This document shows, in pieces, positions 1-64,000 of a stretch of DNA of 64,000 bases. The stretch spans positions 128,001 to 192,000 of IMG/VR virus record IMGVR_UViG_3300034069_002177; one strand, given 5' to 3'. Positions within the stretch are counted from its first letter, which is position 1, and each line of letters opens with the position of its first letter. A program made the position numbers and the translations under genes. Below the pieces are notes generated by a model. That model was not told the DNA's origin, made no database searches, and saw only the letters and a list, made by a program, of their open reading frames with translations. Source of the DNA: a virus (Duplodnaviria; Caudoviricetes).

Positions 1-47
1 TTCCAATGTAGCCAGTAACTTCTTTTTATCAATGTGATCGGAACCTA

Positions 48-75
48 TTGCGTTGTCCGCGAGGGGTTGTACACT
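48..75 (+). promoter_or_regulatory. Promoter for nrdIEF (TTGCGT-16-TACACT; also reads as TGTCCG-N10-TACACT, PafBC-like)
   Basis: TTGCGT 48-53, TGTCCG 54-59, TACACT 70-75, upstream of nrdI. Confidence 0.55.
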
Positions 76-85
76 TGACAAACAC

Positions 86-142
86 AAGGTTCCGCAAGGA
101 ACTTTAGCCAAGCCAAACATGCAAAATCTGGCTTGGCTTTTG
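86..142 (+). promoter_or_regulatory. Structured 5' leader: GNRA hairpin followed by terminator-like hairpin
   Basis: AGGTTCC-GCAA-GGAACTT (87-104), then AGCCAAGCCA...TGGCTTGGCT (106-138) ending in a TTTT run. Confidence 0.55.
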
Positions 143-170
143 TGTCCTTACGGATGAATTGGGAGTACGA

Positions 171-629
171 ATGTCTAACGCTATCAACGCTTTAGACGTT
201 CCTGTATCTCCCAATCTCGTTTACTTTTCCTCCGTGTCAGAGAACACCAAAAGGTTCGTTGACAAACTAGGAATTGAAGCAGCACGCATCCCTCTGACCA
301 GAAATGAAGCACCACTAATCGTGGATGCTCCTTATGTCCTGGTCGTCCCTACCTATGGTGGGGAAGTAAATCCAGAGACGGGCAAGATTGATAACGCTGT
401 TCCGAAACAAGTCATCAAGTTCCTCAATGAGGAAAAGAACAGAGGACTGATTCGTGGCGTCATCTCAGCAGGAAACAGAAACTTCGGTGAAGCCTACTGT
501 GCAGCAGGCAGCATCATTGGCGGTAAGTGCAAGGTACCCGTACTTTACCGTTTTGAACTAATGGGTACTATCGACGATGTAGAGCAAGTCCAAGAAGGGT
601 TAAAAGAATTTTGGCAAACACAGCAGTAG
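171..629 (+). CDS. nrdI: Class Ib ribonucleotide reductase flavodoxin NrdI
   Basis: [45 protein letters not shown]; RBS GGAG before ATG 171. Confidence 0.95.
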
Positions 630-2830
630 ACAGTAAGAACGACGGAGCTTCATTCAAGAGAACGCAAGTAGATATTGCGGATATTGACGAGCGGGCAGAA
701 GAGATCGCTCGCGTGACGGAGGGCTTGGATTACCACGCCATCAACGCGATGCTCAATCTCTATGACAAGGACGGCAAGATTCAGTTCGACATGGACAAGG
801 TGGCAGTTAAACGCTACTTCCTTGACAATGTGAACAAGAACACGGTCTTCTTCCACGATCTTCGCGAGAAGATCGATTATCTAATCGAGAACGAGTATTA
901 CGAGGCGGCAGTCATCGAGCAGTATGATTTCTCCTTCGTGAAGGGTCTGTTCAAGCAGGCTTACGCACACAAGTTCCGTTTCCCCACCTTCTTGGGTGCG
1001 CTCAAGTATTACACCTCCTACACCCTGAAGACGTTCGAGGGCGACAAGTTCCTAGAGCGTTTCGAAGACCGAGTTTGTGTCACCGCTCTCTACCTCGCAC
1101 GCGGCGACGAGAAGCTTGCTTCCGCACTTGTTGACGAGATTATCGGCGGACGATTCCAGCCTGCAACCCCCACCTTCTTGAATGCTGGTAAGGCTCAGCG
1201 CGGTGAACTCGTATCGTGCTTCCTTCTTCGCATCGAAGACAACATGGAGTCCATCAGCCGCGCCATTACGTCCTCACTTCAGCTTTCCAAGCGCGGCGGT
1301 GGTGTTGCCCTTAATCTTTCGAACCTTCGTGAGACCGGTGCGCCCATCAAGAAGATCGCTAACCAGTCGAGTGGTCTCATCCCCGTCATGAAGATGCTCG
1401 AAGACGCATTCTCCTACGCCAACCAGCTTGGTGCTCGTCAGGGTGCAGGTGCCGTCTACCTCAATGTTCACCACCCTGACATTCTGCGCTTCCTCGACAC
1501 CAAGCGTGAAAACGCCGACGAGAAGATCCGAATCAAGACCCTTTCACTCGGAGTTGTCATTCCCGACATCACTTTCGAGCTTGCAAAGAAGGGTGAAGAC
1601 ATGTACCTCTTCTCGCCCTACGATGTCGAGCGCGTCTACGGCATACCTTTCGGTGATATCTCCATCAGTGAGAAGTACGACGAAATGGTGGATAACTCAC
1701 ACATCAAGAAGTACAAGATCAATGCTCGTGAGCTTTTCCAGACCCTCGCTGAGCTTCAGTTCGAGTCCGGTTACCCGTACGTTATGTTCGAAGACACCGT
1801 GAACCGTGCCAACCCCGTCAAGGGTCGCATCAACATGTCCAACCTTTGTTCTGAGATCCTTCAGGTCAACACGCCTACCACGTACAACGCTGATGGCAGC
1901 TACGACGTAACGGGTAAGGATATTTCTTGCAACCTCGGTTCGTTGAACATCGCTATGGCGATGGACTCGCCCGACTTCGCAAAGACCATCGAGACTTCCG
2001 TTCGTGCACTCAGCGCTGTTTCGGACATGAGCGACATCGGTTCCGTACCCTCCATCGAGTACGGAAACCAGTCATCTCACGCCATTGGTCTCGGTCAGAT
2101 GAACCTTCACGGTTACCTCGCTCGCGAGCGTATCTACTACGGTTCTGAAGAAGGTATTGACTTCACCAACATCTACTTCTACACCGTTGCTTATCACGCT
2201 ATCCGCGCGTCCAACATCATCGCCAAGGAGACCGGCGAGAAGTTCGGTGGCTTCGAGGACTCGAAGTACGCTACTGGTGAATACTTCACCAAGTACATCG
2301 AAACTGAGTGGAAGCCCGCCACGGCTCACGTTGCAGAACTGTTCGCTACTTCTGGTATTCAGATTCCTACCCAGGAAGACTGGAAGAAGCTTTCGAAGTC
2401 TGTTCAGAAGCACGGTATCTACAACCAGAACCTCCAGGCTGTACCGCCTACTGGTTCCATCTCATACATCAACAACGCAACCGCATCGATTCACCCCATT
2501 GCGGCTCCCATCGAAATTCGTAAGGAGGGTAAGCTCGGTCGCGTCTACTTCCCCGCTCCCCACATGACGAATGATAATGTCGAGTTCTACCAGGATGCTT
2601 ACGAAATCGGCTACGAGAAGATCGTTGACACCTACGCAGCAGCAACCCAGCACGTCGATCAGGGTCTCTCGCTTACCTTGTTCTTCATGGATACTGCTAC
2701 AACACGTGACATCAACAAGGCTCAGATTTACGCATGGAAAAAGGGCATCAAGACCCTTTATTACATCCGTCTTCGCCAGCTTGCGCTAGAAGGCACTGAG
2801 GTTGACGGTTGCGTTTCCTGCACCCTCTAA
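611..2830 (+). CDS. nrdE: Class Ib ribonucleoside-diphosphate reductase alpha subunit
   Basis: [42 protein letters not shown]-terminal TLYYIR and CVSC; no intein. Confidence 0.97.
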
Positions 2831-2835
2831 TCTAG

Positions 2836-3909
<1,074 letters not shown>

Positions 3910-3918
3910 CCCAGCAAT

Positions 3919-3957
3919 AAAAGAAGCCCCGGAGAGAAAATCTCCGGGGCTTCTTTT
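3919..3957. terminator. Bidirectional intrinsic terminator
   Basis: 17-bp perfect IR AAAAGAAGCCCCGGAGA/TCTCCGGGGCTTCTTTT between convergent genes. Confidence 0.9.
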
Positions 3958-3965
3958 GCGTGGTC

Positions 3966-4700
3966 TTACTTAGTCGGCAGTGACGTGAACCCGATAGGTG
4001 CTGCCCCATCGATGAGGCGATCATCGTATTCGGGGAAACGCTGCGTAAGCTCGATGATATTCATGGCGTGATGTGTGATGAAAGTGCTGTGCAGATGCCC
4101 TGATACAGCATCGAGGTTCTCGCCCGCCCAGAATTTCACAGAATGCTCTTGTAGCTTGGCATATTCATCGCTCCATGCGCGTCCATCAGTTGTGACGGGT
4201 TCGGCGTGGTTCTCACCGTAGAACCGTGCAAGTTCGGCAAGCGGTCGCAACGGAAGTAGATCGAAACGAGGCTCGACCTCAGCACCCGAACGGCGAATAA
4301 GATCTTGATGCTTGGCGGGATATTCCTTGCTCTCAATAACGCCGACTTCGAAATCATGCTCAACAGCATCCGGTGCAACGGGGCGGTCGTCGAACTTCTG
4401 GAAGGTGTAGAAGAATTCCGTCAGAGCGAAGCCGTGCCAAGCAACAGAAGCCATATGACTGACATTCATTTCGAGGTCAATGTCCTCGCCGGACCAGAAC
4501 AGGTTTGCGTGGCGTTGCAGGCTGGCGTACGACTTCCGCCATTCATAACCTCTACGGAAGTTGTGATCGGCGTATTTACGCGCACCAACTCCATACAACC
4601 GAGCCAACTCGGTCAATGCATTCGGAGGAATCTTGTCATAGGCTTGAACCTTGACGCCTTTTTCTCCACCAGTGGATGAGACTGAACGAACTTCTGCCAT
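3966..4700 (-). CDS. dATP/dGTP diphosphohydrolase-like protein (dGTP_diPhyd_N/DUF5664) with two tandem copies of the domain
   Basis: GEKGVK..YDKIPP.ALTELARLYGVGARKYADHNFRRGYEW...HMASVAWH, then a degenerate copy RFDLLPLRPLAELARFYG...FWAGENLD..SGHLH. Confidence 0.75.
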   Translation of the reverse strand: MAEVRSVSSTGGEKGVKVQAYDKIPPNALTELARLYGVGARKYADHNFRRGYEWRKSYASLQRHANLFWSGEDIDLEMNVSHMASVAWHGFALTEFFYTFQKFDDRPVAPDAVEHDFEVGVIESKEYPAKHQDLIRRSGAEVEPRFDLLPLRPLAELARFYGENHAEPVTTDGRAWSDEYAKLQEHSVKFWAGENLDAVSGHLHSTFITHHAMNIIELTQRFPEYDDRLIDGAAPIGFTSLPTK

Positions 4701-4781
4701 GTGCTACACACTCCTAAATCTGTGGAAGTCTACAACGGCATTAGTCAACAAGCAATAGGCACTAGTGAGAAGTTTGGCGGG

Positions 4782-4803
4782 TGTCGGTCCTCCGTGAGAT
4801 AGT
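4782..4803 (+). promoter_or_regulatory. PafBC/RecA-NDp-like promoter TGTCGG-N10-GATAGT
   Basis: TGTCGG 4782-4787, GATAGT 4798-4803, RBS GAAAGG then ATG 4826. Confidence 0.5.
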
Positions 4804-4825
4804 AGTGTTACGAAAGGTAATCGTC

Positions 4826-5899
4826 ATGCAGAAAACAGCCCCATCGCCATCGACTACACGCGCCGGATTGGTGCTTGTACCAAAGGTGGATAAGAATGGT
4901 CGTCAGACACGCGTATGGGTTCGCAAGGATGATCTTTCGGGTGCTCAGCTAAGTCGTGTTGTCTTCCGCCCTAGCACTGTTGCTAGCAATCGTCTTTACT
5001 CGGCAGGATTTGACAGCAGAGAAATCAAGACAAGTCCTTGGGGTAAGGTAAACAAGGTCGAAGAAATCCACGCAGGTATCTACTCGGTTGACGCCGATGA
5101 GGGCAAAGGGGTATTCCTTTCACCAGCACGCCAGGATGAAATTGATGAGGCGTGGAAATTGGGTGAGGGCGATGGGTGGTACTCAGCGGACGGTATGGAA
5201 TGGTCAGTTATTCCCTACACATTTCCAGAAGAATTTGGAGAAGAAGCGTCTGAGCAGGCTGCTGAAAATCTCCGCGACTACTACCCTCACGAATACACCG
5301 AAGTAACCGGAGAAATTGTTTACGAAGAAGAGTCTTACGTTCTTTCCGCCGAGGCATTCGATCAAGCTCATGAAGGTGAATACGCAGCAACCTCTATGGA
5401 GGATGGCGTCAACGAAGATGAAGTAATCATCACTGCTAGTCGTATTGGTGAAGAAGGAGATGACGCGGAGTTCATCGTTTCCAAGGAAGAGCTAAAAGAC
5501 GATGGTGAACTTCCCAAGGGGCACCGTAAGCTCATTGACGAAGAGAAGCACCCTCGCACAAATCCAGAAATCGAAGCGCTCAAGCGAGAACTAAAGGATG
5601 CCATCAAGGGTGCACTTATCGCCAAGTTCCCTCGGTCGAAGTATGTCATTTCGACCTACTATGTCACTAAGGCGACGATGCAGGGTATCAATAAGAAACG
5701 CTCTGCTGACGACGAAGATGAGTACATCAGCAAAGACTGGGGACTTAGAGGTATGCAGAAGGGCTTTATGAGCCAACTGATTGTGGAACTGAAAAATCAC
5801 TCCCAGCCTCGGACAGCAGACGAAGAATACGCCCGACAGATGCGTAAATATCGCCGTCAGCAGCGTAACCGCAGATGGATGCAAAGAATTATTGGATAA
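4826..5899 (+). CDS. Hypothetical protein with N-terminal GLVLVPKVDKNGRQTRVWVR module and DUF7007-like domain
   Basis: SPWG...GIY...FLS..R...GWYS.DG.EW...TFPEEF...LRDYYPHEY resembles plasmid DUF7007; ATG 4826 has RBS. Confidence 0.55.
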   Translation: MQKTAPSPSTTRAGLVLVPKVDKNGRQTRVWVRKDDLSGAQLSRVVFRPSTVASNRLYSAGFDSREIKTSPWGKVNKVEEIHAGIYSVDADEGKGVFLSPARQDEIDEAWKLGEGDGWYSADGMEWSVIPYTFPEEFGEEASEQAAENLRDYYPHEYTEVTGEIVYEEESYVLSAEAFDQAHEGEYAATSMEDGVNEDEVIITASRIGEEGDDAEFIVSKEELKDDGELPKGHRKLIDEEKHPRTNPEIEALKRELKDAIKGALIAKFPRSKYVISTYYVTKATMQGINKKRSADDEDEYISKDWGLRGMQKGFMSQLIVELKNHSQPRTADEEYARQMRKYRRQQRNRRWMQRIIG

Positions 5900-5903
5900 T
5901 GAT

Positions 5904-5933
5904 TTGACATCGCTCTGAGTTCCGTGGTACCTT
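5904..5933 (+). promoter_or_regulatory. sigmaA promoter TTGACA-18-TACCTT (extended -10 TGG)
   Basis: Direct reading upstream of 5972. Confidence 0.65.
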
Positions 5934-5971
5934 TCTTATGTCAGCCAGTCCAGAACGGGAAAGAGTAAATC

Positions 5972-7441
5972 ATGGGTAGCATCATTGCAGGTGGTAGTAG
6001 CAACTACCGTAAGCTCACCAACGAGCAGCGCGACTTCTTCGACACCATCGCCATTCGCGCCATGTCGAACAACGTCGGCGCTCCGTACCTGCGTTCGCAG
6101 ATCGTTTCGCTCTACCCCATTGCCGTTGGTGATGAGATGGGCGAGCACTTCACTTTCGCCGTTGACAAGCGCGGTCGCGTCTACATCAACTTCGAGCGTG
6201 TCATGGAACTCGGAATCGTCTGGGCTGCCGGTGGACTCATTCACGAGTGCTGGCACGTTCTGCTTCAGCACTTCGACCGTCGTCAGCCCGAGCACAAGGT
6301 CGAGGACTTCTGGGCGTGGGCTACCGACATGGAGATCAACCAGAACCTTCCTGCCGACGCCAAGGCTGTCATGAAGCAGATCTACTACCCCAGCAGCTTC
6401 GGTTTCCAGGATGGTCTCCGCGCCGAGGAATACTACGACCTGCTCGTGGAGAAGTTCAAGGACCAGCAGAAGAAGCAGAAGCAGGGCAAGCAGGGACAGC
6501 CTCAGCAGGGTCAGGGCGGTGGTCAGGGTCAGGGACAGCCTCAGCAGGGCGATGGTCAGCCTCAGCAGGGTCAGGGCGGTGGCAGTGGTCAGCCTCAGCA
6601 GGGTCAGCCTGGTACCGGTCGGGGTAAGAGCGGTATGGACACTCCGTTCCAGTCCGACATGGATGACTGCGGTTCCGCTCAGCACGGTCATGGTGACCCT
6701 CGCGAAGCCGGTCGTGGTGACGCTCCCGAGCGTAGCGAAATGGACCACCAGTACACCCGCAACGAGGTTGCTAACAGCATCCAGCGTGCCGCTGACAGCG
6801 CCAACGACCCCAACCGTCGTAGCAAGGGTATCGGTACCGTTCCCGACTTCGTGAAGGCGTGGGCGGCTGAAATTCTGACGCCGCCGAAGGTTCGCTGGCA
6901 GAGTGTTCTGCGTGGCGAGTACGCCATGACTCAGCGGCGTGCCAAGATGGGTCGTACGCACACCAACCCGCGTATGCCTGGTCGTGTTCAGCCTGTCGAG
7001 GACATCATGTTCCCGAAGCGTAAGGCTCACCGCATCAACGTTGGTATCGCGTTCGATTCGTCGGGCTCGAACTTCGACAACCTCCAGTACGTTCTCACGG
7101 AGGTCAACGAGATCATTCGCCGTGGCGGTGTGGATAACGTCTACATCTTCTCGGTGGACGCTGACGTAAAGGATGTCAAGCGCATCCGCCGCGTGTCGGA
7201 GATCGAGTTCGTGGGTGGCGGCGGAACCGACATGCGTGTTGCCTTCACCAAGCTCGCTGAAATGAAGGTCGATGTCGGTATCGTCCTGACGGACAACGAG
7301 ACCCCCTGGCCCGCCGAGAAGCCGGAGGGAAAGACCCACTTCATCGTGGGTGGAATCGTTAGCTACGCTGGTGCTGAGCAGTATTACGACCAGATTCCTG
7401 ACTTCCTCCGCAAGGTCAAGATCGACCTCACCGACAAGTAA
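5972..7441 (+). CDS. DUF2201-type zincin metallopeptidase-vWA protein (partner of MoxR ATPase)
   Basis: HECWH zinc motif, Q/G-rich linker, MIDAS DSSGS, GGGGTD, LTD. Confidence 0.85.
   Translation: MGSIIAGGSSNYRKLTNEQRDFFDTIAIRAMSNNVGAPYLRSQIVSLYPIAVGDEMGEHFTFAVDKRGRVYINFERVMELGIVWAAGGLIHECWHVLLQHFDRRQPEHKVEDFWAWATDMEINQNLPADAKAVMKQIYYPSSFGFQDGLRAEEYYDLLVEKFKDQQKKQKQGKQGQPQQGQGGGQGQGQPQQGDGQPQQGQGGGSGQPQQGQPGTGRGKSGMDTPFQSDMDDCGSAQHGHGDPREAGRGDAPERSEMDHQYTRNEVANSIQRAADSANDPNRRSKGIGTVPDFVKAWAAEILTPPKVRWQSVLRGEYAMTQRRAKMGRTHTNPRMPGRVQPVEDIMFPKRKAHRINVGIAFDSSGSNFDNLQYVLTEVNEIIRRGGVDNVYIFSVDADVKDVKRIRRVSEIEFVGGGGTDMRVAFTKLAEMKVDVGIVLTDNETPWPAEKPEGKTHFIVGGIVSYAGAEQYYDQIPDFLRKVKIDLTDK
6482..6610 (+). 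repeat. Intragenic direct repeats encoding QPQQGQG linker
   Basis: CAGCCTCAGCAGGG at 6497, 6536, 6557, 6590; 26-nt exact repeat at 6497 and 6557. Confidence 0.9.
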
Positions 7442-7474
7442 TCCAAGAAATTTCGAAAAAGTTCCAAAATCAAC

Positions 7475-7503
7475 TTGACAAGTGGTTTGAAAACCCCTAG
7501 TCT
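7475..7503 (+). promoter_or_regulatory. sigmaA promoter TTGACA-17-TAGTCT
   Basis: Near-consensus promoter upstream of 7545. Confidence 0.8.
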
Positions 7504-7544
7504 ATAAATGTCAGTCAAAACAAATACACGAAAGAGAGACACAA

Positions 7545-8744
7545 ATGTCCGACGCAATTGCACTCACCAAGGCTACCGAGACCGCCACGGTCATCCCCGC
7601 CACCTTCGCCGGTCCTAGCTGGTTCGCCACGTCCGATGAGGGTGTTGCCCAGCAGGCATTCATCGAGACCATGCTCCGCGCTGGTATCCCTCCCATCCTC
7701 TGGGGTCCGCCCGGTTCCGGTAAGACCCAGACCGTCTTCGCCATTGCTCACAAGCTCGGCTATGACGTGCAGGTCGTCATCGGTGCCCGCAAGGAGCCCA
7801 CCTTCCTCGAAGGTATCCCGATTGTCGTCCGTCCCGAGGGCAAGCGCGCCACCACGGTCAACGCTCTCCCCGAGTGGTTCGAGTACGCGATGGCTCACCC
7901 TCGTACCATCATCTTCTTCGATGAGATCGGTTCCATCAGCGAGGACGTGCAGGCTTCGATGCTCTCCGTCATCGAGGAGCGCGAGATCGATGGAGTCAAG
8001 CTGCCCGACGAGGTTCGCTTCATCGCTGCTGGTAACGACATCGACCAGGCGGCGAACGGTCAGTACCTCGCTCCGCCGTTCGCGAACCGTTTCGCGCACC
8101 ACAACTTCAACCTCCCCGACATGGACTGGGTGGACGGTTTCCGCCAGAACTTCGGCAAGCCTGCCGATGACCGCCTCAAGGCTGAGCTTGCTCGACTCAG
8201 CGGTTACCTGTACACCAACAGCACCGCTATCTCGCCCAAGGTGGACACGAACCCCGAGAAGTCGGGCAAGGCGTGGGCTTCGCGTCGCACGTGGACCAAG
8301 CTCGCTCAGGCTCTCGCTCACACCGCACCCGAGGACCGCATCGTCCGCGACATGACAATTGCTTCGCTCGTCGGTCTCGACCAGGGTGCCGCCTTCAAGA
8401 CGTGGGATGCCGCGCTCAACTTCCCCGAGATCGACGAACTGCTCGCTCTCGCCAAGGACGAGAAGCACGACTGGGGTTCCTACGACACCGACAAGGTGTA
8501 CTCGATGCTCGCCTACGCTCTCAACTTCCTCAAGAAGGAGAACTTCGAGCAGGTCGTGGACTTCTTCGTCGCTGTCGGTGACAAGCACCAGGCTGTCGGC
8601 TTCGTCATGTCGGGTCAGCTTGCCTCGCGCATTCTCCCCCTGTTCGGTGTTTCCGAGAGCGAACTCCCCAAGGAGGTGTACGTCCAGCTTGGTAAGCTGA
8701 GCAAGTCGTACAAGCGCACTCAGGAAGCCGCTGGCGGTCGCTGA
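7545..8744 (+). CDS. MoxR-like AAA+ ATPase
   Basis: Walker A WGPPGSGKT, Walker B IIFFDEI, IAAGN, FANRFAH; adjacent to vWA gene. Confidence 0.88.
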   Translation: MSDAIALTKATETATVIPATFAGPSWFATSDEGVAQQAFIETMLRAGIPPILWGPPGSGKTQTVFAIAHKLGYDVQVVIGARKEPTFLEGIPIVVRPEGKRATTVNALPEWFEYAMAHPRTIIFFDEIGSISEDVQASMLSVIEEREIDGVKLPDEVRFIAAGNDIDQAANGQYLAPPFANRFAHHNFNLPDMDWVDGFRQNFGKPADDRLKAELARLSGYLYTNSTAISPKVDTNPEKSGKAWASRRTWTKLAQALAHTAPEDRIVRDMTIASLVGLDQGAAFKTWDAALNFPEIDELLALAKDEKHDWGSYDTDKVYSMLAYALNFLKKENFEQVVDFFVAVGDKHQAVGFVMSGQLASRILPLFGVSESELPKEVYVQLGKLSKSYKRTQEAAGGR

Positions 8745-8749
8745 AAGAA

Positions 8750-8867
8750 TTCGGACCGCCGACCTCTTTCTCGGCGGTCCGAAGAGTGGGCGACCACTGA
8801 CTGACATCTGAATGTCGCCCCAAGGTGGGATGCACAACTAACTATTTGAAGTTATGTGCATCCCACC
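8750..8867 (+). other. Three consecutive hairpins (terminator plus possible structured RNA or operator)
   Basis: 13-bp IR 8750-8783; 7-bp IR 8788-8820; 13+5-bp IR 8824-8867. Confidence 0.6.
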
Positions 8868-8887
8868 CCTCGTTAACAGGAGAAATC

Positions 8888-9715
8888 ATGATCACCGTTC
8901 GTAATGGATATGTCAGAATCCCCATGCCGAGCCTCGAAGCCGTTTGTCGAGTCATTCGCGCAATCCGAACTACGAATAGCGAAACCTCTCTTGAAATGAA
9001 GTTTCGCAAGAGCAACTTGTATGACTTGCTCAAGGGCAAGAACGCTGCCTCTGGCTCTACTTATGATGACGCGGTATTGCTTGTGAACCTATGGCTGAAC
9101 AAGCCCGGTTATCTTTCAGCGGTCATTGGCATGAATGCCGAAAATTCTAGGGAGATAGTCTTCTATTCCGACACAAACACTGTCGATGGTGCCGCCAATT
9201 TTGCTCACCATTTCCTTTCTCAGAACATCGATACTTTTCGCGCCAACGAGAACATTGTCGCCTTTCTGGTCGATGTCTACCGTATCCCAATGGCACGAGC
9301 AGCCTATTTTGGTGCATTCGTTGATGGTATCTCAGGCAAAGACCTCACTGCCTTCAAGACTCTTGAACTTAGCCCCGAGGAAGTATTCGTCTACAAGACC
9401 AAAGGAATGATTATCACCAATCCTCAGGGAATCAAAGACGATTACCTTGCTATCAAAACCGCTACGGGTTCGGCTGAGTCAGTTCTTTTTGCCTCCATTG
9501 GATTCAATACGAAACTCAGTATCGAAGTAATCAACCACGAAATTAGTTTCATGAGCTTCATGGATATTCTTCGTCGAGGCGATTCCATGCGTGAGTTGTC
9601 AATCATGTTCGAGTACACAATCGATCCGTTCCTCATGAAGGCTTTGAACGACGCTGAGAGCCTCGGATACGCCACAGAGGGCTTCGTTCTCATGGGGCTT
9701 TCCAACGCTGCGTAG
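8888..9715 (+). CDS. Hypothetical protein
   Basis: Long ORF, RBS AGGAG before ATG 8888; no recognised motif. Confidence 0.7.
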   Translation: MITVRNGYVRIPMPSLEAVCRVIRAIRTTNSETSLEMKFRKSNLYDLLKGKNAASGSTYDDAVLLVNLWLNKPGYLSAVIGMNAENSREIVFYSDTNTVDGAANFAHHFLSQNIDTFRANENIVAFLVDVYRIPMARAAYFGAFVDGISGKDLTAFKTLELSPEEVFVYKTKGMIITNPQGIKDDYLAIKTATGSAESVLFASIGFNTKLSIEVINHEISFMSFMDILRRGDSMRELSIMFEYTIDPFLMKALNDAESLGYATEGFVLMGLSNAA

Positions 9716-9722
9716 CCGATTC

Positions 9723-9744
9723 TGTCGGTGGTGGGTGCCATCAT
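9723..9744 (+). promoter_or_regulatory. PafBC/RecA-NDp-like promoter TGTCGG(TG)-N10-CATCAT
   Basis: TGTCGG 9723-9728, CATCAT 9739-9744. Confidence 0.5.
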
Positions 9745-9791
9745 AGAGGTACGCGGCAAAGTCTTCGCGTTCAATTAGAGGAAGCCACATC

Positions 9792-10355
9792 GTGAACGCG
9801 GTAGCTATCAAATGCAGAAAATGCAACAGAACCACACTCGATCCTAGTGGACTTTGTTTCTACCACAAGAACTCAACGAACACAGCTAAGGCTACTCGCT
9901 CGGTACCAGCACTAAAGTCCTCATCGAGCAACGGAGAAGACTTCCCAAAGTCGCAAGGATGGTTGGCTCATGAAACGGGGATTAGCGTAGCTGACTACGC
10001 ACAAGGCGTTTCGATGCTAGATCTGCCCGAAGATGAACAGTTCGTTCACTGGATGAAGGCACGCGTATCTATCAGGGCAATAGAGTCTGTTTATGCTCGC
10101 AAGGGTGTGGATGGCGCAAAGGATTACGCAAATAGCTGTGATGACACATCTTTAGCGCTCATTTGGGAGAGGCTAAACGGAAGCACGATGTCCGAGTTCA
10201 CAAGTGACGGACTCCGCGAAGGTTTCGTATCCGTAGTACGCGACCAAGTGGAACAGCGTGTCGAAAATGGCACCTTTGCGCCACTTCCTATTGATGGATA
10301 TATCCAAGCTTTCGGTGCATCTGATGAGCCGAGCAGCGCTTCTAGCTTCTTCTGA
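9792..10355 (+). CDS. Hypothetical protein with N-terminal C-C-C-H zinc knuckle
   Basis: KCRKCNRTTLDPSGLCFYH, then S/T/K linker; RBS AGAGGAAG, GTG start. Confidence 0.7.
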   Translation: MNAVAIKCRKCNRTTLDPSGLCFYHKNSTNTAKATRSVPALKSSSSNGEDFPKSQGWLAHETGISVADYAQGVSMLDLPEDEQFVHWMKARVSIRAIESVYARKGVDGAKDYANSCDDTSLALIWERLNGSTMSEFTSDGLREGFVSVVRDQVEQRVENGTFAPLPIDGYIQAFGASDEPSSASSFF

Positions 10356-10449
10356 AAATCGACTCGTTTGGGGTGGTCGTAAACAGCATTGTCGCCGTTT
10401 CGCTCTGATAGCATGAACCCGCTTAATAGGGATCGCTTGAAGAATTGGA

Positions 10450-11019
10450 ATGACGATGACTGCTACAACGGCACATGTGTTGCCAGATGAAGTGAGCAAC
10501 TTCCTACGGGACGTTCATCTCCACGGCAAGCCCGAATGCGCTAACTACTATTTCAAGGTTGCTGCCAAAAGTGGATGGTCCTTGCGCAAAATTGGCGGTG
10601 CTGTCGGGTTCTCTGCCGAAGCAATCAGAAACCGCATCAAGAATCTTGAACTAAATGAGGCTCATGCACTGGAGAGCGCACCTGTCATCCCCGAGTATCA
10701 ACCCGCACCCAAAAAGGTTCCTGAACCCAAGCAGAAAGAACTGCGGTACGTCATTCCCAAGTCGGTAGCGAAGAAGCTCCAAGACTTGAAAATTCTCGCC
10801 GCGCAAGTGAGTAGAAATACCCCCGAAGATGCACCTTCGAGACTAGCTAGCGCCGAGTTGGCTAGGTTGATGTTCGTTGAAAAGAGCAATGGAGCTACCT
10901 ATCAAGAAATAGCCGAAGCTACCGGTTTGTCATCGTGGGCTTCTGTAAAGTTCCGCCTGGGTCGTCACGGCTATATCAATCTCCCGCCGTCAATGGCGCA
11001 CGAACGTATTCTCAGTTAG
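10450..11019 (+). CDS. Double helix-turn-helix DNA-binding protein
   Basis: GWSLRKIGGAVGFSAEAIRNRI and GATYQEIAEATGLSSWASVKFRL. Confidence 0.7.
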   Translation: MTMTATTAHVLPDEVSNFLRDVHLHGKPECANYYFKVAAKSGWSLRKIGGAVGFSAEAIRNRIKNLELNEAHALESAPVIPEYQPAPKKVPEPKQKELRYVIPKSVAKKLQDLKILAAQVSRNTPEDAPSRLASAELARLMFVEKSNGATYQEIAEATGLSSWASVKFRLGRHGYINLPPSMAHERILS

Positions 11020-11049
11020 GAAGCTTTGATAGGGTGTGGCAAATTTCCA

Positions 11050-11072
11050 TGTCAGTGGGTTTGTAGTACACT
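11050..11072 (+). promoter_or_regulatory. PafBC-like promoter TGTCAG(TG)-N11-TACACT
   Basis: TGTCAG 11050-11055, TACACT 11067-11072; spacer is one base longer than canonical. Confidence 0.5.
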
Positions 11073-11120
11073 TGAATGCAGTAGGAAAGAAGCATCCTAG
11101 CGCAAATTGGAGGTGGCGAA

Positions 11121-11543
11121 ATGGCTCAAATGAAATTCGCTGTCAAGTGCCAAATGTGCAAAAACACTACTAAAGATCCTAGCGGTCTTTGCCAGCACCA
11201 CCGCAATCTCAGTGGTAGCGCGGTTCGCAAGCTGACATTCGGCTCGGGTTTGACCCCCAAGCAGGAAACGCTGAAAAGTGCCGTGGTAAGTAACACCGAA
11301 GACCAGAATCTTTATCTGAGCGCAGCGAGCATCCAAAACGAGATTGTCAAGGGCATCGCTTACGAATTAGATCTCACAGACGGATACGGCGAAGAATTCG
11401 ACACTCTGCAATCCGTAGAGGAAGCGGGCAAACCTAATGAAGGTCTTCTTGCATTCACAACTGTGGGCGGCGTGACAATGTACTTCTCCCCTGAGGAATT
11501 CGTAGATGTTCGTCTCGGTGATTCAGCCGTCAACGCCGCTTAG
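11121..11543 (+). CDS. Hypothetical protein with N-terminal C-C-C-H zinc knuckle
   Basis: KCQMCKNTTKDPSGLCQHH; RBS GGAGGT. Confidence 0.75.
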   Translation: MAQMKFAVKCQMCKNTTKDPSGLCQHHRNLSGSAVRKLTFGSGLTPKQETLKSAVVSNTEDQNLYLSAASIQNEIVKGIAYELDLTDGYGEEFDTLQSVEEAGKPNEGLLAFTTVGGVTMYFSPEEFVDVRLGDSAVNAA

Positions 11544-12217
11544 AGACCGCTAACGGCAATCGAGAAGATAGCCAATACGGGGATGATGATAAGAGCCGCG
11601 CCGAAGTACGTCATGTAGCGTCTACCAAATCGACGCGGGGGCTTGCCTGCACCATTGTCAACTATCTTGACGACGCTACCGGTACGCATGAGTCGGAATT
11701 TCTCTACTTCGTTGATACCCTGTGGCTTGTATCCCAAGAGTTTGTCTGAGCGATAATCATTTTCCAAATCAAATGTGTCGATGACCGGGAATTGGTTCGG
11801 GAACCACCGGAAGAACCCTTTGACTAGCGCTACAAAATCAGATGCAGTGTCTCGACTGTTGTCTACGAGACTCCGTACTTCGTCTTCAAACGTCTGACCA
11901 TCTTCACGGGACAGAAGCATCTCCTTGACGGACTTAGGCGTCCCGTCTGGGTGAAGCGTAAGCTGTTCTTTCCACGTCCTACCCGAGACATCTTGCTTCG
12001 GTTTGCGAACGGTAGGCTCATCCCGCTGCGTTTCTAGAATAATGGAATGACCACTCCAGTGAATCTGACCTATCGTGTCGATGAAGAATGGCTGATTGGC
12101 GTAGTCGAGCTTGCCTGCCCCATTGGATGAGACAGTGACTGTCGTGACGTTACCATCAGAGTTGTTCCTGATGGTGACTCGATCATTGGGCTGTAGTTCT
12201 GGGATGCTGAGCGGCAC
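11540..12217 (-). CDS. Hypothetical protein with C-terminal membrane anchor
   Basis: RBS GAAGG, GTG start; hydrophobic C-terminus YFGAALIIIPVLAIFSIAVSGL preceded by RRFGRR. Confidence 0.65.
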   Translation of the reverse strand: MPLSIPELQPNDRVTIRNNSDGNVTTVTVSSNGAGKLDYANQPFFIDTIGQIHWSGHSIILETQRDEPTVRKPKQDVSGRTWKEQLTLHPDGTPKSVKEMLLSREDGQTFEDEVRSLVDNSRDTASDFVALVKGFFRWFPNQFPVIDTFDLENDYRSDKLLGYKPQGINEVEKFRLMRTGSVVKIVDNGAGKPPRRFGRRYMTYFGAALIIIPVLAIFSIAVSGL

Positions 12218-12232
12218 TGTTCGTCCTTCGAC

Positions 12233-14206
12233 TTAATCAAACAACGCACTGAGCGTGTTATCCGTATTGACTACACTATCATTTGTGTTCGGCTTAGACA
12301 CCAACTCGCGAGCGGTTGCCTCAAAATCAGCGGCATCCATCACTTTGATGCCAAGCGATGCAGCCTTCTGCAATTTAGAACCGGCATCTTCACCAGCAAC
12401 TACGAGGTCCGTGGTCTTGCTGACGCTTGACTGAACATTGGCACCCAGTTTCTTAGCCTCGTCCGCAGCCTGCGTGCGACCGAACGTAGGAAACTTTCCC
12501 GTCATGACGAGGTTGAGTCCAATGAAAGGACTTGCGTTAGGTACCACAACACGCTCTGCTTCTACAGGCTTGTACCCGTATCGGACATACAGTTCACGCT
12601 CGGTACGCTCGATTCGCTCCTGAGCAGCAATGACACTCTTTGCCTTGGTACCCCCAAAGCGGGGAATTGCCAGAAGATCTTCTTCGCTTGCCTGAGCGAT
12701 ACCGCCGAGAGTGTGAAACCTTTCCGCAAGCTGGGTAGCAGTCGAAAGAGATGCGCGAGCAATTCCCAATGCAGCGAACCATTTGGCAACCGTTGCGCCC
12801 TTGATGGCATCCTGAATAGCCTTGACAGCCTTATTGGCGGAAACGGTACCCTGCCGGTCCAGTTCCGTAATCTGAGCAGGTGTGACACCAAGCATGTCCA
12901 CGAGGTCTTTGACGATGCCTGCGGCAACAAGCTTACCTACGAGAACGGATGAAACTCCCAGAACCCCAAGCTGTCCAAGCCCATAGGTGATGATCGTGAC
13001 AGGGTCGCAGCCACCTACAGAGCAAACAATGTCTTTGTTCTTGAAATAGATGGGCGATCCACAGGTGGGGCAGGCATCGGGAATGGCAATATCTACCGCA
13101 TCGGGGGAGTGGTCGCCGTTTCGACCAATGACATAAGGAATAACTTCGTTGCTGCGCTGAACATCAATCGTGTCATTGATTTTGATATCCATTTCCTGAA
13201 GGAAAGTTGCATTGTGAAGTGTAGCGCGAGCTACATCAACGCCAAGCTTGATGGGTTCGAAAACTGCCACCGGAACGATGCGTCCAGTACGCCCAGTGCT
13301 CCACTCGACAGCGTGAAGAACAGTCTGCTTGACTTCGGACTTGAACTTGAAAGCGACAGCCCAGTTAGGAGACGTGGATGATTCACCGAGGGCATCCCTC
13401 GTGGGCTGATCTCCTACCTTAATGACTACACCATCGGAATCAAATCCAAAGTCCTTACGCTCTGTTTCAAGGCGGGTGATGAGAGCCATGATGGAAGCAG
13501 CATGGTCTTCCTTGACCGTTTCGAAGAAGTGTTCGATAGAAGTGAGAAATCCCTCTTCTTCTAGCTGCCAAGTGGGCAGGTCGCCGCCGTAGGTTACGAA
13601 GTCAACGAACTCACCAATACCGGTAACGTTTTTGCGACGAATGATTCCGGTGGCAGTGTTTCGCGGGTTCGAGTAGTCGCCACCCAGGGGCGAGTTGTTC
13701 AGCTTCTCAAAATTCTCATGAGTGACGATGACTTCACCTCGAACTTCCGTCCGAACACGACCGGTGTCGATAGAGTCAGGCAGTTTTCCAGCGGAAATGA
13801 GTTCACGAATAGCGGGGGTGATGTCCTCCCCATAGATGCCGTTCCCTCGCGTAACGGCGCGCTCGAAGTATCCATCGACACCATAGATGACCGATGCTGC
13901 GCCACCGTCGTACTTCAATTCAACGGTGTATTTACGAGCCTCAGAGTTCTTGACGAATTCCTCGATATCTTCGGCGGCAAAAACTTTACGAAGAGAGAGC
14001 ATGCGCTCCTTATGGGCAATCTTGCCTTCAGGAACATACCCGTGACCGACGCCCGCTTCTTCCTCGTCCACGCCAAGTGAATCCAACTCAGCAACGATGA
14101 GATCGAACTCGTCATCTGAGATGACGGACTCGCCGGAGTAATAAGCCTGAGAGGCTTCATCTCGCTTGGCGCTCAGCGCGGCGATGCGTTCTTCTTTGTT
14201 AGTCAC
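12233..14206 (-). CDS. ligA: NAD+-dependent DNA ligase
   Basis: ELKYDG, TRGNGIYGEDIT, NPRN, DGVVIK, WAVAFKF, GRTG, ATLHN, Zn finger CPTCGS, BRCT SVSKTTDLVVAGEDAGSKL. Confidence 0.96.
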   Translation of the reverse strand: MTNKEERIAALSAKRDEASQAYYSGESVISDDEFDLIVAELDSLGVDEEEAGVGHGYVPEGKIAHKERMLSLRKVFAAEDIEEFVKNSEARKYTVELKYDGGAASVIYGVDGYFERAVTRGNGIYGEDITPAIRELISAGKLPDSIDTGRVRTEVRGEVIVTHENFEKLNNSPLGGDYSNPRNTATGIIRRKNVTGIGEFVDFVTYGGDLPTWQLEEEGFLTSIEHFFETVKEDHAASIMALITRLETERKDFGFDSDGVVIKVGDQPTRDALGESSTSPNWAVAFKFKSEVKQTVLHAVEWSTGRTGRIVPVAVFEPIKLGVDVARATLHNATFLQEMDIKINDTIDVQRSNEVIPYVIGRNGDHSPDAVDIAIPDACPTCGSPIYFKNKDIVCSVGGCDPVTIITYGLGQLGVLGVSSVLVGKLVAAGIVKDLVDMLGVTPAQITELDRQGTVSANKAVKAIQDAIKGATVAKWFAALGIARASLSTATQLAERFHTLGGIAQASEEDLLAIPRFGGTKAKSVIAAQERIERTERELYVRYGYKPVEAERVVVPNASPFIGLNLVMTGKFPTFGRTQAADEAKKLGANVQSSVSKTTDLVVAGEDAGSKLQKAASLGIKVMDAADFEATARELVSKPNTNDSVVNTDNTLSALFD

Positions 14207-14230
14207 GATTTCTTCTTTCTTCGATACGTC

Positions 14231-14259
14231 AATCTACCACATTGAAAGGGATACCGCAA
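14231..14259 (-). promoter_or_regulatory. sigmaA promoter for ligA, TTGCGG-17-TAGATT (extended -10)
   Basis: Reverse-strand reading. Confidence 0.6.
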
Positions 14260-14353
14260 TGCAACTTAGGAAGGGTCCAGACGGACAAGTTTTCGTATTC
14301 GGAATGAGTATGCACGTTGTCGTATAGGATGAACCACGAATACAGGAGCGTTC

Positions 14354-15133
14354 ATGAAAAGACTTGTCGGACTGGCAGCCATTACGGTTGCAACCGTTGC
14401 CTTGCTGACGGGTTGTACCGCCATTCAAAGCAAGCCCGAAGTCATCCACTACCCCACTTACCCAGAACAGAATGTTTCTGCTCCCAAGTATGACACAAAA
14501 GCCGGTAAGGCAACGAAGCAAATTAGCTACAACAGCGAGTCGGTGCAGACAAGCACGCTCATTCCTAATACCACCATCAGCCCAGATTCCATTCCTCAGG
14601 ATTTGCAAGATTCCAAGGTATTTGATATCACCCCACCGGTAGAAAACCAACCATTTATTGTCAAGATCACTTACAGGAGCAACAAGGCTGGATACTTCAC
14701 AGGGGTGTCATCAACAGGTGATTACACGGACACTATCAATTCATTCGATTCTCCTGGTACAAAATACGCCATTATTGGCGTGTACGGTAAGTCTCAGACT
14801 GAGGGCGTCAAGGTGTTCGGTGACGGGCAATGGACATTAGACATCACCCCTATTTCACAGTTGCCTGTTTTCAATGGCAAGAAAATTAGTGGCACAGGAG
14901 CTAAGGCGTTTCTTGTCAACGGCAAAACCGTCAACGTCCTCATCGCGGACGATGGTGCCGGTTTCAATCTTTACTCTTATGGGTACCAGAACCGAGTTCT
15001 CGAAAGCAACAACAGCGGGTCGCAGAATCTCAATACGGCACTACCCGGTAACGGCACAATTGTGATAGTCGATTACGACAAGCCCTGGTCCATCACCAAA
15101 GCTAAGAAGGTCGTCAGTGAAGAAGCTAAGTAA
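14354..15133 (+). CDS. Lipoprotein
   Basis: MKRLVG..., lipobox LLTGC; beta-rich body. Confidence 0.8.
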   Translation: MKRLVGLAAITVATVALLTGCTAIQSKPEVIHYPTYPEQNVSAPKYDTKAGKATKQISYNSESVQTSTLIPNTTISPDSIPQDLQDSKVFDITPPVENQPFIVKITYRSNKAGYFTGVSSTGDYTDTINSFDSPGTKYAIIGVYGKSQTEGVKVFGDGQWTLDITPISQLPVFNGKKISGTGAKAFLVNGKTVNVLIADDGAGFNLYSYGYQNRVLESNNSGSQNLNTALPGNGTIVIVDYDKPWSITKAKKVVSEEAK

Positions 15134-15869
15134 AGCCATCGCGGCAATGATTGCCGTGTCATTTCTACTCACCGCCTGTTCAAGTAGCAAGCCGGAGCCA
15201 GTACCGACTGCCACCAAAACAGAGGCGGCAGTCGTGCGCCCCAATTACGACACTAGTGATAAAGCTTCGATTCCTTTCACCATCAATGGAACTGGCTCAC
15301 GAGACATCAAAATCAACTTCCCTACTGGCTACAAGGAACCGTCTCTAGTGACCCTAAGTAGTAATGGCGCTGTCGATGTAACAGAGCTAAACTATGACGG
15401 TGACAGTGTTGCGGATACCGTCAGTATTGATTCCGACGAGGGTGGCTCCCAAACAGTCGCCAAATACCCCACAGCAGATACCCCCGCTCGAACTTCCAAC
15501 TTCCACGTCGATGCCAAGGATGGAGTTGCATGGGCTATCAGTGCGCAGTCATTGGGTTCCGTTCAGAAATTGTCCAGCCTCAGCGTTTCAGGTACCGAAT
15601 CGCAAATCTTTATGCTCGATTCAAAGGCTAACGTTCTGGACTTCAAAACCATCGGTGATGGTTCGGCAACGGTCTACATCATTCCTCTTAAAGGCGATTC
15701 ACCGGTATCGCTCGGTGGAGGTCAGGACACGGGCAACTACAGAACGCCAGCCTCTTCATCTAACGCCAATCTTAAGAACTATGAAGGCTCGGTATTCGAG
15801 ATTGTAGCGAACAACCCGGATACGCAGAGCTACCAATTGATTTTCACACAGCAAAATCTTGACAACTAG
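15117..15869 (+). CDS. Lipoprotein, paralog of upstream gene
   Basis: MKKLSK..., lipobox LLTAC; shared P(K/N)YDT and W.I...L.....SGT segments. Confidence 0.8.
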   Translation: MKKLSKAIAAMIAVSFLLTACSSSKPEPVPTATKTEAAVVRPNYDTSDKASIPFTINGTGSRDIKINFPTGYKEPSLVTLSSNGAVDVTELNYDGDSVADTVSIDSDEGGSQTVAKYPTADTPARTSNFHVDAKDGVAWAISAQSLGSVQKLSSLSVSGTESQIFMLDSKANVLDFKTIGDGSATVYIIPLKGDSPVSLGGGQDTGNYRTPASSSNANLKNYEGSVFEIVANNPDTQSYQLIFTQQNLDN

Positions 15870-15896
15870 CACACAATTGAAGCGATTGCGTAAGAA

Positions 15897-15918
15897 TGTC
15901 AGAGGTGTTCGTTATTCT
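15897..15918 (+). promoter_or_regulatory. PafBC/RecA-NDp-like promoter TGTCAG-N10-TATTCT
   Basis: Exact spacing; -10 lies in the loop of 8-bp IR GTGTTCGT/ACGAACAC (15905-15932). Confidence 0.6.
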
Positions 15919-15946
15919 TTAAACACGAACACAAGGAGTGACAATC

Positions 15947-16936
15947 GTGCCTAGCAACAAGATCGCTTGCCTCAACCCCGAGGCTCACCACACTCAGACT
16001 CATATCGCTGGTTCTGCCGCAGCTATTGCCTGCCAGCAGACCAACGGACGCAGTACGAAGATGGCTCACATCGTTGTCCCTCCGCGTCAAGTGCATAAGG
16101 GTAACAACATCGGAAACGTTTCCGTACTCACCAACATCTCCGAGGAAGCCCTGGAGTTCTCTAAGGCGAATATCAAGCGCGAAACCCCTCGTAACGTCGC
16201 TTCTCTTATCGAGGTAGCATCAACAAGCTCTGCTCTTCGTGAACAGTTCAAAGATTTCACCCGTCCTTTCGTCAACTTGGTTCATGACGAAGACTATGCG
16301 GATGCTTACGGCGAGAACGCACTACTTCCCAACCCCCACGATGTAGGTTTCACCTATACCGAGCCTAACGACCAGACTCAGAAGATCATTGACGCTCAAA
16401 AGGCACCTGGGTTCAACGGATTTGTTCAAGCGCTGGCTACGGAGATGGATACCGACTTCGACCAGGCAGCTTCCGCCTACAAGGTAATTGCCGGTTACTT
16501 GGGTGATGAAGACATCGCTAAGGTATATGCCGTTGGTTGCCTTCGTTCCGAATACCTTGACCGCAAGGACGAGGTTGCAGAGATCAATAAGGGCATCAAA
16601 GAACTTGAAGCTCTTTTCAATGAAGAGGTGGACGACGGAACTAAGGTCGGCAAGCACGGTATCGGTTTTGCTGACGGTGACGGCGTTCAGTTCACCCCTG
16701 CTCGTCAGTTCAACTACGATGACGCCGCTCCGCTTCCCTTGGATGACCTCGAAGGCGATGAGCGTGCTGAGGCTGTCGAATACAACAAGAATCGACTTTC
16801 TCAGGACGCCTATAAGAGCATCATTAAGTCTTGGGAGCCCAAGTATGAGCCCCTAGCTAAGATCGAGAAGACCCTAGAAAAAGAAGACTTTGACAAGTTC
16901 GTCACCTTTGGCTCGACCAAATTGACTGTCAAGTAA
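15947..16936 (+). CDS. Hypothetical protein with N-terminal Cys/His motif
   Basis: RBS AAGGAG, GTG 15947; IACLNPEAHHTQTHIAGSAAAIAC; own terminator. Confidence 0.75.
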   Translation: MPSNKIACLNPEAHHTQTHIAGSAAAIACQQTNGRSTKMAHIVVPPRQVHKGNNIGNVSVLTNISEEALEFSKANIKRETPRNVASLIEVASTSSALREQFKDFTRPFVNLVHDEDYADAYGENALLPNPHDVGFTYTEPNDQTQKIIDAQKAPGFNGFVQALATEMDTDFDQAASAYKVIAGYLGDEDIAKVYAVGCLRSEYLDRKDEVAEINKGIKELEALFNEEVDDGTKVGKHGIGFADGDGVQFTPARQFNYDDAAPLPLDDLEGDERAEAVEYNKNRLSQDAYKSIIKSWEPKYEPLAKIEKTLEKEDFDKFVTFGSTKLTVK

Positions 16937-16944
16937 GACCCTTC

Positions 16945-16987
16945 AACTAAATGGTCCCTGTAGAGATACAGGGACCATTTAGTTTTT
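16945..16987 (+). terminator. Intrinsic terminator
   Basis: 18-bp perfect IR, GAGA loop, T-tail. Confidence 0.9.
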
Positions 16988-17048
16988 CCTTGTGTTACCT
17001 GAGCGAAGTGCTACGATGTGCATTCAACACAAGCTGCTGAGGAAATTG

Positions 17049-18305
17049 ATGGCACAGAGAGATAACCGCGACTTTGGCGAACTCCGCGAAACCGCACCAA
17101 CAGATCAAGATTTTTACCGTGCTCTAGGTGAAAAGATGGGTCGTAGTCGATCCACTACCGGCAAGAGAGTTGCTGCTATCGGCGTGTGGGTGGTCGTCAT
17201 TGCATTCTTGGCTTTAACGGTTCTGAGCGCATTCCAAGTGAATACCAACCGCAACGGAACAGTCAAGCTTCAGGGGATGATTACGACTCAGTACAACCCT
17301 TCGTTTAAAACGCGCTATTCTGATCTTGGTAAAGAAATCATCAATAGCTGGTATGACACCAACGTCTCTCCTGCGCCAGTGCAGCTTGCTGATGGAGTAT
17401 CCTGGCCGCACACGGGTACGAGCGACCTCACTGATATCGAAGCCAACAATCAGGCAATCGCGAGCAAAGCGGACTACACCCCTTCCATCACTGTGCGTAA
17501 CGTCACTTACATTGGCGGTCGTCAAGAAAAGTCGCCCACTGTTGATGGTCAGTTCTATGAAATCGACATGTACTCGGCTTATGTCGATGGAACGCTCAGT
17601 AACATTTCCGTTACTCTTACCATCCCAAGCCTAGACGACTACACAACCCTTCCCACTTTGATGAACGAGCCGTCTATTCTTCCTAGCACCGCTTCTGTCG
17701 GCAAGCCGACCACTAGCGATGCGCCCAACTGGCGTGGAGTTTCGGCTACTGACAATTTCACCACGCAGCTAGAGTCATGGGCTGCCGCTTACACCGCAAA
17801 TGATTCATCTGCACTCAAGCAGATTACCGGTGATAACAGTGGAAGCTTCTACGTAGGTGCTGTATCCGACAAGACGTGGCAGTACATCAAAGACTCCGCA
17901 AAGGTTGTCTGGATCAAGGAAAACAACGGAAACACCAATGAAGCTGTTGCTCAGGTTACCTGGCAGATGAAGCTTCCCGACACTACCGTTGATGACCCCA
18001 ACAGCGACGACAGCAGCGATACTATCACCCAGACTGGCGCTACTCAGACGCAGCGTCTTGAGATCCTCATCAAGAGCCCCGGTAGTGGTCTTCCGCTTAT
18101 TGTTGCCTGGGGTCCAGTTGGAAGCTACGCAACTCTTACCGAGGACACCAACAAGTTGACCCAGGACGAGTACAACGCGATCACTGGATCTGTCACTTCC
18201 GATGGCGGCTCAGACTCTGGGAGCGGTACCGATAGTGGAACTACCAGTGATAATGGAAGTACACCTGCACCGACCGATTCAAGTACCGGAAAACCTTCGG
18301 ACTAA
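17049..18305 (+). CDS. TcpC/VirB8-like conjugal transfer protein (bitopic membrane protein)
   Basis: Single TM (IGVWVVVIAFLALTVLSAF), two extracellular NTF2-like repeats, FTTQLESWAAAYTAND, AWGPVG; directly upstream of VirB4. Confidence 0.55.
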   Translation: MAQRDNRDFGELRETAPTDQDFYRALGEKMGRSRSTTGKRVAAIGVWVVVIAFLALTVLSAFQVNTNRNGTVKLQGMITTQYNPSFKTRYSDLGKEIINSWYDTNVSPAPVQLADGVSWPHTGTSDLTDIEANNQAIASKADYTPSITVRNVTYIGGRQEKSPTVDGQFYEIDMYSAYVDGTLSNISVTLTIPSLDDYTTLPTLMNEPSILPSTASVGKPTTSDAPNWRGVSATDNFTTQLESWAAAYTANDSSALKQITGDNSGSFYVGAVSDKTWQYIKDSAKVVWIKENNGNTNEAVAQVTWQMKLPDTTVDDPNSDDSSDTITQTGATQTQRLEILIKSPGSGLPLIVAWGPVGSYATLTEDTNKLTQDEYNAITGSVTSDGGSDSGSGTDSGTTSDNGSTPAPTDSSTGKPSD

Positions 18306-18318
18306 CAAAACCATCCCC

Positions 18319-18346
18319 GCCCCGGCTATTGAAAGATAGCCGGGGC
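18319..18346 (+). terminator. Hairpin without U-tail (possible terminator or processing site)
   Basis: GCCCCGGCTAT-TGAAAG-ATAGCCGGGGC. Confidence 0.55.
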
Positions 18347-18394
18347 ACAAGAACCAACACAGCGAACTGCAATTAGGGTAGGATACGAGCAATT

Positions 18395-21157
18395 ATGGCA
18401 AACGACGAAGAAGAAAAGAAGAAGAGCCTTGCGAGAGGCTTCATCGACTACGTAATCAAGAGCAACGAAGAATCATTAGGGCATGGTCCTTATGGTGCCG
18501 AGTCCGACAGTCACGTTGACGCGAAACCGTATGTCGAGTATTACCAGAATGGCATCTTCGAGGGCTATGACGGTTCTATCTGGAAGTATTACAAGTTCCC
18601 CGCTGACGTTCAGACGGAGTGGCTGAAGAACCCAGAGAACATCATCTACAACCAGAAGTTCTTCACTCAGGCAATCACGGAGTTCGGTACGTTCTTGAAT
18701 GCTCAGTTGGAAAAGACCCGTAATGACATCCGGCGTCCCTTCCACATCCAAATCACGCAATCCGAGTCAACTGGAATTCGTATCCCCAGTGAGCAGGATG
18801 ACCGTGAGGGCAAGGTAACCCAGAAGACTCGCGATTACCTCAAGCGTATGACGGACGGATACACCCGACCAATCTGGCATCAGTACATGGGAGTTCGCCT
18901 TATCCCCGGAACCTTGTTCGGTGACGCATTCGGCATTACCGAAAAGGTCCGTCGATACATCGAAATTATGACCAATCCAGGTGAGATCGACCTCGCTTCT
19001 ATGAGCCGTGACCTTCATGATGTGGACAACATTATGTATGGTGCTGGTTTTAGCGAACTGGACTTCATCGCAAACCCCGAAGACTTCGAGCAGCTTACCG
19101 CTTGGTATGGCGTCTCGGACTCTCAGTTCAACCTTTCTCGCTCGCTACAGACGACGCGTATGAAAGAACCTCTGTCAGGTATGTCTGTCATTACTCCCAA
19201 GTACCAAGAAATCCAGCTATTTGCGTTGAAGCCCCGCGAAGGTGTCAACTTGAAGGATCCCCTAGATCCCGATGCAGCATGGGCTAAGCCTTTATACCGA
19301 CCGACTTCTGAAGTTGTCATGATCAGTATTCGCGGTCAGATTCGTGCCCCGAAGATTGCTGAGAACCTTCTTGAACTGAAAAACATTCGCAAAAATGAAG
19401 CCGGTCGTAAGCTTGGTGACACGTCACGACACGAGGTTGCAGGAATGATTTCTGACCTTGATGCCATCGAGAGGGCTCGATACGTCATCAATGAATACAA
19501 GCTTCCAATGCTCGATAACCTCGAAATTGTTATGGCTGCTAAGGTTAAGGGCGACGGCATTACGAACCAATTGTTCAATAGCCTAAAGAGCTATGACATG
19601 GAGGCTAATCTCCTCGTTGGTCGTCAGCCATTGGGTATTATGGCGTCACTTCCGACATATCCTCGTCAGACTCTGCGTGTTCCTCGTGGCAACACTAAGC
19701 GTCCAGAACTTTCCAACGTCATGCTTCCAGGAATGCTCGCTATGAGCGGACTTTTCCGCAGCACCAAGCCTTGTGCCAACTTTGGTATTCTTGTGGGACT
19801 TGCAACTGCTGGGCACTCGTATGAGGAAATCATGACCGAGGTTGATGGCGCAGCTAAAAATAACCGCGTTCCTGGTATGCTCATCACTGGTCGTCCTGGT
19901 GCCGGTAAGACGCAGCAGCTTCTCCAAATGTCAATTCAAATTGCCAACATGGGTCTCCCTGTTGCCTTCTTCAACCCGAAGAAGGAGAGTACGTTGAAGC
20001 CGACATTTGATCACATTCACGGAATCACGATTTCGATGGAAACCGCTTATCTTGACCAGAACCCCGGTCTTCTTGACCCGGTATTCTTCCTTAAGAACCG
20101 TGGTGACGTTGCTGACCTCGTTTCCGATGCCATTCTTACGGCTAACCGCATGTATGAAGACCGTGGAGCTTCCGCTTCTCAGCGTCGTACCAAGGTTTCA
20201 TCTGAAATTCGTGACCGTGCTCTCGACAAGAGAAACAGAACAACTTTCGACATTTTGTTCGGAAATAAGGCTGTAGGAACCACGGCGATTACTGACACTG
20301 ACATTCTCGACTTCGTTCGCAGCAAGATCAGCATTAGTGCGTTCTGGAAGGCATTCATTGCTCCTACCGCAACAAGCTCGGAATTGCAAAAGCAGATTAC
20401 CAGTGGTCGCTCATTCCTTATGGAATGGGGTAGCTCAATGAAGCTTCCTGACGCGTCCAAGGTTCCCAACGACTACACAGACCCCGAGATTGACACCGTT
20501 CTTTCTATCAACGTTACATTCAAGTACGCCGCCGAGGTTGTTGGAGGCGGTCAGGGTGGCGCGATTGTGGTTGACGAGTCGTGGGTATTGAAGCAGTCTC
20601 GTGAAGCTATGGCTATCCTCACCAAGGGTGGTCGTGAATGGCGTCAGGCTAACATCATGCTTATTATGGGTACACAGCGAATCATTGACTGGATCGATGC
20701 TCGGTCTGAGAAATCAAGCGGCAGTGGTGGAGGCGCAAGCAACATGTCTTCATATTTCGACCGTTACCTCTTCATGGCTATCAACGAAGCTGACGAGAAC
20801 GAATTGTCGGCGTACTTCGAGTTGACGGGTCTTCCCGACACCGATGCGAACCGACGCTGGATTATCGAAGCTGGTCCTCGTAAGGATGGAAAACTTCCTA
20901 ACGGTTACTACATCGACAACATTTACAACTGGGCTGGCGGACTCGTTTGTGGACCCTGGCCGCAATATGAACTCGACTTGGGTCGTACTGACAAGGAGGG
21001 TCTTGCCATGAAACAAAGAGGCGCGGCTACAAAGGCTCAACAGTCTTTCGCCAAGGCAGCGTCTTCGGGCGGTTATGGCGGCGCTTTACTTGATGTTATG
21101 AGCAATGACAACGATTTGGTTTCTGAGTTCGAAGAAAAAGAAGACGTAAACGCGTGA
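18395..21157 (+). CDS. VirB4/ConE-like conjugation ATPase
   Basis: 920 aa; Walker A GRPGAGKT, Walker B IVVDESW, REWRQANIMLIMGTQ; conjugation context. Confidence 0.8.
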   Translation: MANDEEEKKKSLARGFIDYVIKSNEESLGHGPYGAESDSHVDAKPYVEYYQNGIFEGYDGSIWKYYKFPADVQTEWLKNPENIIYNQKFFTQAITEFGTFLNAQLEKTRNDIRRPFHIQITQSESTGIRIPSEQDDREGKVTQKTRDYLKRMTDGYTRPIWHQYMGVRLIPGTLFGDAFGITEKVRRYIEIMTNPGEIDLASMSRDLHDVDNIMYGAGFSELDFIANPEDFEQLTAWYGVSDSQFNLSRSLQTTRMKEPLSGMSVITPKYQEIQLFALKPREGVNLKDPLDPDAAWAKPLYRPTSEVVMISIRGQIRAPKIAENLLELKNIRKNEAGRKLGDTSRHEVAGMISDLDAIERARYVINEYKLPMLDNLEIVMAAKVKGDGITNQLFNSLKSYDMEANLLVGRQPLGIMASLPTYPRQTLRVPRGNTKRPELSNVMLPGMLAMSGLFRSTKPCANFGILVGLATAGHSYEEIMTEVDGAAKNNRVPGMLITGRPGAGKTQQLLQMSIQIANMGLPVAFFNPKKESTLKPTFDHIHGITISMETAYLDQNPGLLDPVFFLKNRGDVADLVSDAILTANRMYEDRGASASQRRTKVSSEIRDRALDKRNRTTFDILFGNKAVGTTAITDTDILDFVRSKISISAFWKAFIAPTATSSELQKQITSGRSFLMEWGSSMKLPDASKVPNDYTDPEIDTVLSINVTFKYAAEVVGGGQGGAIVVDESWVLKQSREAMAILTKGGREWRQANIMLIMGTQRIIDWIDARSEKSSGSGGGASNMSSYFDRYLFMAINEADENELSAYFELTGLPDTDANRRWIIEAGPRKDGKLPNGYYIDNIYNWAGGLVCGPWPQYELDLGRTDKEGLAMKQRGAATKAQQSFAKAASSGGYGGALLDVMSNDNDLVSEFEEKEDVNA

Positions 21158-21243
21158 TAGGTTTACGCCCAAAATGTCTTAGAGGGGTCAAGCGTTTGCT
21201 AAGCTTCCGAAAGATGAACGAGAGAATTGGCTAGGTAAGGGTA

Positions 21244-23511
21244 GTGGCAAAGAAAGTAGCCTTTGTTGGATTTGGGGCAGTACAAGGTACTGACGCCCAG
21301 AGAGTGGCGAATGCATTAGGTGTTGAACCTGTTCAGCAGCTTGGATTCTTCGACTCAATCAACGATGCTGCACAATTCGTTGTAACCAAGGTGGACGGTA
21401 AAGTTACCGCCATCACTGGTTCCGAAGTGTATGTATCGGCTGAAGCTAGCGATGACACCATCTCTAAAGCACGACGTATTCGTTCTGTCGGAGTTGCTGT
21501 AAATTTGGACTGGGAGCCATTCAAGAATTCTCCTTACTCCGAGAACGCATTGCGTTCATGGATTGATGATGGCGAATGGTCTGATGATTCTGCCAATGTA
21601 GACGCTAACACGCAGTTCGTCATGCCTTCGTACGTTGATGATTCCGAAGAGCCAGAAAGTTACGTAGATACTCAGTATGCTCCGGTACCTGCTTCGGTTC
21701 CCCAAGCAGACCAGAATTACGGTTACGATACCAACGGCGAAGGTGCTTATGCCGAGCAGGCTGCACCTCAGTTCGAGGCACCTTCTGATGTCGCACCTCT
21801 CCCAATCATTCCTGTAGATCAGGGTGGATACACCTCTCCTGATTATTCACAGGACGGTTATGTTCAGGATGGATATGCCAATCAGAACGAAGAGCCGCAG
21901 TTTGACGCTGGAAACTATGTACCTGACTACGCAACCAATGAAGTTGCTGCTCCTGATGCTCCCGTTTACGAAGAAGTGCCTATTTTCGATGGTGGGGTTC
22001 CTACCCCGGCTGAGGAACCGCGTTATGAACTAGAGGATTCGCAGGAGCAAAGTGCCGCACCTGTTCCTATGGCGAGCTTCCTTACTGCTGGTCCGATTCC
22101 GGTACAGGAAGAAACGCCATATGAGTCTAATGACGGCTACTCCAATGACGGCTATGCTCAGCAGCCGGTTCCAGAATACAATCCTGGCAATGAGTACGCT
22201 TCGCAGGATTATGCTCAGCAAGAAACTCCTGACTACAATCAGTACACTGCTGTCCCTGAAGAGCCCAGCTATGACGCTCCGCAGTATGGTAATGACGGTT
22301 ATGCTGATGCTAACTCCTATCCTCAGGAGCCTCAGGAATACGTTGACTACAATCAACTTCCAGAGCCTTCCTACGAACAGCAGCAGGAACCTCAAAGCTA
22401 CACCACTCCTGAGCCGACTCCTGTGCCTCAGTACGTACCGGAAGAGCGACCCGCATCTGCTCCTTCTGTAGGTGGATACACAGCGCCCACTCCTGGCTCG
22501 TCATTCATCCAGCAGTCTCCTACGCCAGCGCCGCCTACTTCTCAGTACCAGCGTGAGCGTTCGATGTTTGATCAGGTTCCTGCTGGGGCAAACAATGACT
22601 TCGAAAGCCGCACTGGCGGAAAGATTGTCTACGTCACCGGCTCGCACGGTGGTGCAGGTAAGACGACCACGGCTTGGACTTTGGCTTCGCTTGTTGCCGT
22701 TTCCATGAAGAAAGCTGGCAACGAAGACATCTCGGTATGGCTCATCGAGTCTGATTACCGTAACTCGAAGCTCGCGCAGCGTCACAACATCGACCCCAAC
22801 CGTACTTCCGGGCACCTCGCGTCGATGCTTGAATGGTTGAACGACCAGTCCGGTATCGTTGATGATCTTCCTGCGAAAAAGGCTCACGCTATTGCTCAGT
22901 CCACTCACCGCTTGGAAAATGGACTGAACATCATTGCCTGTCCTTACGACACAACGAAGCGTGATACCAAGTACATTCAGCAGGCTGTTTTCCAGGCTGC
23001 TCAGTACGCAAAGATGCAGGGTGGAATCGTCTTCATCGACGCCGACACCATCAGCAACGATGACATCATGGATTCTAAGCTTGCTAAGGCTGCCGACCGA
23101 GTTGTCATCGTCTCTGACGCTGGTACCGAGCACATTGACGACCTCAAGAGGGCTGCACGCATTCTCACTACGCCCGTTATCAACGGCGGTCTTGGCGTAT
23201 CGATGCCTGCAATTACTGTTCTTCTGAACAAGACCGGTCCTACCGAGTTCAAAAACGTCGAAGACAGTGGAATTTTGGCACCTTTGGCGCTAGGTGGATA
23301 CCTACCGTTCATCCCAGAATGGGCAACTGGCTGGGTTGGTTCTTTGACAAATACTGAGACCTTCCAGAATGCTGTTGTTCTGTTCGCTCGCTTCTTCAAT
23401 GGAATTGTTCCTTTGCAGGAACTCCACCAATGGCAGAACTACCGCGCTACTGGAACCAGCAAGAAGGGCGGCGGAGGTTGGATTCGTCGCATCTTCTCTG
23501 GAAGAAAGTGA
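21244..23511 (+). CDS. MinD/CpaE(TadZ)-like ATPase with long acidic Pro/Tyr/Gln linker
   Basis: GSHGGAGKTT, LIESDYRNS, VFIDAD, LLNK; C-terminal amphipathic WIRRIFSGRK. Confidence 0.75.
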   Translation: MAKKVAFVGFGAVQGTDAQRVANALGVEPVQQLGFFDSINDAAQFVVTKVDGKVTAITGSEVYVSAEASDDTISKARRIRSVGVAVNLDWEPFKNSPYSENALRSWIDDGEWSDDSANVDANTQFVMPSYVDDSEEPESYVDTQYAPVPASVPQADQNYGYDTNGEGAYAEQAAPQFEAPSDVAPLPIIPVDQGGYTSPDYSQDGYVQDGYANQNEEPQFDAGNYVPDYATNEVAAPDAPVYEEVPIFDGGVPTPAEEPRYELEDSQEQSAAPVPMASFLTAGPIPVQEETPYESNDGYSNDGYAQQPVPEYNPGNEYASQDYAQQETPDYNQYTAVPEEPSYDAPQYGNDGYADANSYPQEPQEYVDYNQLPEPSYEQQQEPQSYTTPEPTPVPQYVPEERPASAPSVGGYTAPTPGSSFIQQSPTPAPPTSQYQRERSMFDQVPAGANNDFESRTGGKIVYVTGSHGGAGKTTTAWTLASLVAVSMKKAGNEDISVWLIESDYRNSKLAQRHNIDPNRTSGHLASMLEWLNDQSGIVDDLPAKKAHAIAQSTHRLENGLNIIACPYDTTKRDTKYIQQAVFQAAQYAKMQGGIVFIDADTISNDDIMDSKLAKAADRVVIVSDAGTEHIDDLKRAARILTTPVINGGLGVSMPAITVLLNKTGPTEFKNVEDSGILAPLALGGYLPFIPEWATGWVGSLTNTETFQNAVVLFARFFNGIVPLQELHQWQNYRATGTSKKGGGGWIRRIFSGRK

Positions 23512-23611
23512 AAATAATTTCACGAGTTTCTCGATAATGAGATTCTAACCTGTGAATTTGCCTATAATTATGAATAGTCGTCCTATTGGTCTATTGAAAG
23601 GTGTATGACTC

Positions 23612-23947
23612 ATGTCAAATCTACTCGCTGCCGCTAATTCTAGCGTAACCTCGTTTGCTGCTACGATCCCCACGTTCACGTGGACCCCTCCCCAGGGTCT
23701 CGTTGACGCATGTACAAAGGTTGGCTTCGTGCTTGCTGTTATTTGGGTGTTGTTCATCCTGTTCCAGTTCGCACTTCCTTCCAAGCAGGGTGGTGGACGT
23801 AAGCTTAGCCGTATCGGTGTCATGGGATTCTTGGGTGCTGGCGCACTCATCCTCTTGCTCTTCAACATTGCTTCTCTGCCAGCAATCATTAACTGGATCA
23901 TCCAGGTAATCAACTACATCGCTGGTCTGTTCTCTACTATTAAGTAA
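23612..23947 (+). CDS. Small membrane protein, pilin/VirB2-like candidate
   Basis: 111 aa, two hydrophobic helices, RBS GAAAGG, position within T4SS cluster. Confidence 0.5.
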   Translation: MSNLLAAANSSVTSFAATIPTFTWTPPQGLVDACTKVGFVLAVIWVLFILFQFALPSKQGGGRKLSRIGVMGFLGAGALILLLFNIASLPAIINWIIQVINYIAGLFSTIK

Positions 23948-23968
23948 GCCCTACCCAATTCGCCAATA

Positions 23969-24030
23969 GTAGAACGAACGGAAGGCGGCAATCGGTCAAT
24001 TCGGCTGGTTGCCGCCTTCTGGTGTTCTAC
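23969..24030 (+). other. Long intergenic RNA hairpin after pilin-like gene
   Basis: GTAGAAC..GGAAGGCGGCAATCGGTC / GGCTGGTTGCCGCCTTCT..GTTCTAC. Confidence 0.6.
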
Positions 24031-24059
24031 AATGAACCAATCACGAGACGAAAGACACA

Positions 24060-24686
24060 ATGGCATCATCATCTTCAACTCCAGAGTCTAGAGCACTCGC
24101 AAATGGCGTAATGAGTCTCAACTCTGTATTCGTTGTACGCAACAAGAAAAGACGACTCTTCAAACGCTCTACCATCCGGCTCTCGCTTGCTGAAATGGTA
24201 TGGATTGCCATTTCCACGCTCGGTCTCGGACTCATCATCTTCGGTGTTATTCGGGGTGTATCGGGCATCCCTGGTCTTCGATCCGTCATCTCGTATTATC
24301 TGATGATCCTTGCACCTATCGGTGGTTTCATTATCGGTCGTCAAATTGCTCGCACAAGTCCCTACCGGCGATACAGCGGTGAGGGTCTCAACGAATACCT
24401 TTGGGTACAGCGTGACAAGATTGGTAAAGAAGTTGGGCGTGTATTCGGTCGAGGCGTCTCTATCACTCGATCAATGGCAACAGTTGACGGTAGAAAAATT
24501 CCCGTGAACTGTGTAGAGTGGCTCGGTACCTCCCGAGCGACATCTATGCCAAGACCCGTAAACAAGTTTTATTCGCCTTCTAGGAACGAGAAGGCTGACT
24601 TCGTGTACCTTAGTCTAGTACCGCGCACCGAGGCAACAAATTGGTCTAAGCGTTACCAGCAAAAGCGCGCAAGAAACTGGGAGTGA
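24060..24686 (+). CDS. TcpE/VirB3-like membrane protein
   Basis: Two TM segments followed by basic cytoplasmic tail; T4SS context. Confidence 0.45.
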   Translation: MASSSSTPESRALANGVMSLNSVFVVRNKKRRLFKRSTIRLSLAEMVWIAISTLGLGLIIFGVIRGVSGIPGLRSVISYYLMILAPIGGFIIGRQIARTSPYRRYSGEGLNEYLWVQRDKIGKEVGRVFGRGVSITRSMATVDGRKIPVNCVEWLGTSRATSMPRPVNKFYSPSRNEKADFVYLSLVPRTEATNWSKRYQQKRARNWE

Positions 24687-24689
24687 TTC

Positions 24690-27600
24690 GTGATTCGTAA
24701 GGTCTTAAGCGGAATCAGGCGTCACCGTCTTTTCGTTTACATGTTCGTGGCAGTAGCCGTTTTGGGTGTTGCCGTATCCGCCAGTCTTACCAGCGATCCC
24801 AGTCAATCAATGGCTGTCAACACGCCTGCGACAGTAACTTCCGTGAACCATGTTGCCGCTGACTACTACCACAACTCGGTTGCTAATGCTGTTCAAAATG
24901 TGCAAGAAACTAGTGCATCCAGCTACAAGCAAGCGGCGGCATCTGATGGTCAATACAGCAGCGTACCGGCTCTTAAATCTCACCTACAGGGCGCAAACGC
25001 AACCAAATTGGACTCGCTCAATTACTTTGCGTTTTCTCGGTGGGCTACCGTCACGTTACTACCTGTTCCAGCCGTAGGTTTTGCCAATATCGGCTCACTA
25101 GTAGTCGCAGCATTTGTCTCTTTGGCTAATCTACTTTTCACTATCGGAGCTATCGTTCTCCTTGGTGTAGGTCTTTTGATGCTTCTGATTACCAGCATCA
25201 ATCTTCTTACGGCATTTTTGCCTACCATCGACTGGTTCTTTGCTCAACTGGGAGGTCAGTGGCTTACCAACCCTAGCGGCGGTGGCGGAACCGGAACCAT
25301 AGCCAGCAGCTTCCAGGGCGCTTCTCCATTTTTCATTGCCATATTCCTGATGGTCATTGCCGTCGCAATTCGGCTATCTCCATTAGCTAATAAGGACAGA
25401 TCTCTTTTAGGTGACATCGTTATCTCTGCTGTAGCAATTGCCGCACTCATGACGATTTCTACCGCATCTACAAAAGACTGGAACAACTCAAACAGCAATA
25501 AGGTAGACGCTATCAATGGGAATACAGGCTCCTCCATCCCACTAGGATCCAATGTCGCCGCCTCACTTTCTGTCGATGGCGGAGATCCGTCTAATTATCA
25601 AAAAGCGTCCTTCGGCTGGTTCCTGGCTAATGGAAGCGATATTGTCGATGGCGCAGTCAACTTCGCTGGTGGTCTTATTACTTCCATTACCTCCGGTTTG
25701 GGCGCTATCTCCAATAGCGGCACTACCACCGCGCCTGCTGGTTCAAGCTGCTACAACTACCTCAACACTGGTATGCATGGCATCGCTTCAGATGTGCTTG
25801 AAAACAAAAAGGGTATTGCGTTCATTGGAAAGACCAGCACTCAATCGATTCTCTCCTTTGATAGCCTCGTTTACACCGTACTTTATCGACCAGCCGCTGA
25901 GGCTTCTTACGGAGCGAATGCCTCCGGCGATGCTACATGGTGTCGTATGTGGGAATCTGCTCGTGGGTCGGACCCGGTAGATCAAGCTTATATCGCTCGA
26001 ACTGCAAATATGTACTCAGACGCATTGAGTAACAATACTGATGCCAAAGACGGCGGAGATGGCATTCTAAAGGTAGACGGCGGTTGGGCAGATTCTGACG
26101 GTGGAAACAATGCCGTGAATGGTCATGCCAAGCTCGCGGGATTCTTTGGAAACACCCTTTCTACGTCTAAGGGTACGACAGCGTTTAAGTTCTACTGGGC
26201 TGCATGTTCGTTTGAAGGCAATGGACGGGTAAAGGTTTCTTCCGCATTCACTAATGCCCTTGGTACAGCCAAGAAAGATGACGATTCACCAGATGGTAGC
26301 AAGGGCGACAAGCTGAGTGATGGTGACTGCCAAACTGTGCTTCAAACTGCGGATAGCAGCAGCGGCTACATTTTCGGTGCCAAAAACAAAGATAACGACT
26401 CCATGAAAAATCTGAGCCCCTTCGCTTGGACTCAGGACGACAAATTGTTCACATTGTTCTTTATTGGATTCTCTGTTCCGGCAGATACCAGCACAGAACT
26501 CGCAAATGCTGACATGAATGGCTCGGAAGCCATCAACTTCTTCAAGATGGTCTACGGTTCAAGCGCAGGAAACGTTTGGCCAGCCGCCATCGTTGCTGTT
26601 GTGGGTACCATTATGATGTCTATTGGTCTTCTTCCGATGCAGGTTGGTGCATTGATCTTGCAGATGATTTCTGTTCTTTCTCTTATCGCCTTCCCCATTG
26701 TTCTGTTGGTGATGATTGTTCCTATCAGAGCGGGAAGAAAAGCATTCTTTACGATTCTCAAGCTATTCATTTCATCCAAGCTCGTACAGCTAATCTTCGT
26801 AACCTTCATCGCTATTGCTATCGCGATCATCAACCTTTTGACGATTGCGTTCGGTACCGTTCTCAATGTATCTCTCATCGGAGGAAACGCATTTACGGGA
26901 GATGGCACGCCACTCGGAACCTTCATTAAGGCTATTTTGAACGCAGTCGCCATCGGAATCGCTTTCTACGGAACCAAGAAGCTGCTTAGAGATGTCTTTA
27001 AGGCTGATGTCACGACCATCAAGGGTGCTATGTCCGTTGGTCAGAACATGGCTAGTACCGCCGTCAACGGTGGAGGCTTGCGCGAGATGGGTCTTGGGCA
27101 ACTTAAGTCGCCAGTACGTGGTGGTGCCGCTGGTACGGGTGGTTTCGGAAATGCTAACCTTCCTGAAGGATTGGGCAAGAACACTGGTGCTGACAACGAG
27201 CCGCGTCAGCCTGAAATGCCCAAGCGTCAGGACGAAAAGCAGGCTCCTGAAGATCCCAAGCAGAAGCCCAATGAAACCGCAGAGGGTGCTGCTGGCTTGG
27301 CAGGTGGCATCGCTGGTGTTGCTGGTGGTGCATCAGGCGGAGCAGGAGGTAGTGCGCTTGGTGATGTCGCTGGTGGCGCAGTGGCTGGCGGGTTTGCAGG
27401 CGGCGCTCCTGGCGCTCTCGCGGGCGGTTCTATCGAGGTTCCTGCCGCCGCATCGAAGTCGATTCAAGGCACCGTTGGTGATGGCATGAAGAACGCTCCT
27501 ACCGAGGGTCCGAATTCCAGAAACCCTGAAGCTCCCGTACCTAACGATCAGATGCTCACGGAAGAACAGCGTAAGGAAGCTGCCGAGAAGACTGAGGGTA

Positions 27601-28583
27601 TCCGTAGCGTTTCTGGTATCAAATCCGAGGATGTGTCCAACGAGATTGGTAACCGCTCACGCAACACTGCTGCTCTCGAAAGTCAGTTGGATGATGGTGA
27701 ACTCAACGGTGACGAAGAGCAGGTCCGTGATGCAGTCAACAAGCTTGGTGGAAGTTCTCACCTTGAAGGTTCGGCTGAGGAAGCCAAGGATTCGCCTGCT
27801 ATTGAAGCAAGCCGTCGTGATTACTTCGATAACAACGTGGACAATGAAGAACGTCCCGTTGATCGTGGTGAGAAGGCTGGTGAAGGTAACGTTCATGCTG
27901 CAACTCTCGAACGTATTGCTCGGGCTACCGAAGAGCAGAACGAACGTGATGACAACACCGTTACGCCTGAGGGTTCCGTGCAGGTTGTTCCTGGTGAAGA
28001 GGATGGTCAGAATGCTCGCGACCAAGAAGTCCAAGGCAACAACATTCCCGGACTCGAAAGTACCGACGATGGTCGTGGCAACTCGCAACGCGGCGGTCAG
28101 CAGAACAATCAGCAGACCATTATTGCCGGGGCAGAGAGCGTACAGCCCACTGACACCAATGCAAACAACATTGGTCAGGTGGACAATAACGCCGCTCGTG
28201 CTGACAACTACAAGGCTGCAATTGGCTCCGAGTTCGAAGCTCCCGGAATGGCAGAAGATTCTTCTACCGCCAACTCTGGTAGCGCTGGACTTGGTAGTGA
28301 AGGTCTGAACCGCAGGCTGGACAGCCTTCCTGGTGAAATTAGCCGTTCCATGCAAAACGTCATGGAGCCCGCCTTCGACCGATTCGATGCACTTGGTCGA
28401 ACGGTACGCGAGTCGGCTGAGGTTCAAGAGGATGCGCTTCAGCGCAATACCGAGTCGAACGAACGTATCTCCGAGGCTCAGATTGCAAGCATGGAGAATC
28501 TTCAGCAGACAATTGCTAATTGGTTCCCTGACAGGGGTTCAGATAACAGCCCGAATAACAGCGCTGGTCCTACCTGGCGTTAG
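24690..28583 (+). CDS. VirB6-like polytopic conjugation membrane protein with long disordered C-terminus
   Basis: Many TM segments in two clusters around an extracellular Cys-containing domain; G/E/N/Q-rich tail. Confidence 0.6.
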   Translation: MIRKVLSGIRRHRLFVYMFVAVAVLGVAVSASLTSDPSQSMAVNTPATVTSVNHVAADYYHNSVANAVQNVQETSASSYKQAAASDGQYSSVPALKSHLQGANATKLDSLNYFAFSRWATVTLLPVPAVGFANIGSLVVAAFVSLANLLFTIGAIVLLGVGLLMLLITSINLLTAFLPTIDWFFAQLGGQWLTNPSGGGGTGTIASSFQGASPFFIAIFLMVIAVAIRLSPLANKDRSLLGDIVISAVAIAALMTISTASTKDWNNSNSNKVDAINGNTGSSIPLGSNVAASLSVDGGDPSNYQKASFGWFLANGSDIVDGAVNFAGGLITSITSGLGAISNSGTTTAPAGSSCYNYLNTGMHGIASDVLENKKGIAFIGKTSTQSILSFDSLVYTVLYRPAAEASYGANASGDATWCRMWESARGSDPVDQAYIARTANMYSDALSNNTDAKDGGDGILKVDGGWADSDGGNNAVNGHAKLAGFFGNTLSTSKGTTAFKFYWAACSFEGNGRVKVSSAFTNALGTAKKDDDSPDGSKGDKLSDGDCQTVLQTADSSSGYIFGAKNKDNDSMKNLSPFAWTQDDKLFTLFFIGFSVPADTSTELANADMNGSEAINFFKMVYGSSAGNVWPAAIVAVVGTIMMSIGLLPMQVGALILQMISVLSLIAFPIVLLVMIVPIRAGRKAFFTILKLFISSKLVQLIFVTFIAIAIAIINLLTIAFGTVLNVSLIGGNAFTGDGTPLGTFIKAILNAVAIGIAFYGTKKLLRDVFKADVTTIKGAMSVGQNMASTAVNGGGLREMGLGQLKSPVRGGAAGTGGFGNANLPEGLGKNTGADNEPRQPEMPKRQDEKQAPEDPKQKPNETAEGAAGLAGGIAGVAGGASGGAGGSALGDVAGGAVAGGFAGGAPGALAGGSIEVPAAASKSIQGTVGDGMKNAPTEGPNSRNPEAPVPNDQMLTEEQRKEAAEKTEGIRSVSGIKSEDVSNEIGNRSRNTAALESQLDDGELNGDEEQVRDAVNKLGGSSHLEGSAEEAKDSPAIEASRRDYFDNNVDNEERPVDRGEKAGEGNVHAATLERIARATEEQNERDDNTVTPEGSVQVVPGEEDGQNARDQEVQGNNIPGLESTDDGRGNSQRGGQQNNQQTIIAGAESVQPTDTNANNIGQVDNNAARADNYKAAIGSEFEAPGMAEDSSTANSGSAGLGSEGLNRRLDSLPGEISRSMQNVMEPAFDRFDALGRTVRESAEVQEDALQRNTESNERISEAQIASMENLQQTIANWFPDRGSDNSPNNSAGPTWR

Positions 28584-28591
28584 TAAGTCGG

Positions 28592-28645
28592 TTGCAAGTT
28601 CTCCTTCGTTGGTGTACCATCAGGTCGCAACGAAGGAGAACTTGC
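28592..28645 (+). promoter_or_regulatory. Promoter TTGCAA-17-TACCAT embedded in 18-bp perfect IR that sequesters the dnaX RBS
   Basis: GCAAGTTCTCCTTCGTTG 28594-28611 / CAACGAAGGAGAACTTGC 28628-28645; RBS AAGGAG 28633-28638; TTG 28647. Confidence 0.75.
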
Positions 28646-28646
28646 T

Positions 28647-30380
28647 TTGACCAAATTCGCACTTGACGAAGAATCGCTCGATATCGACGATCAGGATGTC
28701 AACGAAAACGATTACGATGACACCACTAACGCTGATGGCACCACCGCTGTCGATGAGTCTGATTACGATGATGGTGATGACGCCGCTACCCAGAACGTAA
28801 ATGAAGTAGTGGTAGAAATCAAGCCTAAGGTTGTAGAAGTCAAGAATCCTGTCGATACCGTAAAGGCAACCGAACCAGACTCCCCCTACGTCGTACTCTA
28901 CCGCCGATTCCGCCCGCACAAGTTCTCTGAAATCATTGGTCAGGACAGCACGGTAAAGGCACTTCGTTCGGCAGTAATCAATCACAAGGCGGCGAACGTC
29001 TACCTGTTCTCAGGTGAGCGGGGCACGGGAAAGACCACGACCGCCCGCGTTCTAGCTTCGGCATTGAACTGCCCCTTTGTACGCCCCGATGGCGAGCCTT
29101 GCGGGGTATGTGACCTCTGTGTCAATGTTCATGCTGGTAACGGCTCAGACGGCGTTACAGAGCTTGATGCGGCTAGCAATAGCTCGGTGGATGATGCCCG
29201 CCGCATCATCAATGAAATCCAGTTCGCTCATGGCTCCAAGAAGAACATCTACATCATTGATGAGGTACACCTTCTTTCCAAGCAGGCGAACGGAACGCTG
29301 CTGAAGACCCTCGAAGAGCCTCCTGCTAATGTCATCTTCATCCTGTGCACAACAAACCCCGAGCGTCTCGAACCGGCTGTTCGTTCCCGTGCTACCGCGT
29401 TCTCCTTCCACGAACTCGATGACACAACCATGCAGGGTCTCATCAAAGAGGTTGCTGCGGAAGCTGGCATCGAGGTAACGGACGAACAGATTGCGGGAGT
29501 TGTTCGTCGTGGACGAGGTTCGGCACGTGATGCCCTGAGTGCACTCGAAAGTCTTTCTCTGAACACCGATGTAGTCGTCGAGTACGACAACCATGCTTCG
29601 GCAATCACCAAGGCTGTCGGAGACAAGAGCGTATCTGACATCATCATCGCAGTAGCCAAGGCAATCGATGGCGGTCTTAGCGTCAGTGAGATCGCTACCT
29701 CTCTGCTTGCTTATTGGCGTTCGATGATTCTTGTTCTGAATGCGCCCGAGATTGTCAAGCTGACCGATGCAGAGTTCGATTCGGTTCTCGACGTTGCTGA
29801 GAAAATGGGTACTGACAAAACAATCCACATGCTTCGTAAGTTAGGTGAAGCTCATGGCTCTTTGCTACAAGGAGATCCGCGAGTCATGATCGAAACCACG
29901 CTGATTCAGTTTGTTCTTCCGCACAATGATGCCGCCGCACTGCGCGACTTGAACCAGAAACTTGATTCGGTTGCTGGCGATGTGAGCGAGTTGCGTAAAC
30001 GTCCCGCTAGTTCACCTTTCAATTCTGAGCCAGGTACGAAAAAAGACAATTGGCTTGATGATTCGGAACCTAAAAAGGACACCAAGAAGGCAGATTCGGT
30101 AGTAGAGAATCCAGCAACTAAACCAGAAGAAAAGACGGCGGTAGCTGCGAGTTCTATCGAAATCATTTCTGACCCAGATGACCTTATCGATGCAATCTTC
30201 GAGAACGTTCCTAAGAAGGTACAGCTTTCACTTTCTGAGTTGGAAGTCGATACGAAGAATACGACTAGGAAACTTCTTGTTCTGAAGAGTCACAAGGGAA
30301 TTACGGATGACGAATTTGAACTACTTGAAAAGGCAGTCGCCAAGGTTGATCCCCGCGAATTTGATTTGGATGAAGACTAG
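28647..30380 (+). CDS. dnaX: DNA polymerase III clamp-loader subunit gamma/tau
   Basis: LYRRFRPHKFSEIIGQ, GERGTGKTT, Zn Cys cluster, ELDAAS, IDEVHLLS, LLKTLEEPP. Confidence 0.92.
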   Translation: MTKFALDEESLDIDDQDVNENDYDDTTNADGTTAVDESDYDDGDDAATQNVNEVVVEIKPKVVEVKNPVDTVKATEPDSPYVVLYRRFRPHKFSEIIGQDSTVKALRSAVINHKAANVYLFSGERGTGKTTTARVLASALNCPFVRPDGEPCGVCDLCVNVHAGNGSDGVTELDAASNSSVDDARRIINEIQFAHGSKKNIYIIDEVHLLSKQANGTLLKTLEEPPANVIFILCTTNPERLEPAVRSRATAFSFHELDDTTMQGLIKEVAAEAGIEVTDEQIAGVVRRGRGSARDALSALESLSLNTDVVVEYDNHASAITKAVGDKSVSDIIIAVAKAIDGGLSVSEIATSLLAYWRSMILVLNAPEIVKLTDAEFDSVLDVAEKMGTDKTIHMLRKLGEAHGSLLQGDPRVMIETTLIQFVLPHNDAAALRDLNQKLDSVAGDVSELRKRPASSPFNSEPGTKKDNWLDDSEPKKDTKKADSVVENPATKPEEKTAVAASSIEIISDPDDLIDAIFENVPKKVQLSLSELEVDTKNTTRKLLVLKSHKGITDDEFELLEKAVAKVDPREFDLDED

Positions 30381-30463
30381 GGCGATACGAACCTCCGATA
30401 ATGGGGTTCAAGTTAGTCTAACGAAGTATGATGGTCGCAAGAACAAACATTTGAGGGGTTTCA

Positions 30464-31603
30464 TTGGTTACGTCGCTTTCCCGTGAGGACAGAATTCTTG
30501 GCAGCGTTAAGCCATTCCGGTTGTCTAGCGCTACAGAGATAGCAACACTTAGACGAGTATTCTCGCGTATTTCCGGTCTGAGCGTTGGTCAGTTCTCTGA
30601 GAACGGTTTTGGATTCCCATTCATTCCGTTCCCTGAGATTGATCCAACCAACCCCGACAAGACGAAGCTATCTCCAGCTAACACCGCCGAGCGTTTCCTC
30701 TTCCACCCCATTTATTGGATTGACCCTCGCCTCACCGCGCCAACGCAGACGGAACTTACCGATCCTGCTCGGTGGTCGATTCGAATGTTCTACGAGCTTC
30801 TTTCGTTTGGGCTTCTCAACCCTGAGACCCTACAGTGGCTAAACCCCGCTGTGGTCAAGGGTGTTAGCTGGACTCCTGCCGACATTAATAGCCTTCTGAA
30901 TGATGCCCCTTCTATCTTGGATGATGTCATTTTCCGCGACGGCGATAGACTTCCCGGCTACTCGTCATCTGATGTTCTTGAGGCATCTGATACTGCATTC
31001 GAGCGAATTCGCGCCATTCAGCAGCGTGAGATTACGCGCATCCGCTCGCTTCGTAAGGTGGCAATGGATGATTCAAACTTGATTCTTAGTGGTCAGGATA
31101 TTTGGACTCGTTTGTTCCCCCGTTTCGAGAAAGTTGCTCGTGAGATTGATGAGGCTCGCCAACAAGGTATGCCTCTATCCAGCTTCCTCGATGAGATCTA
31201 CTCAGTAAAGACCGACATTGCTCGATACCTCGCTTCTGCTGATGACGCGATTATGGGTTTGACTTACGACATCGCTGATCAGGTTTCGTTCTCCAACGAC
31301 GCGGTAATGCGCTTCGCTGCGATCTCGGCACTCGTGAAGCGCGGTCGTGGACTCATCTCTCGCGCCGAAGCAGAAATGGATGAGCAACTAAACGCTATCT
31401 TCAGCGGCACCAACGTATCCGCCATGAGAATGGTTGAGATGGTTTCGAGAATGTACGCCGATATGATTGATAGACTATCGCTCGCGTACCGTAACAACGA
31501 ACTTGCCACACGCGGCGAGCGAGTCATTCGAAGTATTGATGAACAGATGTTCGACGAGACGCAGAGGACTCAGCAGGCAAGCGATAGCGATTTCCAGTTC
31601 TAG
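30464..31603 (+). CDS. Hypothetical protein upstream of coupling protein
   Basis: 379-aa ORF, TTG start with RBS GAGGGG; helical C-terminus. Confidence 0.65.
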   Translation: MVTSLSREDRILGSVKPFRLSSATEIATLRRVFSRISGLSVGQFSENGFGFPFIPFPEIDPTNPDKTKLSPANTAERFLFHPIYWIDPRLTAPTQTELTDPARWSIRMFYELLSFGLLNPETLQWLNPAVVKGVSWTPADINSLLNDAPSILDDVIFRDGDRLPGYSSSDVLEASDTAFERIRAIQQREITRIRSLRKVAMDDSNLILSGQDIWTRLFPRFEKVAREIDEARQQGMPLSSFLDEIYSVKTDIARYLASADDAIMGLTYDIADQVSFSNDAVMRFAAISALVKRGRGLISRAEAEMDEQLNAIFSGTNVSAMRMVEMVSRMYADMIDRLSLAYRNNELATRGERVIRSIDEQMFDETQRTQQASDSDFQF

Positions 31604-31636
31604 CATTCGTAGCGGTTTCCTCTATAACAAGGAGGA

Positions 31637-34402
31637 ATGTTGAACTACTTTCTAATCGCCCTGGTGGCTATTATTGTCCTGCCCTTGCTCATCGGAGCGA
31701 TTGCAACCAGCGGTAAGTATGTCATTCGCGAACACGCGCGTGTCAGGCGTGGTCACATCGTCGGAGACCTCATCTGGAATGAAATCGAGTATGAAGGCAA
31801 CTTCCGTAAATTCGAGGGTGCGAATGATTCTATTCACACGGGAGATCTCGTCGGTCTGGTTACATTGGCTGAATCCATTCGTTCTTCTTTTCCGCATAAA
31901 GACCGTGGAGTCATCTCTTACGTTTGGTCACGTTCATCTGACACGTCCATTCACCTCTACTTGGGAGTGACAACTGAGCACTATGGTGATGGCTCACAGG
32001 TTCGTATTGCCGCGCAGTCTGTAGGAGCGCATGCAACTCGACTCGAACAGCAGCCGTACATTCCCGTTCAGGACATCTCTATCGCAATGCGTGGAAAGTC
32101 CTCTCCGCTACAGGCAACAAGCCCTGTCAAAGAGGGCGGTTCGGTAGCCAAGGCTCTTTCGACGGTGCTGGAAAAACTAGACAAGAACATTGCTGCGTCA
32201 TTCGTTGTTACGACCGAGTTCATGACAGATGGTGAGAAGCGCCAGCTTGCCGGATTCATCACGGCAGACAACATCGCCTCTGGTGGTGATGCCATGCAGT
32301 ACGGTATGGGTGTTCAAACTCAGACGATGAGCAATCAGCCCATCCGCTCTACAATCGTAGCCTCTACTTCCGAGCCAGCACAGGGCAAGCGCTCTTTGTC
32401 TTCAGTGCTTCTTAGTAGCGCCGTGAACTCTATCGCTACTTCTGGGTGGCAACATGATGTGCGACCTTTCTCCGCTGCTTCTGTGGGGCGCAATGGTGTC
32501 GTTCTTTCTGTGATCGGGGCGTTGTTCTCGATTCTTTTCACTGTCGTTCATGCTGTGCCTATCTTCATTGGTATTCCTCTAATCCTTGCTTCCCTGGCAA
32601 CCGGTTGGTTTGCCCTCGTCAAGGCGAGCCCAATGTCATTGGAGGCTGTGAGAAACAGACTTCTTCAAGGTGAGTTCAATGTGCCACCATACGTATTTTG
32701 GTTGTGGAACCCTCGCTGGATTTTCGAGAGCCGTACGCTCGGTCTTCGTTACGGCGGTAACTCTGTGCAACAGCACGAGGCTTCCCCTTCAACCAAGCGA
32801 GTCAACTACCTCAGCCCAATAGCGTTGTTTGAAATCCTGAGCTTCCCACCGTCATTCAGTCGTGGCGGTGGTGATGTTCACGCCGGAGAATCACTTTCTC
32901 GCGGAATTCCAAACTACATGGTTGATACCGAGTTCCCCATTTACTATGGTCAGAGCGGCTCTGGTCAGTTCGTTTCGCTTGATATCAAAGATTTGCACTA
33001 CTCGTTGTACACGGCTGGTGCACCTAACTCGGGTAAGACAAACTTCCTCCAAGTTATCTACGCGGGCGTTGTGAAGGCTTGCCTTGAACACACTAATGGA
33101 TTGCAGATTACTCCTATCTGGGCTGAGACTAAGGGTGAGGGTGCAGCGGATGCATGGGAGATTGCCCGTAAGCACAATCGCGCCGTATTCATCGAGGCTC
33201 ACAACCCCGCATCAAAATACCGGCTCTCATTAGAAGGTCGTCGTCTTTCTGAGGGTGCTTCTGTTCCCGAGGTCAAGGCGAACATCGACGTGCTTGTTTC
33301 CGGTATGCAGTTCGCATATGGTGATGGCATCCGTGCAGCTTCTCGTGAGGTATTGCTGAATTCACTGCTTATCTCGATGTTGATGAATCGTAACGATTTC
33401 GAATATCTCGGTATGGAGCGGTACGTCAATGCGGACAAGCCGAACATCATCGAAAGCGCTCGCATCATCCTGAATGGTGAATCTACCATTGACGTAGGAG
33501 AGAAGATTCTTCAGCTTCAAGAAGAGATGCGCGTTCGCGGAACTAACGATGCCCGCGAAGTTGCATTGCAGTCGGCAATCGGTCAACTCAGTCGATTCTT
33601 CGACCCTACTCTGCGGCGGTCTTCTCAGAGCGGTACCGTGCTTGGTCCCGCACTGAACAAGATTTCGTCCATGATGGAAGCTGACGTGTTGTGGTCACCT
33701 GATGAGCGTCCGGCTATCGCTGTGTCACAATTCCCGTTCCATTTCGCTCCCATCGTCCTGAACATGGGTCCGTTCAAGCTTCCTGACGGGAACTACAACT
33801 CGACCGTTGGTTCCGCCGCTGCTCAGAAGTTGTTGTTGGTTACCAATTACATCCTCTGGAACACCATCAAGGCACGCTGCTCGGGGTGGCAAGCACAAGG
33901 CAAGCGTATTCCGATGTTCTTCGACGAAGTGAAAGACGTTGCTGTTGACTCATCGAATGATGACGTAGCAAACGTTATTGCCGAGGCTGGTAAAGAGGGT
34001 CGTTCGCGTGGAGCTTCTTACTTCCTAGGCTCACAGTCTCCTTCTCAGTTGCCTTTCCAGGCAAAGAGCGCAGTGCTAAGTAGCCGTACTAAGTTCTGGT
34101 TCAACCTTCACGAATCGAACGATCTCCGCACCGCCATTGCCGAAGTGTCTTCTGCGTCGGAAGAACAGGACATCTACAAAACCAATGACATTCACAGCCT
34201 TCCTAATGGTACTGCTGTCGGGGTCATGCAGCGCGGTGATAAGCCAACTCCACCATTTACACTCCGAGTGCCCTTGGCTACAAAATGGGCAAGTTTCCTG
34301 TTGCGTCCAAATACTTCCGTTTCTGATGCAATCGTGGAATACTACGAGTGGCAGGAGCGCGATAGACGGGCAAAGCTAACAGGTGGTCAGGGTGCTCAGT
34401 AA
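31637..34402 (+). CDS. VirD4/TraD-like coupling ATPase with N-terminal TM segments
   Basis: Walker A GAPNSGKT, Walker B MFFDEVKD, EGRSRGASYFLGSQSPSQL; adjacent to relaxase-like gene. Confidence 0.75.
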   Translation: MLNYFLIALVAIIVLPLLIGAIATSGKYVIREHARVRRGHIVGDLIWNEIEYEGNFRKFEGANDSIHTGDLVGLVTLAESIRSSFPHKDRGVISYVWSRSSDTSIHLYLGVTTEHYGDGSQVRIAAQSVGAHATRLEQQPYIPVQDISIAMRGKSSPLQATSPVKEGGSVAKALSTVLEKLDKNIAASFVVTTEFMTDGEKRQLAGFITADNIASGGDAMQYGMGVQTQTMSNQPIRSTIVASTSEPAQGKRSLSSVLLSSAVNSIATSGWQHDVRPFSAASVGRNGVVLSVIGALFSILFTVVHAVPIFIGIPLILASLATGWFALVKASPMSLEAVRNRLLQGEFNVPPYVFWLWNPRWIFESRTLGLRYGGNSVQQHEASPSTKRVNYLSPIALFEILSFPPSFSRGGGDVHAGESLSRGIPNYMVDTEFPIYYGQSGSGQFVSLDIKDLHYSLYTAGAPNSGKTNFLQVIYAGVVKACLEHTNGLQITPIWAETKGEGAADAWEIARKHNRAVFIEAHNPASKYRLSLEGRRLSEGASVPEVKANIDVLVSGMQFAYGDGIRAASREVLLNSLLISMLMNRNDFEYLGMERYVNADKPNIIESARIILNGESTIDVGEKILQLQEEMRVRGTNDAREVALQSAIGQLSRFFDPTLRRSSQSGTVLGPALNKISSMMEADVLWSPDERPAIAVSQFPFHFAPIVLNMGPFKLPDGNYNSTVGSAAAQKLLLVTNYILWNTIKARCSGWQAQGKRIPMFFDEVKDVAVDSSNDDVANVIAEAGKEGRSRGASYFLGSQSPSQLPFQAKSAVLSSRTKFWFNLHESNDLRTAIAEVSSASEEQDIYKTNDIHSLPNGTAVGVMQRGDKPTPPFTLRVPLATKWASFLLRPNTSVSDAIVEYYEWQERDRRAKLTGGQGAQ

Positions 34403-35636
34403 CCTCGCGGGTGAAGCGAAGAAGGCGGATGTAAGTCCGGTCTATCAAACGCGACGGAAAACGTTAGGGATGGTAGACCGATTAGATCCTTTCTACGAAG
34501 TGGAATGGATTGATGCGCTGGCGACGAAATGGTCTGTCGTATCAGCTACCAAGCTCTCGTACAACGTAGACAATCTGGGAACCATCTACCAAAGCAGCGA
34601 AAAGGTCTTTGCTCCTATTGATGCCGCTGAGAAGAAAGTATATACCTCTGTGGGTATACGATGTGTTGCATCATTGGCGCAATTTCATCAACTCACAACA
34701 TTCCAGTTGGCTTCACTACTTGATGTCAAGGCAGAAGCTATCAACAGGGCTCTCACCGATCTTTATTCCTATGGTGTTGTCGAAAATGCCGTGCCCGCGT
34801 GGTCCAAGAATCCCACTCCTGGTCGGGATAAAAGCGGTAGTGGTTATCTCTGGCGACTCTCTAACGTGTCTGAGCGTTTAGAGCTATGGATGTCCAGACT
34901 GACAGAACTTGAAGCGAAGCTCATAGCTCAGGGTCGTGATATAGCAGTGGGCACCAATAGCTCTCGAAGCGGTTCGTCTATTCGCCACAACCTTGCCGCC
35001 AGCGAGCTAGTTCTTCGAGCAATGGAATCATGTCCCGCAGTTGTTGGTGCATGGGGAGAAACGGCAACTCTAGGTTCGCTATTCCTCAGTGAGGACATCA
35101 AGAAACAGCATGATCTTCGAGAGAATATCGGTGATGCCGCCATTGTCACTAAAGATGGTGGAATCATCATCTTTGAGACGAGCGGTGCAACCAACCTCGA
35201 TGACAAGGGTGGCGACAAACTTGAGAGCAAGGCTGCTGCATGGGCTTCTATTGCCGCACTGAGTGACATGGATATCAAGATCGTTTTCGTCAATATCAAT
35301 GCGGGTGCTCGAATGAACAGATTCGAGTGGAGAGTGATTCAGGGCTTGAACAAAATTGGTAAGTACATCACTAATACTGCGTTGCAGAAGAAAGGTGTGG
35401 AGGCTGTTTTCACCGCTAACGCCTACGACTGGTTCCCGATGCCTTTGACGGTATCGAAGGGGTTCGCATCTCTTCAGGTTTATCACCCCAAAGCGAAACG
35501 TTACTACGACCTAGCTCCCGCTCGTACTCAGTTTGATGTCGAATCAGATGCTATGGTAAACACCGTCGCAGCACTACATACGCCCAATTGGGTGCTACGT
35601 CGCGTTGTAAGCTCTTTGAACACCACAAACAAGTAA
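34383..35636 (+). CDS. Replic_Relax/MOBC-like relaxase candidate (wHTH plus PD-(D/E)XK-like)
   Basis: QLTTFQLASLL..AINRALTDL (wHTH), IRHNLAASELVL, GDAAIVT..GIIIFETSG, KLESK; overlaps coupling-protein stop. Confidence 0.55.
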   Translation: MVRVLSNLAGEAKKADVSPVYQTRRKTLGMVDRLDPFYEVEWIDALATKWSVVSATKLSYNVDNLGTIYQSSEKVFAPIDAAEKKVYTSVGIRCVASLAQFHQLTTFQLASLLDVKAEAINRALTDLYSYGVVENAVPAWSKNPTPGRDKSGSGYLWRLSNVSERLELWMSRLTELEAKLIAQGRDIAVGTNSSRSGSSIRHNLAASELVLRAMESCPAVVGAWGETATLGSLFLSEDIKKQHDLRENIGDAAIVTKDGGIIIFETSGATNLDDKGGDKLESKAAAWASIAALSDMDIKIVFVNINAGARMNRFEWRVIQGLNKIGKYITNTALQKKGVEAVFTANAYDWFPMPLTVSKGFASLQVYHPKAKRYYDLAPARTQFDVESDAMVNTVAALHTPNWVLRRVVSSLNTTNK

Positions 35637-35649
35637 GGATGAGTCTCTG

Positions 35650-37704
35650 ATGCTAATAGCTCCAGAAGAGGGATTCCCGTGGAACAAAGTCAATGCCGCT
35701 AAGAGGTATCTAACAACAATCAAGCCGTGGTGGGGCAGATTCCTTGACGAGTTTGTCATTGTACCGGTCGAGGTGATGCCTGATTTCGATGGTGTGCTTC
35801 CTTATGGATCTACGACAGCAACAGACCGCGACTTTCGCATCTACATCGACCGCCTTTTTGCGCTAAGCGTCCCCCTGCATTACCTTGCGGGCGCTATTGA
35901 ACATGAGTTGCAGCGGCACACCAGAGATAGCTGGCAACGGTTCAAGTTCTTGAAGGATGAAGCTTGGCGTGAAGAGGCAGTACCCGCCCTCGATTTGGAA
36001 ATCAACAGCACTATCGACCGTGAACAGAAGAATCTGTCAATGGGGATGGTGTGGGGTATCTGCAATGACTCTGCATTGTTCACTGCGCGCGATTTAGAAT
36101 ACTGGAACGTCACAGCACCTCCAGGTTTCGATGATGATGGCTGGATCCCACGTGTTCTCGGCATGGAAGACGGGCTGAGCGCCGAACAGTACCACCAAGT
36201 CATCAAGAAGCTCATGGAAGAGCCGCCACCGCCTGAGGAAGACGAGGGTGATACATCCGACAGTGACGATGAAGAAGCCGAAGATGACGCAGAAGGTGAC
36301 GAAGACAGCCAGGATGAAGCGCAATCCGACAACGGTCAGAGCGAAGAGTCAGAAGAATCGGAAGATGCCGAGCGTGACGAAAACGGCGAAGAGTCAGAAG
36401 ATGAAGATTCCGAATCATCTGACTCCAATGAAGAAGATGACGGTGATGATCAAGAAGGCGAGGGCGAAGGAGATCAAGAGTCCGATGACGAGCAAGAGGG
36501 TGACGGTTCATCAGAAGACGGCGATGCAAAGGGCTCTTCCGAAGGTTTAGACAACGAAGGCGGCTCGGGAGATGGAGACTCCGAAGAAGGGGATGAAAGT
36601 TCTTCCGAGTCAGAGTCCTCAGAATCAAATAACGATTCTCAAGAAAGCCAAGATGGGGAGCCTTCTGATTCTGAGTCAAGTAGTGAATCATCAGGAAATG
36701 GACCGAAAAGTAACGGTCAGGGCGGCGAAGGATCAGGAAACTCATCCCAGTCGAATAACTCCGAACCGAAAGATCCCTCAGAGATGTCTGACTGGGATAA
36801 GGCAGAGGCTGTACGTGAACTACAGAACTCTGAGCTTGGTCAGATGTGGCAAAACTCCATCGAAAACCCGACCGATCCGATTGATCATCCTGCATGGAAA
36901 CCTAGCGATAATTTGCCGGAGTACGAGCTACCGGACAAACCTTCGCAGGGTGAAATGAGTGCTGCATTCGAGAAGCTGAGCGAAGATATCGGTGAGTTCA
37001 GTGAAGAAATGGGAGACCTTTACCCAGAGGGAATGAATGTTGGTGACGAAGCCGGTAACGCGTTGATGGCATGGCGCGAGAATTACCGTAAAGCTCGGGG
37101 CTTGAACTGGGACAGACACTTCATGAAACTTGCTAACGCGATGCTGAGCAGTACGCAAATCAAAGGTCAGTCCGACCTTTCATACTCGGTGCGGAATCCA
37201 AACCAATCCGCAATTGGTCCTATCCTGCAAGGTCTACTTTCGTATTCGCCAACTATCTATGTTCTTCAAGACGTATCCGGTTCGATGCATGCTGGCAAAA
37301 TGGCTAGGTCCATGTCGGTATTTACCGATCTCTGCAAGAAGGTATTGGCTAACTACGGCGATAAGGTGACATGGTTCTCTGCCGATACGGCGTTACGTGA
37401 TGTTGGTACTACATCACGTTGGAATGAGGATGTGCGTCAAGCGTGGTCATATGGTTTTGGTGGTACGCAAGGTTTCGGTGAAATCATCGATGTGATGATG
37501 CGTGGCAAGTTGGTATACAAGGGGAAGAAGTACAAAAAGCCTGATCTCGTAATCACCTCTACTGATTGTTGCTTCCCGTGGGTAGAAGAACGTCCTCGGT
37601 CCGCCGCTAAACTACTCATCGTCAACGTCGGTACAGAGCAGGACGCGGAAATGTGGGTACCCGAATGGGTGAACAGGCGTAAGGAATTTGTCCAGGTTGA
37701 TTAA
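35650..37704 (+). CDS. Second DUF2201-type peptidase-like/vWA protein with long acidic linker
   Basis: TATDRDFRIYID, HELQRH (atypical zinc motif), D/E/S/G linker, MIDAS DVSGS, GFGGT, STD. Confidence 0.75.
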   Translation: MLIAPEEGFPWNKVNAAKRYLTTIKPWWGRFLDEFVIVPVEVMPDFDGVLPYGSTTATDRDFRIYIDRLFALSVPLHYLAGAIEHELQRHTRDSWQRFKFLKDEAWREEAVPALDLEINSTIDREQKNLSMGMVWGICNDSALFTARDLEYWNVTAPPGFDDDGWIPRVLGMEDGLSAEQYHQVIKKLMEEPPPPEEDEGDTSDSDDEEAEDDAEGDEDSQDEAQSDNGQSEESEESEDAERDENGEESEDEDSESSDSNEEDDGDDQEGEGEGDQESDDEQEGDGSSEDGDAKGSSEGLDNEGGSGDGDSEEGDESSSESESSESNNDSQESQDGEPSDSESSSESSGNGPKSNGQGGEGSGNSSQSNNSEPKDPSEMSDWDKAEAVRELQNSELGQMWQNSIENPTDPIDHPAWKPSDNLPEYELPDKPSQGEMSAAFEKLSEDIGEFSEEMGDLYPEGMNVGDEAGNALMAWRENYRKARGLNWDRHFMKLANAMLSSTQIKGQSDLSYSVRNPNQSAIGPILQGLLSYSPTIYVLQDVSGSMHAGKMARSMSVFTDLCKKVLANYGDKVTWFSADTALRDVGTTSRWNEDVRQAWSYGFGGTQGFGEIIDVMMRGKLVYKGKKYKKPDLVITSTDCCFPWVEERPRSAAKLLIVNVGTEQDAEMWVPEWVNRRKEFVQVD

Positions 37705-37725
37705 TGAGATTGCTCATGCTAATCT
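37697..37725 (+). promoter_or_regulatory. sigmaA promoter TTGATT-17-TAATCT (extended -10 TGC)
   Basis: Upstream of the 37750/DnaC-like pair. Confidence 0.6.
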
Positions 37726-37749
37726 CTCGAACCTAGATTGGTGGTGGAA

Positions 37750-38628
37750 ATGACTTCGTTGGTATTGTTCGACGACTGGGAGGGTGATGGAGAAATCACT
37801 CATTCCTCATCCTCAAAAGACGCTGCTGCAAAAATCATCACCAGATTGTGGAAACTGTGGTGCACGAGGACTCAGCGTGAGGATGGCAAGTCTGCTCATA
37901 AGGATTTCTCAAAGGCGGTTCGTAAAGTAGTTCTGGAAGGAATGAGTGAGCAAGAAATAGAGCGCATTCTTGAAGGTGCTGCTCGTACCGAACCAAGGAA
38001 TCGCGACCCTCACGACATTCGACGACTTACCACCGCGATTACTAATCCAAAGACCCGAAAGTTCGCATTGGCTGCATTGGATGAAAACGCTCCAATCCAA
38101 CCCAATCCCGCTCATCGGCAAATGATGACGATGACTGAGGTCGAAAACGTCCTCGAAACCAACCGGGAGGATTGGGGTGAGGAAGACATCGAATCTGCGG
38201 TGACGCTCACCGAGCGATATGACGCCGACACCCTTATCGAGGTTGCTGACAAGGTAGCGCTCATCGTTGGGCAGGATGCATTGTTCCCTTCTGAGATTTT
38301 GCGTCATGCTCGAAAGGTCGAAAGTGGCGTTTCTAAGGTCAAGCGCAACGACCGCCGAAATTCCTATGCCGCAGGAGCTATGGAGTCTGCACGAGACGAA
38401 GACATTGATTTCTATGCGGACAAAGCAGCCGATACCGCCTTCAACAAAGGTGTCGGTATCAACAAGATTCTCGCGTTCCACAACCTTGCTCCTAAGGGAT
38501 ATTGGGATGAAGTATCAAATCTTCGTAGGGCTAGCAAAATGCCGCACAATGACATATACTCGTCACTACAAAACAAGTTCGATTGGCACCCAGACAGCCG
38601 AGAATCTATTACCAAGGGCAAGAGGTGA
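37750..38628 (+). CDS. Hypothetical protein, possible replication initiator/helicase-loader partner
   Basis: Directly upstream of and coupled to DnaC-like gene; no diagnostic motif. Confidence 0.5.
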   Translation: MTSLVLFDDWEGDGEITHSSSSKDAAAKIITRLWKLWCTRTQREDGKSAHKDFSKAVRKVVLEGMSEQEIERILEGAARTEPRNRDPHDIRRLTTAITNPKTRKFALAALDENAPIQPNPAHRQMMTMTEVENVLETNREDWGEEDIESAVTLTERYDADTLIEVADKVALIVGQDALFPSEILRHARKVESGVSKVKRNDRRNSYAAGAMESARDEDIDFYADKAADTAFNKGVGINKILAFHNLAPKGYWDEVSNLRRASKMPHNDIYSSLQNKFDWHPDSRESITKGKR

Positions 38629-38630
38629 AC

Positions 38631-39308
38631 ATGGAACGCTCATTAGAACGTCTCCGTCAGGCAGTTGGACAGAGCCAGGAAGATTACATCCAGAAACTGG
38701 ACAATCAGTGGCTTGAAACAATTCCCGACCAGTATCGCGGACACTCGGTAAAGGAAATCACGGGTGGTGTAGCGAAAGACCTCGTTACCGGTGAGTCCCG
38801 CACCTTTGAAGCTGGCTGGGATGGCTCATTGAACGACGATGGTATCAACAAGCTCAGTGACTATCTCGATGAGCCCACCAATTTTCTCATCATCCGGGGG
38901 ACTTCCGGTACCGGTAAGTCAACGCTGTCTGCAACGGTTGGTCGTAAGGTAATGCATGACAAGCAGCTATCCGCTCGATTTGTCAACTCCGTTTCTCTCA
39001 TCAGTGAGTTCTCCTTCCGTAATGAGCATGCCGACCCTGTGAAATACTTTGCGTCGTTTGGTCTTTTGGTCATCGACGACCTCGGTGCTGTCAATGAAGC
39101 TCTCACTCCCCATCAGCAGAAATCCCTGTGGAACCTCATCGAGGCGCGGTGGAGCAACAATGATCGGTACACGATCATTACAACCAACATGGCAATTCAG
39201 GATAACAAGGAAGGTGCTGGTCTATCTTCGTGGATTGGCGAGTCTGGATGGGATAGAATCGCAAGCGACTTGACCCGCGTAAACATGTCCGGGGAGTCAT
39301 TCCGCTGA
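38631..39308 (+). CDS. DnaC/IstB-like helicase-loader ATPase
   Basis: GTSGTGKST, LLVIDDLG, LIEARW, TIITTN, DRI; RBS GAGGT. Confidence 0.85.
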   Translation: MERSLERLRQAVGQSQEDYIQKLDNQWLETIPDQYRGHSVKEITGGVAKDLVTGESRTFEAGWDGSLNDDGINKLSDYLDEPTNFLIIRGTSGTGKSTLSATVGRKVMHDKQLSARFVNSVSLISEFSFRNEHADPVKYFASFGLLVIDDLGAVNEALTPHQQKSLWNLIEARWSNNDRYTIITTNMAIQDNKEGAGLSSWIGESGWDRIASDLTRVNMSGESFR

Positions 39309-39313
39309 GTGAA

Positions 39314-40735
39314 TTGGAGACTGCCCCTGTGGACCACGATATGAGCGAAACATCGGCACCAACAATCGTCAACCTACCCACCCCGACTTTCATGCCGATT
39401 GCCGCATTCAATGGGTTATGGGCATCGCAAGCACTAACTGCTGACGAGCTACGGGATAACCCACGTCGGGTTGCCGTAGACATGCTGAAACTGTTTTTGG
39501 CGAACAAAACGCCGATTACGCTCTGGGGTCCGGTCGGAGCACGTAAAACTCGTTCTATTCAGTCGCTCGCTGACCTCAAGGATGAGAATGGCGTTCCTTA
39601 TCAGGTCATCACTATTCAACCCAGCACGGAAGATCCCACGGTTATCCACGGCATGATGTTCACCTCCTTGGATGCTGATAGTGGCGAGACCGTCATGCGC
39701 CGTTCGCTCCCCTCTGTCGTAGATCAAATCATCAAGTATTGGGAAGAACATCATGGTCTTACCATCTTGTTCATGGATGAGATGACGACATGTTTGCCAG
39801 CGCAGCAGCATGCGCTGCTTGGTCTTATGACTCACGGTCATTACGGTGACAAGAACATCCAGCCTTACATCAGTATTGCGATGGCGGCTAACCCCGAAGG
39901 CACAGTGTCTACTGTCAATGAGTTGGGTGAACAGGTCATCAACCGTGGTGGTCACATTGCATGGTATGGAGATGTCGATCTATTCCTAGAGGAATGGAGT
40001 TCCGGCTTCAATAACCCCACTAATGCACCTAGCTCGACCGTTCAGTGGTTCATTAGTGAACTTCTTACGCAGTCAAGTGGTGACGCGTTCCGCAGTAAGA
40101 ATTGGAGTCCTGACGAACTTGTTCCGTGGGATAGCATGGAACACACCGAGCGCTCTGTCACCGAACTAGGTCGCATGATTGAACTCATCGATGATGTTTT
40201 CAAAGATGCAAAGCCAGCCATCCGTAAGTTCTACATCATCGAAGCGACTCGTGCGTTACTCGGCAAGAAGTGGGCAGACAAGATGAGTGCCATTACCGAG
40301 CAAGAAACCAAGCGTTACTCGCCCGAAGATGTAGTGGAGCGAGTTCGTGAAATGGGATTGTCGATGACGAGTCTTCCGAACGACCCGACTGTTAAGGGTG
40401 TGAGAGATGCCATTCACGTTCTAGGAGATGGCAAACTCATCGACCACGCCGCATCAGTGAAACTTATGGAAGGGTTAATGGCTACGGTTACCAAGCGAGG
40501 CTTCTCCATCGACGCCTACCTTGCCGCATGGGCGTTTGGGACGCTCTCACAGGACGAAGGTTTCTCGATGGGACTGCATCAGTACATCGTGTCCCTAGCC
40601 ACGCAGATAGGCGCTGAGGGCGTCAAGAGTGGAGCATTGCAGAGAGGCGTTAGTGTGGTACCCGTTTTTGTGTCAGATGAAATTAAGAACAACATCCGTG
40701 CCAGCATTGAACAGAAAAAGGCTGCGGCGGCATGA
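39314..40735 (+). CDS. Second MoxR-like AAA+ ATPase with atypical Walker A
   Basis: WGPVGARKT, LFMDEMTT, AMAANP, VINRGGH; start may be ATG 39341. Confidence 0.75.
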   Translation: METAPVDHDMSETSAPTIVNLPTPTFMPIAAFNGLWASQALTADELRDNPRRVAVDMLKLFLANKTPITLWGPVGARKTRSIQSLADLKDENGVPYQVITIQPSTEDPTVIHGMMFTSLDADSGETVMRRSLPSVVDQIIKYWEEHHGLTILFMDEMTTCLPAQQHALLGLMTHGHYGDKNIQPYISIAMAANPEGTVSTVNELGEQVINRGGHIAWYGDVDLFLEEWSSGFNNPTNAPSSTVQWFISELLTQSSGDAFRSKNWSPDELVPWDSMEHTERSVTELGRMIELIDDVFKDAKPAIRKFYIIEATRALLGKKWADKMSAITEQETKRYSPEDVVERVREMGLSMTSLPNDPTVKGVRDAIHVLGDGKLIDHAASVKLMEGLMATVTKRGFSIDAYLAAWAFGTLSQDEGFSMGLHQYIVSLATQIGAEGVKSGALQRGVSVVPVFVSDEIKNNIRASIEQKKAAAA

Positions 40736-40998
40736 CGGATGAACTGCGCTACGATTTGATTCAATCACCTAAAGCTAAGAACTTCCTTATCGAGTGGAGT
40801 TCTAACTTCGGAATTGGTGCCGTTTTCATATCCATTTTGCTGCCTGTCATCGGTGTCATCCTCGCCGTGTATTCCATCATCTTCTCTCTAAAACTCAGAG
40901 GCAAGCTGTATCTTTTCCCTTGGCTCGCGTTACTCATTTCGGTTGGTCTACTTTTTGTCCACGTTTACGTCTGGTCGAACATTCTGTACTCGATTTAG
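40732..40998 (+). CDS. Small two-TM membrane protein
   Basis: 88 aa, hydrophobic; ATGA overlap with upstream gene. Confidence 0.6.
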   Translation: MTDELRYDLIQSPKAKNFLIEWSSNFGIGAVFISILLPVIGVILAVYSIIFSLKLRGKLYLFPWLALLISVGLLFVHVYVWSNILYSI

Positions 40999-41013
40999 GG
41001 TCTAAGATAGTTG

Positions 41014-41042
41014 TTGTGAGATTGATTGCCGTGTGGTAATCT
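41014..41042 (+). promoter_or_regulatory. sigmaA promoter for dnaE, TTGTGA-17-TAATCT (TGG extension)
   Basis: Direct reading. Confidence 0.65.
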
Positions 41043-41071
41043 GTCGCCACATAAGACATGAGGTTTACAGA

Positions 41072-44000
41072 TTGACTGACAACAGATTCGTGCATTTGCA
41101 CACCCACTCCGACTTCTCCCTACTCGATGGCAAGTCGTCGATTAAGGAAATCGTCGAGCTAGCTGTCAAGTACAACCAGCCGGGTGTTGCCATTACTGAT
41201 CATGGTTCAATGGCTGGTACCGTACAGCTTCTAGAGCAGGCGAATGCCTTGAAGAAGGCAGGAACCGACTTCACTCCCATTCCCGGATTAGAAGCCTATT
41301 ACGTCGAGGATGCCGAGATCATCAAGACTCAGCGCGCGCAGGGCATTACTCCGAATCGTAATCGTTACCACATGATTCTTCTTGCTGTGAACACCACCGG
41401 CTATAAGAACCTCATGAAGATCCAGTCGGTTTCTTCGATGGAGAACTACTACTTCAAGCCCTTGGTTGACGATGCACTTTTGGCTGAGAACCATGAGGGC
41501 ATCGTTGCTACCAGCGGATGCCTTGGTTCCATTGTCAACAAGTTGCTCATGGAAGGTGAATTCCAGAAAGCTGTCGCTGTTGCTAGCCGACACCAAGACC
41601 TTTTTGGTCGCGACAACTACTTTGTCGAGGTCCAGAACCACAACATCCCTGATCAGCTTCAAATTATCCCTGACCAGATTCGTCTTGCAAAAGCTATCGG
41701 CGCACCTTTACTTGCAACTCAGGACTCTCACTACAACCACAAGCACGAAGCAGAGATGCATGACTCGCTTATCACCATGCAGACCGCTGGTGCCAAGCTG
41801 GCAGACGAACACCGTTTCCGCTTCTCGTCGGATGAGAACTTCTTCCGCACATCCGAGGAAATGTGGGAGCTTTTTCCTCACAGCGAGTTCCCTGATGCAT
41901 GCGCCAACACTCTTGTAATCGAAGAACGTGCCAGAGATATTGAAATTCCTCTCCACAGTTCGGATAATTACCTCATCCCTACGTTCCCTACAGATGATGG
42001 AAAGACTGAGGCGGAGCAGCTTCGCGAAGATGTCATCATCGGCGCACGCGAAAGATACGGCGTCGGTAAGGACAAGAAGCTTCCCGAGAACGTTACCGAA
42101 AAGATCGACTTTGAGTTGGGCGTTATCAACTCGATGGGATTCAACGGTTACTTCCTTATGGTTGCTGACCTCATTAAGGCTGCCCAGAACATGGGTTACC
42201 TCGTCGGTCCGGGTCGTGGTTCGGCACCCGGTTCAATCGTTTCGTACACAACCGGCATTACCAAGGTGGACCCTATCCACTACGGTCTCTACTTCGAGCG
42301 GTTCCTCAACCCTGGTCGAAAGTCGATGCCTGATATCGATATCGACTTCGAGCCTGCAAGCCGCGCTCCGATGGTGAAGTACGTTCAGGAGAAGTATGGT
42401 CACGACCGAGTAGCAAAGATTGCTACATACTCCGTTTTCAAGCCCAAGTCTGCTCTACAGAAAGCCGCGTTTATTCTCGGTCTGAGCAACAAGGTTGGTT
42501 CCATCGCTTCTGGTCTCTGGCCGGGGACGATTGATGGTGTTGAGGCTAAGCTCTGGCAGGTCATGCAAGAGAAAAGCCCACCCGAAGACAGTTCGTACTA
42601 TCACCACTGGCGAGCAGGTCGAGCACTCCGTGAGTTCTCTCAGCGTGACGACGAGATTAGAGAAATGTTCCGAGTTGCACTCGGTGTCGAAGGTGTTCAC
42701 AACAATCACGGTACTCACGCTGCTGCCGTTCTTATCACGCCTGAGGCATTGACGAACTTCGTTCCGCTTCACCGTTCTAAGAAGGAAGACGATAACGTTC
42801 CTGTCTGTGAATATGACAAGGATGATGCCGAAGCAATCGGTGGACTAAAGATGGACTTCCTAGGTCTCATCAACCTTGAAATCATCAAGAAAGCACTTGT
42901 CTCGATCAAGCGTGACATGGGCGTCGATGTAGATCTAGACAAGATTCCTCTTGACGACCCGAAGACGTTCAAGATGCTCGCTTCCGGTGAGACTGATGGT
43001 GTATTCCAGCTTACCTCCCCTGGTATGCGAGACCTACTTCGACGAGTCAACCCTGACAGCGTGGAAGACCTTTCGGCTGTCATCGCTTTGTACCGTCCGG
43101 GTCCGATGGGTACCGACCTTCACTTGGCTTACGCTGAGGCAAAGAACGGTCGCGCGCGCGTTGAAGTCCCACACGAGTACATGCATGAAATGTTCGCTGA
43201 TACCTACGGCGTTCTTTGCTACCAAGAGCAGGTCATGGCGCTCTCCCAGCACTATGCTGGCTATAACGCCACCGAGGCTGACGACTTCCGCAAGGCTGTG
43301 GGTAAGAAAGACGCCGTAAAGCTCGCGGCTCAGGAGATTCCTTTCAAGGCTGGTGTGATTGAACGAGGCTATGGCGAGCAGGTTGCTAATGACCTCTGGG
43401 CTATGATTCCGCCGTTCGCCGCATATGCGTTCAACAAGGCTCACTCAGTGGTCTATGCATACGTCGCCTACTGGACTGCTTGGCTGAAGGCTAACTACAC
43501 GGCTCAGTATGCAGCGGCATGTATTGACACTCAGGACCGCGACCGCCGTACCGCTCAGGTCGCTTCTGCACGAAAGATGCATGTCAACGTGTTCCCGCCG
43601 AACATCAACCAGTCCAACGGCGATTCAACCACTACTAAGGATGGCATCTGGCTGGGTCTTTCTGGTGTTCGTAACTGTGGTGGTAGCACCCTGACCAATA
43701 TTTTGGCTGAGCGCAGCCGTGGAGGCGATTTCACTTCTATCGGTGACTTCATGGTGCGTATGGCTGGTGCTGGTGGTATCAACAAGCAGGCTCTATTCCA
43801 CCTCACGGCGGCGGGGGCATTCGACACCCTTATCGGTTCGCGTATGTCGCTGCACGTCAACTTGGAAAAGATGCTCGCTGAAAGCCGAGTGACCTCGAAG
43901 TCTACAAAAGCTAAGGTCGGCATGTTCGACTTGTTCGATGCGATTGTCGAGGAAGAACCTCTCTCAGAATTCAAACTGAACGGTGATGACTACTCCATTG

Positions 44001-44962
44001 CTGAGAAAATCGCCGCAGAAATTGAAGCACTTGGATTCGCTGCTGGTGACCACCCGTACTCGCTCATCAAGAACATCATTCCCTCATATCAGGCTGATGG
44101 AAAAATTGACCCTCGTGCCATTGAAATGGGAGTATTCGTTCGAGCTATCAGCAAGGTGGATAGCGAAATCGAGAGAAACGAACGTGATGGAATTCGCAGT
44201 ATTGCGGAAGGTAGCCAGGTGTTCCTTTACGGAACCATCACCGCTCACAAGGTAAAGGGTGCCAAAAACGGCAACGGTCGTCCGCAACACAACTTCCTTT
44301 TGGAGAATGACAACGGTGATATCGTCGATGTCATTTGGTATGGCGGAACCGAAGACGCAATTGCCAACGGTCAGTTTGCTGTTGTTGGTGGTACTTATCA
44401 GGTTCGTGAACTTTCTGATGCTGACGGTAACCCTTACGACAAGGTAGAAATTCGCGCAACCAACGTTTCTTCCAGTTCCATCGATGACATCATCAGTGGA
44501 AACAGTGGCGGACTTGTTACGTCGGCTAGCTCTGAGGATCTTGCTCGTGCGATGACTAACCGGAAGCGTGCTGAGCGTCGTGGTACTCGCGGTTCGGATG
44601 TTGTCGAGGAAACTCCCGCAACTCAGAGTCAAGATGACGAATACCAGGCATTGATTGCATCTAGGCGTAACCGTCGTCGTGGTTCTGACGAAACGGATAG
44701 TGCTGTCGCCGTCGCGGAGGCTCCTGTTGATGCCGCTGTCCCAGCAGCTAAGGAAGAGCTAACCGCTGTGACCTTCTTTGCTACAAGTCAGGATGAAGTT
44801 CGAGATCTGATGGATGCAATGGAAAGCATGGTCGAGGGAAGCGTTTTCATAACCATTCTCCACGGTAAGAAAAAGTATGCCGCTGAAGAAGGTTCGAAGA
44901 TTAGCCTTCGCGGTATCCAGCGTATCGCCAAAATAACCGGGGTGGAGTTCGAGCACAAGTGA
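41072..44962 (+). CDS. dnaE: DNA polymerase III alpha subunit
   Basis: PHP HLHTHSDFSLLDG, AITDHG; GRGSAPGS, SMPDIDIDF, KMDFLGL, YAFNKAHS; clamp motif GMFDLF; TTG 41072 with RBS GAGGT. Confidence 0.96.
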   Translation: MTDNRFVHLHTHSDFSLLDGKSSIKEIVELAVKYNQPGVAITDHGSMAGTVQLLEQANALKKAGTDFTPIPGLEAYYVEDAEIIKTQRAQGITPNRNRYHMILLAVNTTGYKNLMKIQSVSSMENYYFKPLVDDALLAENHEGIVATSGCLGSIVNKLLMEGEFQKAVAVASRHQDLFGRDNYFVEVQNHNIPDQLQIIPDQIRLAKAIGAPLLATQDSHYNHKHEAEMHDSLITMQTAGAKLADEHRFRFSSDENFFRTSEEMWELFPHSEFPDACANTLVIEERARDIEIPLHSSDNYLIPTFPTDDGKTEAEQLREDVIIGARERYGVGKDKKLPENVTEKIDFELGVINSMGFNGYFLMVADLIKAAQNMGYLVGPGRGSAPGSIVSYTTGITKVDPIHYGLYFERFLNPGRKSMPDIDIDFEPASRAPMVKYVQEKYGHDRVAKIATYSVFKPKSALQKAAFILGLSNKVGSIASGLWPGTIDGVEAKLWQVMQEKSPPEDSSYYHHWRAGRALREFSQRDDEIREMFRVALGVEGVHNNHGTHAAAVLITPEALTNFVPLHRSKKEDDNVPVCEYDKDDAEAIGGLKMDFLGLINLEIIKKALVSIKRDMGVDVDLDKIPLDDPKTFKMLASGETDGVFQLTSPGMRDLLRRVNPDSVEDLSAVIALYRPGPMGTDLHLAYAEAKNGRARVEVPHEYMHEMFADTYGVLCYQEQVMALSQHYAGYNATEADDFRKAVGKKDAVKLAAQEIPFKAGVIERGYGEQVANDLWAMIPPFAAYAFNKAHSVVYAYVAYWTAWLKANYTAQYAAACIDTQDRDRRTAQVASARKMHVNVFPPNINQSNGDSTTTKDGIWLGLSGVRNCGGSTLTNILAERSRGGDFTSIGDFMVRMAGAGGINKQALFHLTAAGAFDTLIGSRMSLHVNLEKMLAESRVTSKSTKAKVGMFDLFDAIVEEEPLSEFKLNGDDYSIAEKIAAEIEALGFAAGDHPYSLIKNIIPSYQADGKIDPRAIEMGVFVRAISKVDSEIERNERDGIRSIAEGSQVFLYGTITAHKVKGAKNGNGRPQHNFLLENDNGDIVDVIWYGGTEDAIANGQFAVVGGTYQVRELSDADGNPYDKVEIRATNVSSSSIDDIISGNSGGLVTSASSEDLARAMTNRKRAERRGTRGSDVVEETPATQSQDDEYQALIASRRNRRRGSDETDSAVAVAEAPVDAAVPAAKEELTAVTFFATSQDEVRDLMDAMESMVEGSVFITILHGKKKYAAEEGSKISLRGIQRIAKITGVEFEHK

Positions 44963-44981
44963 GTTAGGTCGAAGAACAAGT

Positions 44982-45017
44982 GAGGGCGGGTAGCTAATAA
45001 GCTACCCGCCCTTCTTT
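44982..45017. terminator. Terminator between convergent dnaE and dnaB
   Basis: GAGGGCGGGTAGCT-AATA-AGCTACCCGCCCTT. Confidence 0.85.
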
Positions 45018-45040
45018 GGTTCCTCAAACAAGGAGAATGA

Positions 45041-46471
45041 TTACTCCTGGTAATCCTCGTGTTCGCTACCACCCTCAGATCCCATGTTCTCTCCCGAAGC
45101 CTCACTTGCTTCTGAAAGATCCGTCACGTACTGAATGGTCGGGTTGTAGTACGCCTGGCATTCACCAGCAACTCCGGTACGAACAAGAGCGAGCCACATG
45201 TCCATGATGTAATCGGGCTGAGTCTCGTCCTGTAGTGCCTTGCGGTTCAACATGATGACGTTATCCGCTGTCTGCTCCAAGTCACCAGATTCACGAAGTT
45301 GGTGCGGCTTAGGCATACCATCTTCTTCGTTCTTTCCCGAGTCACGGTTTACCTGAGCAGCCATGATGACAGGTCCGTCGATTTCCTGAGCGAAGACCTT
45401 TAGCTTGCGAGCAACCTGACCGATTTCGGCGGTACGGTTAGCAACACCCTCGACTAGTAGCTGTGCATAGTCGATATAAAGCACCATCTTCAAATTAGGA
45501 TGACGCTGCTGTGCCTGCCATGCTGCCGCAATGATGGTATCAACACCATGAGTGATGTCATTGGTGAAGATGGGGTAAAACATTGCTGCCCTAAGCTCGG
45601 CTTCGGCGCGACGCAATTCTTCTCCGTCTTCGGGAGAGAAGCTGTCTCTATCTCGCTTATTGTCGAGCATGTCAGCGATATCACGCTGAGGTACCATCGA
45701 CAGGGCGGAAAGTAGTTTGGAGTAAAGCTCTTTGTAACCAAGCTCCAACGAAGCAAAGACAACGACGAGACCATCAGCCAGATTAGCCAGAATGGCATTC
45801 AGCATGACTGTGGTCTTACCTACCTTAGGTCGGGCTGCGATGATGGATAGGCTTCCTGCACCAAAACCTCCCTGAAGTCGAAGGTCTAGAGACTTGACGC
45901 CAGAGGATGCACGGACAGAAACAGAAAGACCTTCTTCTGCTTCATGCTTCTCGATCTGCTCACCGAAAGTCTTGATATCTGTAGTCATCATGCTCTGCTC
46001 GGAAGCAAGGACTCTCAAACCAGATGCAATCTCGTTGGGGTTAGGCTGATCTTCACCAGCTATCTTGACGAGTTCACGCATTCCACCCATCAAAGAACGA
46101 AGTCGCTGCTTCTCAACGAGCTTCTTTGCCGCCGCCGAAACGTCGTCTGCCGACCGCAATGTTGCTGAAGTCTGAAGAATCGAAAGGTATCCACTTACGG
46201 TAGGAACAAGATTGTTCGACTCGCGGTGGAGGATAACCTCATCCGAAACGGTGGTCACTGTAATAGGTGTGCCGCCGTTATAGAGCGCACTGATAGCCTT
46301 GGCTACCAACCGGTGATCTGATTCAAAGAACAGGTCGGAGATTTCGATTCCCTCTGCTGCCTGTTCTACCTTGCGCCACCACACTGCACCTTCTTGCAAG
46401 CAGGTACCAAGAATGTCCTGCTCGATTTCCAGGGCGGAGGGCAAGTCAATGATGTTGTCTTTTTCTGCCAA
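45041..46471 (-). CDS. dnaB: Replicative DNA helicase
   Basis: AARPKVGKT, ASLEL, YIDYAQL, AAQVNR, LRESGDLEQTAD; TTG start 46471 with RBS AAGAGG. Confidence 0.93.
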   Translation of the reverse strand: MAEKDNIIDLPSALEIEQDILGTCLQEGAVWWRKVEQAAEGIEISDLFFESDHRLVAKAISALYNGGTPITVTTVSDEVILHRESNNLVPTVSGYLSILQTSATLRSADDVSAAAKKLVEKQRLRSLMGGMRELVKIAGEDQPNPNEIASGLRVLASEQSMMTTDIKTFGEQIEKHEAEEGLSVSVRASSGVKSLDLRLQGGFGAGSLSIIAARPKVGKTTVMLNAILANLADGLVVVFASLELGYKELYSKLLSALSMVPQRDIADMLDNKRDRDSFSPEDGEELRRAEAELRAAMFYPIFTNDITHGVDTIIAAAWQAQQRHPNLKMVLYIDYAQLLVEGVANRTAEIGQVARKLKVFAQEIDGPVIMAAQVNRDSGKNEEDGMPKPHQLRESGDLEQTADNVIMLNRKALQDETQPDYIMDMWLALVRTGVAGECQAYYNPTIQYVTDLSEASEASGENMGSEGGSEHEDYQE

Positions 46472-46613
46472 CGTATTCCTCTTATCGCTTGGCTGACACT
46501 GTACCAAACAACTTTGCCGAAGTCTACTTCTCGCGAGCATTAAGTCGTGCCAAAGAACACTGGACAAAAGGGCTGGGTTGTGTATGATGGGTGCACTAAT
46601 ATCGAAAGCGTGA

Positions 46614-48845
46614 ATGATGACTGACGAAATCCTAAAGGTAGTTACGGCAAAGCCGGACTTGATCGAGATTCTCGACAAAGAACTTGCCGAAAAAATCAGC
46701 TACCTTCTGACCAAGGATGACGATGTGGATAACCCCGTCCTTCCCTTCAGCAAGATTGGTAGCGCCAAAGAAGCTCTTCTCTCCCTGAGTTCTCAGGTAA
46801 GTTGGATTGCATCTGCTGTAGAAGACGCATTATGGGCACGCACTAATCAGTACCTTATCCAGCCTGAGCCGAGTGCTTGGCTGGTCGGAACTTACATGGT
46901 AATTCAGGCTCCTTACGCGTTGACACTATCAGACCAAATCTCGCAGATTAGTAAGCGGTACTACTACAGCCACTCTCTATCGGGCTGGGTGGTCAACCTG
47001 CAAGCGGCGGATCTCGACCAGATCGAGGCGGTTCTTTTCCTTTACGGGATCTCTGTTTCCGTCAATCTTGCTGACGCCATTGAAGGTCGCTCTGAATGGA
47101 AAAGCGTTCTGTCTCAGCTTGTTGAAGACTCTATCAAGGAGGGCTTCAAAGTCCCCGACCCTGCTATCTTCAGCACTAATCGTGAATACAAGCCTTGGCA
47201 AAAGGAATCCATTCTTGCAATGGCATATCAAGGCACTAGCCTCCTGACCGATCAGGTTGGTCTCGGTAAGGGTGGCTCATTCGTCGGTACATCTCTCGCC
47301 ATCAATCAGTTCCGTAATGGAACGAATATCAAGCATGGCGAGTTCCCTGTTGTCATCGCTGTCACCAAATCCATGAAGGACGAGATTGGTGAAGAAGTAT
47401 TACGGTGGTGGGGTGAAGCCAAAGTAGAGATTATCGGTGGAGCCAAGGCTGCTCCTATTGAACCCGGCAAGGACTTCTACATCATCAACCACGACATCAT
47501 CTCGAATCGTGTTGACGACCTGATTGCTCTCAACCCAGTTGGTTTTATCGCTGATGAGTGCCACGTCTACAAGAACGATCTCGCTAAGCGTGCTCAGGCG
47601 GCACACAAGTTGTCTAAGCACATCATCAAGAACGCTGAAGCCAACGATGTCGAGCCTTTCATCATCATGGCTAGCGGTACTCCGTTCTTAAACGCCCCTA
47701 TTGAACTATGGAGCCTTTTGGAAATTCTTGGCATCGACTACATCTTTGCGAAGTTCGCTCGGTCCAAGTTGACACGAACCACAATGGAGATCAAAAACCC
47801 CAAGTTTGATTTCAAGCGTGCCGCCAACAGCAAAAACCCTCGCACAATCGAAGTTCCTTTGACCGATAAGGGCGCGTTCGAGTATTACTTCTGCGAAGCA
47901 AAGTTTGACAAGTTCCACATTTGGCAGAACAAGGGTGCGGCTCACGTCAAGGAACTACACAAGCTTCTCATCGACACGGGTATGGTTCGTCGTCGTAAGT
48001 CTGATGTTATGCACCCGCTTCCTAAGCTGACCGAAGATGTAGTCAAGATTTCTATGACCAGCGAAGCGTGGGCTGAGTACGAACGACTCGACGAGGAATT
48101 CCGCGAGTGGGCTATCAACGAAGCTCGTGAACTTGCCAGGACAGAAAACATCAGTATTCCGAAAGCCATCATGGAGATTACGCGGAAGTTAGATAACGGC
48201 GAAGCGATGATGCGTTTGACAAAAATCCGTCAGTGGCTCGGTATGGGTAAGGTCGATGGAACCGTCGAGTGGATTCATAAGTTCATGGCGAACGACCCCG
48301 AAGTTACAGGCGGCGATGAGACTCGACAGAAGCTTATTGTGTTCGTCCACCACCAAGACCCACGAAAGGCTCTCATCGAGCACCCCGAGCTACAGCAGTA
48401 CGGCATTTTGACCATCCTGCCCGGTGGCGACCAAACCGGTGAAAGCATCCAAAGCCACAAGCGACTCTTCCAAAAGGACGACCGTTACCGACTCATGATT
48501 TGCAGCATGGCGGCTCGTGAGGGGCACACGTTGACTGCGGCTAAGGATGTTTACCTTCACGAAATTCCGTTCGTTCCATCATGGGTTGTGCAGATGGCTG
48601 GTCGTTGCTGGGCACGTCTTTCCGAAGACTTCGAGCCACACGATGCGAACATTCACTATGCCGTTGTTGACGGCACAGAAGACCCTCGTCTGTTGCAGAT
48701 GAACCGCATTAAGAAGGCTACCTTCAATGCCGTCATCGACGGTGAGGGTCAGGATGATTCGATTACTGAGATGAAGGGCGAATCGGTCGAGACTCTGGTT
48801 CGTTCCATCCTGCGAAAGACCAAGGAAATCGGAGTTGCGGCATAA
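46614..48845 (+). CDS. SNF2-family (HARP/SMARCAL1-like) helicase
   Basis: DQVGLGKG, ADECH, ASGTPFLNAPIELWSLL, REGHTL, QMAGR. Confidence 0.85.
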   Translation: MMTDEILKVVTAKPDLIEILDKELAEKISYLLTKDDDVDNPVLPFSKIGSAKEALLSLSSQVSWIASAVEDALWARTNQYLIQPEPSAWLVGTYMVIQAPYALTLSDQISQISKRYYYSHSLSGWVVNLQAADLDQIEAVLFLYGISVSVNLADAIEGRSEWKSVLSQLVEDSIKEGFKVPDPAIFSTNREYKPWQKESILAMAYQGTSLLTDQVGLGKGGSFVGTSLAINQFRNGTNIKHGEFPVVIAVTKSMKDEIGEEVLRWWGEAKVEIIGGAKAAPIEPGKDFYIINHDIISNRVDDLIALNPVGFIADECHVYKNDLAKRAQAAHKLSKHIIKNAEANDVEPFIIMASGTPFLNAPIELWSLLEILGIDYIFAKFARSKLTRTTMEIKNPKFDFKRAANSKNPRTIEVPLTDKGAFEYYFCEAKFDKFHIWQNKGAAHVKELHKLLIDTGMVRRRKSDVMHPLPKLTEDVVKISMTSEAWAEYERLDEEFREWAINEARELARTENISIPKAIMEITRKLDNGEAMMRLTKIRQWLGMGKVDGTVEWIHKFMANDPEVTGGDETRQKLIVFVHHQDPRKALIEHPELQQYGILTILPGGDQTGESIQSHKRLFQKDDRYRLMICSMAAREGHTLTAAKDVYLHEIPFVPSWVVQMAGRCWARLSEDFEPHDANIHYAVVDGTEDPRLLQMNRIKKATFNAVIDGEGQDDSITEMKGESVETLVRSILRKTKEIGVAA

Positions 48846-48870
48846 CCAAAGGACTACAATTGGTCCTGCC

Positions 48871-49617
48871 ATGAGTGCATCAAATTGGGTACAGCGTATC
48901 CGTCACAACAAGGAAATTTCCGACCGCAAACGTTACTGGGAGAATGTTCTCCCAGATACGAAACTTGCTTCTGTCGAGGTAGAGCCAGGTGTTCTGGGTC
49001 TTCATATTGAGACCTTTCAACTACGTGAGGGAACTGAATTTGAAGGAGTGCGGGCGCGGCTTCAGCAGATCGAGAAAAAGATAGACACAGATAAGGCTTG
49101 TGTCTGTCCCGTCAATCGCGTTGCTGATTCTTGTGAAGCTGGAGAAGACCGCATAGGCACAGAAGGTTTCCGTATCGTCTGGTCCAAAAGCAGTGAAATC
49201 CCATCCATATTCTCAGATGACCTTACACAACGCGAAAGAGATTTCATTGCACGGCTAGAAATTGTGCCGCTTCTTGAAAGTTTCAAGCGCATCGGTTACT
49301 GCCCGCTGCTACACGCACGTCTCGTAACCGATGATGACTCATCAGGTAAGGTAATCGTCATCTCTGTCATCAGTCGCTCAGGTGCTCAAATGGAAGATTT
49401 CGAAGAAGCTCAGAACTTACTCGCACAGAAGTACGGAGCGGGACTTGTAGCGTTTTTCAATGAAGGCGAGTTCGATTCGTCTATGATGGTGTCAATCGTT
49501 ATCAGTGCTAAAGAAAACTCTGCTCAGGAAGGTGATATCTCCTTCATCGAGACGGGTACGATTCCCGTTGTCAAGGGAATTAGAAGCGCACAGAAGATAG
49601 TCACCAAGGAGATTTAA
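48871..49617 (+). CDS. Paralog of the central (pre-ATPase) domain of the downstream FtsK-like protein
   Basis: IGTEGFRIVW...RIGYCPLL aligns with VGSAGFRVWW...GLGYCTML in 49617..52709; TAATG coupling. Confidence 0.7.
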   Translation: MSASNWVQRIRHNKEISDRKRYWENVLPDTKLASVEVEPGVLGLHIETFQLREGTEFEGVRARLQQIEKKIDTDKACVCPVNRVADSCEAGEDRIGTEGFRIVWSKSSEIPSIFSDDLTQRERDFIARLEIVPLLESFKRIGYCPLLHARLVTDDDSSGKVIVISVISRSGAQMEDFEEAQNLLAQKYGAGLVAFFNEGEFDSSMMVSIVISAKENSAQEGDISFIETGTIPVVKGIRSAQKIVTKEI

Positions 49618-52600
49618 TGCGTGGTCGCGGTATACTCGGACCCTGGGAACTTTGGCGCAAGATCGCACTCGGTGGTGTCGTTGTTGTAGCAATTTTCTTG
49701 TATGTGGCGCTGTCCATTCCCGTGGGTTTCGTATTCCTCGGAATCCTTTTGGGTGCGGCGTACATCTGGAAAGACCTGTCGATGACAGATGTCAACAAGG
49801 GAATGTACATCATGATGACATTCCCCTTCCGACTGGCTACATTCTTCGTTTCCTACAAAATGAACATGCGTCAACTCCTGACGCTGAACACCGTTGCATT
49901 CGGTGCGCCAACAGATGACGAAGACCATGAAGTGGCAGCGGGTCTTGCTCCGTGGACTCGACTTTCTTCCTATTGGGTCGGATTCGTCTCTGTACTCCTT
50001 GGAATCCCGGATATCTTCTTGGTTCATGCTCACTACCCGATTTGGGGTATGGCGTTCTCTATCCCGTGGTTCATCGGCTACCCACTTAGCGTGGTCGGTT
50101 GGTTCATCATGATTCAAACCATCTTCGCCACCCGGAGAATCCAAGGTGACAAGGAAACCATCGCCGCAGTCGAGCCTCGTCCCGCTGTTCTCATCAACAA
50201 AAGCCGTGCAGAACTTCCGTTTATGGAGTTGCTGCCCAAAGCTCTCATTTACGGAAGCGGTCCGGCGTTCCTCTTACTTCTCATTGGACTTTTTGCCAAG
50301 TTACCTATTTGGTTGACTCTCGTTATCGTTCTCGCGGCGTTTGTCATGGGACTAGCTATCGCAGCAAGTCGAATCATGGCTGGTGCTTATATCGTCGGAT
50401 GGCAAGCACGAGCCGAGAGGCGTGACTTCTGGACCAATGCGTTTGAGTTCATGCGCGACAAAATTCCTGGCTTCAACGTCGAGATGCAGCTTCCTACATT
50501 AGAAGAGCATGAGAATACTCAGTTACAGAGACGACTAGCTCGTGAACGGATTGCTCGCGCACGTCGTAGTGGGGCTGCTCGTAAGGGTGGCGGTGATATC
50601 GAGGTTAGTAGTGAAGAAACAGGCGATGAGCCTTACGATCCTCAGGTCAAGATTGCTACTTTTGGATACCCTCAGGGTTCTACATTCGATGACTTCAAGG
50701 AAGTCGCGCCTCGTATCAGCAACGCACTGGGTGTGGATCTTTGTGCCATCTCTCCCATCGGAAACATCACGACTTCCAATGAGGAAGTTCCGGGTACGGT
50801 AGGTTCCGCTGGATTCCGCGTATGGTGGACTGAGACCGACCCGCCGCCCTTGCTATCACCGGATATCGACCTGTGGATGCGCGAGCTTCTCGTGCGCTCC
50901 AGAGTCATTCCTGCATTGTCAAAGGTGCGCGGTCTGGGCTACTGCACGATGTTGACTTGCTCGATGATTACTCGCCCTGAGTCAAAACGTCAAATCATGG
51001 AAGTCCGTGTCATTCCTCCCGTTGGCGTCAGCGTCCAGAGCTTCTTTGCCAACCTCGAAACCATCAAGTCGGCATTGGATGTCGAATGGGTCCGTATCAA
51101 GGGCAGCGATGACAAGTCTGCTAACGCTGGTGGTCAGGCACCTATCTCGCTGTTTATTGGAGATATGCCTACCTTCAATGATCGTACCGAGACAAGCTTC
51201 GTTCGTCCCCCCGCCGTTGTTCGTGACATGATCGACAAGATGGATTGGCAGTATTACTGGTCTGTTTTGAAGCTACAGGGATCTGATGGATTCCCCAAGC
51301 TTGCTGACCGCGTTGCAACCACTCCTATCGTGGACAAGCTAATCTTCTCCATTCCTAGTGGTATGGCATTCGAAGAGTTCCCGACGAAGTTGTCTGCAAT
51401 CAAGACGACTTCGGGTTATTCGTTCATGGAGATTCAGCAGGGTAACGAAATCGAAACCAAAGACATGACAGCAGAGGAAGCGCTAGAAGCCGAGCGCGCT
51501 CAGCAGTCGATGTTCACCGTTATCGCCAGTCGCGAAGATCCGTTGAAGCGCGTGTTCAACTTCATGGACTACAAGGACCAAATTCTTCCTGGTCGTGTTC
51601 CAGGCGAAGAGAACATTTCTTGGTCTCCTGGTGTCATGGCTGACGATGGACTAGCTGTATACGACTGGGACGCAGAAGAGCCTCACCTGTTGATTGCTGG
51701 TGCTTCCGGTAGTGGAAAATCTGTTGTTGCATCAGCATTCATCTTGCAGGTCATGCAGAACAATGGACCGGGTGAAGCTAGATTCTGGATGATTGAACCC
51801 AAGAACGAAATGCAGGTCTACCGAGATGTAGACGTTGTAGAGCGCTTCGTTGATTCGTGGACACCTGATGAGGACTTCATCAAGAACGCCGCTGACCTCA
51901 TGTGGGATGCTCGTGTAGAGATGGACAACCGCAACAAGATCTTCTCGTCTCACCCCAAGGCACCCAAGAAGCTCTCGAAAGCGCGAGAAATTGCCAAACT
52001 GGAATCTCAGCGCAACGGTACGCCGCTAGAAGACCACCCGCTCTACCTGCCATACCTGTTCATTATCCTAGAGGAGTGCGCAACGCTGTTTGCCGAGTCC
52101 TCTAACGCTGAAGAAAAGAACGAGCAGAAGCGTCTTCTCACCAACACTGCGGAAATCGCTCGTAAGGCGCGTTCGGCTGGAATCTACCTTGTTGCGCTGA
52201 CTCAGTACCCGACCAATGCGTCTATCCCTTCGGTTATCCGTCAGCAGATGCGTCGTATTGGTTTGAAGTGTCAGAATGACATGGCTTCGCGCGTTGTTAT
52301 TGAAGAGAACGGTCTCGAAAAGATCAAGACCAAGGGCGTCGGTATGATTTCACAGAAGGGCAACTACCGTTCCTTCCGTGGATTCTGGGTGAAGGATGGT
52401 GACCCTGACGAGGGCAAGCCAAACGACATTCTCGATATCCTCGGTGCCCTTCCAAAGAACCGTGGTGCTGGCTTCGGTGGAGGTGGCTCCGGTTCGGCTG
52501 CGGCTAAACCAAGGCTCGTTCTTCCTAAGCCAGACCAGACAATCTTCAACATCTGGGACTCCAGCTATGGTGGAGCAATCAGCAATGCCGTGGACGAACG

Positions 52601-52709
52601 CAAGAAAACCAAGGACAAGACTTACACCGACCTCGGTTATGTTTCACCTCAGGATCCCAAGTCTACTGATGAGGCACTGGAAGACGATGAAGACTTGGTA
52701 AGCGTCTGA
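49617..52709 (+). CDS. FtsK/SpoIIIE-family membrane DNA translocase (TcpA/TraB-like)
   Basis: Multiple N-terminal TM segments; HLLIAGASGSGKS, IEPK, IILEECA, RKARSAGIYLVALTQYP. Confidence 0.85.
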   Translation: MRGRGILGPWELWRKIALGGVVVVAIFLYVALSIPVGFVFLGILLGAAYIWKDLSMTDVNKGMYIMMTFPFRLATFFVSYKMNMRQLLTLNTVAFGAPTDDEDHEVAAGLAPWTRLSSYWVGFVSVLLGIPDIFLVHAHYPIWGMAFSIPWFIGYPLSVVGWFIMIQTIFATRRIQGDKETIAAVEPRPAVLINKSRAELPFMELLPKALIYGSGPAFLLLLIGLFAKLPIWLTLVIVLAAFVMGLAIAASRIMAGAYIVGWQARAERRDFWTNAFEFMRDKIPGFNVEMQLPTLEEHENTQLQRRLARERIARARRSGAARKGGGDIEVSSEETGDEPYDPQVKIATFGYPQGSTFDDFKEVAPRISNALGVDLCAISPIGNITTSNEEVPGTVGSAGFRVWWTETDPPPLLSPDIDLWMRELLVRSRVIPALSKVRGLGYCTMLTCSMITRPESKRQIMEVRVIPPVGVSVQSFFANLETIKSALDVEWVRIKGSDDKSANAGGQAPISLFIGDMPTFNDRTETSFVRPPAVVRDMIDKMDWQYYWSVLKLQGSDGFPKLADRVATTPIVDKLIFSIPSGMAFEEFPTKLSAIKTTSGYSFMEIQQGNEIETKDMTAEEALEAERAQQSMFTVIASREDPLKRVFNFMDYKDQILPGRVPGEENISWSPGVMADDGLAVYDWDAEEPHLLIAGASGSGKSVVASAFILQVMQNNGPGEARFWMIEPKNEMQVYRDVDVVERFVDSWTPDEDFIKNAADLMWDARVEMDNRNKIFSSHPKAPKKLSKAREIAKLESQRNGTPLEDHPLYLPYLFIILEECATLFAESSNAEEKNEQKRLLTNTAEIARKARSAGIYLVALTQYPTNASIPSVIRQQMRRIGLKCQNDMASRVVIEENGLEKIKTKGVGMISQKGNYRSFRGFWVKDGDPDEGKPNDILDILGALPKNRGAGFGGGGSGSAAAKPRLVLPKPDQTIFNIWDSSYGGAISNAVDERKKTKDKTYTDLGYVSPQDPKSTDEALEDDEDLVSV

Positions 52710-52721
52710 AGAAACGGACAG

Positions 52722-52765
52722 TTGTGAGTTCTCGGGTTGCATGGTATTGTGTAACCCGAGAAAGG
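52722..52765 (+). promoter_or_regulatory. Promoter TTGTGA-17-TATTGT embedded in 13-bp hairpin overlapping the sbcD RBS
   Basis: TTCTCGGGTTGCA 52729-52741 / TGTAACCCGAGAA 52750-52762; RBS GAGAAAGG 52758-52765. Confidence 0.65.
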
Positions 52766-52770
52766 CAAGA

Positions 52771-53937
52771 ATGATCAAGATTATCGCTATCGCGGACCCG
52801 CATGTCGATGCTACCTCTATTGGAGGATTTGATAAGGACAAGGGTATTCACTCGAACTGGGTAGAGTCCTTTGCTCGTCTGAATGACGCTATTGACGCAG
52901 CTAATGCGTGTGAAGCTCAGTTCTTCGTTGTGGCTGGTGACTTGTTCGATACCGGTAAGCCAACTGCTGAAGCTGTTGCGCTCGTTCGCGATGCCTTTCG
53001 TCGTCTTCATCCTGGTTGTATTGTCGTCATTATCGACGGCAATCACGATCAGCAGACGGTCGTGGGTAATCAGCGCACCCCTGTTGCTGCTTACTTTGGA
53101 GATCTCAAAAATGTTGTGACTGCTTCCACTCCTGAACTCATTGATATCGATGGAATGCAGTTCGCTCTAGCACCGTGGATTCGCGTAGCAGGCAAGTCGA
53201 AAGTTCGGAACATTAGCGACGAACTGAAAATGGTCGTGGAAGGTCTTTCGAACAAAGTAAAACCGGGACCGTCGATGTTCCTCGGTCACCTCGTGGTTGA
53301 TGAATGCACATTCGACAATGGGATGGATAACCGTGGCTCTGAAATGAACATGGCTACTACCTTGCTGGAAGCCCACGTTCCCACCGAACTACTCGATGCA
53401 GGCGAATGGTCACTAGCGCGGCTGGGTCACATTCACAAGCGCCAGCAACTTTCGGCAAAAACCGGTTACATCGGTTCGCCCTATAAAGTTTCGTTCGGTG
53501 AATATCGCGAGTCGAAGGGTTACGACCTCATCACTATTGACGACAAGAACAATTCTACTGTCACGTTCAAGGAACTAAAAGTCCGTAACCTCGTCAAGCT
53601 AGACCTCAGTTCAACTGGCGAAGACAGCATCACCGATATCGAAAAGGTGGGCGAACACGACATCGTTCGTCTTGTAGTTGATCACGATGGCGCTGATTCT
53701 TTGGACATCAAGAACGCTAAGGCGAGATTGGAGAAGCTTGGTATCTCTCATCAGATTTCTCGTCTGCCTCGACCCAAGCGTGATGCAATTTCTCGCGTGA
53801 ATGGTGCCGCTGTTGACACGACCCCGGTCAGCGCACTGCTGTTGTACTTGGACAGACACGGTGTAACTGAGCTTGATGAGCGCGATGCGCTGGTTCATGA
53901 ACTCAGTGCCATTCTCAACATGGTCGGGACTAAGTAA
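52771..53937 (+). CDS. sbcD: SbcD/Mre11 nuclease
   Basis: ADPHVD, VAGDLFD, IDGNHD, LGHLVV, LGHIHKRQ, YIGSP. Confidence 0.88.
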   Translation: MIKIIAIADPHVDATSIGGFDKDKGIHSNWVESFARLNDAIDAANACEAQFFVVAGDLFDTGKPTAEAVALVRDAFRRLHPGCIVVIIDGNHDQQTVVGNQRTPVAAYFGDLKNVVTASTPELIDIDGMQFALAPWIRVAGKSKVRNISDELKMVVEGLSNKVKPGPSMFLGHLVVDECTFDNGMDNRGSEMNMATTLLEAHVPTELLDAGEWSLARLGHIHKRQQLSAKTGYIGSPYKVSFGEYRESKGYDLITIDDKNNSTVTFKELKVRNLVKLDLSSTGEDSITDIEKVGEHDIVRLVVDHDGADSLDIKNAKARLEKLGISHQISRLPRPKRDAISRVNGAAVDTTPVSALLLYLDRHGVTELDERDALVHELSAILNMVGTK

Positions 53938-54492
53938 GTGAGCGATATTGTCTTTGGATTGCTCGTAGAGAACAACCAAAAGTTCCCAGCGGACGAACTG
54001 GTGGAAGCATTGGAAGATGCCGGTCGTGATGAAAAATGGTCATGGGTTCTCTGGGAACTCAACAGCGCTTACTTCGGCGTAATCAAGGGCTCATTAGGCT
54101 TCAAGGGTCGTGTTTCGCAAATCAGGCGCATCGAGGTTATTTCGCTGGGAGAAGCATTGGACGAAAGTGATGACAGCCGCGCTAAATGGATTGTTCCTGC
54201 GAAATCATCCACTGGTTCCGTCCACGAGTTTGCGCATCGCAAAATTGCCGGTTATGTTGCTGATGTATATGGCGAGAAGGTAAAGACCGAAGAAGACGCG
54301 TTCGTCAAGCCTAAAGAACGCGTTCTTGCACCCCTCAGTAGTCGCAAGAAGTTCAAGGGTATTATCCCTACAGCAACTGCCCACATGGGCTCTGAAGAAG
54401 GCGCAATGCCTGCTTCTGCCAAGCCCAATAATCCAGCACCTGCTGCATCTCCGGGTGGGGATATTGCAAGAAAATCTCGTCGCGGTAATTAG
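53938..54492 (+). CDS. Hypothetical protein
   Basis: GTG abuts sbcD stop; 184 aa. Confidence 0.6.
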   Translation: MSDIVFGLLVENNQKFPADELVEALEDAGRDEKWSWVLWELNSAYFGVIKGSLGFKGRVSQIRRIEVISLGEALDESDDSRAKWIVPAKSSTGSVHEFAHRKIAGYVADVYGEKVKTEEDAFVKPKERVLAPLSSRKKFKGIIPTATAHMGSEEGAMPASAKPNNPAPAASPGGDIARKSRRGN

Positions 54493-54601
54493 CTATCCGA
54501 CACGCCGAATAAACAACATCGTCTTTCAGAGACCATGTTAGTATTCGCGTAACGCAGGGCGTGAACATCATCCGCCTACACGAGAGAAAGGTCCGTAGTA
54601 C

Positions 54602-55282
54602 GTGTCCGATAACTACGACGAGCAGAACAACCAAGGCGATCAGAACATCACCTGGGGCAACGATAACGAAGGTCAGCAGGACGTTTCTTGGAACGCCCCA
54701 AATACCTCTGAGGAAGCCCAGGATGCGCCTCAGGAGGCGGTCAAGGTCAAGTCGAGCACTGGCTCTAACACGCTTTCCAATGGCGTCAGAAAGGCGCGTA
54801 GCGGCGAAGGTGCGGCGAACGTATTAAGTTGGTCAGATGTCGGATCCATTTTCGAGTTCACTGGAAAGTTTGAACAGCTAGAGTCAAACACGGCATCTCT
54901 CTTTTGTGAGTTATTCGACATCGACGCTGATAGTCATGTCATTGACGTAGCTCAGACTCTTTACCCATCTGGGGGAGAAATTGCTGCATTCGGCATTGTC
55001 ACCGACATTGTTGATATGGTTACCCAAGGTTCTGTTGGATTCGCAGATGGAATCAAGTTGGTCACTCGAATCGACGCCCTACCAGACCTCACCACCAAAA
55101 CGGTAGCTCGTCAGATTTCTTCTATTACGGACATTGAAATCAAGCATCGCAAGAACAGCCGTACAACCGATTTTGTCGCATCAATCCTTGATGCATTGGA
55201 CAAAACACGAGAAAGCGGTAAACTAGACAAACTGGCTGAGTTCCATGAACTCTTAGAAGTCTGGCCGGGCAACAAGAAGTAG
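54602..55282 (+). CDS. Hypothetical protein
   Basis: RBS GAAAGG, GTG start; acidic N-terminus. Confidence 0.65.
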   Translation: MSDNYDEQNNQGDQNITWGNDNEGQQDVSWNAPNTSEEAQDAPQEAVKVKSSTGSNTLSNGVRKARSGEGAANVLSWSDVGSIFEFTGKFEQLESNTASLFCELFDIDADSHVIDVAQTLYPSGGEIAAFGIVTDIVDMVTQGSVGFADGIKLVTRIDALPDLTTKTVARQISSITDIEIKHRKNSRTTDFVASILDALDKTRESGKLDKLAEFHELLEVWPGNKK

Positions 55283-55287
55283 GAGAA

Positions 55288-56130
55288 ATGACTAAAAAGT
55301 CGCTATCGAAGTGGTTCACACGCAACAAGGTATTGCTGCGCGATGTCCTCGTCTGGGTTATCATCGGTGCCATTGGTGGTACGGCGACAGCGTTCATTCC
55401 AAAAGTCTCCGAGCAGAACCGTTTGGGTGTACTTGCTAACGCAGGGATCGTCACTCTCAACATTCTCGTTTTCTACATTGCATTCGCAGGAGTGGTGAGA
55501 AATATCTTCAAGCCGTCGCAGGGTGTAATTGGTGCCGCTAAATTCATTTTCCGAAAAGACATGACAACAACCCTTTTCGGAGTGATTCTTTTCGGTATCG
55601 TCTTTGCGAGCCTTCCGACGATTGCATCCCGAGGGGTATTCCCGCTACCTCCTACGGGTCCAATCGTCATTGGGCTACTGGGGGCATGGCTCGTCATCAT
55701 TTTTGCGATGAAACGTCTATATGCCATTCAGTTCTACGAAGAGGTTCTCACGCCCAAAGAGCGCAAAAAATACGAAGCTGATTTGGTAGCGAAACCTGAG
55801 AAGGTCGAGAAAAAGGGTATGTTCCTTGTAGACCTCAATAACATGATTCGGTCACGCTCGAACAGTATCACCAAAGTCGAGAAGCCTCGTACCCACAAAG
55901 TTATTTTCCCAAGCGTGCAGTCGCTATTCGTACTGTTATCACCCGCCGTTGTGCTCTCGTGGTCTCTCTACGTATTCCCACTAGAGAGCTACACAATCTT
56001 CTCGGCAATCACCGCACCTGCTGTCATTGCGTTAGCGGGTGCTGCTTGGGGAATCTGGCACGTCAAGGGTGGATTCACCCGTGTGGTTACCAAGCGGGTA
56101 GGACGTGTCATGGAGTCCACAAAGTCCTGA
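55288..56130 (+). CDS. Polytopic membrane protein
   Basis: About six hydrophobic segments; RBS AGGAG. Confidence 0.7.
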   Translation: MTKKSLSKWFTRNKVLLRDVLVWVIIGAIGGTATAFIPKVSEQNRLGVLANAGIVTLNILVFYIAFAGVVRNIFKPSQGVIGAAKFIFRKDMTTTLFGVILFGIVFASLPTIASRGVFPLPPTGPIVIGLLGAWLVIIFAMKRLYAIQFYEEVLTPKERKKYEADLVAKPEKVEKKGMFLVDLNNMIRSRSNSITKVEKPRTHKVIFPSVQSLFVLLSPAVVLSWSLYVFPLESYTIFSAITAPAVIALAGAAWGIWHVKGGFTRVVTKRVGRVMESTKS

Positions 56131-56173
56131 TTCTTCAAGGATCTGGACTGTTCCAAAATCGCTTGAAAAAAAG

Positions 56174-56204
56174 TTATCCACAGCCCTTGTGCTCCTGTGC
56201 ACAA
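56174..56204. promoter_or_regulatory. Two DnaA-box-like 9-mers upstream of whiB-like gene
   Basis: TTATCCACA 56174-56182 (perfect) and TGTGCACAA 56196-56204 (one mismatch); overlap TTGTGC-17-TAGATT. Confidence 0.5.
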
Positions 56205-56258
56205 CCTGTTAGATTTACCCCGTTGATCGTTACTGATGTGAAGTGGGTTATTTAGCGT

Positions 56259-56942
56259 ATGGGTATACTAGACGTTTCTTGGGATAGTTCGGATTCGAAT
56301 GAAGAAGGACTGTTCCCAATTTTTGACAATATGGAGAGCCGCGTAAGGGTTCCTAAAACAGTGAAGTCGTTTGACATCACGATGCGACGCGAAGACCGCG
56401 ATATCGAGGCAGACTACGTGTTCATCGTATGGCTTGCTCGTAAAAAGGTCGGCGGCGTTTTCAATGATGGAAGTGGTCAAGCTATTTCTCGCGATGAAGG
56501 GCATCTCGCTGTCTGTGCAAAACCAGACCTTTTCCCCATCATCAATCCCGAGATTGGACCTCTGGATATCGATGACTTCTTTGCAGAGTTACCTTTTGCC
56601 GAAGACTATGACGCAGGCGAGGACAATGAGCAGTACCAACTCGACTATGTGAGTTCGGCTATCAAGATAATCAATGCGAAGAATGCATGCAAGGCATGCC
56701 CCCTTCGTGCCAAGTGTCTTGCTGATTCAATTCTTATGGGTGATGAAGATCGTGATTTCGGTGCGAATTCAAACGTTCGACCACTTCCTGGTATCTGGGG
56801 AGGGCGTGAGTTGAAAGATCGCAAGAGCGTGGCACGTCGTTTCAAGGCAATTCGAAATGACTATCTCTCGAACGATATGTCAGCCGACAAGCGTCGTATG
56901 TACGAGCGCAAGGCATCGCAGTTTATCGATGACCGACCTTAA
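56259..56942 (+). CDS. WhiB-family Fe-S transcription factor, extended
   Basis: C-x57-C-x2-C-x5-C and GIWGG, basic C-terminus. Confidence 0.75.
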   Translation: MGILDVSWDSSDSNEEGLFPIFDNMESRVRVPKTVKSFDITMRREDRDIEADYVFIVWLARKKVGGVFNDGSGQAISRDEGHLAVCAKPDLFPIINPEIGPLDIDDFFAELPFAEDYDAGEDNEQYQLDYVSSAIKIINAKNACKACPLRAKCLADSILMGDEDRDFGANSNVRPLPGIWGGRELKDRKSVARRFKAIRNDYLSNDMSADKRRMYERKASQFIDDRP

Positions 56943-57378
56943 GCAGTACATCAAAGATAATGGTGCAAGAGATATTCCTACCTTGGCATATCTAACTGGC
57001 ATTGATGAGGAAATTCTTGTGGGTGTTTCCGAGGGCAGACTGAGCCTTGGCGAGATCCATAAGAAAGCCATCAAGAAAGTATTGCCCGAAATGCCTGACT
57101 CATTGATGTCCCCTAAGTATCGTGACTTTCCTTCCGACATAGAGACCTCTAAGGGTCAGATTCCTGAGGGTACGATGTTGTTGCAAATTCAAGCAGAAGA
57201 AGTACAATTGGGAGACATGCTCCTTGCCGCTCACAAAACTTCGGTTGCGGGATCGCACTGGGCTGTTGTATCATCCATCAAGCAACAAGGTAAAAACCTC
57301 ATCATCAGAATCGGAAACGGTATCGATATAGGGGTGAGCAAGACCAACTTAGTGAAAGTAGCCAGAAAAAGACAATGA
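56929..57378 (+). CDS. Hypothetical protein (HTH-like N-terminus, SH3/KOW-like C-terminus)
   Basis: ATG 56929 overlaps whiB end; IPTLAYLTGIDEEIL; VQLGDML..WAVVSSI. Confidence 0.55.
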   Translation: MTDLKQYIKDNGARDIPTLAYLTGIDEEILVGVSEGRLSLGEIHKKAIKKVLPEMPDSLMSPKYRDFPSDIETSKGQIPEGTMLLQIQAEEVQLGDMLLAAHKTSVAGSHWAVVSSIKQQGKNLIIRIGNGIDIGVSKTNLVKVARKRQ

Positions 57379-59768
57379 CCGAACTTACCCCATCAGAATA
57401 CGCAGAACCCGATTCGGCTGAAAGCGTAGAACCTGAAACTGTCAAGCTCCCCCACGATGGGGTAGAGATTCTTGACGCGGTTCTCGCACATCGAGGATGG
57501 GATAGACGAGCCGGTCAGGTGCAGGTAGTTGATGCCATCAGCGATGCTGTCAATAAAAGCTACCCAGGGTCCGCAGTAGACATCTCGGCTAATGCTCCCG
57601 TTGGAACGGGAAAGTCACTTGCCTACATCATTGCTGGTCTGGCTGCTGGAAAGCGCATGGTCGTTGCTACGAGCACCAAGTCCCTTCAGGACCAACTAAT
57701 CAAGGAAGAGCTTCCAAAGCTCAAGGAAGACCTCATGGCTATCTATGGGTTCGACCTTACCTATGGCATGATGAAAGGTAAGAGCAACTACCCTTGCCTT
57801 TCTTCTACTCGCGCCATGCTCGGTAACGGAGATAAGAACGACTTGGTTCTTTTCGATGAAATCGAAGAGCCTGACAGTCGTGACATCGAGACCTTGAAAG
57901 AAATTCTCACTAGGGCAGAGCATGCGCAGGAGACCCGAGACGTTCTTTCCTTTGACGCCGAAGCACTCATGGGTCGGCTTCGCCCTGATACGCGCAAACA
58001 GATTAGCGGAAGTAAGAACTGCGCCATGCAGCGCGAGAAGTGGATTGATCCGAACAAGATCAAGAACCTCCCGCTTGACATCGAAGAGGGCGCTCGTGTA
58101 CAGGACTTTCCGCAGGACTTTCTTGACGAGGTAGCGCAACTTCCCGCTGAGATCGCTTGCACGAGTCGGTGCATCTACCGTGCAGCCTATGGTCATGCAC
58201 TGGATTCTCAGATTGTTGTGGTTAACACCACATTGCTGGCATATGAACTCATCAAGACGGATGGCTACATGTCTGAAGAGTCGCTCAATCCTTATCTTCT
58301 CAAGGGTATTGATATGCTCGTCGTGGATGAGGCGCACCACCTTTTCCGTATCCTTGCCGAAGCATTCTCTGTTGAACTCAATGTCACGAAGTCGATGGAC
58401 CTCGTTGATGACATTTCTAAGAAACTGAGCAAGCGCTACGGTGACGATCCTATGTTCGACCGATTCCGCAACGACTTCATTGACGCCGAGAACCGTATCA
58501 ACCACGTTATTGACGGTGATGCCGAGACCGAAAATGAGTTCCGAAAGGATCTTGCCGAGGCATTGGTACATGTTGCTGGTCGGTCAGAAAGCTTCGTGGG
58601 AGAACTACAAACTTTCGCTGCCAACTCAGAGCGCCAAAACAAGTCGGGTCTTGCTCTGGACCGCAACGGGGTGCCGAAAGTGGTCGCTTCGATGGGTACC
58701 CAGATTGCTGAGGACATCGTAGCGAACGCTATCAAGCTGTCCGAGCAGTTGGAAATGGTTGACAGCCAGAAGCGTCACCAGTTCTCACTCAACTTCTCTG
58801 ATGCTGGTCAGCCTTTGAACGTGAAGACCGTACCTATCGACGTTTCATTCTTCCGCAAGATGGTTACCCGTTCGTCCCAAATGCAGAACATTTACACCGG
58901 AGATACCGGTCTTCTGTTCCCGGCTACCCTTGTTCTCAGTTCGGGAACGATCTCCAGGGGAACGCCGATTACTGTCGGTATGAAGACGGATAACTATGTC
59001 GATGTCGAGAGCCCTTTTGACGCGAATCGTGTGCGTGTTTATGTCCCTAAGGGTCTTGGCATGCCTAAGGGTAGAGATGATCGTCAATGGGCTTACAACG
59101 CATGGAACCACATCGAGCCGCATATCGTAAAGCTGAATGGTCGTACGCTAATCCTCACCACTAGCCACCAAAAATGTGAAGAGTTCACAACGCTCGCACG
59201 TGAAGCACTACCCGCTCATATAGAAGTTCTTTCGCAGAGCGACCGGTTGGGTAAGGGCGAATTGATTGCCAAGTTCAAGGAAAGCCCCAGCGCTGTTCTG
59301 GTAGGAACTACTTCGTTCTGGGAAGGTGTTGACATTCCTGGCGATGATCTCAATCTTGTAGTCATCGAGAAGCTCCCATTCCCCCAGCCTAATGACCCTA
59401 TTTTCAAGGCTCGCGAAGAGTTTGTGAAGGAGCGGGGCGGTAACCCATTCATGGAAGTCGGCGTAGACTATGCAGCAACCATGCTTGCACAGGGTACTGG
59501 TCGCCTCATTAGAGCCGTCAAAGACATCGGCGGAATCATCATCCTTGATGACCGCGTTCTAACCACTCGTTACGCTGGTGCTGTTGTGAACCTTCTTCCT
59601 AAGGGCTGGAAGGTGACTACCGAGCGCGAAGCATTTGGGAAGTGGATGAGTGCAATCAATCCTGAGACTCGAAAAGAGCCGTTCGTTCCCTCTGCTGCTG
59701 ACCCATCGATTTGGCGCAACATCGGCGGAAATAATCAGGGTAAGCGACGTAGCATCTCGCCACACTAG
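57375..59768 (+). CDS. dinG: DinG/YoaA-family SF2 helicase
   Basis: APVGTGKSLAY, VVDEAH, SSGT, GTTSFWEGVDIPG, KLPF, QGTGRLIR. Confidence 0.9.
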   Translation: MTELTPSEYAEPDSAESVEPETVKLPHDGVEILDAVLAHRGWDRRAGQVQVVDAISDAVNKSYPGSAVDISANAPVGTGKSLAYIIAGLAAGKRMVVATSTKSLQDQLIKEELPKLKEDLMAIYGFDLTYGMMKGKSNYPCLSSTRAMLGNGDKNDLVLFDEIEEPDSRDIETLKEILTRAEHAQETRDVLSFDAEALMGRLRPDTRKQISGSKNCAMQREKWIDPNKIKNLPLDIEEGARVQDFPQDFLDEVAQLPAEIACTSRCIYRAAYGHALDSQIVVVNTTLLAYELIKTDGYMSEESLNPYLLKGIDMLVVDEAHHLFRILAEAFSVELNVTKSMDLVDDISKKLSKRYGDDPMFDRFRNDFIDAENRINHVIDGDAETENEFRKDLAEALVHVAGRSESFVGELQTFAANSERQNKSGLALDRNGVPKVVASMGTQIAEDIVANAIKLSEQLEMVDSQKRHQFSLNFSDAGQPLNVKTVPIDVSFFRKMVTRSSQMQNIYTGDTGLLFPATLVLSSGTISRGTPITVGMKTDNYVDVESPFDANRVRVYVPKGLGMPKGRDDRQWAYNAWNHIEPHIVKLNGRTLILTTSHQKCEEFTTLAREALPAHIEVLSQSDRLGKGELIAKFKESPSAVLVGTTSFWEGVDIPGDDLNLVVIEKLPFPQPNDPIFKAREEFVKERGGNPFMEVGVDYAATMLAQGTGRLIRAVKDIGGIIILDDRVLTTRYAGAVVNLLPKGWKVTTEREAFGKWMSAINPETRKEPFVPSAADPSIWRNIGGNNQGKRRSISPH

Positions 59769-59792
59769 CCTAAACTCACTGTCTTGTCTAAG

Positions 59793-59814
59793 TGTCGGTT
59801 CGTACTGATATGAT
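59793..59814 (+). promoter_or_regulatory. PafBC/RecA-NDp promoter motif TGTCGG-N10-TATGAT
   Basis: Exact match to TGTCGG-N10-TANNNT. Confidence 0.65.
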
Positions 59815-59846
59815 ATGGATTACAAGGCAAATAGTTGGAGGTTGTC

Positions 59847-60980
59847 GTGGGAGTAGGTTCCGCCAAGTGCAAAAAAGATTCGTGTGCTCGTAGCACAACG
59901 GGTCTCTATTGCTGGCAGCACTGGTACCTCAATTACGCAGATACGGAAGAAAGTGCCCGTTCTGGTCGCCTCGAACGTCTCGCTCAGCAGCGGCATGACA
60001 AGGGTTCGCAATCTGATTCAACCGAATTCAAAGAGACTCCTTTTTCTGGTGACACCACTCCAACTCAGATTTGGTCAGACACCAAAAAGGTGTTCATGGA
60101 CATCCAAGATCAAATTGAACCGGAAGGTATCCGCAACCAAGTCAGATCGTACGCCGAGGGTATCGCCACTACGGCTTCGCTTCGTTTTGCAAAGGATGAA
60201 AGACTCGAAGTAGACACTGATTTGCGAGACCGTCACATCGAAGGATTCACTTCTGAAATTGTTGAAGGTCTTGTTCCTACCGGCGAGCTTGTAGCTCAGG
60301 AAGACGCTGAGTTCATTAGCGGCTCGGTTCCGGCTGACGGGCTAGGTGGTTTTGCCGACTACGACGACGCTCGCGCGATCATTTCCTACGGTATTCGTAA
60401 AGAGTGGGAACTAGCTAATGCAGAACGCATCAAAGAATCTGCTGATGAAATTCCCTATGACATTCCTTACGACAAGTTTCTTTCTGTCGTCTACAACAAC
60501 GACATTGCGCCCCACCTCGTCGTAGCGACTCGTCGAGAAGCGAGCGACTTCCATAACAACGTCGTCATCGCTACAGGCAGCAAGGCGGCTAACCCAGCAG
60601 GAGTAAATCCCGTGGGTGCATTGCCGTCCCGTGCTGAGTCTGAACCGCTACACTCAGCCTACTTCGATGAAGCACGTGAATGGGTTGCTCAGAATCAAGC
60701 TGACCGCGATGCGCAAGCCAAGGCGCAAGCGGAAGCAGAAGCTATTGAAGCGGAACGCATCCAAGCACGCCAGGATGCCGTTGCCGGGGTACTCAATGGT
60801 GCGACTAACACAGTCAAGGGCGCGGTCAATCTCATTGGTACCACCACTGATGTCATGAACAAACTTTTCAAGACTCGACCCGAAGACACTCAAGCTCTTA
60901 TCGAACGCAGAAACAAGCAAAATAGAGACATCTTCTTTGATATGGCTACCCGCCGATACCGCGACCGCAGAGGTCTTTGA
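59847..60980 (+). CDS. Hypothetical protein with N-terminal C-C-C-H zinc knuckle and C-terminal coiled coil
   Basis: KCKKDSCARSTTGLYCWQH; RBS GGAGG, GTG 59847. Confidence 0.7.
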   Translation: MGVGSAKCKKDSCARSTTGLYCWQHWYLNYADTEESARSGRLERLAQQRHDKGSQSDSTEFKETPFSGDTTPTQIWSDTKKVFMDIQDQIEPEGIRNQVRSYAEGIATTASLRFAKDERLEVDTDLRDRHIEGFTSEIVEGLVPTGELVAQEDAEFISGSVPADGLGGFADYDDARAIISYGIRKEWELANAERIKESADEIPYDIPYDKFLSVVYNNDIAPHLVVATRREASDFHNNVVIATGSKAANPAGVNPVGALPSRAESEPLHSAYFDEAREWVAQNQADRDAQAKAQAEAEAIEAERIQARQDAVAGVLNGATNTVKGAVNLIGTTTDVMNKLFKTRPEDTQALIERRNKQNRDIFFDMATRRYRDRRGL

Positions 60981-61020
60981 CGCCGATTTCAAAGTCGCTC
61001 AAAATCTTTCTGTTTGCCTC

Positions 61021-61048
61021 TTGCGTCCGGTTCGATTTGTGCTATCGT
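61021..61048 (+). promoter_or_regulatory. sigmaA promoter for ssb, TTGCGT-16-TATCGT
   Basis: Direct reading; extended -10 TGC. Confidence 0.55.
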
Positions 61049-61122
61049 TACCTCACCAATCGGGGCTGACATTCCGCTTGGTGTGACAATTTACCGGATT
61101 TAACGAAAAGAAAAGAGAAGAC

Positions 61123-61764
61123 ATGTCACAGGCAGCATTCCCAGCAGGAACCATCATCGCAGAGGGTACGCTCTACGCAGACCCCAAGAAGATCAACCGC
61201 GACGGCAAGAACGCCACCGTCTCACTGAAGACGAAGCTGAACTACCGTGAGCAGGAAGGCGACGAACTCGACGCCTTCTTCATCGACATTATCGTGACTG
61301 GCAGCACCGCTGAGAACATCTTGGAGTCAGGCTGGAAGAAGTATGACCGTATTTCCTTCGTTGGCGACTTCAAGGGTCACCGTTGGGAGCGTAAGCTCGA
61401 TGATGGTATCAATGAAGAGCAGACCATCACGGTCTTCGCTCGCCAGATCGGTGCATCACCTCGCTTCACCGGAGTTTCGGTAGAGGCTCAGGAGTACAAC
61501 GGTAATGGCGGCGGCGATGACGACTCGCGTTCTAGCGGTGGCAGCAGTAGCAGCCGTCGTTCTACTCGCGGTGGCGATGACGAAGAGGCACCTCGTTCCT
61601 CGCGTCGTTCGTCTCGCGGAGGCGATGACGATGCACCCGCAGAAGAGTCGCGTTCTTCGCGTCGCTCATCTCGCGGTAACAGCGATGACACGGCTGATGA
61701 GCAGCCTAGCGCTCGTCGTTCCTCGCGTCGTGCTCGTGACACCACCTATGGTGATGACGACTAA
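61123..61764 (+). CDS. ssb: Single-stranded DNA-binding protein with RS-repeat tail
   Basis: OB-fold: IIAEGTLYADP, FFIDIIVTGSTAENI, KYDRISFVGDF, ARQIGASPRF; low-complexity tail. Confidence 0.85.
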   Translation: MSQAAFPAGTIIAEGTLYADPKKINRDGKNATVSLKTKLNYREQEGDELDAFFIDIIVTGSTAENILESGWKKYDRISFVGDFKGHRWERKLDDGINEEQTITVFARQIGASPRFTGVSVEAQEYNGNGGGDDDSRSSGGSSSSRRSTRGGDDEEAPRSSRRSSRGGDDDAPAEESRSSRRSSRGNSDDTADEQPSARRSSRRARDTTYGDDD

Positions 61765-61780
61765 GCACACCTGAAAAGCC

Positions 61781-61815
61781 GGAACCCCCTCGTGTTGTAC
61801 TTACGAGGGGGTTCC
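61781..61815 (+). terminator. Hairpin terminator after ssb
   Basis: 13-bp IR GGAACCCCCTCGT/ACGAGGGGGTTCC. Confidence 0.75.
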
Positions 61816-61827
61816 GTCGTTACGCTA

Positions 61828-61856
61828 TTGATTTTTCACCCGAAGCACCCTACAAT
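61828..61856 (+). promoter_or_regulatory. sigmaA promoter TTGATT-17-TACAAT, near-leaderless sbcC transcript
   Basis: ATG lies 9 nt after the -10; no SD. Confidence 0.6.
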
Positions 61857-61865
61857 GGACCAACC

Positions 61866-64000
61866 ATGACGAAATTCCTAACGCTAAAGCTAACCAACTT
61901 CCTTAGCTACAAAACCCTCGATATCAACCTCGACGACATCGCATATGCTTCCGTCGTGGGTGAAAACGGTTCGGGTAAATCCACTATTCCTCAGGGAATC
62001 GCATGGCTTCTCTACGGTGCTAGTAGATTCGGCAACAACAAAGATTCCGTTGTGAACGATTCTGCGAAGACCGCGTCGGGCATTCTTACGCTTCTGGACA
62101 AGGATGGTCAGAAGTGGAAAATCGAACGTAGCTGGACGACCGGAAAAGGCGGCGGTGGCGGACTTGCGTTATTCTACGAGGACACGACAGAAGATGACCC
62201 GTGGCAGCAGTTCGGCGGTAAGCTGAAGGAAAGTGCTCAGACACAAATAAACCTCATTATTGGTCTGACACGCGATGCGTTTTACTCGCTTGTCATCATG
62301 GATCAAAGCAAATATCCCGGTGGCACCGCATTCACCGCGAGTGAGTCCAACAAGCGACGAGAAATTCTCACTGGTCTTGTTCCCGAATTAGCAATTTGGA
62401 AAGACCTCGAAATGGCTACTCGGGCGAATCTACGCGAGGCGAACAAAGACTACGATGCTGATCAAGCGAAAATCGATCAGAACATCGAGCAGGTTAGAAA
62501 GTCACAAGAACGCGAAAGCTCAATCAAAATCATCCTTGAAGAGCTTGACGCTGACTCAATTACCGCCGAGCAAAAAGCGGCTGAGAAGAAAGTCTCAGAA
62601 CTGAATCGGGCTATCGGTGCTGCAAGTGCTGGCGAGGTGGGCGCTATCCAGTCAAAGATTGATTCGGCAGAAGCTCAGCACCGCCTCGCTCTTAATGAGT
62701 TGAACTCCAAGGCTGACAAAATCGATAACCAGCTTGCCGATAGCTCAGACTTCAGCAAGAGAATCAGTGCGCTCAAATCTAAGAAGTCGGCATTCGAGGA
62801 AACTATCGCGGATATCATCGCGGGTGAAGACGACCTCGTATCTTCAATTAACGAGACCAAGAGCATCATCTCTGAAGAGATCGAAGTAGTGGACCGCATT
62901 GCACCTAAAATCGAGTCGGTCAACCGGAGAATCACCGAAGCGCGTAGTAAAAAGCGTGATATTGACGAACAGCTTGATGCGCTCGGTGACGCTCATGGGG
63001 ATGGTGTTTGCTGGGTTTGTGGTACGGAACTTTCGGAAGAGAAGCACGCCAACATCGTTACCAAAGCTGTAAAAGAAAGAGACGAAGCGAACGAAACCAT
63101 TGAAGAACTTTCCGAAGAACTAGATATTCTCAAGCGGAAGCTTAGCGACGCCAACAAGGAAATCCAGTCACAAAACGCGGCGCTCGTCAGGCAGAATAAT
63201 GAGGCGGCGCAGAACGAAAGAGACAAGAAAAACGCGGCTGTTGATATCGAATCAACCGAAGATGAAATCGATGAGCTAACCGCGAAGATCCTATCCGAAG
63301 CGGAAGAAAAGAAGCTTGATGCTGAACTCAAAGCAATCGATAAGGACATCGCCAAGCGTGAAAATGAGTTCGAGAAAGTCACCCTCAAGGTTCTTCGTGA
63401 GCAGTTGAATTCTGTCAAAAACGACAACAACACCGATGAATTGCGCCGTCAACTTGACGCGGTAGAAGATGTCTTGGAAGAGATTCGTTTTCGCAAAACT
63501 AAGCTAGAGCGCAACCTTTCTTCGCTGGAAGAGGCAGAGCGGAACACTGCTGAACTCAACAAGCAGAACAAGCGAATGAACCGCGAAGCGTTAGAGAAAA
63601 AGCAGCATATCGACCGTCTCTCCAAGCTTGTACATGCCACAAGCCCGAAGGGCATTCCGTCGATTCTTCTCGATTCAATTCTGGCTGCAATCGAAGATGA
63701 GCAGAACAGAATTCTTTCGTCGCTTTCTGGAAGCAATCAGATGACTGTCGAGTTCACACAAGAACGTGAAAATAAGGGCGAAGGTAGCAAGGAAGTTCTC
63801 GACATCATTGTTCACACGTCGGACGGAACAAGCAGGCTATACGAATCTTTCTCGTTCGGTGAGAGGGTGCGTCTTTCTATCAGTAACCTGTTCGCCATGA
63901 TCAAGGTTTTCAATGAGCGCAGTGGTGGAGTGGTCAGCACATTGTTCCTTGATGAGCCACTTGGACCGTTGGACAAGAACAAGATTCCTGCGTTCATCGA
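61866..64000 (+). CDS. sbcC: SbcC/Rad50 SMC-like ATPase (runs off window end; absent from ORF track)
   Basis: Translated by hand: LTNFLSY, GENGSGKST, coiled coil, zinc hook CWVC, FSFGE, LFLDEPLGPLD. Confidence 0.9.
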   Translation, partial: MTKFLTLKLTNFLSYKTLDINLDDIAYASVVGENGSGKSTIPQGIAWLLYGASRFGNNKDSVVNDSAKTASGILTLLDKDGQKWKIERSWTTGKGGGGGLALFYEDTTEDDPWQQFGGKLKESAQTQINLIIGLTRDAFYSLVIMDQSKYPGGTAFTASESNKRREILTGLVPELAIWKDLEMATRANLREANKDYDADQAKIDQNIEQVRKSQERESSIKIILEELDADSITAEQKAAEKKVSELNRAIGAASAGEVGAIQSKIDSAEAQHRLALNELNSKADKIDNQLADSSDFSKRISALKSKKSAFEETIADIIAGEDDLVSSINETKSIISEEIEVVDRIAPKIESVNRRITEARSKKRDIDEQLDALGDAHGDGVCWVCGTELSEEKHANIVTKAVKERDEANETIEELSEELDILKRKLSDANKEIQSQNAALVRQNNEAAQNERDKKNAAVDIESTEDEIDELTAKILSEAEEKKLDAELKAIDKDIAKRENEFEKVTLKVLREQLNSVKNDNNTDELRRQLDAVEDVLEEIRFRKTKLERNLSSLEEAERNTAELNKQNKRMNREALEKKQHIDRLSKLVHATSPKGIPSILLDSILAAIEDEQNRILSSLSGSNQMTVEFTQERENKGEGSKEVLDIIVHTSDGTSRLYESFSFGERVRLSISNLFAMIKVFNERSGGVVSTLFLDEPLGPLDKNKIPAFI

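Follow-up and report, generated by a model that had tools for sequence, protein, structure and literature searches.

A giant mobile element, probably conjugative and from an uncultured actinobacterium, carries about 20 predicted promoters of a single class. They lie between 2.3 and 187.8 kb of the record, a span of at least 185 kb, and their layout consists of TGTC at -28 to -25 (usually within TGTCGG, TGTCGC, or TGTCAG), a 10-nt spacer, and a sigma-A-type -10 element (GnTAnnAT), with no -35 element. A match of these promoters to the PafBC (RecA-NDp) consensus, in both sequence and geometry, is supported by our analysis. Overall, we favor the explanation that this is a set of promoters read by PafBC on a probably conjugative element, to which we assign a probability of roughly 0.55.

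The window, i.e., the whole stretch of DNA that was analyzed, is 64,000 nt long and corresponds to positions 128,001 to 192,000 of record IMGVR_UViG_3300034069_002177; whole-record analyses cover 203 kb, of which 39 kb are non-coding. While the public record labels the element as a provirus, its gene content points to a conjugative element. The provirus label is doubtful because the contig bearing the element is at least 654 kb long, and we found no HK97 capsid, portal, or terminase (TerL) when we looked for them in the element. Profile matches identified T4SS parts, including a VirB4-like AAA_10 ATPase of the transfer machinery (18395..21157, + strand), which is not preceded by a TGTC promoter and has weak relatives on Curtobacterium megaplasmids. 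An FtsK/SpoIIIE-family ATPase (49617..52709, + strand; FtsK_SpoIIIE match) is a candidate TcpA-type coupling protein. The match to the relaxase profile Replic_Relax is below the cut-off (20.9 vs. 25.3 bits), and a Peptidase_M23 protein, the cell-wall hydrolase that is looked for in Gram-positive FA/FATA-type T4SS, is present in related elements. The element also encodes an ArdC-like protein, much of the machinery needed for its own DNA replication (gyrase, DnaE, and DnaX), 64 tRNAs, and a tmRNA. Judging from its proteins, its affiliation is with the Actinomycetota: one of them (56259..56942) has a WhiB domain, an actinobacterial marker, the best named matches of the GyrB-like protein are in Micromonosporaceae, and the best plasmid matches of the ArdC-like protein are in Curtobacterium and Mycobacterium. 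No relatives were found among 185,579 species genomes.

The original prediction named six promoters of this class, five of them directly upstream of a gene with its own RBS and the sixth preceding nrdIEF. All six motifs are found where they were predicted, in non-coding DNA and on the coding strand, and they are real, but the full set numbers about 20, not six. The end of the -10 element is separated from the RBS-bearing start codon by 22 to 48 nt, or by 95 nt for nrdI. The spacer is N10 in five of the six and N11 at site 11050. Sites 54, 15897, and 59793 match TGTC-N12-TANNNT, while sites 4782 (GATAGT) and 9723 (CATCAT) have a base other than T at -12, which is allowed by the ChIP-seq consensus because its "t" is conserved at 50% or less. 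Each site has been retained in one or more of four related lineages (54 to 92% protein identity), across which the distance from TGTC to the -10 element is fixed, although the spacers themselves have diverged and are unrelated.

All six promoters and their targets are on the + strand. The promoter at 54..75 (TGTCCG-N10-TACACT) precedes the nrdI-nrdE-nrdF operon (171..3909), assigned by orthology (Flavodoxin_NdrI, RNR large and small subunits), and is kept with equal spacing in L017/L034 (TGTCCG), L033 (TGTCCT), and L021 (TGTCGC). A weak -35-like TTGCGT lies 16 nt upstream of its -10 element, and nrdIEF may have an ordinary promoter at this site. The nrdI leader (82..175, + strand) is structured (minimum free energy -32.5 kcal/mol, z -3.2), with two hairpins, the second of which is terminator-like (10-bp stem followed by UUUUGUG). 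This structure is conserved in L017 and L021, and an Rfam search with the leader gave no match. The promoter at 4782..4803 (TGTCGG-N10-GATAGT), in which TGTC and GAT..T are invariant between unrelated spacers when four lineages are aligned, heads a gene for a DUF7007 protein (4826..5899; PF22653, E 3.7e-22) with an N-terminal VDKNGRQT tag. At 9723..9744 (TGTCGG(TG)-N8-CATCAT), where four lineages share an unchanged TGTC.GTG and.AT.AT, the target is a 187-aa protein (9792..10355) with an N-terminal CxxC...DPSGLCxxH knuckle and no family in Pfam or PHROG searches. A CxxC knuckle tag like that one is found in the 140-aa protein (11121..11543) downstream of the promoter at 11050..11072 (TGTCAG-N11-TACACT), whose spacer is one base longer; its ortholog in L017/L034 is canonical (TGTCAG-N10-TACAAT). 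The promoter at 15897..15918 (TGTCAG-N10-TATTCT) is kept in the relative G001/L001, with which the nucleotide alignment resumes at window position 15894, just 3 nt ahead of the motif, and heads a gene for a 329-aa acidic protein (15947..16936) to which Pfam and PHROG searches assigned no family. Finally, the promoter at 59793..59814 (TGTCGG-N10-TATGAT) is kept as TGTCGG-N10-TAAGAT in L026, with another spacer and other flanks, and its target is a 377-aa protein (59847..60980) with an N-terminal Cx4Cx8CxxH knuckle. The position of the RBS and the L026 ortholog identify GTG 59847 as the true start of this gene; an alternative TTG at 59835 was rejected.

Enrichment of the motif depends on how and where it is counted. 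Across the whole window, the loose pattern is at chance level (10 vs. 9.55 expected), contrary to the predicted enrichment, which does hold when only the 39 non-coding kb of the 203-kb record are counted (12 vs. 5.0 expected; 4 of 1,000 shuffles reach 12). For TGTC-N12-TANNNT, the same non-coding DNA has 16 sites vs. 4.25 expected (0 of 1,000 shuffles, shuffle maximum 11), and for TGTCRG-N10-TANNNT non-coding DNA has 6 vs. 0.53 (0 of 1,000 shuffles). When the distance between TGTCRG and TANNNT was varied, there was a single sharp peak, at N10 only (7 of 29 non-coding sites on the + strand, 0 on the - strand), and the sites show strand and gene-orientation bias, with nearly all of them pointing toward a downstream gene. 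A de novo scan found two promoter classes only, TTGACA-N17/18-TANNNT and the TGTC class, with TTGAC-N18/19 as the strongest signal and TGTCG-N11-TANNNT as the second. The logo of 20 sites reads TGTCGg-N8-G-n-TAnnAT, with G at position 5 in 16 of them and G or C at position 6 in 10 and 7, respectively. GTC sites without the leading T are at chance level, which suggests that T at position 1 is obligatory here. The 10 nt preceding TGTC show no -35 consensus, site 54 with its weak TTGCGT being the exception. The -10 hexamers differ as well, position 5 being A in 15/20 sites of the TGTC class vs. 5/30 of the TTGACA class (p = 5e-5). The -10 element ends 19 to 35 nt ahead of the start codon in roughly two thirds of the cases, and two of the ORFs are leaderless; such a geometry would be compatible with a TSS 6 to 8 nt after the -10 element. 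A search of RNA runs found none containing the sequence. By these measures, the sites make up a genuine and conserved class of promoters that differs from the -35/-10 promoters of the element.

The latter were predicted to serve the replisome, ligA, sbcCD, and vWA/MoxR genes, which is borne out by the five promoters that we checked. These are TTGACA-N18-TACCTT for the vWA/DUF2201 gene (5904..5933, + strand), TTGACA-N17-TAGTCT for the MoxR-like AAA gene (7475..7503, + strand), TTGCAA-N17-TACCAT for dnaX (28592..28620, + strand), TTGTGA-N17-TATTGT for sbcD (52722..52750, + strand), and TTGCGG-N17-TAGATT for ligA (14231..14259, - strand).

What mainly links the genes of the putative regulon appears to be a family of N-terminally tagged proteins. 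Twelve promoters head genes with an N-terminal "(I/V)VDKNG..TT" tag, including one ArdC-like and one DUF7007 protein, and three further promoters head genes for proteins with a zinc-knuckle (Cys/His) tag; a GmrSD_N protein is also among the tagged targets. The association with DKNG-tag genes is highly significant (11/17, Fisher p = 6e-10), and the 12th was found later. Short tags had been predicted in all five accessory targets: they are present in the products of the genes at 4826 (DKNG) and at 9792, 11121, and 59847 (Cys/His knuckle), but the one at 15947 has only a Cys/His-rich start. Judged by its members, the regulon is mostly composed of accessory proteins with short N-terminal tags, with nrdIEF as a target too. 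Since no such promoter was found upstream of the ArdC genes of Curtobacterium and Mycobacterium plasmids, this arrangement is not a general habit of actinobacterial plasmids.

The published PafBC consensus is tGTCgg(N10)tA(N3)T, with an invariant GTC at -23 to -28 and no -35 element (PMC8635444). PafBC is an ssDNA sensor activated by ssDNA (PMC11804915) and is widespread in Actinobacteria (PMC6789036). In mycobacteria, promoters of this type fire only while PafBC is active. The recognition sequence and mode of activation assumed in the original prediction agree with these reports (PMC8635444 and PMC11804915). On the element, TGTC is found at all six predicted sites and at the about 20 sites of the record, the spacing has its single peak at N10 (site 11050 is N11, its ortholog N10), and there is no -35 consensus, site 54 with its weak -35-like sequence being the exception. 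The regulon does not form a clustered leading region; its promoters are scattered.

We considered three other readings of these data. That the sites are chance matches to a short degenerate pattern might be suggested by the unremarkable count of the loose pattern over the whole window, but this reading is refuted by the shuffles, none of which reach the non-coding count, by the single spacing peak, by the strand and orientation bias, and by conservation in four lineages. It is very unlikely that these are constitutive promoters lacking a -35 element but with a strong extended -10 (G at -14 and TAnnAT), in which TGTC would be, e.g., half of a repressor operator or a contact for RNAP alpha or sigma, with no link to ssDNA or damage. 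Their -10 elements are indeed nearer to consensus than those of the TTGACA class, and 15/20 have G at -14, but so do 17/30 of the TTGACA class, which means that this base does not define the class. Moreover, TGTC stays unchanged and at exactly the same distance in all four lineages, and if about 20 promoters had an operator at -26, this would in turn amount to a site for a dedicated regulator.

It is less improbable, but still unlikely in our view, that what reads the -26 element is not host PafBC but an activator whose gene lies on the mobile element itself, in a system that would resemble MotA/AsiA of T4. There are three candidates for this role. One is a two-HTH protein (10450..11019, + strand; weak matches to HTH_AsnC, HTH_24, LexA_DNA_bind, and Sigma70_r4), whose gene sits between two knuckle-tag targets and is syntenic in relatives, and for which no PDB relative was found. 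WhiB-family proteins bind region 4 of sigma-A, which counts in favor of the 227-aa WhiB-domain protein (56259..56942, + strand; PF02467, 25.5 to 26.5 bits, over the cut-off) as a second candidate sigma-4 adaptor. The third would be a WYL/PafBC-like gene located elsewhere on the contig, outside the 203 kb, the search for regulators having covered about a third of the contig. The replication apparatus, the 64 tRNAs, and the tmRNA that the element carries also count in favor of this reading. However, no WYL domain or sigma gene (including sigma-70 region 2) was found in the 203 kb searched of the at least 654-kb contig, neither the HTH protein nor the WhiB-like protein shows detectable similarity to PafB or PafC, and an unrelated factor would need to have arrived by coincidence at the sequence and exact spacing of a PafBC box.

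In the PafBC reading, which we prefer, the promoters would most likely be silent with RNAP-sigmaA alone because their architecture is that read by mycobacterial PafBC ("sigma adaptation"). They would be switched on by an HTH-WYL activator of the PafBC type, in the simplest case that of the host, once it is loaded with ssDNA. The trigger could be ssDNA generated during conjugation, in the recipient and perhaps in the donor as well, or damage to the DNA of the host, or both; our data do not separate these. Both PafBC dependence and activation on entry are what we infer from the promoters. In Actinobacteria, PafBC promoters are known from the chromosome, where they make up the DNA-damage regulon, and the presence of about 20 with the same architecture on a mobile element suggests that the host ssDNA sensor may have been borrowed to time establishment or transfer. 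A more far-reaching scenario, which we put forward tentatively and with some doubt, involves a whole family of giant conjugative elements of actinobacteria, 0.4 to 0.65 Mb in size or larger. In these, about 20 genes for tagged proteins, which probably are transferred or serve in establishment, would have come under the control of host PafBC, with transfer ssDNA switching the program on. The tie between promoter class and tag family also offers a handle on the function of the tags.

How do these promoters compare with known systems? Like PafBC-dependent promoters (RecA-NDp/recA P1) of Mycobacterium and other Actinobacteria (PMC8635444, PMC6789036, and PMC11804915), they have GTC inside TGTC(R)G, a 10-nt spacer, tA(N3)T, and no -35; several also show the extended TGTCRGTG form, and both contexts are actinobacterial. 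Unlike these promoters, they sit on a giant mobile element and not on a chromosome, and their targets are tagged accessory/anti-restriction genes and not DNA-repair genes. They also depart from the M. smegmatis consensus, with its lower-case t, in the seemingly obligatory T at position 1 and in a C at position 6 that is nearly as frequent as G. As in T4 middle promoters (MotA box at -30 and a -10; sigma appropriation by AsiA/MotA), an upstream box replaces the -35 and a mobile genome times a class of genes, but here the box is that of PafBC in both sequence and spacing, and no MotA/AsiA-like genes were found. Like SOS (LexA)-controlled genes of plasmids, ICEs, and prophages, the element would be coupled to a host sensor of DNA damage or ssDNA, but through a PafBC-type activator instead of a repressor; no exact mycobacterial-type LexA box is present in the 203 kb. 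Leading-region genes with ssDNA promoters (Frpo/ssi; PMC11541004 and PMC12672017) likewise combine anti-restriction-type cargo, here ArdC-like, with a T4SS-bearing element and follow a logic like that proposed here, with expression tied to ssDNA. In those systems, the genes are clustered by oriT and hairpin promoters are active on ssDNA, whereas the element has scattered genes and duplex-type promoters that would need a trans-acting sensor. Among the papers of the library that we searched, none links PafBC to conjugative elements. If the more far-reaching scenario above is correct, sigma adaptation would for the first time be seen to be exploited by a mobile element, in an actinobacterial analog of leading genes timed by ssDNA promoters or SOS.

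The original prediction had placed six PafBC-type promoters in the window, at 54, 4782, 9723, 11050, 15897 and 59793, and all six sites are found at these positions, on the + strand. It had also named enrichment of the motif as a check; its loose pattern (TGTCRG-N10/11-NANNNT) is not enriched over the whole window, with 10 matches against 9.55 expected, but is enriched in the record's 39 kb of non-coding DNA, where counts were compared with 1,000 shuffles. There, the loose pattern occurs 12 times against 5.0 expected, a count reached by 4 of the 1,000 shuffles, and no shuffle reached the counts for the stricter forms TGTC-N12-TANNNT (16 observed, 4.25 expected, maximum 11) and TGTCRG-N10-TANNNT (6 observed, 0.53 expected). 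When every 5- and 6-mer was scanned without bias at every spacing ahead of TANNNT, only two classes emerged: 1) TTGAC(A) at 17 to 18 nt, corresponding to ordinary promoters, and 2) TGTCG at 11 nt, found nine times against 0.6 expected. The distance from TGTCRG to TANNNT has a single peak, at 10 nt; on the + strand, 7 of 29 non-coding sites have this spacing, and on the − strand none has it. The TGTCGG hexamer shows no enrichment by itself in non-coding DNA, being enriched only when combined with a −10 element at N10.

Across the record, 18 strict sites in non-coding DNA face a gene; together with two conserved sites lacking T at −12 and the N11 site, this gives about 20 promoters, which we refer to as TGTC promoters. 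At about two thirds of these, the −10 element ends 19 to 35 nt before a start codon with its own RBS. At two others (record 63242–63272 and 17396–17426), it ends only 6 nt 5′ of the ATG, which implies leaderless mRNAs. Two TGTC-N12-TACGAT matches at window 28697–28770 fall within dnaX itself, in a part of its coding region that is repetitive and acidic; they are coding-sequence coincidences rather than promoters.

The logo of 20 sites reads TGTCGg-N8-G-n-TAnnAT, and the bases preceding TGTC show no consensus. The in vivo PafBC consensus is tGTCgg(N10)tA(N3)T, with the element at −23 to −28, no −35 and a GTC triplet that is nearly invariant across Actinobacteria; in the "sigma adaptation" described for it, the HTH of PafB reads the box and that of PafC touches region 4 of sigma-A (PMC8635444). 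TGTC promoters thus resemble published PafBC promoters in box sequence, geometry and the missing −35. Since the t at −12 is lower-case in the published consensus, the GATAGT and CATCAT sites at 4782 and 9723 are legitimate members. The proposed contrast with ordinary promoters was borne out as well, since vWA, MoxR, dnaX, sbcD and ligA all have TTGnnn-N17/18-TAnnnT. Position 5 of the −10 element is A in 15 of 20 TGTC promoters versus 5 of 30 TTGACA promoters (p = 5e-5), as would be expected if a promoter without −35 contact needs a better −10, whereas G at −14 is frequent in both classes and hence reflects a general sigma-A preference. Together with the conservation described below, these findings show that the element has a conserved second promoter class with the sequence and geometry of the PafBC box and no −35.

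Conservation was assessed in four lineages, namely the record itself and the related elements L017/L034, L033 and L021/L035, whose DUF7007 proteins share 54–68% identity; two further relatives were used, L026, which is closer (92% identity in the GyrB-like protein), and G001 (~67% at the protein level). Upstream of nrdI (site 54), TGTC-N12-TA.ACT is kept in all four lineages, as is TGTC-N12-GAT..T upstream of the DUF7007 gene (site 4782), where the spacers are unrelated. The knuckle-tag gene behind site 9723, so called for an N-terminal Cys/His motif, is preceded in 4/4 lineages by TGTC.GTG ....AT.AT, the box having the extended RecA-NDp form TGTCRGTG. For the second knuckle-tag gene, the N11 site at 11050 has a canonical N10 TACAAT counterpart in L017/L034. 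Site 15897, serving a 329-aa protein, is present in G001, where the nucleotide alignment restarts 3 nt upstream of the motif, and site 59793, serving a 377-aa protein, is present in L026 with a different spacer. This footprint shows selection on both boxes and on the distance between them.

The genes behind these promoters share features at the protein level. A "(I/V)VDKNG..TT" motif, which we found independently of the DNA motif and call the DKNG tag, opens 17 proteins with mutually unrelated bodies, and a TGTC promoter lies directly upstream of 11 of the 17 genes (Fisher p = 6e-10). A twelfth tagged gene, with a DVNG variant, lies behind a site at record position 85551, bringing the tagged proteins to about 18. 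TGTC-driven genes of this type are at record 2364, 4909, 10078, 17295 (−), 60935, 63270, 85593, 94166, 99103 (−), 111664 and 123480 and at window 4826, and their products include an ArdC-like protein (ArdcN plus zincin peptidase), the DUF7007 protein and two PHROG families of unassigned function. Two other tagged genes, encoding a GmrSD_N-domain protein and a poly(A)/CCA-type polymerase, lack a TGTC promoter of their own. Three further targets carry the knuckle tag, and PHROG and Pfam assign no function to the targets at window 9792, 11121, 15947 and 59847. The transfer/replication core (window 17–54 kb) is devoid of TGTC promoters, and a collinear 42-kb relative has only one orthologous TGTC promoter.

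At record 17316–17417, two TGTCGC promoters stand back to back and diverge, serving a DKNG gene (−) and a leaderless ORF (+). At record 59044–59200 (19044–19200 in L010), a strict TGTCGG-N10-TACGAT is followed by ~110 nt without evident ORF and then by a hairpin resembling an intrinsic terminator, a layout that makes this segment a candidate small RNA of the TGTC regulon. The nrdI leader (window 82–175) can form two hairpins, the second terminator-like with a 10-bp stem followed by a U-rich stretch (MFE −32.5 kcal/mol, z −3.2); it is kept in two relatives, matches no Rfam family and possibly controls nrdIEF as an attenuator or in a riboswitch-like manner. Finally, ArdC proteins of Curtobacterium megaplasmids begin with VRAKDHGVGKRTT, which is possibly analogous to the DKNG tag.

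The record (202,737 bp, 51% G+C), of which the window covers bases 128,001–192,000, is filed in IMG/VR as "provirus" (CheckV 96%) and contains one array of 64 tRNA genes plus tmRNA. This suggested a jumbo phage, a reading that we dropped because no HK97 capsid, portal or TerL nuclease is encoded in the 203 kb and transfer-type genes are present. These encode a VirB4-like AAA_10 ATPase (window 18395–21157), an ArdC-like protein, a weak match to Replic_Relax proteins and an FtsK/SpoIIIE-family ATPase (window 49617–52709), of a type that serves Gram-positive T4SSs as coupling protein. Relatives encode an M23 peptidase. The record is also incomplete, since the window's own DUF7007 protein was found on a 654-kb contig, the contigs of relatives span 412–536 kb and a Logan contig extends 433 bp beyond the record end. 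We therefore take it to be a piece of a giant conjugative element rather than a virus, and the "provirus" label is doubtful. The record also encodes a type IIA topoisomerase pair of its own at 196.8–201 kb (L006:17752–20642), one subunit GyrB-like and the other GyrA-like. In the related lineage L021 (4048–9081), nrdF is flanked by two large zinc-ribbon genes of the DUF4379 type (645 and 681 aa), one separating it from nrdE and one directly downstream, and a third lies beside the gyrase genes (L025:8020–9921); these genes resemble a family of mobile or homing insertions.

As judged from its genes, the element is affiliated with Actinomycetota. It encodes a WhiB domain above the Pfam cut-off, which among 14 control genomes is also passed by Corynebacterium alone. 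The best named relatives of the GyrB-like protein are Micromonosporaceae proteins of the GyrB/ParE type (DNA gyrase/topoisomerase IV subunit B; 46–48% identity), and the best plasmid relatives of the ArdC-like and VirB4-like proteins are in Curtobacterium megaplasmids and Mycobacterium plasmids. We also count the two apparently leaderless mRNAs toward this affiliation, such mRNAs being common in Actinobacteria. The sequence originates from a plant metagenome, and small shares of it also occur in food and leaf-litter metagenomes. GTDB species genomes queried with the VirB4-like protein and a DUF7007 alignment yielded no relative, phage and plasmid collections held no near match, and searches with the 59835, ArdC-like and GyrB-like genes revealed no further IMG/VR relatives.

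PafBC is widespread in Actinobacteria (PMC6789036) and joins RNAP–sigmaA at such promoters only with ssDNA on its WYL domains (PMC11804915). No gene for a WYL or sigma-70 region 2 protein is present in the 203 kb, and we infer that PafBC of the host would read the TGTC promoters. The main rival is that the activator is encoded on the element itself, possibly in the ~450 kb of contig beyond the record; PDB sequence searches with two candidate element regulators returned no relatives. No exact mycobacterial-type LexA box is present in the 203 kb. If host PafBC is the reader, the trigger would be ssDNA produced by transfer or by DNA damage, which could arise 1) upon entry into a recipient, 2) in the donor while it transfers the element, a setting compatible with tags acting as export signals, or 3) through ordinary DNA damage.

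A literature search found no work tying PafBC to conjugative elements. Unlike leading-region genes, the TGTC promoters are spread across 185 kb or more, and unlike Frpo-type ssDNA hairpin promoters, they are of the duplex type. On Curtobacterium megaplasmids and Mycobacterium plasmids, the ArdC genes lack a TGTC promoter. Taken together, the scatter, the duplex promoters and the motif-free ArdC genes of known actinobacterial plasmids weaken a simple analogy with the leading region.

Follow-up and report, generated by a model that had tools for sequence, protein, structure and literature searches.

Four proteins of one viral element begin with the same small Cys/His module, which is conserved in their homologues, recurs at the N-terminus of many unrelated proteins in related elements, and is kin to the DUF5763 finger. 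Three of them, p1, p2 and p3, are encoded within the 64,000-nucleotide stretch of DNA that was analysed (the window), and the fourth, p4, is encoded just outside it. Our best reading of this tag, to which we assign a probability of about 0.4, is that it would act as a nucleic-acid anchor for the protein that carries it.

Results

The preliminary description had reported a C-C-C-H motif in the ORFs starting at 9792, 11121 and 59847, and all three are present as described: the pattern C-x2/4-C-x8-10-C-x2-H is found at the N-terminus of three ORFs of the window, in every case within the first 27 residues. The first protein, p1 (9792..10355, + strand, 187 aa), opens with a GTG start after GAGGAAG, and its tag at residues 8-25 (nt 9813-9866) is followed by a polar linker and an acidic body of unknown fold. 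In p2 (11121..11543, + strand, 140 aa) the tag occupies residues 10-27 (nt 11148-11201), and a linker and an acidic body again follow. For p3 (59847..60980, + strand, 377 aa) the GTG start at 59847, after GGAGG, is more likely than the TTG at 59835 that yields the longest ORF; its tag at residues 8-25 (nt 59868-59921) leads into a linker of low model confidence up to about residue 69, a helical core (residues 70-240), and a C-terminal part consisting of a coiled-coil and a basic tail. A fourth gene of the same layout, p4 (G000 196103-196810, equivalent to L006:4103-4810; 235 aa), lies 4 kb beyond the end of the window.

An HMM of the tag, run against the entire record (202.7 kb, 1485 ORFs), recovers exactly p1-p4 with 46-50 bits, the next match being at E = 0.35. 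The tag pattern occurs four times among the 197 non-overlapping ORFs of the element, each time within the first 40 residues, while 1000 residue shuffles of the element ORFs yield on average 0.07 matches at any position and 0.009 within the first 40 residues, and never more than 1. Over 28 residues the p1 and p2 tags share 54% identity. Beyond the tags no similarity was detected in any pair of tagged proteins, which bears out the earlier view that the C-terminal parts are unrelated. Pfam and PHROGs scans of p1-p3 return no family, and the sole row for a tag in these scans, zf-C2H2 on the p2 tag at E = 0.39, was set aside as noise. There is no match for the p1-p2 region, as DNA, among annotated phages, nor for p3, as protein, among annotated phages and plasmids; relatives of the p3 alignment were not found in IMG/VR or GTDB genome contigs, and the ESM Atlas look-alikes for p1, p3 and p4, all scoring below 0.85, offer no usable lead. 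The public gene calls for p1 and p4 in this record (P0001 and P0157) start at internal codons and thus lose the tag, suggesting that such tags are under-counted in protein databases.

In every homologue of p1-p4 that was found, all four ligands are invariant. The only homologue of p1 (P0002, 54% identity), in the syntenic locus L001, has kept the tag, as have the p2 homologues P0003 (also in L001) and P0023; in p3, C8, C13, C22 and H25 are invariant in nine homologues, down to 22% identity. The spacing between the first two Cys is C-x2-C or C-x4-C, rarely x5-6, and the two forms interchange within families: in the p4 family L002, P0160 and P0163 differ in this respect from the rest, and in the p3 family P0069, encoded in the gene order WhiB / DinG / topoisomerase / p3 / SSB / SbcC / PDDEXK, bears a p1-type CxxC tag. 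These swaps indicate that we are dealing with a single module. In leave-one-family-out tests, HMMs pick up the other tag families with weak scores (E = 0.016 among the 1485 ORFs), so that the homology of the p3 and p4 tags with those of p1 and p2 rests on the swaps within families and not on score. The consensus of 61 tags is KCxxCNNxTxDPSGxCxxH; p1 and p2 match in full the core that is shared with DUF5763, while in p3 and p4 the ligands and the Thr/Asn are retained but the turn is shortened or altered. The mean net charge of the tags is +1.9.

An AF2 model based on the alignment of 61 tags (p2 residues 1-45) predicts a short hairpin, with strands at residues 8-9 and 16-17, followed by a helix that begins at the CxxH, from residue 25, with C24 and H27 at its start; pLDDT is 76-79 over the finger. 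The model and the ligand pattern, from which we infer zinc binding, suggest a small Cys3-His zinc finger that folds independently of its cargo. The original label of 'zinc knuckle' is loose wording for a predicted structure composed of a hairpin knuckle and a helix start. Foldseek finds nothing in the PDB below E = 2.7 for the tag model, and the best VIA-align matches in the PDB, the N-terminal finger of TtuA (Z = 2.8), the A20 finger of ZNF216 (Z = 2.6, rmsd 2.1 over 33) and Rabex-5 (Z = 2.5), are far below a meaningful Z. The model of p3 has a mean pLDDT of 61, and with only 9 sequences its tag is unfolded; it has no match in the PDB and one among the AFDB clusters (A0A2N6TZY7, uncharacterised), which covers the core only.

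A search of 1.84 billion proteins with the tag profile gave 130 hits at E≤1e-3. About 54 cluster representatives consist of a single N-terminal tag, a linker rich in Ser/Pro/Ala/Gly, and a body; the tag lies within residues 5-30 in all of them, and rather than one shared full-length architecture the bodies form 44 C-terminal groups without BLAST links to one another. The only recognisable cargo domains on N-terminally tagged proteins are the MoxR AAA and the VWA-metallopeptidase, and both of these enzyme families occur with and without the tag. In the window a DUF2201_N/DUF2201 protein (metallopeptidase and VWA-like; 5972..7441, + strand; BLASTP E = 1e-23 to tagged relatives) and a MoxR-like AAA ATPase (7545..8744, + strand; BLASTP E = 4e-49 to relatives that carry one or two tags) are tagless, while in L007 and L008 both types are tagged; examples are the AAA of L007, P0014 (two tags and an AAA domain), and the DUF2201 relatives P0099 and L007:10001-11707. 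The tag of P0099 shares with that of p1 the opening MNAVA. Taken together with the subtype swaps, these sequence comparisons strongly support the preliminary proposal that the tag is a modular unit placed on unrelated cargo proteins, and all its carriers seem to belong to a single class of mobile elements, giant and probably actinobacterial. The bodies of tagged proteins have a median pI of 4.7, as compared with 5.5 element-wide; this shift is too small to interpret, and cargo acidity was dropped as a functional clue.

No Pfam model reaches threshold on the tag. With hhalign, the 61 tags align to 40 DUF5763-type segments over 18 columns (from Cys2 to His+3) with a probability of 97.8% and E = 1e-12, a comparison that is partly circular because the segments, which Pfam confirms as PF19067, were picked by the tag profile itself. 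Judging from this alignment, which covers its C-terminal two thirds, the tag is related to the DUF5763 finger but shorter, and it has no catalogue entry of its own. The PF19067 model gives no hit at E≤1 on p1, p2 and p3 (its curated cut-off is 26.3 bits), and none at E≤0.1 or 1 on 20 further tagged or tag-like proteins. Among the hits of the tag profile, 5 join segments of the PF19067 type to Endonuclease_NS; other hits carry GIY-YIG (4), T5orf172 (2) or zf-primase (7). The only sequence match with a solved structure is the HNH endonuclease of phage GVE2 (5h0m_A residues 8-33), a weak match at E = 0.037 for a profile of 16 tags, which loses significance (E = 0.34) when the profile is built from 61.

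The genes next to p1-p3 encode MoxR/VWA, HTH, ligase, DinG and SSB proteins. Between p1 and p2 there is a protein with two helix-turn-helix motifs (10450..11019, + strand), an order kept in L001. Directly upstream of p3 lies a DinG-like helicase (57375..59768, + strand; Helicase_C_2 on its orthologues, conserved gene order), and directly downstream an SSB-like protein (61123..61764, + strand), recognised from gene order and from PF00436 SSB on the L010 orthologue; in homologous loci p3 is always found between these two. Both p3 and p4 belong to a conserved DNA-metabolism block (DinG, p3, SSB, SbcC, DnaN, PD-(D/E)XK, p4, gyrase). The element also encodes VirB4-like AAA_10, FtsK/SpoIIIE (49617-52709) and Replic_Relax proteins. 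A role of the tag as a capsid-targeting sequence was considered; of the two families tried, Phage_capsid and TerL_ATPase, neither has a hit in the record.

Promoters of the mycobacterial PafBC / RecA-NDp type have the consensus tTGTCRgtg-N8-TAnnnT. Promoter-like motifs, all on the + strand, precede p1 (TGTCGGTG-N8-CATCAT, 9723..9745, 69 nt before the start, kept at -72 in L001), p2 (TGTCAGTG-N9-TACACT, 11050..11072, 71 nt before the start, kept at -71 in L001 as TATACT) and p3 (TGTCGG-N10-TATGAT, 59793..59814, 54 nt before the start, kept at -54 in L004, a variant in L002 and none in L005). The idea that all three genes share a PafBC-like promoter thus survives in part: the motifs at 11050 and 59793 conform to TGTCRG-N9-11-TAnnnT and that at 9723 is a variant of it, and they are kept in orthologous loci. 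The count of TGTCRG-type motifs across the window (3 against 2.2 expected) is not above chance. The motif is absent upstream of p4 and of the tagged genes in L007-L009, from which we conclude that promoter and tag are not coupled.

Discussion

In the preferred model, the finger would open with a hairpin knuckle of the CxxC or CxxxxC type, continue with a T-x-[DN]-P-S-G turn and end with C-x2-H, where a helix starts. Domain shuffling may have carried it to the very beginning of many unrelated proteins within a single class of giant and probably actinobacterial mobile elements, which have T4SS-like genes and a replisome of their own. A flexible linker of 20-60 residues would join the finger to its cargo, which the finger would most likely tether to nucleic acid; DNA of the element itself, or DNA in single-stranded form, is a plausible ligand. 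The cargo would comprise proteins of the replication/recombination module (p3 and p4), the small acidic p1 and p2 and, in relatives, the MoxR ATPase and the VWA-metallopeptidase. Nucleic acid would be the likeliest ligand in view of the kinship with nuclease-fused DUF5763 and of the zinc ribbons that some phage HNH endonucleases carry at their N-terminus; the place of p3 and p4 in the DNA-metabolism block and the positive mean charge of the tags agree with it. Of the functions put forward in the preliminary description (T4SS co-transfer, particle loading, ssDNA binding, regulated proteolysis), the evidence at hand would therefore point to nucleic-acid binding; nothing supports a role in translocation or proteolysis.

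Several observations speak against an anchor. Apart from the ligands, the conserved residues of the tag (N, T, D/N-P-S-G) seem to serve the structure and do not resemble a surface for contact with DNA. The MoxR AAA and the VWA-metallopeptidase are protein-remodelling and not DNA enzymes, a cargo that a protein-docking adaptor fits at least as well; the strict N-terminal position (residues 5-30) is not needed for DNA binding; and the nearest fold look-alikes of the tag model include protein-binding A20-type fingers, a likeness that at Z = 2.5-2.8 amounts to no evidence. The strongest competitor, which we nevertheless regard as rather doubtful, is a docking adaptor similar to the effector-associated domains (EADs) of MoxR-vWA conflict systems, in which the tag would bind itself or a shared hub and couple changing effectors to a core machine such as the MoxR/VWA-metallopeptidase pair. 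The layout of the tag fits the EAD pattern (PMC7159879), MoxR and DUF2201 are both tagged in L007 and L008, the MNAVA opening is common to the tags of a DUF2201 protein and p1, in the window the MoxR/DUF2201 pair is closely followed by p1 and p2, and a strict N-terminal position with a flexible linker would suit a docking module. However, the element's own MoxR and DUF2201 are tagless, leaving p1-p4 without a tagged core; p3 and p4 are at least 50 kb away, in the replication module; the ten EADs that have been described include no metal finger; and conserved surface residues are few.

A broader and unlikely version of these ideas would have the finger as the address label of an undescribed recruitment system of giant actinobacterial conjugative-type elements, that is, a code for cargo on DNA or for co-transfer. 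Such a system would gather dozens of proteins, interchangeable and in some cases controlled by ssDNA/DNA-damage-type promoters, at one site, which would be either DNA that is entering or being transferred or else the transfer machine; the proteins would include anti-defence candidates, the MoxR/VWA-protease pair and replication accessory factors.

Alternatively, there may be no common ligand at all, the finger serving only as a cap that stabilises its protein or as an N-terminal staple specific to a lineage (such as a protection from N-terminal degradation or a degron switch) that spreads easily because it is tiny and confers no shared address. The conserved residues are indeed those that the fold itself needs, the same enzymes work without the tag in other elements, and the similarity across families is weak beyond the ligands. 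On the other hand, retention of the tag on four families across relatives down to 22% identity and repetition of the tag-linker-body layout in 44 groups make this explanation distinctly unlikely, and a cap and nothing more would hardly call for a long flexible linker.

Least probable of all is a signal marking cargo for export with DNA through a T4SS-like apparatus into the recipient, or for loading into particles: despite the VirB4-like AAA_10, FtsK/SpoIIIE and Replic_Relax genes, the apparent restriction of the tag to this element class, and the PafBC/RecA-NDp-like motifs of p1-p3, of the kind expected for ssDNA-induced genes, known T4SS signals are unstructured and lie at the C-terminus or internally, a metal finger that folds tightly would be a poor leader for a channel that requires unfolding, replication-module proteins (p3, p4) and the MoxR/VWA pair would be odd cargo, the sister module DUF5763 is C-terminal and repeated on Sec-exported nucleases and thus no signal there, and loading into particles is not favoured by a record in which neither of the two capsid and terminase families tried was found.

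If the nucleic-acid reading, or any other common anchor, is correct, the tag defines a functional set of proteins in elements of 100-650 kb whose gene content is otherwise almost wholly unannotated, and it would give a first experimental handle on DUF5763-like fingers. A portable module of 20 residues with which any cargo could be brought to nucleic acid, or to a single hub, would be of use as a tool as well.

The tag can be compared with four kinds of known systems. Its closest relative, DUF5763 (PF19067), has in common with it the core C-[KRN]-[RN]-x-T-x-[DN]-P-S-G-x-C-x-x-H, with Cys, Cys and His in register, and both are small mobile modules on unrelated proteins. They differ in the first Cys, which in the tag precedes the second by 2-4 residues, forming the knuckle, and in DUF5763 by 9 (C-x3-T-x2-G-x2-C); the C-x9-C spacer of DUF5763, with its invariant Thr and nearly invariant Gly, is a spacing not seen in the tags. 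As a rule DUF5763 is found at the C-terminus or in repeats, and its carriers are signal-peptide proteins and nucleases, whereas the tag occurs as a single N-terminal copy, and its carriers look cytoplasmic and are encoded by giant mobile elements. DUF5763 is itself a family of unknown function, whose link to nucleic acid comes from its fusion partners only.

Four C3H families, Zf_WRKY19 (PF24906), zf-TRM13_CCCH (PF11722), WRC (PF08879) and zf-C3Hc3H (PF13891), were hit by the tag profile and have the same C...C...C-x2-H order and length. All scores of tags on these families are below the curated cut-offs (for CxxxxC-type tags on Zf_WRKY19, 12-21 bits against a cut-off of 27), and they are found mainly in eukaryotic or giant-virus proteins, often as repeats.

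The EADs of MoxR-vWA/GTPase conflict systems are small non-enzymatic terminal domains present on core components and on diverse, often nearby-encoded proteins, and the homotypic interaction between their copies is a prediction of the source paper (Kaur, Burroughs, Iyer, Aravind 2020, PMC7159879). Like them, the tag is small, non-enzymatic and terminal, is shared by a MoxR/vWA-linked core and many otherwise unrelated proteins, is lineage-specific, and is freely gained and lost; their layout, with a copy on the MoxR/vWA core, is seen in L007 and L008 but not in the tagless pair of the window. The ten described EADs, in contrast, are helical or alpha+beta, without metal ligands, and they belong to defence systems of multicellular bacteria and not to replication proteins of mobile elements.

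Finally, Group 1 of the phage HNH nicking endonucleases (Xu and Gupta 2013, PMC3592412), for example GVE2 HNHE (PDB 5H0M), carry an N-terminal [CxxxxC]/[CxxC]...[CxxH] before an unrelated domain, as the tag does. In GVE2 HNHE the 38 N-terminal residues are disordered in crystal 5H0M, so that it provides no structure for comparison with the tag. Group 1 enzymes have an HNH domain and a terminase neighbourhood, whereas p1-p3 have no HNH and the record no TerL_ATPase. In a phage HNH nickase such a ribbon has an accessory role: its deletion lowered the activity of the enzyme and relaxed its specificity (PMC3592412).

Occurrence and conservation of the tag

The record (G000) is a single one of 202,737 bp with 51% GC, of which the window represents bases 128001-192000. 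All three N-terminal strings quoted in the preliminary description are present, each opening a plus-strand ORF: p1 (window 9792-10355, 187 aa), p2 (window 11121-11543, 140 aa) and p3 (377 aa; the GTG at 59847, preceded by GGAGG, is the likeliest start, and the TTG at 59835 that gives the longest ORF is less likely). A fourth ORF with this N-terminal Cys3-His putative zinc finger, p4 (235 aa), lies 4.1 kb beyond the window end, at G000 196103-196810 (4103-4810 of L006, the stretch of the record past the window); its tag has the form C-x4-C-x10-C-x2-H at residues 7-26. With the tag HMM, p1-p4 are the sole matches among the 1485 ORFs of the record (46-50 bits; next E-value 0.35). The tag pattern occurs four times in 197 non-overlapping ORFs, always within the first 40 residues, against means of 0.07 anywhere and 0.009 at N-termini in 1000 residue shuffles. 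While the tags of p1 and p2 are 54% identical over 28 residues, no similarity was found outside the tags in any pair among p1-p4, in line with the preliminary description of p1-p3. A polar stretch lies downstream of each of the four tags (in p3 the model pLDDT is <50 up to residue 69), and across 56 tagged proteins Ser, Ala, Pro and Gly are over-represented in the 40 residues that follow the tag.

Conservation was followed in each family. For p1 a single homologue (54% identity) exists in 5.8 billion clusters; it resides on a syntenic 6.3-kb contig together with a homologue of p2, and both have kept the tag. The p3 family has nine members with identities as low as 22%, in which C8, C13, C22 and H25 are invariant, and none of the nine p4 relatives whose N-terminus is intact has lost the tag. 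Both C-x2-C and C-x4-C tags occur in the p4 family (the CxxC form in P0160 and in P0163, from locus L002), and in the p3 family P0069 and P0081 carry the p1-type CxxC...NP[DS]G tag; since P0069 stands in the expected gene order, it is an orthologue of p3. Such swaps inside orthologous families show that the tag subtypes are versions of one module; by themselves the cross-family scores are weak (leave-one-out E-value 0.016). Overall, the tag is real, statistically secure, conserved and modular.

Two side observations concern the tagged proteins as catalogued. The public gene calls for p1 (P0001, 113 aa) and p4 (P0157, 199 aa) start internally and omit the tag, so that such tags are under-represented in predicted-protein databases. 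For residues 72-308 of p3, its helical core (window about 60060-60770), the AlphaFold DB clusters contain a single structural look-alike, A0A2N6TZY7 (Foldseek probability 1.00, E-value 5.6e-3, TM 0.34/0.44), an uncharacterised protein of 276 aa, which has no counterpart of the N-terminal 70 residues and may therefore be a tagless cellular relative.

One tag on many bodies

A search of 1.84 billion cluster representatives with a profile built from 16 tags gave 130 proteins at E <= 1e-3. In about 54 of these a single tag begins within residues 5-30 (mostly 5-11) and is followed by a linker and a body, the whole proteins measuring 56 to 625 aa. Their tags share the consensus x-K-C-x-x-C-N-N-x-T-x-D-P-S-G-x-C-x-x-H, in which none of the four ligands varies and the Thr is kept in >90%. 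The C-terminal parts of these proteins fall into 44 groups without BLAST links between them, and two bodies are recognisable: P0014 is a MoxR-like AAA ATPase with two tags, and P0099 joins the tag to a DUF2201_N/DUF2201 metallopeptidase-VWA. Loci L007 and L008 each have such a pair with a tag on both partners, whereas the homologous DUF2201 and MoxR-like AAA pair directly upstream of p1 (window 5972-8744) is tagless; the tag thus comes and goes on the same enzyme. Far from retrieving only full-length homologues of one architecture, the outcome that would have spoken against a modular tag, the search gave the opposite result, and together with the tagged and tagless enzymes it bears out the modularity first suggested from the sequence.

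Promoter-like motif

The preliminary description also assigned a shared promoter to the three genes. The motif TGTCRG-N9-11-TAnnnT precedes p2 by 71 nt and p3 by 54 nt, and a variant, TGTCGGTG...CATCAT, precedes p1 by 69 nt; ahead of their orthologues both motif and spacing persist in L001 and L004, and partly in L002. Exact copies in the window number 3 against 2.2 by chance, which is not above expectation, and the weight of the motif lies in its placement and conservation rather than in its count. The third exact copy (window 15897-15918) precedes ORF 15938-16936 (332 aa, no Pfam family) by about 20 nt. The motif is absent before p4, a gene apparently co-transcribed with the nuclease gene upstream of it, and before the tagged genes in L007-L009; the promoter is therefore a property of some tagged genes and not of the tag.

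Host element

Every fetched contig with a tagged protein is the same kind of element, sharing a kit of VirB4-like AAA_10, FtsK/SpoIIIE, NAD-ligase, DinG-like helicase, WhiB, SSB, SbcC-like, PD-(D/E)XK and gyrase genes, to which the window adds Pol III alpha, DnaB, a tau/delta'-like protein, RNR and Replic_Relax. Given the range of its family, WhiB presumably points to Actinobacteria. The order WhiB, x, DinG-like helicase, p3, SSB, SbcC-like, x, DnaN-like, x, PD-(D/E)XK, p4, GyrB, GyrA (window 57375-64000 and L006:1-9470) recurs in L002, L004, L005 and L010, and holds among relatives in which p3 identity is just 22-27%. Within it p3 is always between the helicase and SSB, and p4 directly follows the nuclease, with gyrase B next in both G000 and L004. 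Between p1 and p2 lies a 189-aa protein (window 10450-11019) with two distinct helix-turn-helix motifs, at about residues 44-67 and 147-162, and the same order of three genes is found in L001.

In its source the record is listed as a provirus, with completeness estimated at 96%. Its own p4 (P0157) is listed on a 654,127-bp contig, with relatives on 495-kb and 412-kb contigs, and the "provirus" appears to have been cut from a much larger contig. Given that a full replisome and T4SS-like genes are encoded, and that Phage_capsid and TerL_ATPase, the two capsid/terminase families tried, gave no match, its designation as a virus may be a misclassification.

Possible function

As to the ligand, the best-supported guess, to which we give a probability of roughly 40%, is that the tag anchors its proteins to nucleic acid. 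This is suggested by DUF5763 fingers fused to DNA/RNA non-specific endonucleases (five matches), by GIY-YIG, T5orf172 or zf-primase modules on other profile matches, by the position of two of the element's four tagged proteins within a DNA-metabolism block, by the mildly basic character of the tag (mean charge +1.9), and by the precedent of phage HNH nickases, whose activity and specificity are improved by N-terminal CxxxxC...CxxH ribbons (PMC3592412). If so, a tagged MoxR/VWA-metallopeptidase pair would act as a protein-remodelling or proteolytic machine tethered to DNA. The tagged pairs of the relatives also suit well the main rival, in which the tag would be an adaptor for protein docking, like the effector-associated domains of MoxR-vWA conflict systems (PMC7159879); the tagless pair of the present element does not fit this role, which we consider unlikely. 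A structural cap with no common ligand is more doubtful still, and a transfer signal, for which the support is circumstantial, is the least probable of all.

Comparison with known zinc fingers

Most of the remaining profile matches are repeated or C-terminal fingers, and they match DUF5763 (39 proteins), zf-TRM13_CCCH (20), WRC (19), zf-C3Hc3H (16), Zf_WRKY19 (13) and zf-primase (7); on the tag itself no Pfam model reaches threshold. Many of the DUF5763-type matches (P0016, P0018, P0022, P0028, P0077, P0082 and others) are small proteins with a signal peptide, their mature chain opening with the finger (...AAQC-x3-T-K-K-G-x-Q-C-K-R...C-W-Q-H) and continuing with repeats of it; these are predicted exported zinc fingers, some on Endonuclease_NS nucleases. 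The AF2 model of the tag (61 sequences, pLDDT 76-79) is a short hairpin and a helix opened by C-x2-H, for which structure searches returned only insignificant look-alikes. Among sequences of solved structure, only the phage GVE2 HNH endonuclease was matched, at its N-terminus (E-value 0.037, but 0.34 with a larger profile), a part that is disordered in the crystal (PMC5304195). By hhalign, 61 tags align with 40 DUF5763-type segments, several confirmed as PF19067, from Cys2 to His+3 (97.8% probability, E-value 1e-12), in a comparison that is not fully independent because the tag profile itself supplied the segments. The two differ at the first ligand, which sits in C-x3-T-x2-G-x2-C in DUF5763 but in a tight knuckle, C-x2-4-C, in the tag. 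The tag is a new, uncatalogued variant among the known but unstudied DUF5763-like C3H putative zinc fingers, carried N-terminally by at least 44 protein groups that BLAST does not connect, with the fetched contigs all belonging to one class of giant mobile element.

Follow-up and report, generated by a model that had tools for sequence, protein, structure and literature searches.

Transcripts that enter IS10/Tn10 (and IS50) from external promoters fold back over the transposase ribosome site and are not translated, whereas translation does occur on RNA from the resident IS10 promoter, which begins within the repeat. Translational coupling hairpins, such as the one between the coat and replicase genes of MS2, are opened by translation of the upstream gene. 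In bacteriophage T4, translation-inhibitory leader hairpins were reportedly the subject of work by McPheeters and colleagues in 1986. A review describes leaders of this kind, in which a late promoter lies within the hairpin, for genes e (lysozyme), soc, 49 and I-TevI of T4 (PMC3014915). A second paper credits Davis et al. (1985) with the observation that the translation signals of the IS10 transposase are sequestered in secondary structure (PMC13181058), and a third describes IS200 as joining a terminator to a repeat that sequesters the Shine-Dalgarno (SD) sequence (PMC4513863).

We examined a 64,000-nt stretch of DNA (the window), which spans bases 128001–192000 of the 202,737-bp IMG/VR record IMGVR_UViG_3300034069_002177, classed in that database as a provirus. 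On the basis of predicted folding and comparative evidence, we consider with moderate confidence that a hairpin and promoter directly upstream of dnaX make up a translational insulator of the T4 gene e/IS10 type. Lysozyme gene e was the precedent named in the original prediction, and PMC3014915 supports that choice. The elements of the locus are:

28592–28597, + strand: −35-like hexamer TTGCAA, with a TTG that is invariant in six lineages
28594–28611, + strand: left (5′) arm of the hairpin, the anti-SD strand, inside the −35 element and promoter spacer
28598–28614, + strand: promoter spacer, 17 nt
28612–28627, + strand: hairpin loop, 16 nt, containing the −10 element
28615–28620, + strand: −10-like hexamer TACCAT (TACTAT in the five other lineages)
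28626–28629, + strand: predicted transcription start, at about G28627, 7 nt after the −10, with a purine there in 6/6 lineages
28628–28645, + strand: right (3′) arm of the hairpin, forming the predicted 5′ UTR, with the SD sequence AAGGAG at 28633–28638
28647–30380, + strand: dnaX-type clamp-loader gene, 577 aa, TTG start, assigned by family models

The likeness to T4 concerns both layout and expected behavior. In T4 a helix holds the SD sequence and/or the start codon in its 3′ strand, the promoter occupies the region that encodes the 5′ strand, long upstream transcripts are masked, and promoter-proximal transcripts that lack the 5′ strand are translated. At dnaX the SD sequence is likewise held in the 3′ strand, the predicted promoter has the corresponding position, and the predicted energetics would lead to the corresponding behavior. 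However, the T4 switch is temporal, separating early from late expression, and relies on a phage sigma factor and a late promoter that consists of a −10 element only, whereas the dnaX promoter is of the −35/−10 housekeeping type. The locus described here also differs from T4 in that it belongs to a conjugative-type element, in that the proposed contrast is between operon read-through and the gene's own promoter, and in that its transcription start, the entry of read-through RNA, the block on translation and the purpose of the design are inferred from sequence. Insulation from read-through, the aim proposed for dnaX, is also that of IS10, but what IS10 and IS50 shield from transcription by the host is a transposase located at an element's end, whereas the dnaX boundary is internal and lies between the element's own modules.

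The anatomy of the hairpin is as originally described: the two arms form a perfect inverted repeat (18/18 complementary), the right arm contains AAGGAG and ends at 28645, and a single nucleotide, T28646, separates it from the TTG start codon at 28647–28649. All of this fits into a gap of 63 nt between the upstream gene, which encodes a 1297-aa protein, and dnaX. Among the perfect repeats of the window none is longer, and one other, a terminator, equals it at 18 bp; we calculate that chance alone would yield about 5 × 10^−5 perfect 18-bp repeats with loops of ≤60 nt per 64 kb. The sequence of the arm is unique within the 203-kb record. RNA folding, which had been suggested as a check, gave a stable hairpin for 28570–28670 (−43.6 kcal/mol, z = −6.2, with 0/200 shuffles as stable) in which the 18-bp stem is extended by about 5 further pairs to about 23 bp; the intergenic region folded alone gave z = −8.1. 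Cruciform extrusion of the repeat is unlikely, given the 16-nt spacer between its arms. When the dnaX leader was searched against Rfam 15, the only matches were to miRNA hairpins at chance level (18–20 bits, where the gathering scores are 60–84).

The gene downstream of the hairpin was assigned from its product. The 577-aa protein matches PF13177 at 3.7e-32 and TIGR02397 (dnaX_nterm) at 284.4 bits, above the cut-off of 250; the full-length DnaX equivalog models score below their cut-off on it, and PF12169 is missing from the families reported at E ≤ 0.01. It carries an acidic N-terminal extension of about 80 aa, and its TTG start is common to all lineages that we compared. By these family matches the product is a genuine DnaX-type clamp-loader ATPase. 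Two proteins encoded 3′ of dnaX, of 379 and 921 aa, each lack a known family, and an atlas search with the 379-aa protein returned no usable match. A family search of the products 3′ of dnaX yielded a weak Replic_Relax match.

Upstream of dnaX lies a long co-directional array, preceded by a terminator:

16945–16984, + strand: strong intrinsic terminator, 18-bp stem and T-run, found by terminator and repeat scans
16992–28583, + strand: co-directional array of transfer-apparatus-like genes, assigned by families, with gene order kept in relatives
18395–21157, + strand: VirB4-like AAA_10 ATPase, 920 aa (AAA_10 at 1.6e-12)
21244–23511, + strand: P-loop protein
24690–28583, + strand: polytopic membrane protein, 1297 aa, with 12 TM-like segments and stop codon TAG at 28581–28583

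The array also encodes small membrane proteins. It had been called a conjugation operon, and this part of the original prediction stands in part: the VirB4-like AAA_10 ATPase and the 1297-aa polytopic protein point to it, and in family and PHROGs searches no component besides the ATPase matched a family. The upstream genes resemble a Gram-positive-type transfer apparatus, and the PHROGs search of the genes neighboring dnaX gave no phage structural or other informative matches, so that the label of a conjugation operon is plausible but only partly shown. The terminator at 16945–16984 likely marks the start of the upstream transcription unit and is the last convincing one on the + strand before the dnaX leader. 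Since a scan of the + strand from 16985 to 28583 found no convincing terminator, transcription is expected to reach the dnaX leader.

For comparison, we used the window and five other lineages with the same gene order, collected by protein search and contig look-ups. The identity of their DnaX proteins to that of the window is 65% for L003, 63% for L015, 60% for L012 to L014 and L019 to L024, 52% for L016 and 50% for L017, and the intergenic regions upstream of dnaX span 52–65 nt. Members of the same clusters, within 90% identity, have identical intergenic regions and thus carry zero covariation information. No relatives were matched in a search of plasmid DNA, a scan of genome contigs found only a distant chromosomal dnaX, a scan of metagenome contigs added no new contig, and the matches in a phage protein search were all below 60% identity, none of them spanning 80% of the query.

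That TTGCAA and TACCAT lie 17 nt apart across the left arm and loop was verified from the sequence. The pair matches the E. coli consensus at 8/12 positions and was missed by our consensus scan, which had a threshold of 9/12; E. coli-type promoter matches are depleted in the region 14000–32000, with 2 found and 15 expected. The alignment of the six lineages is gapless across the promoter, and the columns GTTG (−35), TG and GTAC.AT (−10) are invariant in it. The spacer is exactly 17 nt in 6/6 lineages, the distance from the end of the −10 to the TTG start is 26 nt in five lineages and 23 nt in L016, and the SD sequence ends 6–8 nt before the start codon. The base 7 nt after the −10 is G, G, G, G, A and G. 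The promoter is credible because it is conserved in position and spacing, not because of its consensus match, which is weak alone, and the comparison leads us to regard it as very probably real and working. Its extended −10 word does not recur beyond chance (15 matches, 16.9 expected), and a motif of the PafBC/RecA-independent type gave five near-matches where 1.9 were expected, none of them at the dnaX leader.

How might this arrangement act on translation? The −35 and spacer region doubles as the exact complement of the predicted dnaX 5′ UTR and SD sequence. In the mechanism that we propose, RNA made from the gene's own promoter would begin at about the first base of the right arm, so that no stem could form and the ribosome site would stay open. 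RNA read in from the upstream operon would carry both arms and fold into the 18-bp stem, extended to about 23 bp, burying the SD sequence and the leader to within 1 nt of the TTG and blocking DnaX translation. Translational coupling would also be prevented, because the stem starts 10 nt past the upstream stop codon (7 nt in L012) and would sit beyond the reach of a terminating ribosome, whose footprint should not melt a stem at such a distance. As in MS2-type coupling, the hairpin would hide the downstream ribosome site on a polycistronic RNA; unlike in MS2-type coupling, the 18-bp stem lies 10 nt past the stop and an internal promoter bypasses it. Coupling through a small reading frame was considered as well; the TGA that closes this frame overlaps the dnaX TTG but is missing from L016 and L017, and we rejected the idea for that reason. 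The net effect would be that DnaX, and probably the products of the following genes too, are made only from the gene's own promoter, regardless of how active the transfer operon is, and replisome dosage may thereby be decoupled from transfer-gene expression.

The energetics of the two RNAs were compared as the predicted cost, in kcal/mol, of freeing the segment from the SD sequence to the start codon, either in read-through RNA or in RNA started 6–9 nt after the −10. In the window this cost is 26.5 on read-through RNA and 3.7–3.9 on promoter-started RNA; the latter has no unusual structure (z = +0.29), and these predicted values agree with the claim that the ribosome site is open on RNA that starts 7 nt past the −10 and so is devoid of the left arm. 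The corresponding costs are 24.3 and 3.6–3.9 in L012, 11.4 and 2.6–3.6 in L003, 6.9 and 2.2–2.7 in L015, 3.5 and 2.2–2.4 in L016, and 5.8 and 6.0–6.6 in L017. When the calculation was extended to all of the 203-kb record, with its 125 gene starts that have an SD sequence, the difference between read-through and short RNA had a median of 1.8 kcal/mol and a 95th percentile of 8.3 kcal/mol; dnaX is the top outlier, at 24.1 kcal/mol.

Conservation in homologous elements, which had been put forward as a check, holds for the promoter (6/6 lineages, with DnaX identities of 50–67%) and not for the hairpin: the 18-bp structure is strong in only 2/6 lineages, the window and the L012-type contigs. Between these two, both arms are identical (36/36), the loop matches at 9/16 positions and the flanks at about 45–70%. 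In L003 and L015, which have no such hairpin, the spacer that corresponds to the left arm is identical to the window at only 5–7/18 positions. Constancy of the left arm is thus confined to the lineages in which it pairs with the leader, and we take this as evidence that the pairing is under selection. A covariation test on the six-lineage alignment found 59% of cells paired, the same as in shuffled controls, with no compensatory changes; between the window and L012 there is no covariation because their arms are identical. The hairpin of L003 is built differently. Its stem of about 16 bp (z about −4) joins the −35 region to the bases immediately 5′ of the SD sequence, and the GGAG of the SD itself is paired with CUCU, so that the SD is masked in part and most of the stem lies 5′ of it. 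L015 has a weaker version of the L003-type hairpin, and the dnaX leaders of L016 and L017 are free of hairpins. Since L016 and L017 show little or no masking, masking is, on these models, dispensable for the dnaX locus. The DnaX tree resolves neither the order of the four closer lineages nor whether the two with the hairpin are sisters, so that gain of the hairpin cannot be ordered relative to loss.

The second and third most strongly masked of the 125 sites share the architecture of dnaX. The first of these is:

52722–52773, + strand: SbcD/Mre11-like module, start codon at 52771, following an FtsK/SpoIIIE-like gene at 49617–52709

Its leader contains TTGTGA (52722–52727), a 17-nt spacer and TATTGT (52745–52750), and the hairpin arms, at 52729–52741 and 52750–52762, flank the −10 and mask the SD sequence in the window. 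Here a second module of the same build stands at another junction between a transfer gene (FtsK-like) and a DNA-metabolism gene (SbcD-like). The third site, G000:49836, precedes a thioredoxin/DsbA-like gene; it has TTGCTG, 17 nt and TACGAT, the 3′ arm of its hairpin ends in GGAGG, and a terminator lies directly 5′ of the leader. Like IS200, this thioredoxin-like case pairs a terminator with an SD-masking repeat.

At all three of the most masked sites the −10 lies between the hairpin arms. When TTGNNN-17-TANNNT was counted wherever it ended 15–35 nt before a start codon, it was present at 3/3 of these sites and at 12/125 starts overall (hypergeometric P = 7e-4 in a post-hoc test). The promoter of the SbcD-like gene is conserved in five lineages and its mask varies. 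L025, which comes from the same relative as L003, has the leader without a mask, and L036 has a different 15-bp pairing, in which the promoter spacer pairs with the start codon and the first four codons (z = −3.4; opening cost 15.0 versus 4.9 kcal/mol). The repeats at the dnaX, SbcD-like and thioredoxin-like genes share no sequence. Varied pairings that follow the same logic are the pattern that convergent selection for read-through-specific masking would produce.

Several other explanations can be envisioned. The strongest of these, which we regard as unlikely though deserving of serious consideration, is that the hairpin works chiefly on the upstream transcript, whether as a terminator or pause site poor in U residues, as a 3′-end stabilizer or as an RNase III-type site that separates the mRNAs, with SD masking as a by-product. 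The geometry of the locus is a confounding factor, since in gaps of 52–65 nt a promoter and a 20-nt leader force any selected hairpin onto the spacer and leader; selection for a hairpin that acts in termination, processing or stability could thus have brought about masking as a side effect. Three to four lineages do have stable hairpins, each of a different build, in front of dnaX (z = −8.1, −9.1, −4.4 and −2.1), the L003 stem lies mostly 5′ of the SD sequence, and other intergenic hairpins of the window are terminators. With its 18 bp and about 5 further bp, the dnaX stem has sufficient length to be cut by a double-strand RNase, and it is followed by three U residues. However, the terminator scan did not call it, as it has no T-run and only TTT 3′ of the stem. 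In four independent hairpins (the dnaX hairpin of the window and L012, the two different SbcD hairpins of the window and of L036, and the one at the thioredoxin-like gene) the 3′ arm covers the SD sequence or start codon, and in L036 it enters the coding sequence, which would be costly if any hairpin sufficed. A role in the upstream transcript is compatible with the insulator that we favor, and the two are not exclusive.

It is considerably less probable that the inverted repeat is a DNA operator, bound on both arms by a dimeric repressor that controls dnaX transcription. Such a model could explain why the repeat overlaps the promoter from the −35 to about +19 and why GTTGC and GCAAC are common to four lineages. 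Perfect 18-bp arms with 16 bp between them are unlike typical operators, though, and the promoter is kept without the repeat in four lineages. Because the three repeats have no sequence in common and the dnaX arm occurs nowhere else in the 203-kb record, a common protein operator is disfavored; the repeats at the two other promoters, unrelated to that of dnaX, are each complementary to their own ribosome site.

The element has transfer-type genes and a Replic_Relax-type protein, and one might imagine that the hairpin works on DNA that is single-stranded while the element is transferred by conjugation or replicated, where it could serve for priming or as a single-strand promoter. Frpo-type single-strand promoters differ from this arrangement, in which the folded strand places the −10 in the loop with no template downstream. 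The idea also leaves the exact overlap with the ribosome site unexplained, and the structure is not conserved in relatives, so that we consider it very improbable. Equally improbable, and already disfavored, is a functionless palindrome that arose by chance or local duplication-inversion, which would fit its absence from four of six lineages but not the 36/36 identity of arms whose loop and flanks have diverged, the chance expectation of ~5e-5 per window or the recurrence of the design at other genes.

Relative to the known systems, what is new is the setting in a giant conjugative-type element, the placement of dnaX behind a −35/−10 promoter, and a fixed promoter whose mask is gained, lost or rebuilt. 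Our tentative generalization, which we hold with less confidence than the insulator reading of dnaX itself, is that a family of giant conjugative-type elements uses promoter-embedded hairpins that mask initiation regions as modular, fast-evolving insulators at the borders between transfer and replication-repair genes, and that these have arisen repeatedly with different pairings, as at the dnaX, SbcD-like and thioredoxin-like genes. If this is true, the device known from T4 and IS10 would be a general, convergent solution that extends beyond T4-like phages and insertion sequences. The combination of a fixed promoter with a variable mask amounts to a clean natural experiment that might inform reporter assays as well as the engineering of genetic insulators. 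The locus also carries a warning for annotation, since operon membership assigned from gene spacing may be wrong at the level of translation. If the mechanism at dnaX were confirmed, a read-through-specific mask of the ribosome site would extend beyond the late genes of T4 and the transposases, and would be a general means by which large mobile elements uncouple the dosage of a replication protein from strong induction of a neighboring operon.

Promoter-in-hairpin modules like that of dnaX, in which the promoter lies within an inverted repeat that would mask the ribosome-binding site on read-through RNA, occur at two further places in the IMG/VR record.

Window 52722-52773: second promoter-in-hairpin module, between the FtsK/SpoIIIE-like and SbcD/Mre11-like genes
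L035:1250-1345 (G000:C1:49749-49844 of the whole record, outside the window): third module of the same build, preceding a thioredoxin/DsbA-like gene

In the SbcD/Mre11-like gene module, the -10 of a promoter-like TTGTGA-17-TATTGT is flanked by arms of 13-14 bp, and the predicted cost of opening the ribosome-binding site is 19.2 kcal/mol on read-through RNA vs 4.0 on the short RNA. Comparison of relatives showed that the promoter is kept in five lineages, across which the hairpin is not conserved. One relative, L036 (940-1025), carries an SbcD-like gene with a different mask, a 15 bp pairing of the promoter spacer with the start codon and first four codons that leaves the Shine-Dalgarno sequence in the loop. 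The thioredoxin/DsbA-like gene module contains TTGCTG-17-TACGAT, with TGc preceding the -10, and the last bases of its 3′ arm are GGAGG; immediately upstream of the module is an intrinsic terminator.

The TTG start of the DnaX-type gene is kept in 6/6 lineages, and the protein has an acidic, Asp-rich N-terminal extension of ~80 aa (window 28647-28890). No PF12169 match was reported for this protein; the cellular DnaX hits of the protein search have this domain. The two genes that follow dnaX are conserved throughout the relatives, and their products matched no Pfam, PHROG or atlas family.

Window 30464-34402: two genes 3′ of dnaX, encoding proteins of 379 aa and of 921 aa, the latter with TM-like segments

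Terminator hairpins noted in the window include the following.

3919-3957: bidirectional, at the ends of converging ORFs
16945-16984: strong intrinsic terminator; 18-bp perfect stem, 4-nt loop, T-run
44983-45012: at the ends of converging ORFs

The second of these precedes a GTGCTACGAT-type extended -10 that heads the array of transfer-type genes. A GTGC-TAnnnT word, a TGn extended -10, recurs upstream of several genes in the record.

Examples of GTGC-TAnnnT leaders: window 17010-17020; G000:49800, 107330 and 107300

This word is a putative promoter class distinct from the -35-bearing dnaX promoter. Matches to the E. coli consensus promoter are depleted in window 14000-32000 (2 vs 15 expected).

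Also noted were TGTCGG-type words with a TAnnnT 8 nt further on (window 59793-59814; G000:60880-60910). Near-matches to the PafBC-type motif number five in the whole window, vs 1.9 expected. Together with their TAnnnT, the TGTCGG-type words are similar to the RecA-independent (PafBC-type) promoter of actinobacteria.

Follow-up and report, generated by a model that had tools for sequence, protein, structure and literature searches.

A Motor-Less Paralog of the Stalk of an FtsK-Like Pump Encoded by a Gene Overlapping the Pump Gene

Gene organization at the locus

The window, 64,000 nucleotides of IMG/VR record IMGVR_UViG_3300034069_002177 (positions 128,001 to 192,000), contains a small gene directly followed by a gene for a 1030-amino-acid FtsK-like protein (49617-52709), hereafter the pump. 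The features around the two genes are as follows.

46561..46588, + strand: promoter-like site, TGGACA-16-TATGAT (consensus scan, 10 of 12 matches; a consensus match only)
46614..48845, + strand: gene for a SNF2-family helicase of 743 amino acids, the conserved upstream neighbor (Pfam SNF2-rel_dom, E = 5e-14)
48871..49617, + strand: small gene (P0003) for a soluble motor-less paralog of the pump stalk, 248 amino acids (ATG at 48871, TAA at 49615-49617)
49606..49619, + strand: coupling junction with an AAGGAG Shine-Dalgarno sequence and a TAATG stop/start overlap (read directly)
52741..53937, + strand: gene for an SbcD/Mre11-like metallophosphatase, the conserved downstream neighbor (Pfam Metallophos, E = 1e-9); its true start may be the ATG at 52772

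The AAGGAG (49606-49611) lies within the final codons of the small gene at a spacing of 5 nt from the pump ATG, and in the TAATG (49615-49619) the stop codon of the small gene overlaps the start of the pump gene. This design is repeated in L005 (GAAGGAGGTCTGATG) and in L007/L008 (AAGGAAAGCTTAATG), whereas in L009 the two genes are separated by 14 nt, with GGTGG. The stop/start overlap and the internal Shine-Dalgarno sequence are therefore kept in three of the four lineages. A preliminary description of this DNA, made from the letters alone, had given the coordinates, reading frames, and TAATG overlap correctly, and its view that the small gene is separate and translationally coupled agrees with the conserved junction. 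Frameshift fusion of the two products was rejected because the junction has no slippery heptamer. The promoter-like site before the SNF2 gene is a candidate start for a transcript carrying the SNF2, small, and pump genes. A strong bidirectional terminator (44982-45013) lies upstream of it.

Architecture of the pump

The predicted structure of the pump (pLDDT 84) has six transmembrane helices, three modules that each consist of a helix followed by a beta-beta-alpha-beta-beta fold, and a RecA motor, in that order.

49617..50399, + strand: membrane domain, residues 1-261, about six transmembrane helices, N-in/C-in by charge distribution (hydropathy scan)
50409..50831, + strand: stalk module U1, residues 265-405, paralogous to module 1 of the small protein (profiles and model)
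50499-50636, + strand: basic helical and disordered insertion in U1, residues 295-340, not in the small protein (alignment and model)
50871..51161, + strand: stalk module U2, residues 419-515, paralogous to module 2 of the small protein (profiles and model)
51207..51608, + strand: module U3, residues 531-664, canonical FtsK alpha domain (superposition)
51609..52469, + strand: RecA-type beta motor, residues 665-951 (Pfam FtsK_SpoIIIE, PDB, Foldseek)
51699-51722, + strand: Walker A motif GASGSGKS, residues 695-702 (sequence)
52470..52709, + strand: acidic, Gly-rich, low-confidence C-terminal tail (pLDDT < 50 over much of the tail)

The hydropathy pattern recurs in about 30 family members. The motor scored 60.4 bits against Pfam FtsK_SpoIIIE (PF01580; cut-off 24, E = 2e-16, residues 686-865) and matched FtsK in the PDB by sequence (E = 3e-17) and, with Foldseek, by structure (E = 4e-20). 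U3 and the motor together (model residues 267-687) superposed on E. coli FtsK 858-1242 and P. aeruginosa FtsK 330-715 with Z scores of 29-30 over about 360 residues, and U3 itself (model residues 267-400, corresponding to protein residues 531-664) aligned with the alpha domain of 2IUS, 2IUT, and 6T8B. The above-cut-off motor, with an alpha domain directly N-terminal to it, places the pump in the FtsK/SpoIIIE superfamily. The Pfam FtsK_alpha sequence model did not detect U3, no gamma/winged-helix domain was detected and no FtsK_gamma or 4TM Pfam match was found in the pump, and the stalk profile returned only noise from PDB sequences. The PADLOC matches of the pump (SspH, mad8, and HerA) cover only the generic motor, and for this reason the pump was not regarded as a recognized defense system.

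Profile comparisons related all three modules to one another in structural register (U1/U3, E = 2e-5; U1/U2, E = 1.6e-4; U2/U3, E = 2.4e-4). These internal repeats were not significant with four near-identical sequences and became detectable with 25 diverse sequences. The earlier count of about three repeats is thus borne out by the unit profiles and by the three modules that AlphaFold predicts. What is repeated is the fold of the FtsK alpha domain, of which U3 is the canonical copy.

Fold and ancestry of the small protein

The AF2 model of the small protein (pLDDT 84.4, pTM 0.82) comprises a helix and two modules.

48877..48939, + strand: N-terminal helix with an R-x-x-Y-W motif, residues 3-23 (AF2 secondary structure)
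48958..49185, + strand: alpha-like module 1, residues 30-105, beta-beta-alpha-beta-beta, with an invariant G-F-R..W motif (alignment and AF2)
49216..49548, + strand: alpha-like module 2, residues 116-226, helix plus beta-beta-alpha-beta-beta (VIA-align)

With VIA-align, module 2 superposed on solved FtsK structures with Z scores of 8.2-8.7 (rmsd 2.8-3.2 Å, 89-92 residues). For P. aeruginosa FtsK the match started at residue 328/329; three of four chains gave 329-419 or 329-449, two of them the longer span. The match to E. coli FtsK fell in the range 858-1204. The top five structures were all FtsK, and the next, unrelated match had a Z score of 5.9. Module 1 matched TcpA (Z 7.5) and E. coli FtsK (Z 7.1) best, at ranks 1 and 2 of 48,161 chains, although these scores are inside the usual noise range. 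The helix plus beta-beta-alpha-beta-beta unit of the small protein thus superposes on solved FtsK and has the alpha-domain fold. The FtsK matches came from VIA-align; Foldseek alone gave no match to the model at E <= 0.001. Module 2 also weakly resembles the ferredoxin-like dimerization domains of GspL, PilO, and EpsM, with Z scores (5-6) in the noise range. The ESM Atlas returned only generic tandem ferredoxin-like proteins (Dabb, ABM, and NIPSNAP; scores <= 0.87), a likeness that was treated as fold-level noise, the Atlas model being poor.

Sequence and hydropathy scans of the small protein revealed neither a Walker A motif nor a hydrophobic segment. The small protein and the pump stalk are both acidic (pI about 5), and contact of the small protein with DNA is therefore unlikely. 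Neither had a match in Pfam (E up to 10), PHROGs, NCBIfam, or PADLOC, and the only significant relatives of the small protein are pump stalks.

The small protein is a paralog of pump residues about 265-550. BLASTP aligned its residues 38-177 with pump residues 338-476 at 24% identity (E = 5e-18), a six-frame HMMER search of the element recovered the similarity at E = 6.5e-16, and hhalign matched the family profiles over 183 columns (probability 98.8%, E = 8e-17; small protein 44-227 versus pump 344-530). The paralogy begins exactly at the conserved juxtamembrane R-x-x-F-W motif. The N-terminal helix of the small protein and the pump's juxtamembrane helix are homologous, and the motif, in the form R-x-x-F/Y-W-x-x-V/A-F, is kept in every free and fused member. 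The small protein covers the entire juxtamembrane stalk (helix-U1-helix-U2-helix) minus the 46-residue basic insertion. In a tree the free forms make up an old separate clade and do not follow the stalks of their neighbors; the duplication of the stalk is old and is not a recent copying of the neighboring gene.

These results sustain the collinear alignment reported in the preliminary description, including by the pairwise HHalign comparison that it had proposed as a check, and extend the N-terminal motif match that it had noticed to the whole family. Its interpretation, a soluble ATPase-less partner that forms a hetero-oligomer with the pump or is its adaptor or regulator, stands in part: the duplicated pre-ATPase region is encoded as a separate, coupled gene for a soluble protein with no ATPase, and that protein is probably a partner or regulator of the pump.

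Conservation and distribution

Seven homologs of the small protein were 46-58% identical to it. The open reading frame is intact in all eight homologs, with 54 invariant columns, and pN (0.30-0.43) is well below pS (0.72-0.87). The small gene is under purifying selection. It is also the fastest-evolving gene of the cluster: dN was 0.38-0.65 compared with 0.06-0.19 for the pump, with dS saturated, and the small protein changes 3-6 times faster than its stalk counterpart. Such a rate is unusual for an obligate stoichiometric subunit and counts against an explanation based on co-assembly.

The small gene and the pump gene are syntenic in all four distinct related metagenomic loci (L005/L006, L007, L008, and L009), which make up a close sublineage. 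However, the co-occurrence expected in homologous loci fails in the relative L015, in which the small gene is absent beside a 37%-identical pump ortholog, and in the Euzebya pacifica megaplasmid, the whole of which lacks the small gene. Thus, the small gene is accessory rather than universal, and the pump can work without the small protein. The SNF2 and SbcD-like genes keep their places in every related locus, even in the distant L015 (37% identity and E = 6e-164 for SNF2); conservation of the trio of SNF2, pump, and SbcD-like genes goes deeper than that of the small gene.

The stalk family has about 48 cluster representatives among 1.84 billion, and several of these are motor-less. The other free-standing forms (P0014, P0048, P0058/45/51, P0046/50/53, and P0037) come from several deep lineages. 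Scans of viral contigs with these other forms gave no match, scans of 185,579 species genomes found no family member, and no phage record matched the stalk or the small protein. One family member is located on the 572-kb E. pacifica megaplasmid, near large hypothetical proteins and a peptidoglycan endopeptidase.

The element

The element encodes a VirB4-like AAA_10 protein (18395-21157), a candidate relaxase with a weak Replic_Relax match (34383-35636), a P-loop protein (31637-34402) that abuts the candidate relaxase, and a WhiB protein. There was no capsid or terminase Pfam match in the element and no VirD4/TraG Pfam match in the record. The element is a giant actinobacterial mobile element (source contig 654 kb), probably a conjugative plasmid-like one, with an ICE or a phage as alternatives. 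The genes around the pump gene are for replication and repair; the channel genes lie 15 kb away, and the pump gene is not adjacent to the VirB4-like or relaxase candidates. The P-loop protein, rather than the pump, may be the real coupling protein, and the pump itself may serve conjugation, partition, or another process.

Possible function of the small protein

Chromosomes, plasmids, and spore DNA are all cargo of FtsK-family pumps. These pumps are thought to be homo-hexamers with one alpha ring, which holds the motor shut around DNA. In FtsK, DNA passes from the beta ring out via the alpha ring, which is a rigid, ring-closing aperture (PMC7321959). The pump described here would be a hexameric FtsK/TcpA-type double-stranded-DNA pump anchored by its six transmembrane helices, in which two added alpha copies, placed after the membrane domain and before the canonical alpha-beta motor, would replace the usual flexible linker. 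Given the FtsK transport direction and the order membrane-U1-U2-alpha-beta, the alpha domains are expected to form a three-tier tube that would guide DNA from the motor towards the membrane pore, which would amount to DNA export from the element. The small protein would duplicate, in free form, the two tiers nearest the membrane, juxtamembrane helix included, and would be made from the pump's own mRNA through coupled translation. It may attach to the stalk by the alpha-to-alpha contacts that also keep the rings intact, whether as further subunits within the outer tiers or next to them, or as a cap that can come off, and in this way it would steer assembly or gating of the DNA conduit. We tentatively prefer this explanation, that the small protein binds the pump stalk and controls conduit assembly or gating, and consider it quite possible as a whole.

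A truncated paralog that has oligomerization-type modules, and neither the anchor nor the motor, might instead be a decoy or inhibitor that joins related pumps' rings and disables them; either its own pump, until a signal relieves the inhibition, or the pump of competing related elements (exclusion) could be the target. The high dN of the small protein relative to that of the pump is as expected of a conflict-facing protein, and the gene is dispensable in other lineages. However, coupled translation from one mRNA would supply inhibitor and target together at a fixed ratio, the old clade of free forms does not track the neighbors' stalks, and saturated dS leaves no measurable sign of positive selection. 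A decoy is unlikely. It is quite improbable that the small protein assembles with itself into a ring or dimer and acts independently of the pump, for example as a membrane scaffold for the SNF2 helicase and the SbcD-like nuclease or for a secretion channel. Such a role would fit the deeper conservation of the SNF2/pump/SbcD-like trio and the resemblance of module 2 to the dimerization domains of the GspL, PilO, and EpsM assembly platforms, but the scores of that resemblance are noise, pump stalks are the only significant relatives, and the small protein keeps the juxtamembrane motif of the pump even though it has no membrane anchor.

The absence of the small gene from some relatives and its rate of evolution, the fastest in the cluster, could also be read as signs of a decaying, functionless remnant of a partial gene duplication. 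This is very hard to reconcile with an open reading frame intact in every homolog, a pN/pS ratio well below 1, a confidently predicted fold, conserved translational coupling, and free forms in several deep lineages. A pseudogene was rejected on the basis of selection, fold, and conservation.

A fuller version of the preferred explanation, in which a small protein that binds the stalk belongs to a new FtsK-type export machine, is doubtful. In such a machine, used by giant actinobacterial plasmid-like elements, a rigid tube of three alpha rings would lead from the motor to a 36-helix membrane pore, and a detachable double-alpha protein would complete or gate the outer tiers.

If such a machine exists, no dedicated subunit lacking a motor would have preceded the small protein among FtsK-family translocases. 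A structured triple-alpha stalk in place of a floppy linker, together with a free copy of that stalk, would offer a tractable system and raises the questions of how such a motor connects to its membrane pore and whether alpha rings can be used as regulatory or assembly modules. The analysis also defines a rare family that has no Pfam model and that marks very large, mostly uncultured actinobacterial elements. The E. pacifica megaplasmid is the one cultured handle on this family, though it lacks the small gene.

Comparison with known systems

The pump resembles FtsK of E. coli and P. aeruginosa (2IUS, 2IUT, and 6T8B) in its superposable alpha and RecA-type beta domains (Z 29-30), its Walker A motif, and its N-terminal membrane anchor, has TQYP where FtsK has TQRP, and is presumably likewise a hexamer around double-stranded DNA. 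It differs from FtsK in having six transmembrane helices rather than four, two extra alpha-like modules in place of the long linker, no gamma (KOPS/XerD) domain, and a location on a mobile element with a separate motor-less stalk paralog. It is not a chromosomal FtsK; the score against NCBIfam NF007615 was 58.5 bits (cut-off 1566), with no gamma or 4-TM match. Nor is it a type VII EccC/EssC protein, as it has a single P-loop domain instead of the two or three tandem FtsK-like ATPase domains of that class, EccCa/EssC models scored 34-40 bits (cut-offs 509-778), and its structural matches span only one ATPase domain.

On its fold the pump may be a coupling protein of the TcpA type, a class linked in genes and function to a Gram-positive T4SS and relaxase. 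TcpA, the FtsK-like coupling protein of Clostridium perfringens pCW3 (6O1W-6O1Z), which has related Gram-positive counterparts, is, like the pump, a membrane-anchored alpha-beta ATPase with no gamma domain (Z about 28), and it is the top structural match of module 1 of the small protein (Z 7.5, within noise). The element also encodes a VirB4-like ATPase. However, TcpA has a single alpha domain compared with three in the pump; it has two transmembrane helices and is not known to have a free alpha-domain partner. The location of the pump gene, among replication/repair genes and away from channel genes, is a further difference.

TraB/Tra proteins of Streptomyces plasmids and AICEs are FtsK-like pumps thought to export double-stranded DNA, and the pump shares with them its presence on an actinobacterial mobile element. 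In contrast to TraB, the pump showed no winged helix at its C terminus of the type that recognizes clt/TRS, and the membrane domain and triple alpha stalk differ. The score against NCBIfam NF041214 (plasmid_TraB) was 31.5 bits (cut-off 800).

In GspL-GspM and PilN-PilO, the partners share a helix plus ferredoxin-like module and pair through these modules. Those proteins are periplasmic, both partners are membrane-anchored, and they have no sequence relation to the pump and the small protein. What they have in common with this pair, by analogy and with a weak fold likeness (Z 5-6), is the principle of paralogous partners.

Similarity of the small protein to the pump stalk

The preliminary description proposed that the protein encoded by the small gene (48871-49617, 248 aa) aligns collinearly with the FtsK-like protein encoded after it, designated here as the pump (49617-52709, 1030 aa). 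BLASTP recovered this alignment between small-protein residues 38-177 and pump residues 338-476, with 24% identity, one gap, and an E value of 5e-18. The proposed HHalign comparison, which drew on eight homologues of the small protein (46-58% identity) and four orthologues of the pump (77-88% identity), gave the same result over 183 columns (small protein 44-227, pump 344-530; probability 98.8%, E 8e-17). Judged from these sequence comparisons, the similarity is well above chance. When the entire element was searched in six frames with HMMER, only these two places matched. The N-terminal pair quoted earlier, RKRYWENVL and RRDFWTNAF, belongs to the motif R-x-x-F/Y-W-x-x-V/A-F, which in the pump directly follows the last transmembrane helix and is retained in all fused and free-standing relatives. 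The small protein has neither a Walker A motif nor a hydrophobic segment, in agreement with the predicted soluble, ATPase-less product.

Predicted architecture

The AlphaFold2 model of the small protein (12-row alignment; pLDDT 84.4, pTM 0.82) comprises a helix (3-23), a beta-beta-alpha-beta-beta unit (30-105), a helix (120-136), a second unit (146-213), and a final helix (231-244). In the model of pump residues 265-1030 (25-row alignment, 32-88% identity; pLDDT 83.9, pTM 0.71) this helix-unit pattern appears three times, as the earlier count of about three repeats implied, and is followed by a RecA-type domain and an acidic tail of low confidence:

U1, residues about 265-405 (model)
U2, residues 419-515 (model)
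U3, residues 531-664 (model)

In the model, the first hairpin of U1 holds an insertion (295-340) with a long basic helix and a disordered stretch. These 46 residues (window 50499-50636), an Arg/Lys-rich helix and then an acidic disordered stretch, may be a DNA- or lipid-contacting element; the small protein lacks them.

In VIA-align, residues 267-687 of the pump model superimposed on FtsK of E. coli (858-1242) and of P. aeruginosa (330-715) with Z 29-30 across about 360 residues, and on TcpA with Z about 28. From this superposition of the third module and the motor, U3 is the canonical alpha domain, and U1 and U2 come in addition to it. Several comparisons indicated that U1 and U2 are alpha-like as well. 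Profile comparisons of 25 sequences matched U1 with U3 (E 2e-5 over 62 columns), U1 with U2 (E 1.6e-4), and U2 with U3 (E 2.4e-4), all in structural register. The stalk HMM gave recurrent, sub-threshold second matches on the U3 region in many family members. The top five structural matches to module 2 of the small protein were all FtsK chains (Z 8.2-8.7, next match Z 5.9; rmsd 2.8-3.2 A over 89-92 residues, from PaFtsK 328/329, 329-449 in two chains), and for module 1 TcpA (Z 7.5) and E. coli FtsK (Z 7.1) ranked 1 and 2 of 48,161 chains, with a score that, taken alone, does not rise above noise. Hydropathy and charge distribution indicated six transmembrane helices with both ends cytoplasmic, and Pfam detected no gamma domain in the pump. 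Together with the module models, this gives a predicted architecture of TM6, alpha', alpha', alpha, beta. In its own model the small protein reads helix-alpha'-helix-alpha'-helix and corresponds to the stretch of pump stalk that begins at the membrane boundary and extends to the canonical alpha domain's first helix.

Gene junction

The two genes overlap at TAATG as originally claimed: the small open reading frame runs from ATG 48871 to TAA 49615-49617, and AAGGAG (49606-49611) lies 5 nt upstream of the pump ATG. The design of the junction is conserved among related loci: L005 has TGATG with GAAGGAGG, L007 and L008 share TAATG with AAGGAAAG, and in L009 the genes are 14 nt apart, with GGTGG. 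At the start of the small gene (48849-48873), an AAAGGA ribosome-binding site lies 17 nt from ATG 48871. In L005 and L007 an ATG lies 6 nt past this site; the corresponding codon in the window is ATT (48859). Translation of the window's small protein may start at this ATT or else be poorly initiated on its own.

Distribution and evolution

A stalk profile search of 1.84 billion cluster representatives returned 48 proteins at E <= 0.001. The majority, 950-1070 aa long, share the membrane domain, the stalk, and Walker A. Long members (1300-1720 aa among these proteins; 1300-1760 aa in the family, with P0011, P0012, P0015, and P0049 and locus L026:10516-15804) carry LAGLIDADG inteins at the P-loop/Walker A region of the motor, and forms without motor or anchor (233, 253, about 375, about 390, and 397 aa) occur in several lineages. 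No family members were found in 50,697 phage records or 185,579 species genomes. P0054 (1072 aa) consists in part of four tandem repeats of 252 residues. Each repeat weakly resembles positions 22-76 of the stalk profile (E 0.003), and the protein is probably unrelated.

The expected co-occurrence in homologous loci held only in part. The order SNF2, small gene, pump, SbcD-like is kept in four distinct related loci (L007, L008, L009, and L005, the last on the same contig as L006), but L015 and a Euzebya plasmid have the pump without the small gene. In L015 (2746-9424) SNF2, the pump, and the SbcD-like protein share 35-37% identity with their counterparts in the window, the pump gene begins 21 nt after SNF2 with no small gene between, and the 37-kb fragment contains no free copy. 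Among named records, a family member occurs only in the circular Euzebya pacifica megaplasmid pEDY32-46I (571,580 bp), whose intein-bearing 1762-aa pump is annotated only as 'LAGLIDADG family homing endonuclease'; the whole plasmid has no free small-gene copy. The SNF2/FtsK-like/SbcD-like trio is the older conserved module, in which a membrane DNA pump is linked to an SNF2 helicase and to an Mre11/SbcD-like nuclease.

In a quick maximum-likelihood tree with weakly supported deep branches, free forms mostly cluster apart from fused stalks, requiring two label changes (0 of 500 shuffles were as low). The small gene is therefore an old lineage, and a recent copy of the neighboring pump gene was dropped as its origin.

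Among the window, L005, L007, and L009, with synonymous sites saturated (pS 0.72-0.87), non-synonymous differences were 0.30-0.43 for the small gene; the corresponding values were 0.06-0.17 in the paralogous stalk and 0.02-0.09 in the motor. The small-gene values relative to pS show purifying selection, and 54 columns are invariant among the eight homologues. The small gene evolves 3-6 times faster than the stalk that it copies. Despite this saturation at synonymous sites, no gene of the cluster is more conserved than the pump relative to L005, L007, and L009 (77-88% identity; motor dN 0.02-0.09), and its neighbors are far less constrained (SNF2 dN 0.10-0.27, SbcD-like dN 0.18-0.32).

Possible function

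In FtsK, DNA moves from the beta ring outward through the alpha ring, which stays symmetric, holds the hexamer closed, and guides DNA (PMC7321959). Because of this path and the pump's domain order, the motor's exit side would face the membrane. A rigid conduit of three alpha tiers would lead to a pore of 36 helices, an arrangement that, by analogy, is consistent with DNA export. The two tiers nearest the membrane, with the interfacial helix, recur in the small protein, which coupled translation produces together with the pump. The most economical reading of this putative partner is binding to the stalk by alpha-type contacts, with a role in assembling, extending, or gating it, a proposal to which we give slightly less than even odds.

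A decoy or inhibitor would suit a gene that evolves rapidly and is dispensable, but translational coupling to the pump argues against this role, which we consider unlikely. An independent scaffold acting with the SNF2 and SbcD-like neighbors is a little less likely again, and a decaying remnant is highly improbable. Functions beyond these account for the remainder.

Host element and comparison with known systems

The source record (202,737 bp), of which the window covers bases 128001-192000, is classed as a provirus in IMG/VR, and the longest contig listed in the cluster entry of the small protein is 654,127 bp. Pfam searches of the whole record found no match to Terminase_6N, HK97-capsid, or VirD4/TraG. 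The record has a WhiB gene and a complete replication set (PolIII alpha, DnaB, clamp loader, NAD ligase). Genes in the window include:

18395-21157, VirB4-like AAA_10 ATPase
31637-34402, 921-aa P-loop protein with only marginal FtsK/HerA similarity
34383-35636, weak Replic_Relax match
56259-56942, noted together with 18395-21157 and 31637-35636

Because terminase and capsid matches are absent and WhiB, VirB4-like, Replic_Relax, and replication genes are present, we take it, though not firmly, to be plasmid-like or conjugative, actinobacterial and very large, and not a proven phage. Between the convergent PolIII-alpha and DnaB genes lies a bidirectional terminator, a perfect GC-rich hairpin of 13-14 bp (44982-45013).

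In a non-exhaustive literature check, neither a stalk of tandem alpha domains nor an alpha-domain paralogue lacking the motor was described. The observation itself is solid, and the architecture is unusual; the function proposed for the small protein is putative, and some family members occur without its gene. The pump belongs to the FtsK/SpoIIIE superfamily but fails the curated models for chromosomal FtsK, from which it also differs in lacking a gamma domain, for plasmid TraB, and for EccC/EssC. In function, the nearest analogues of the pump are TraB and coupling proteins of the TcpA type.
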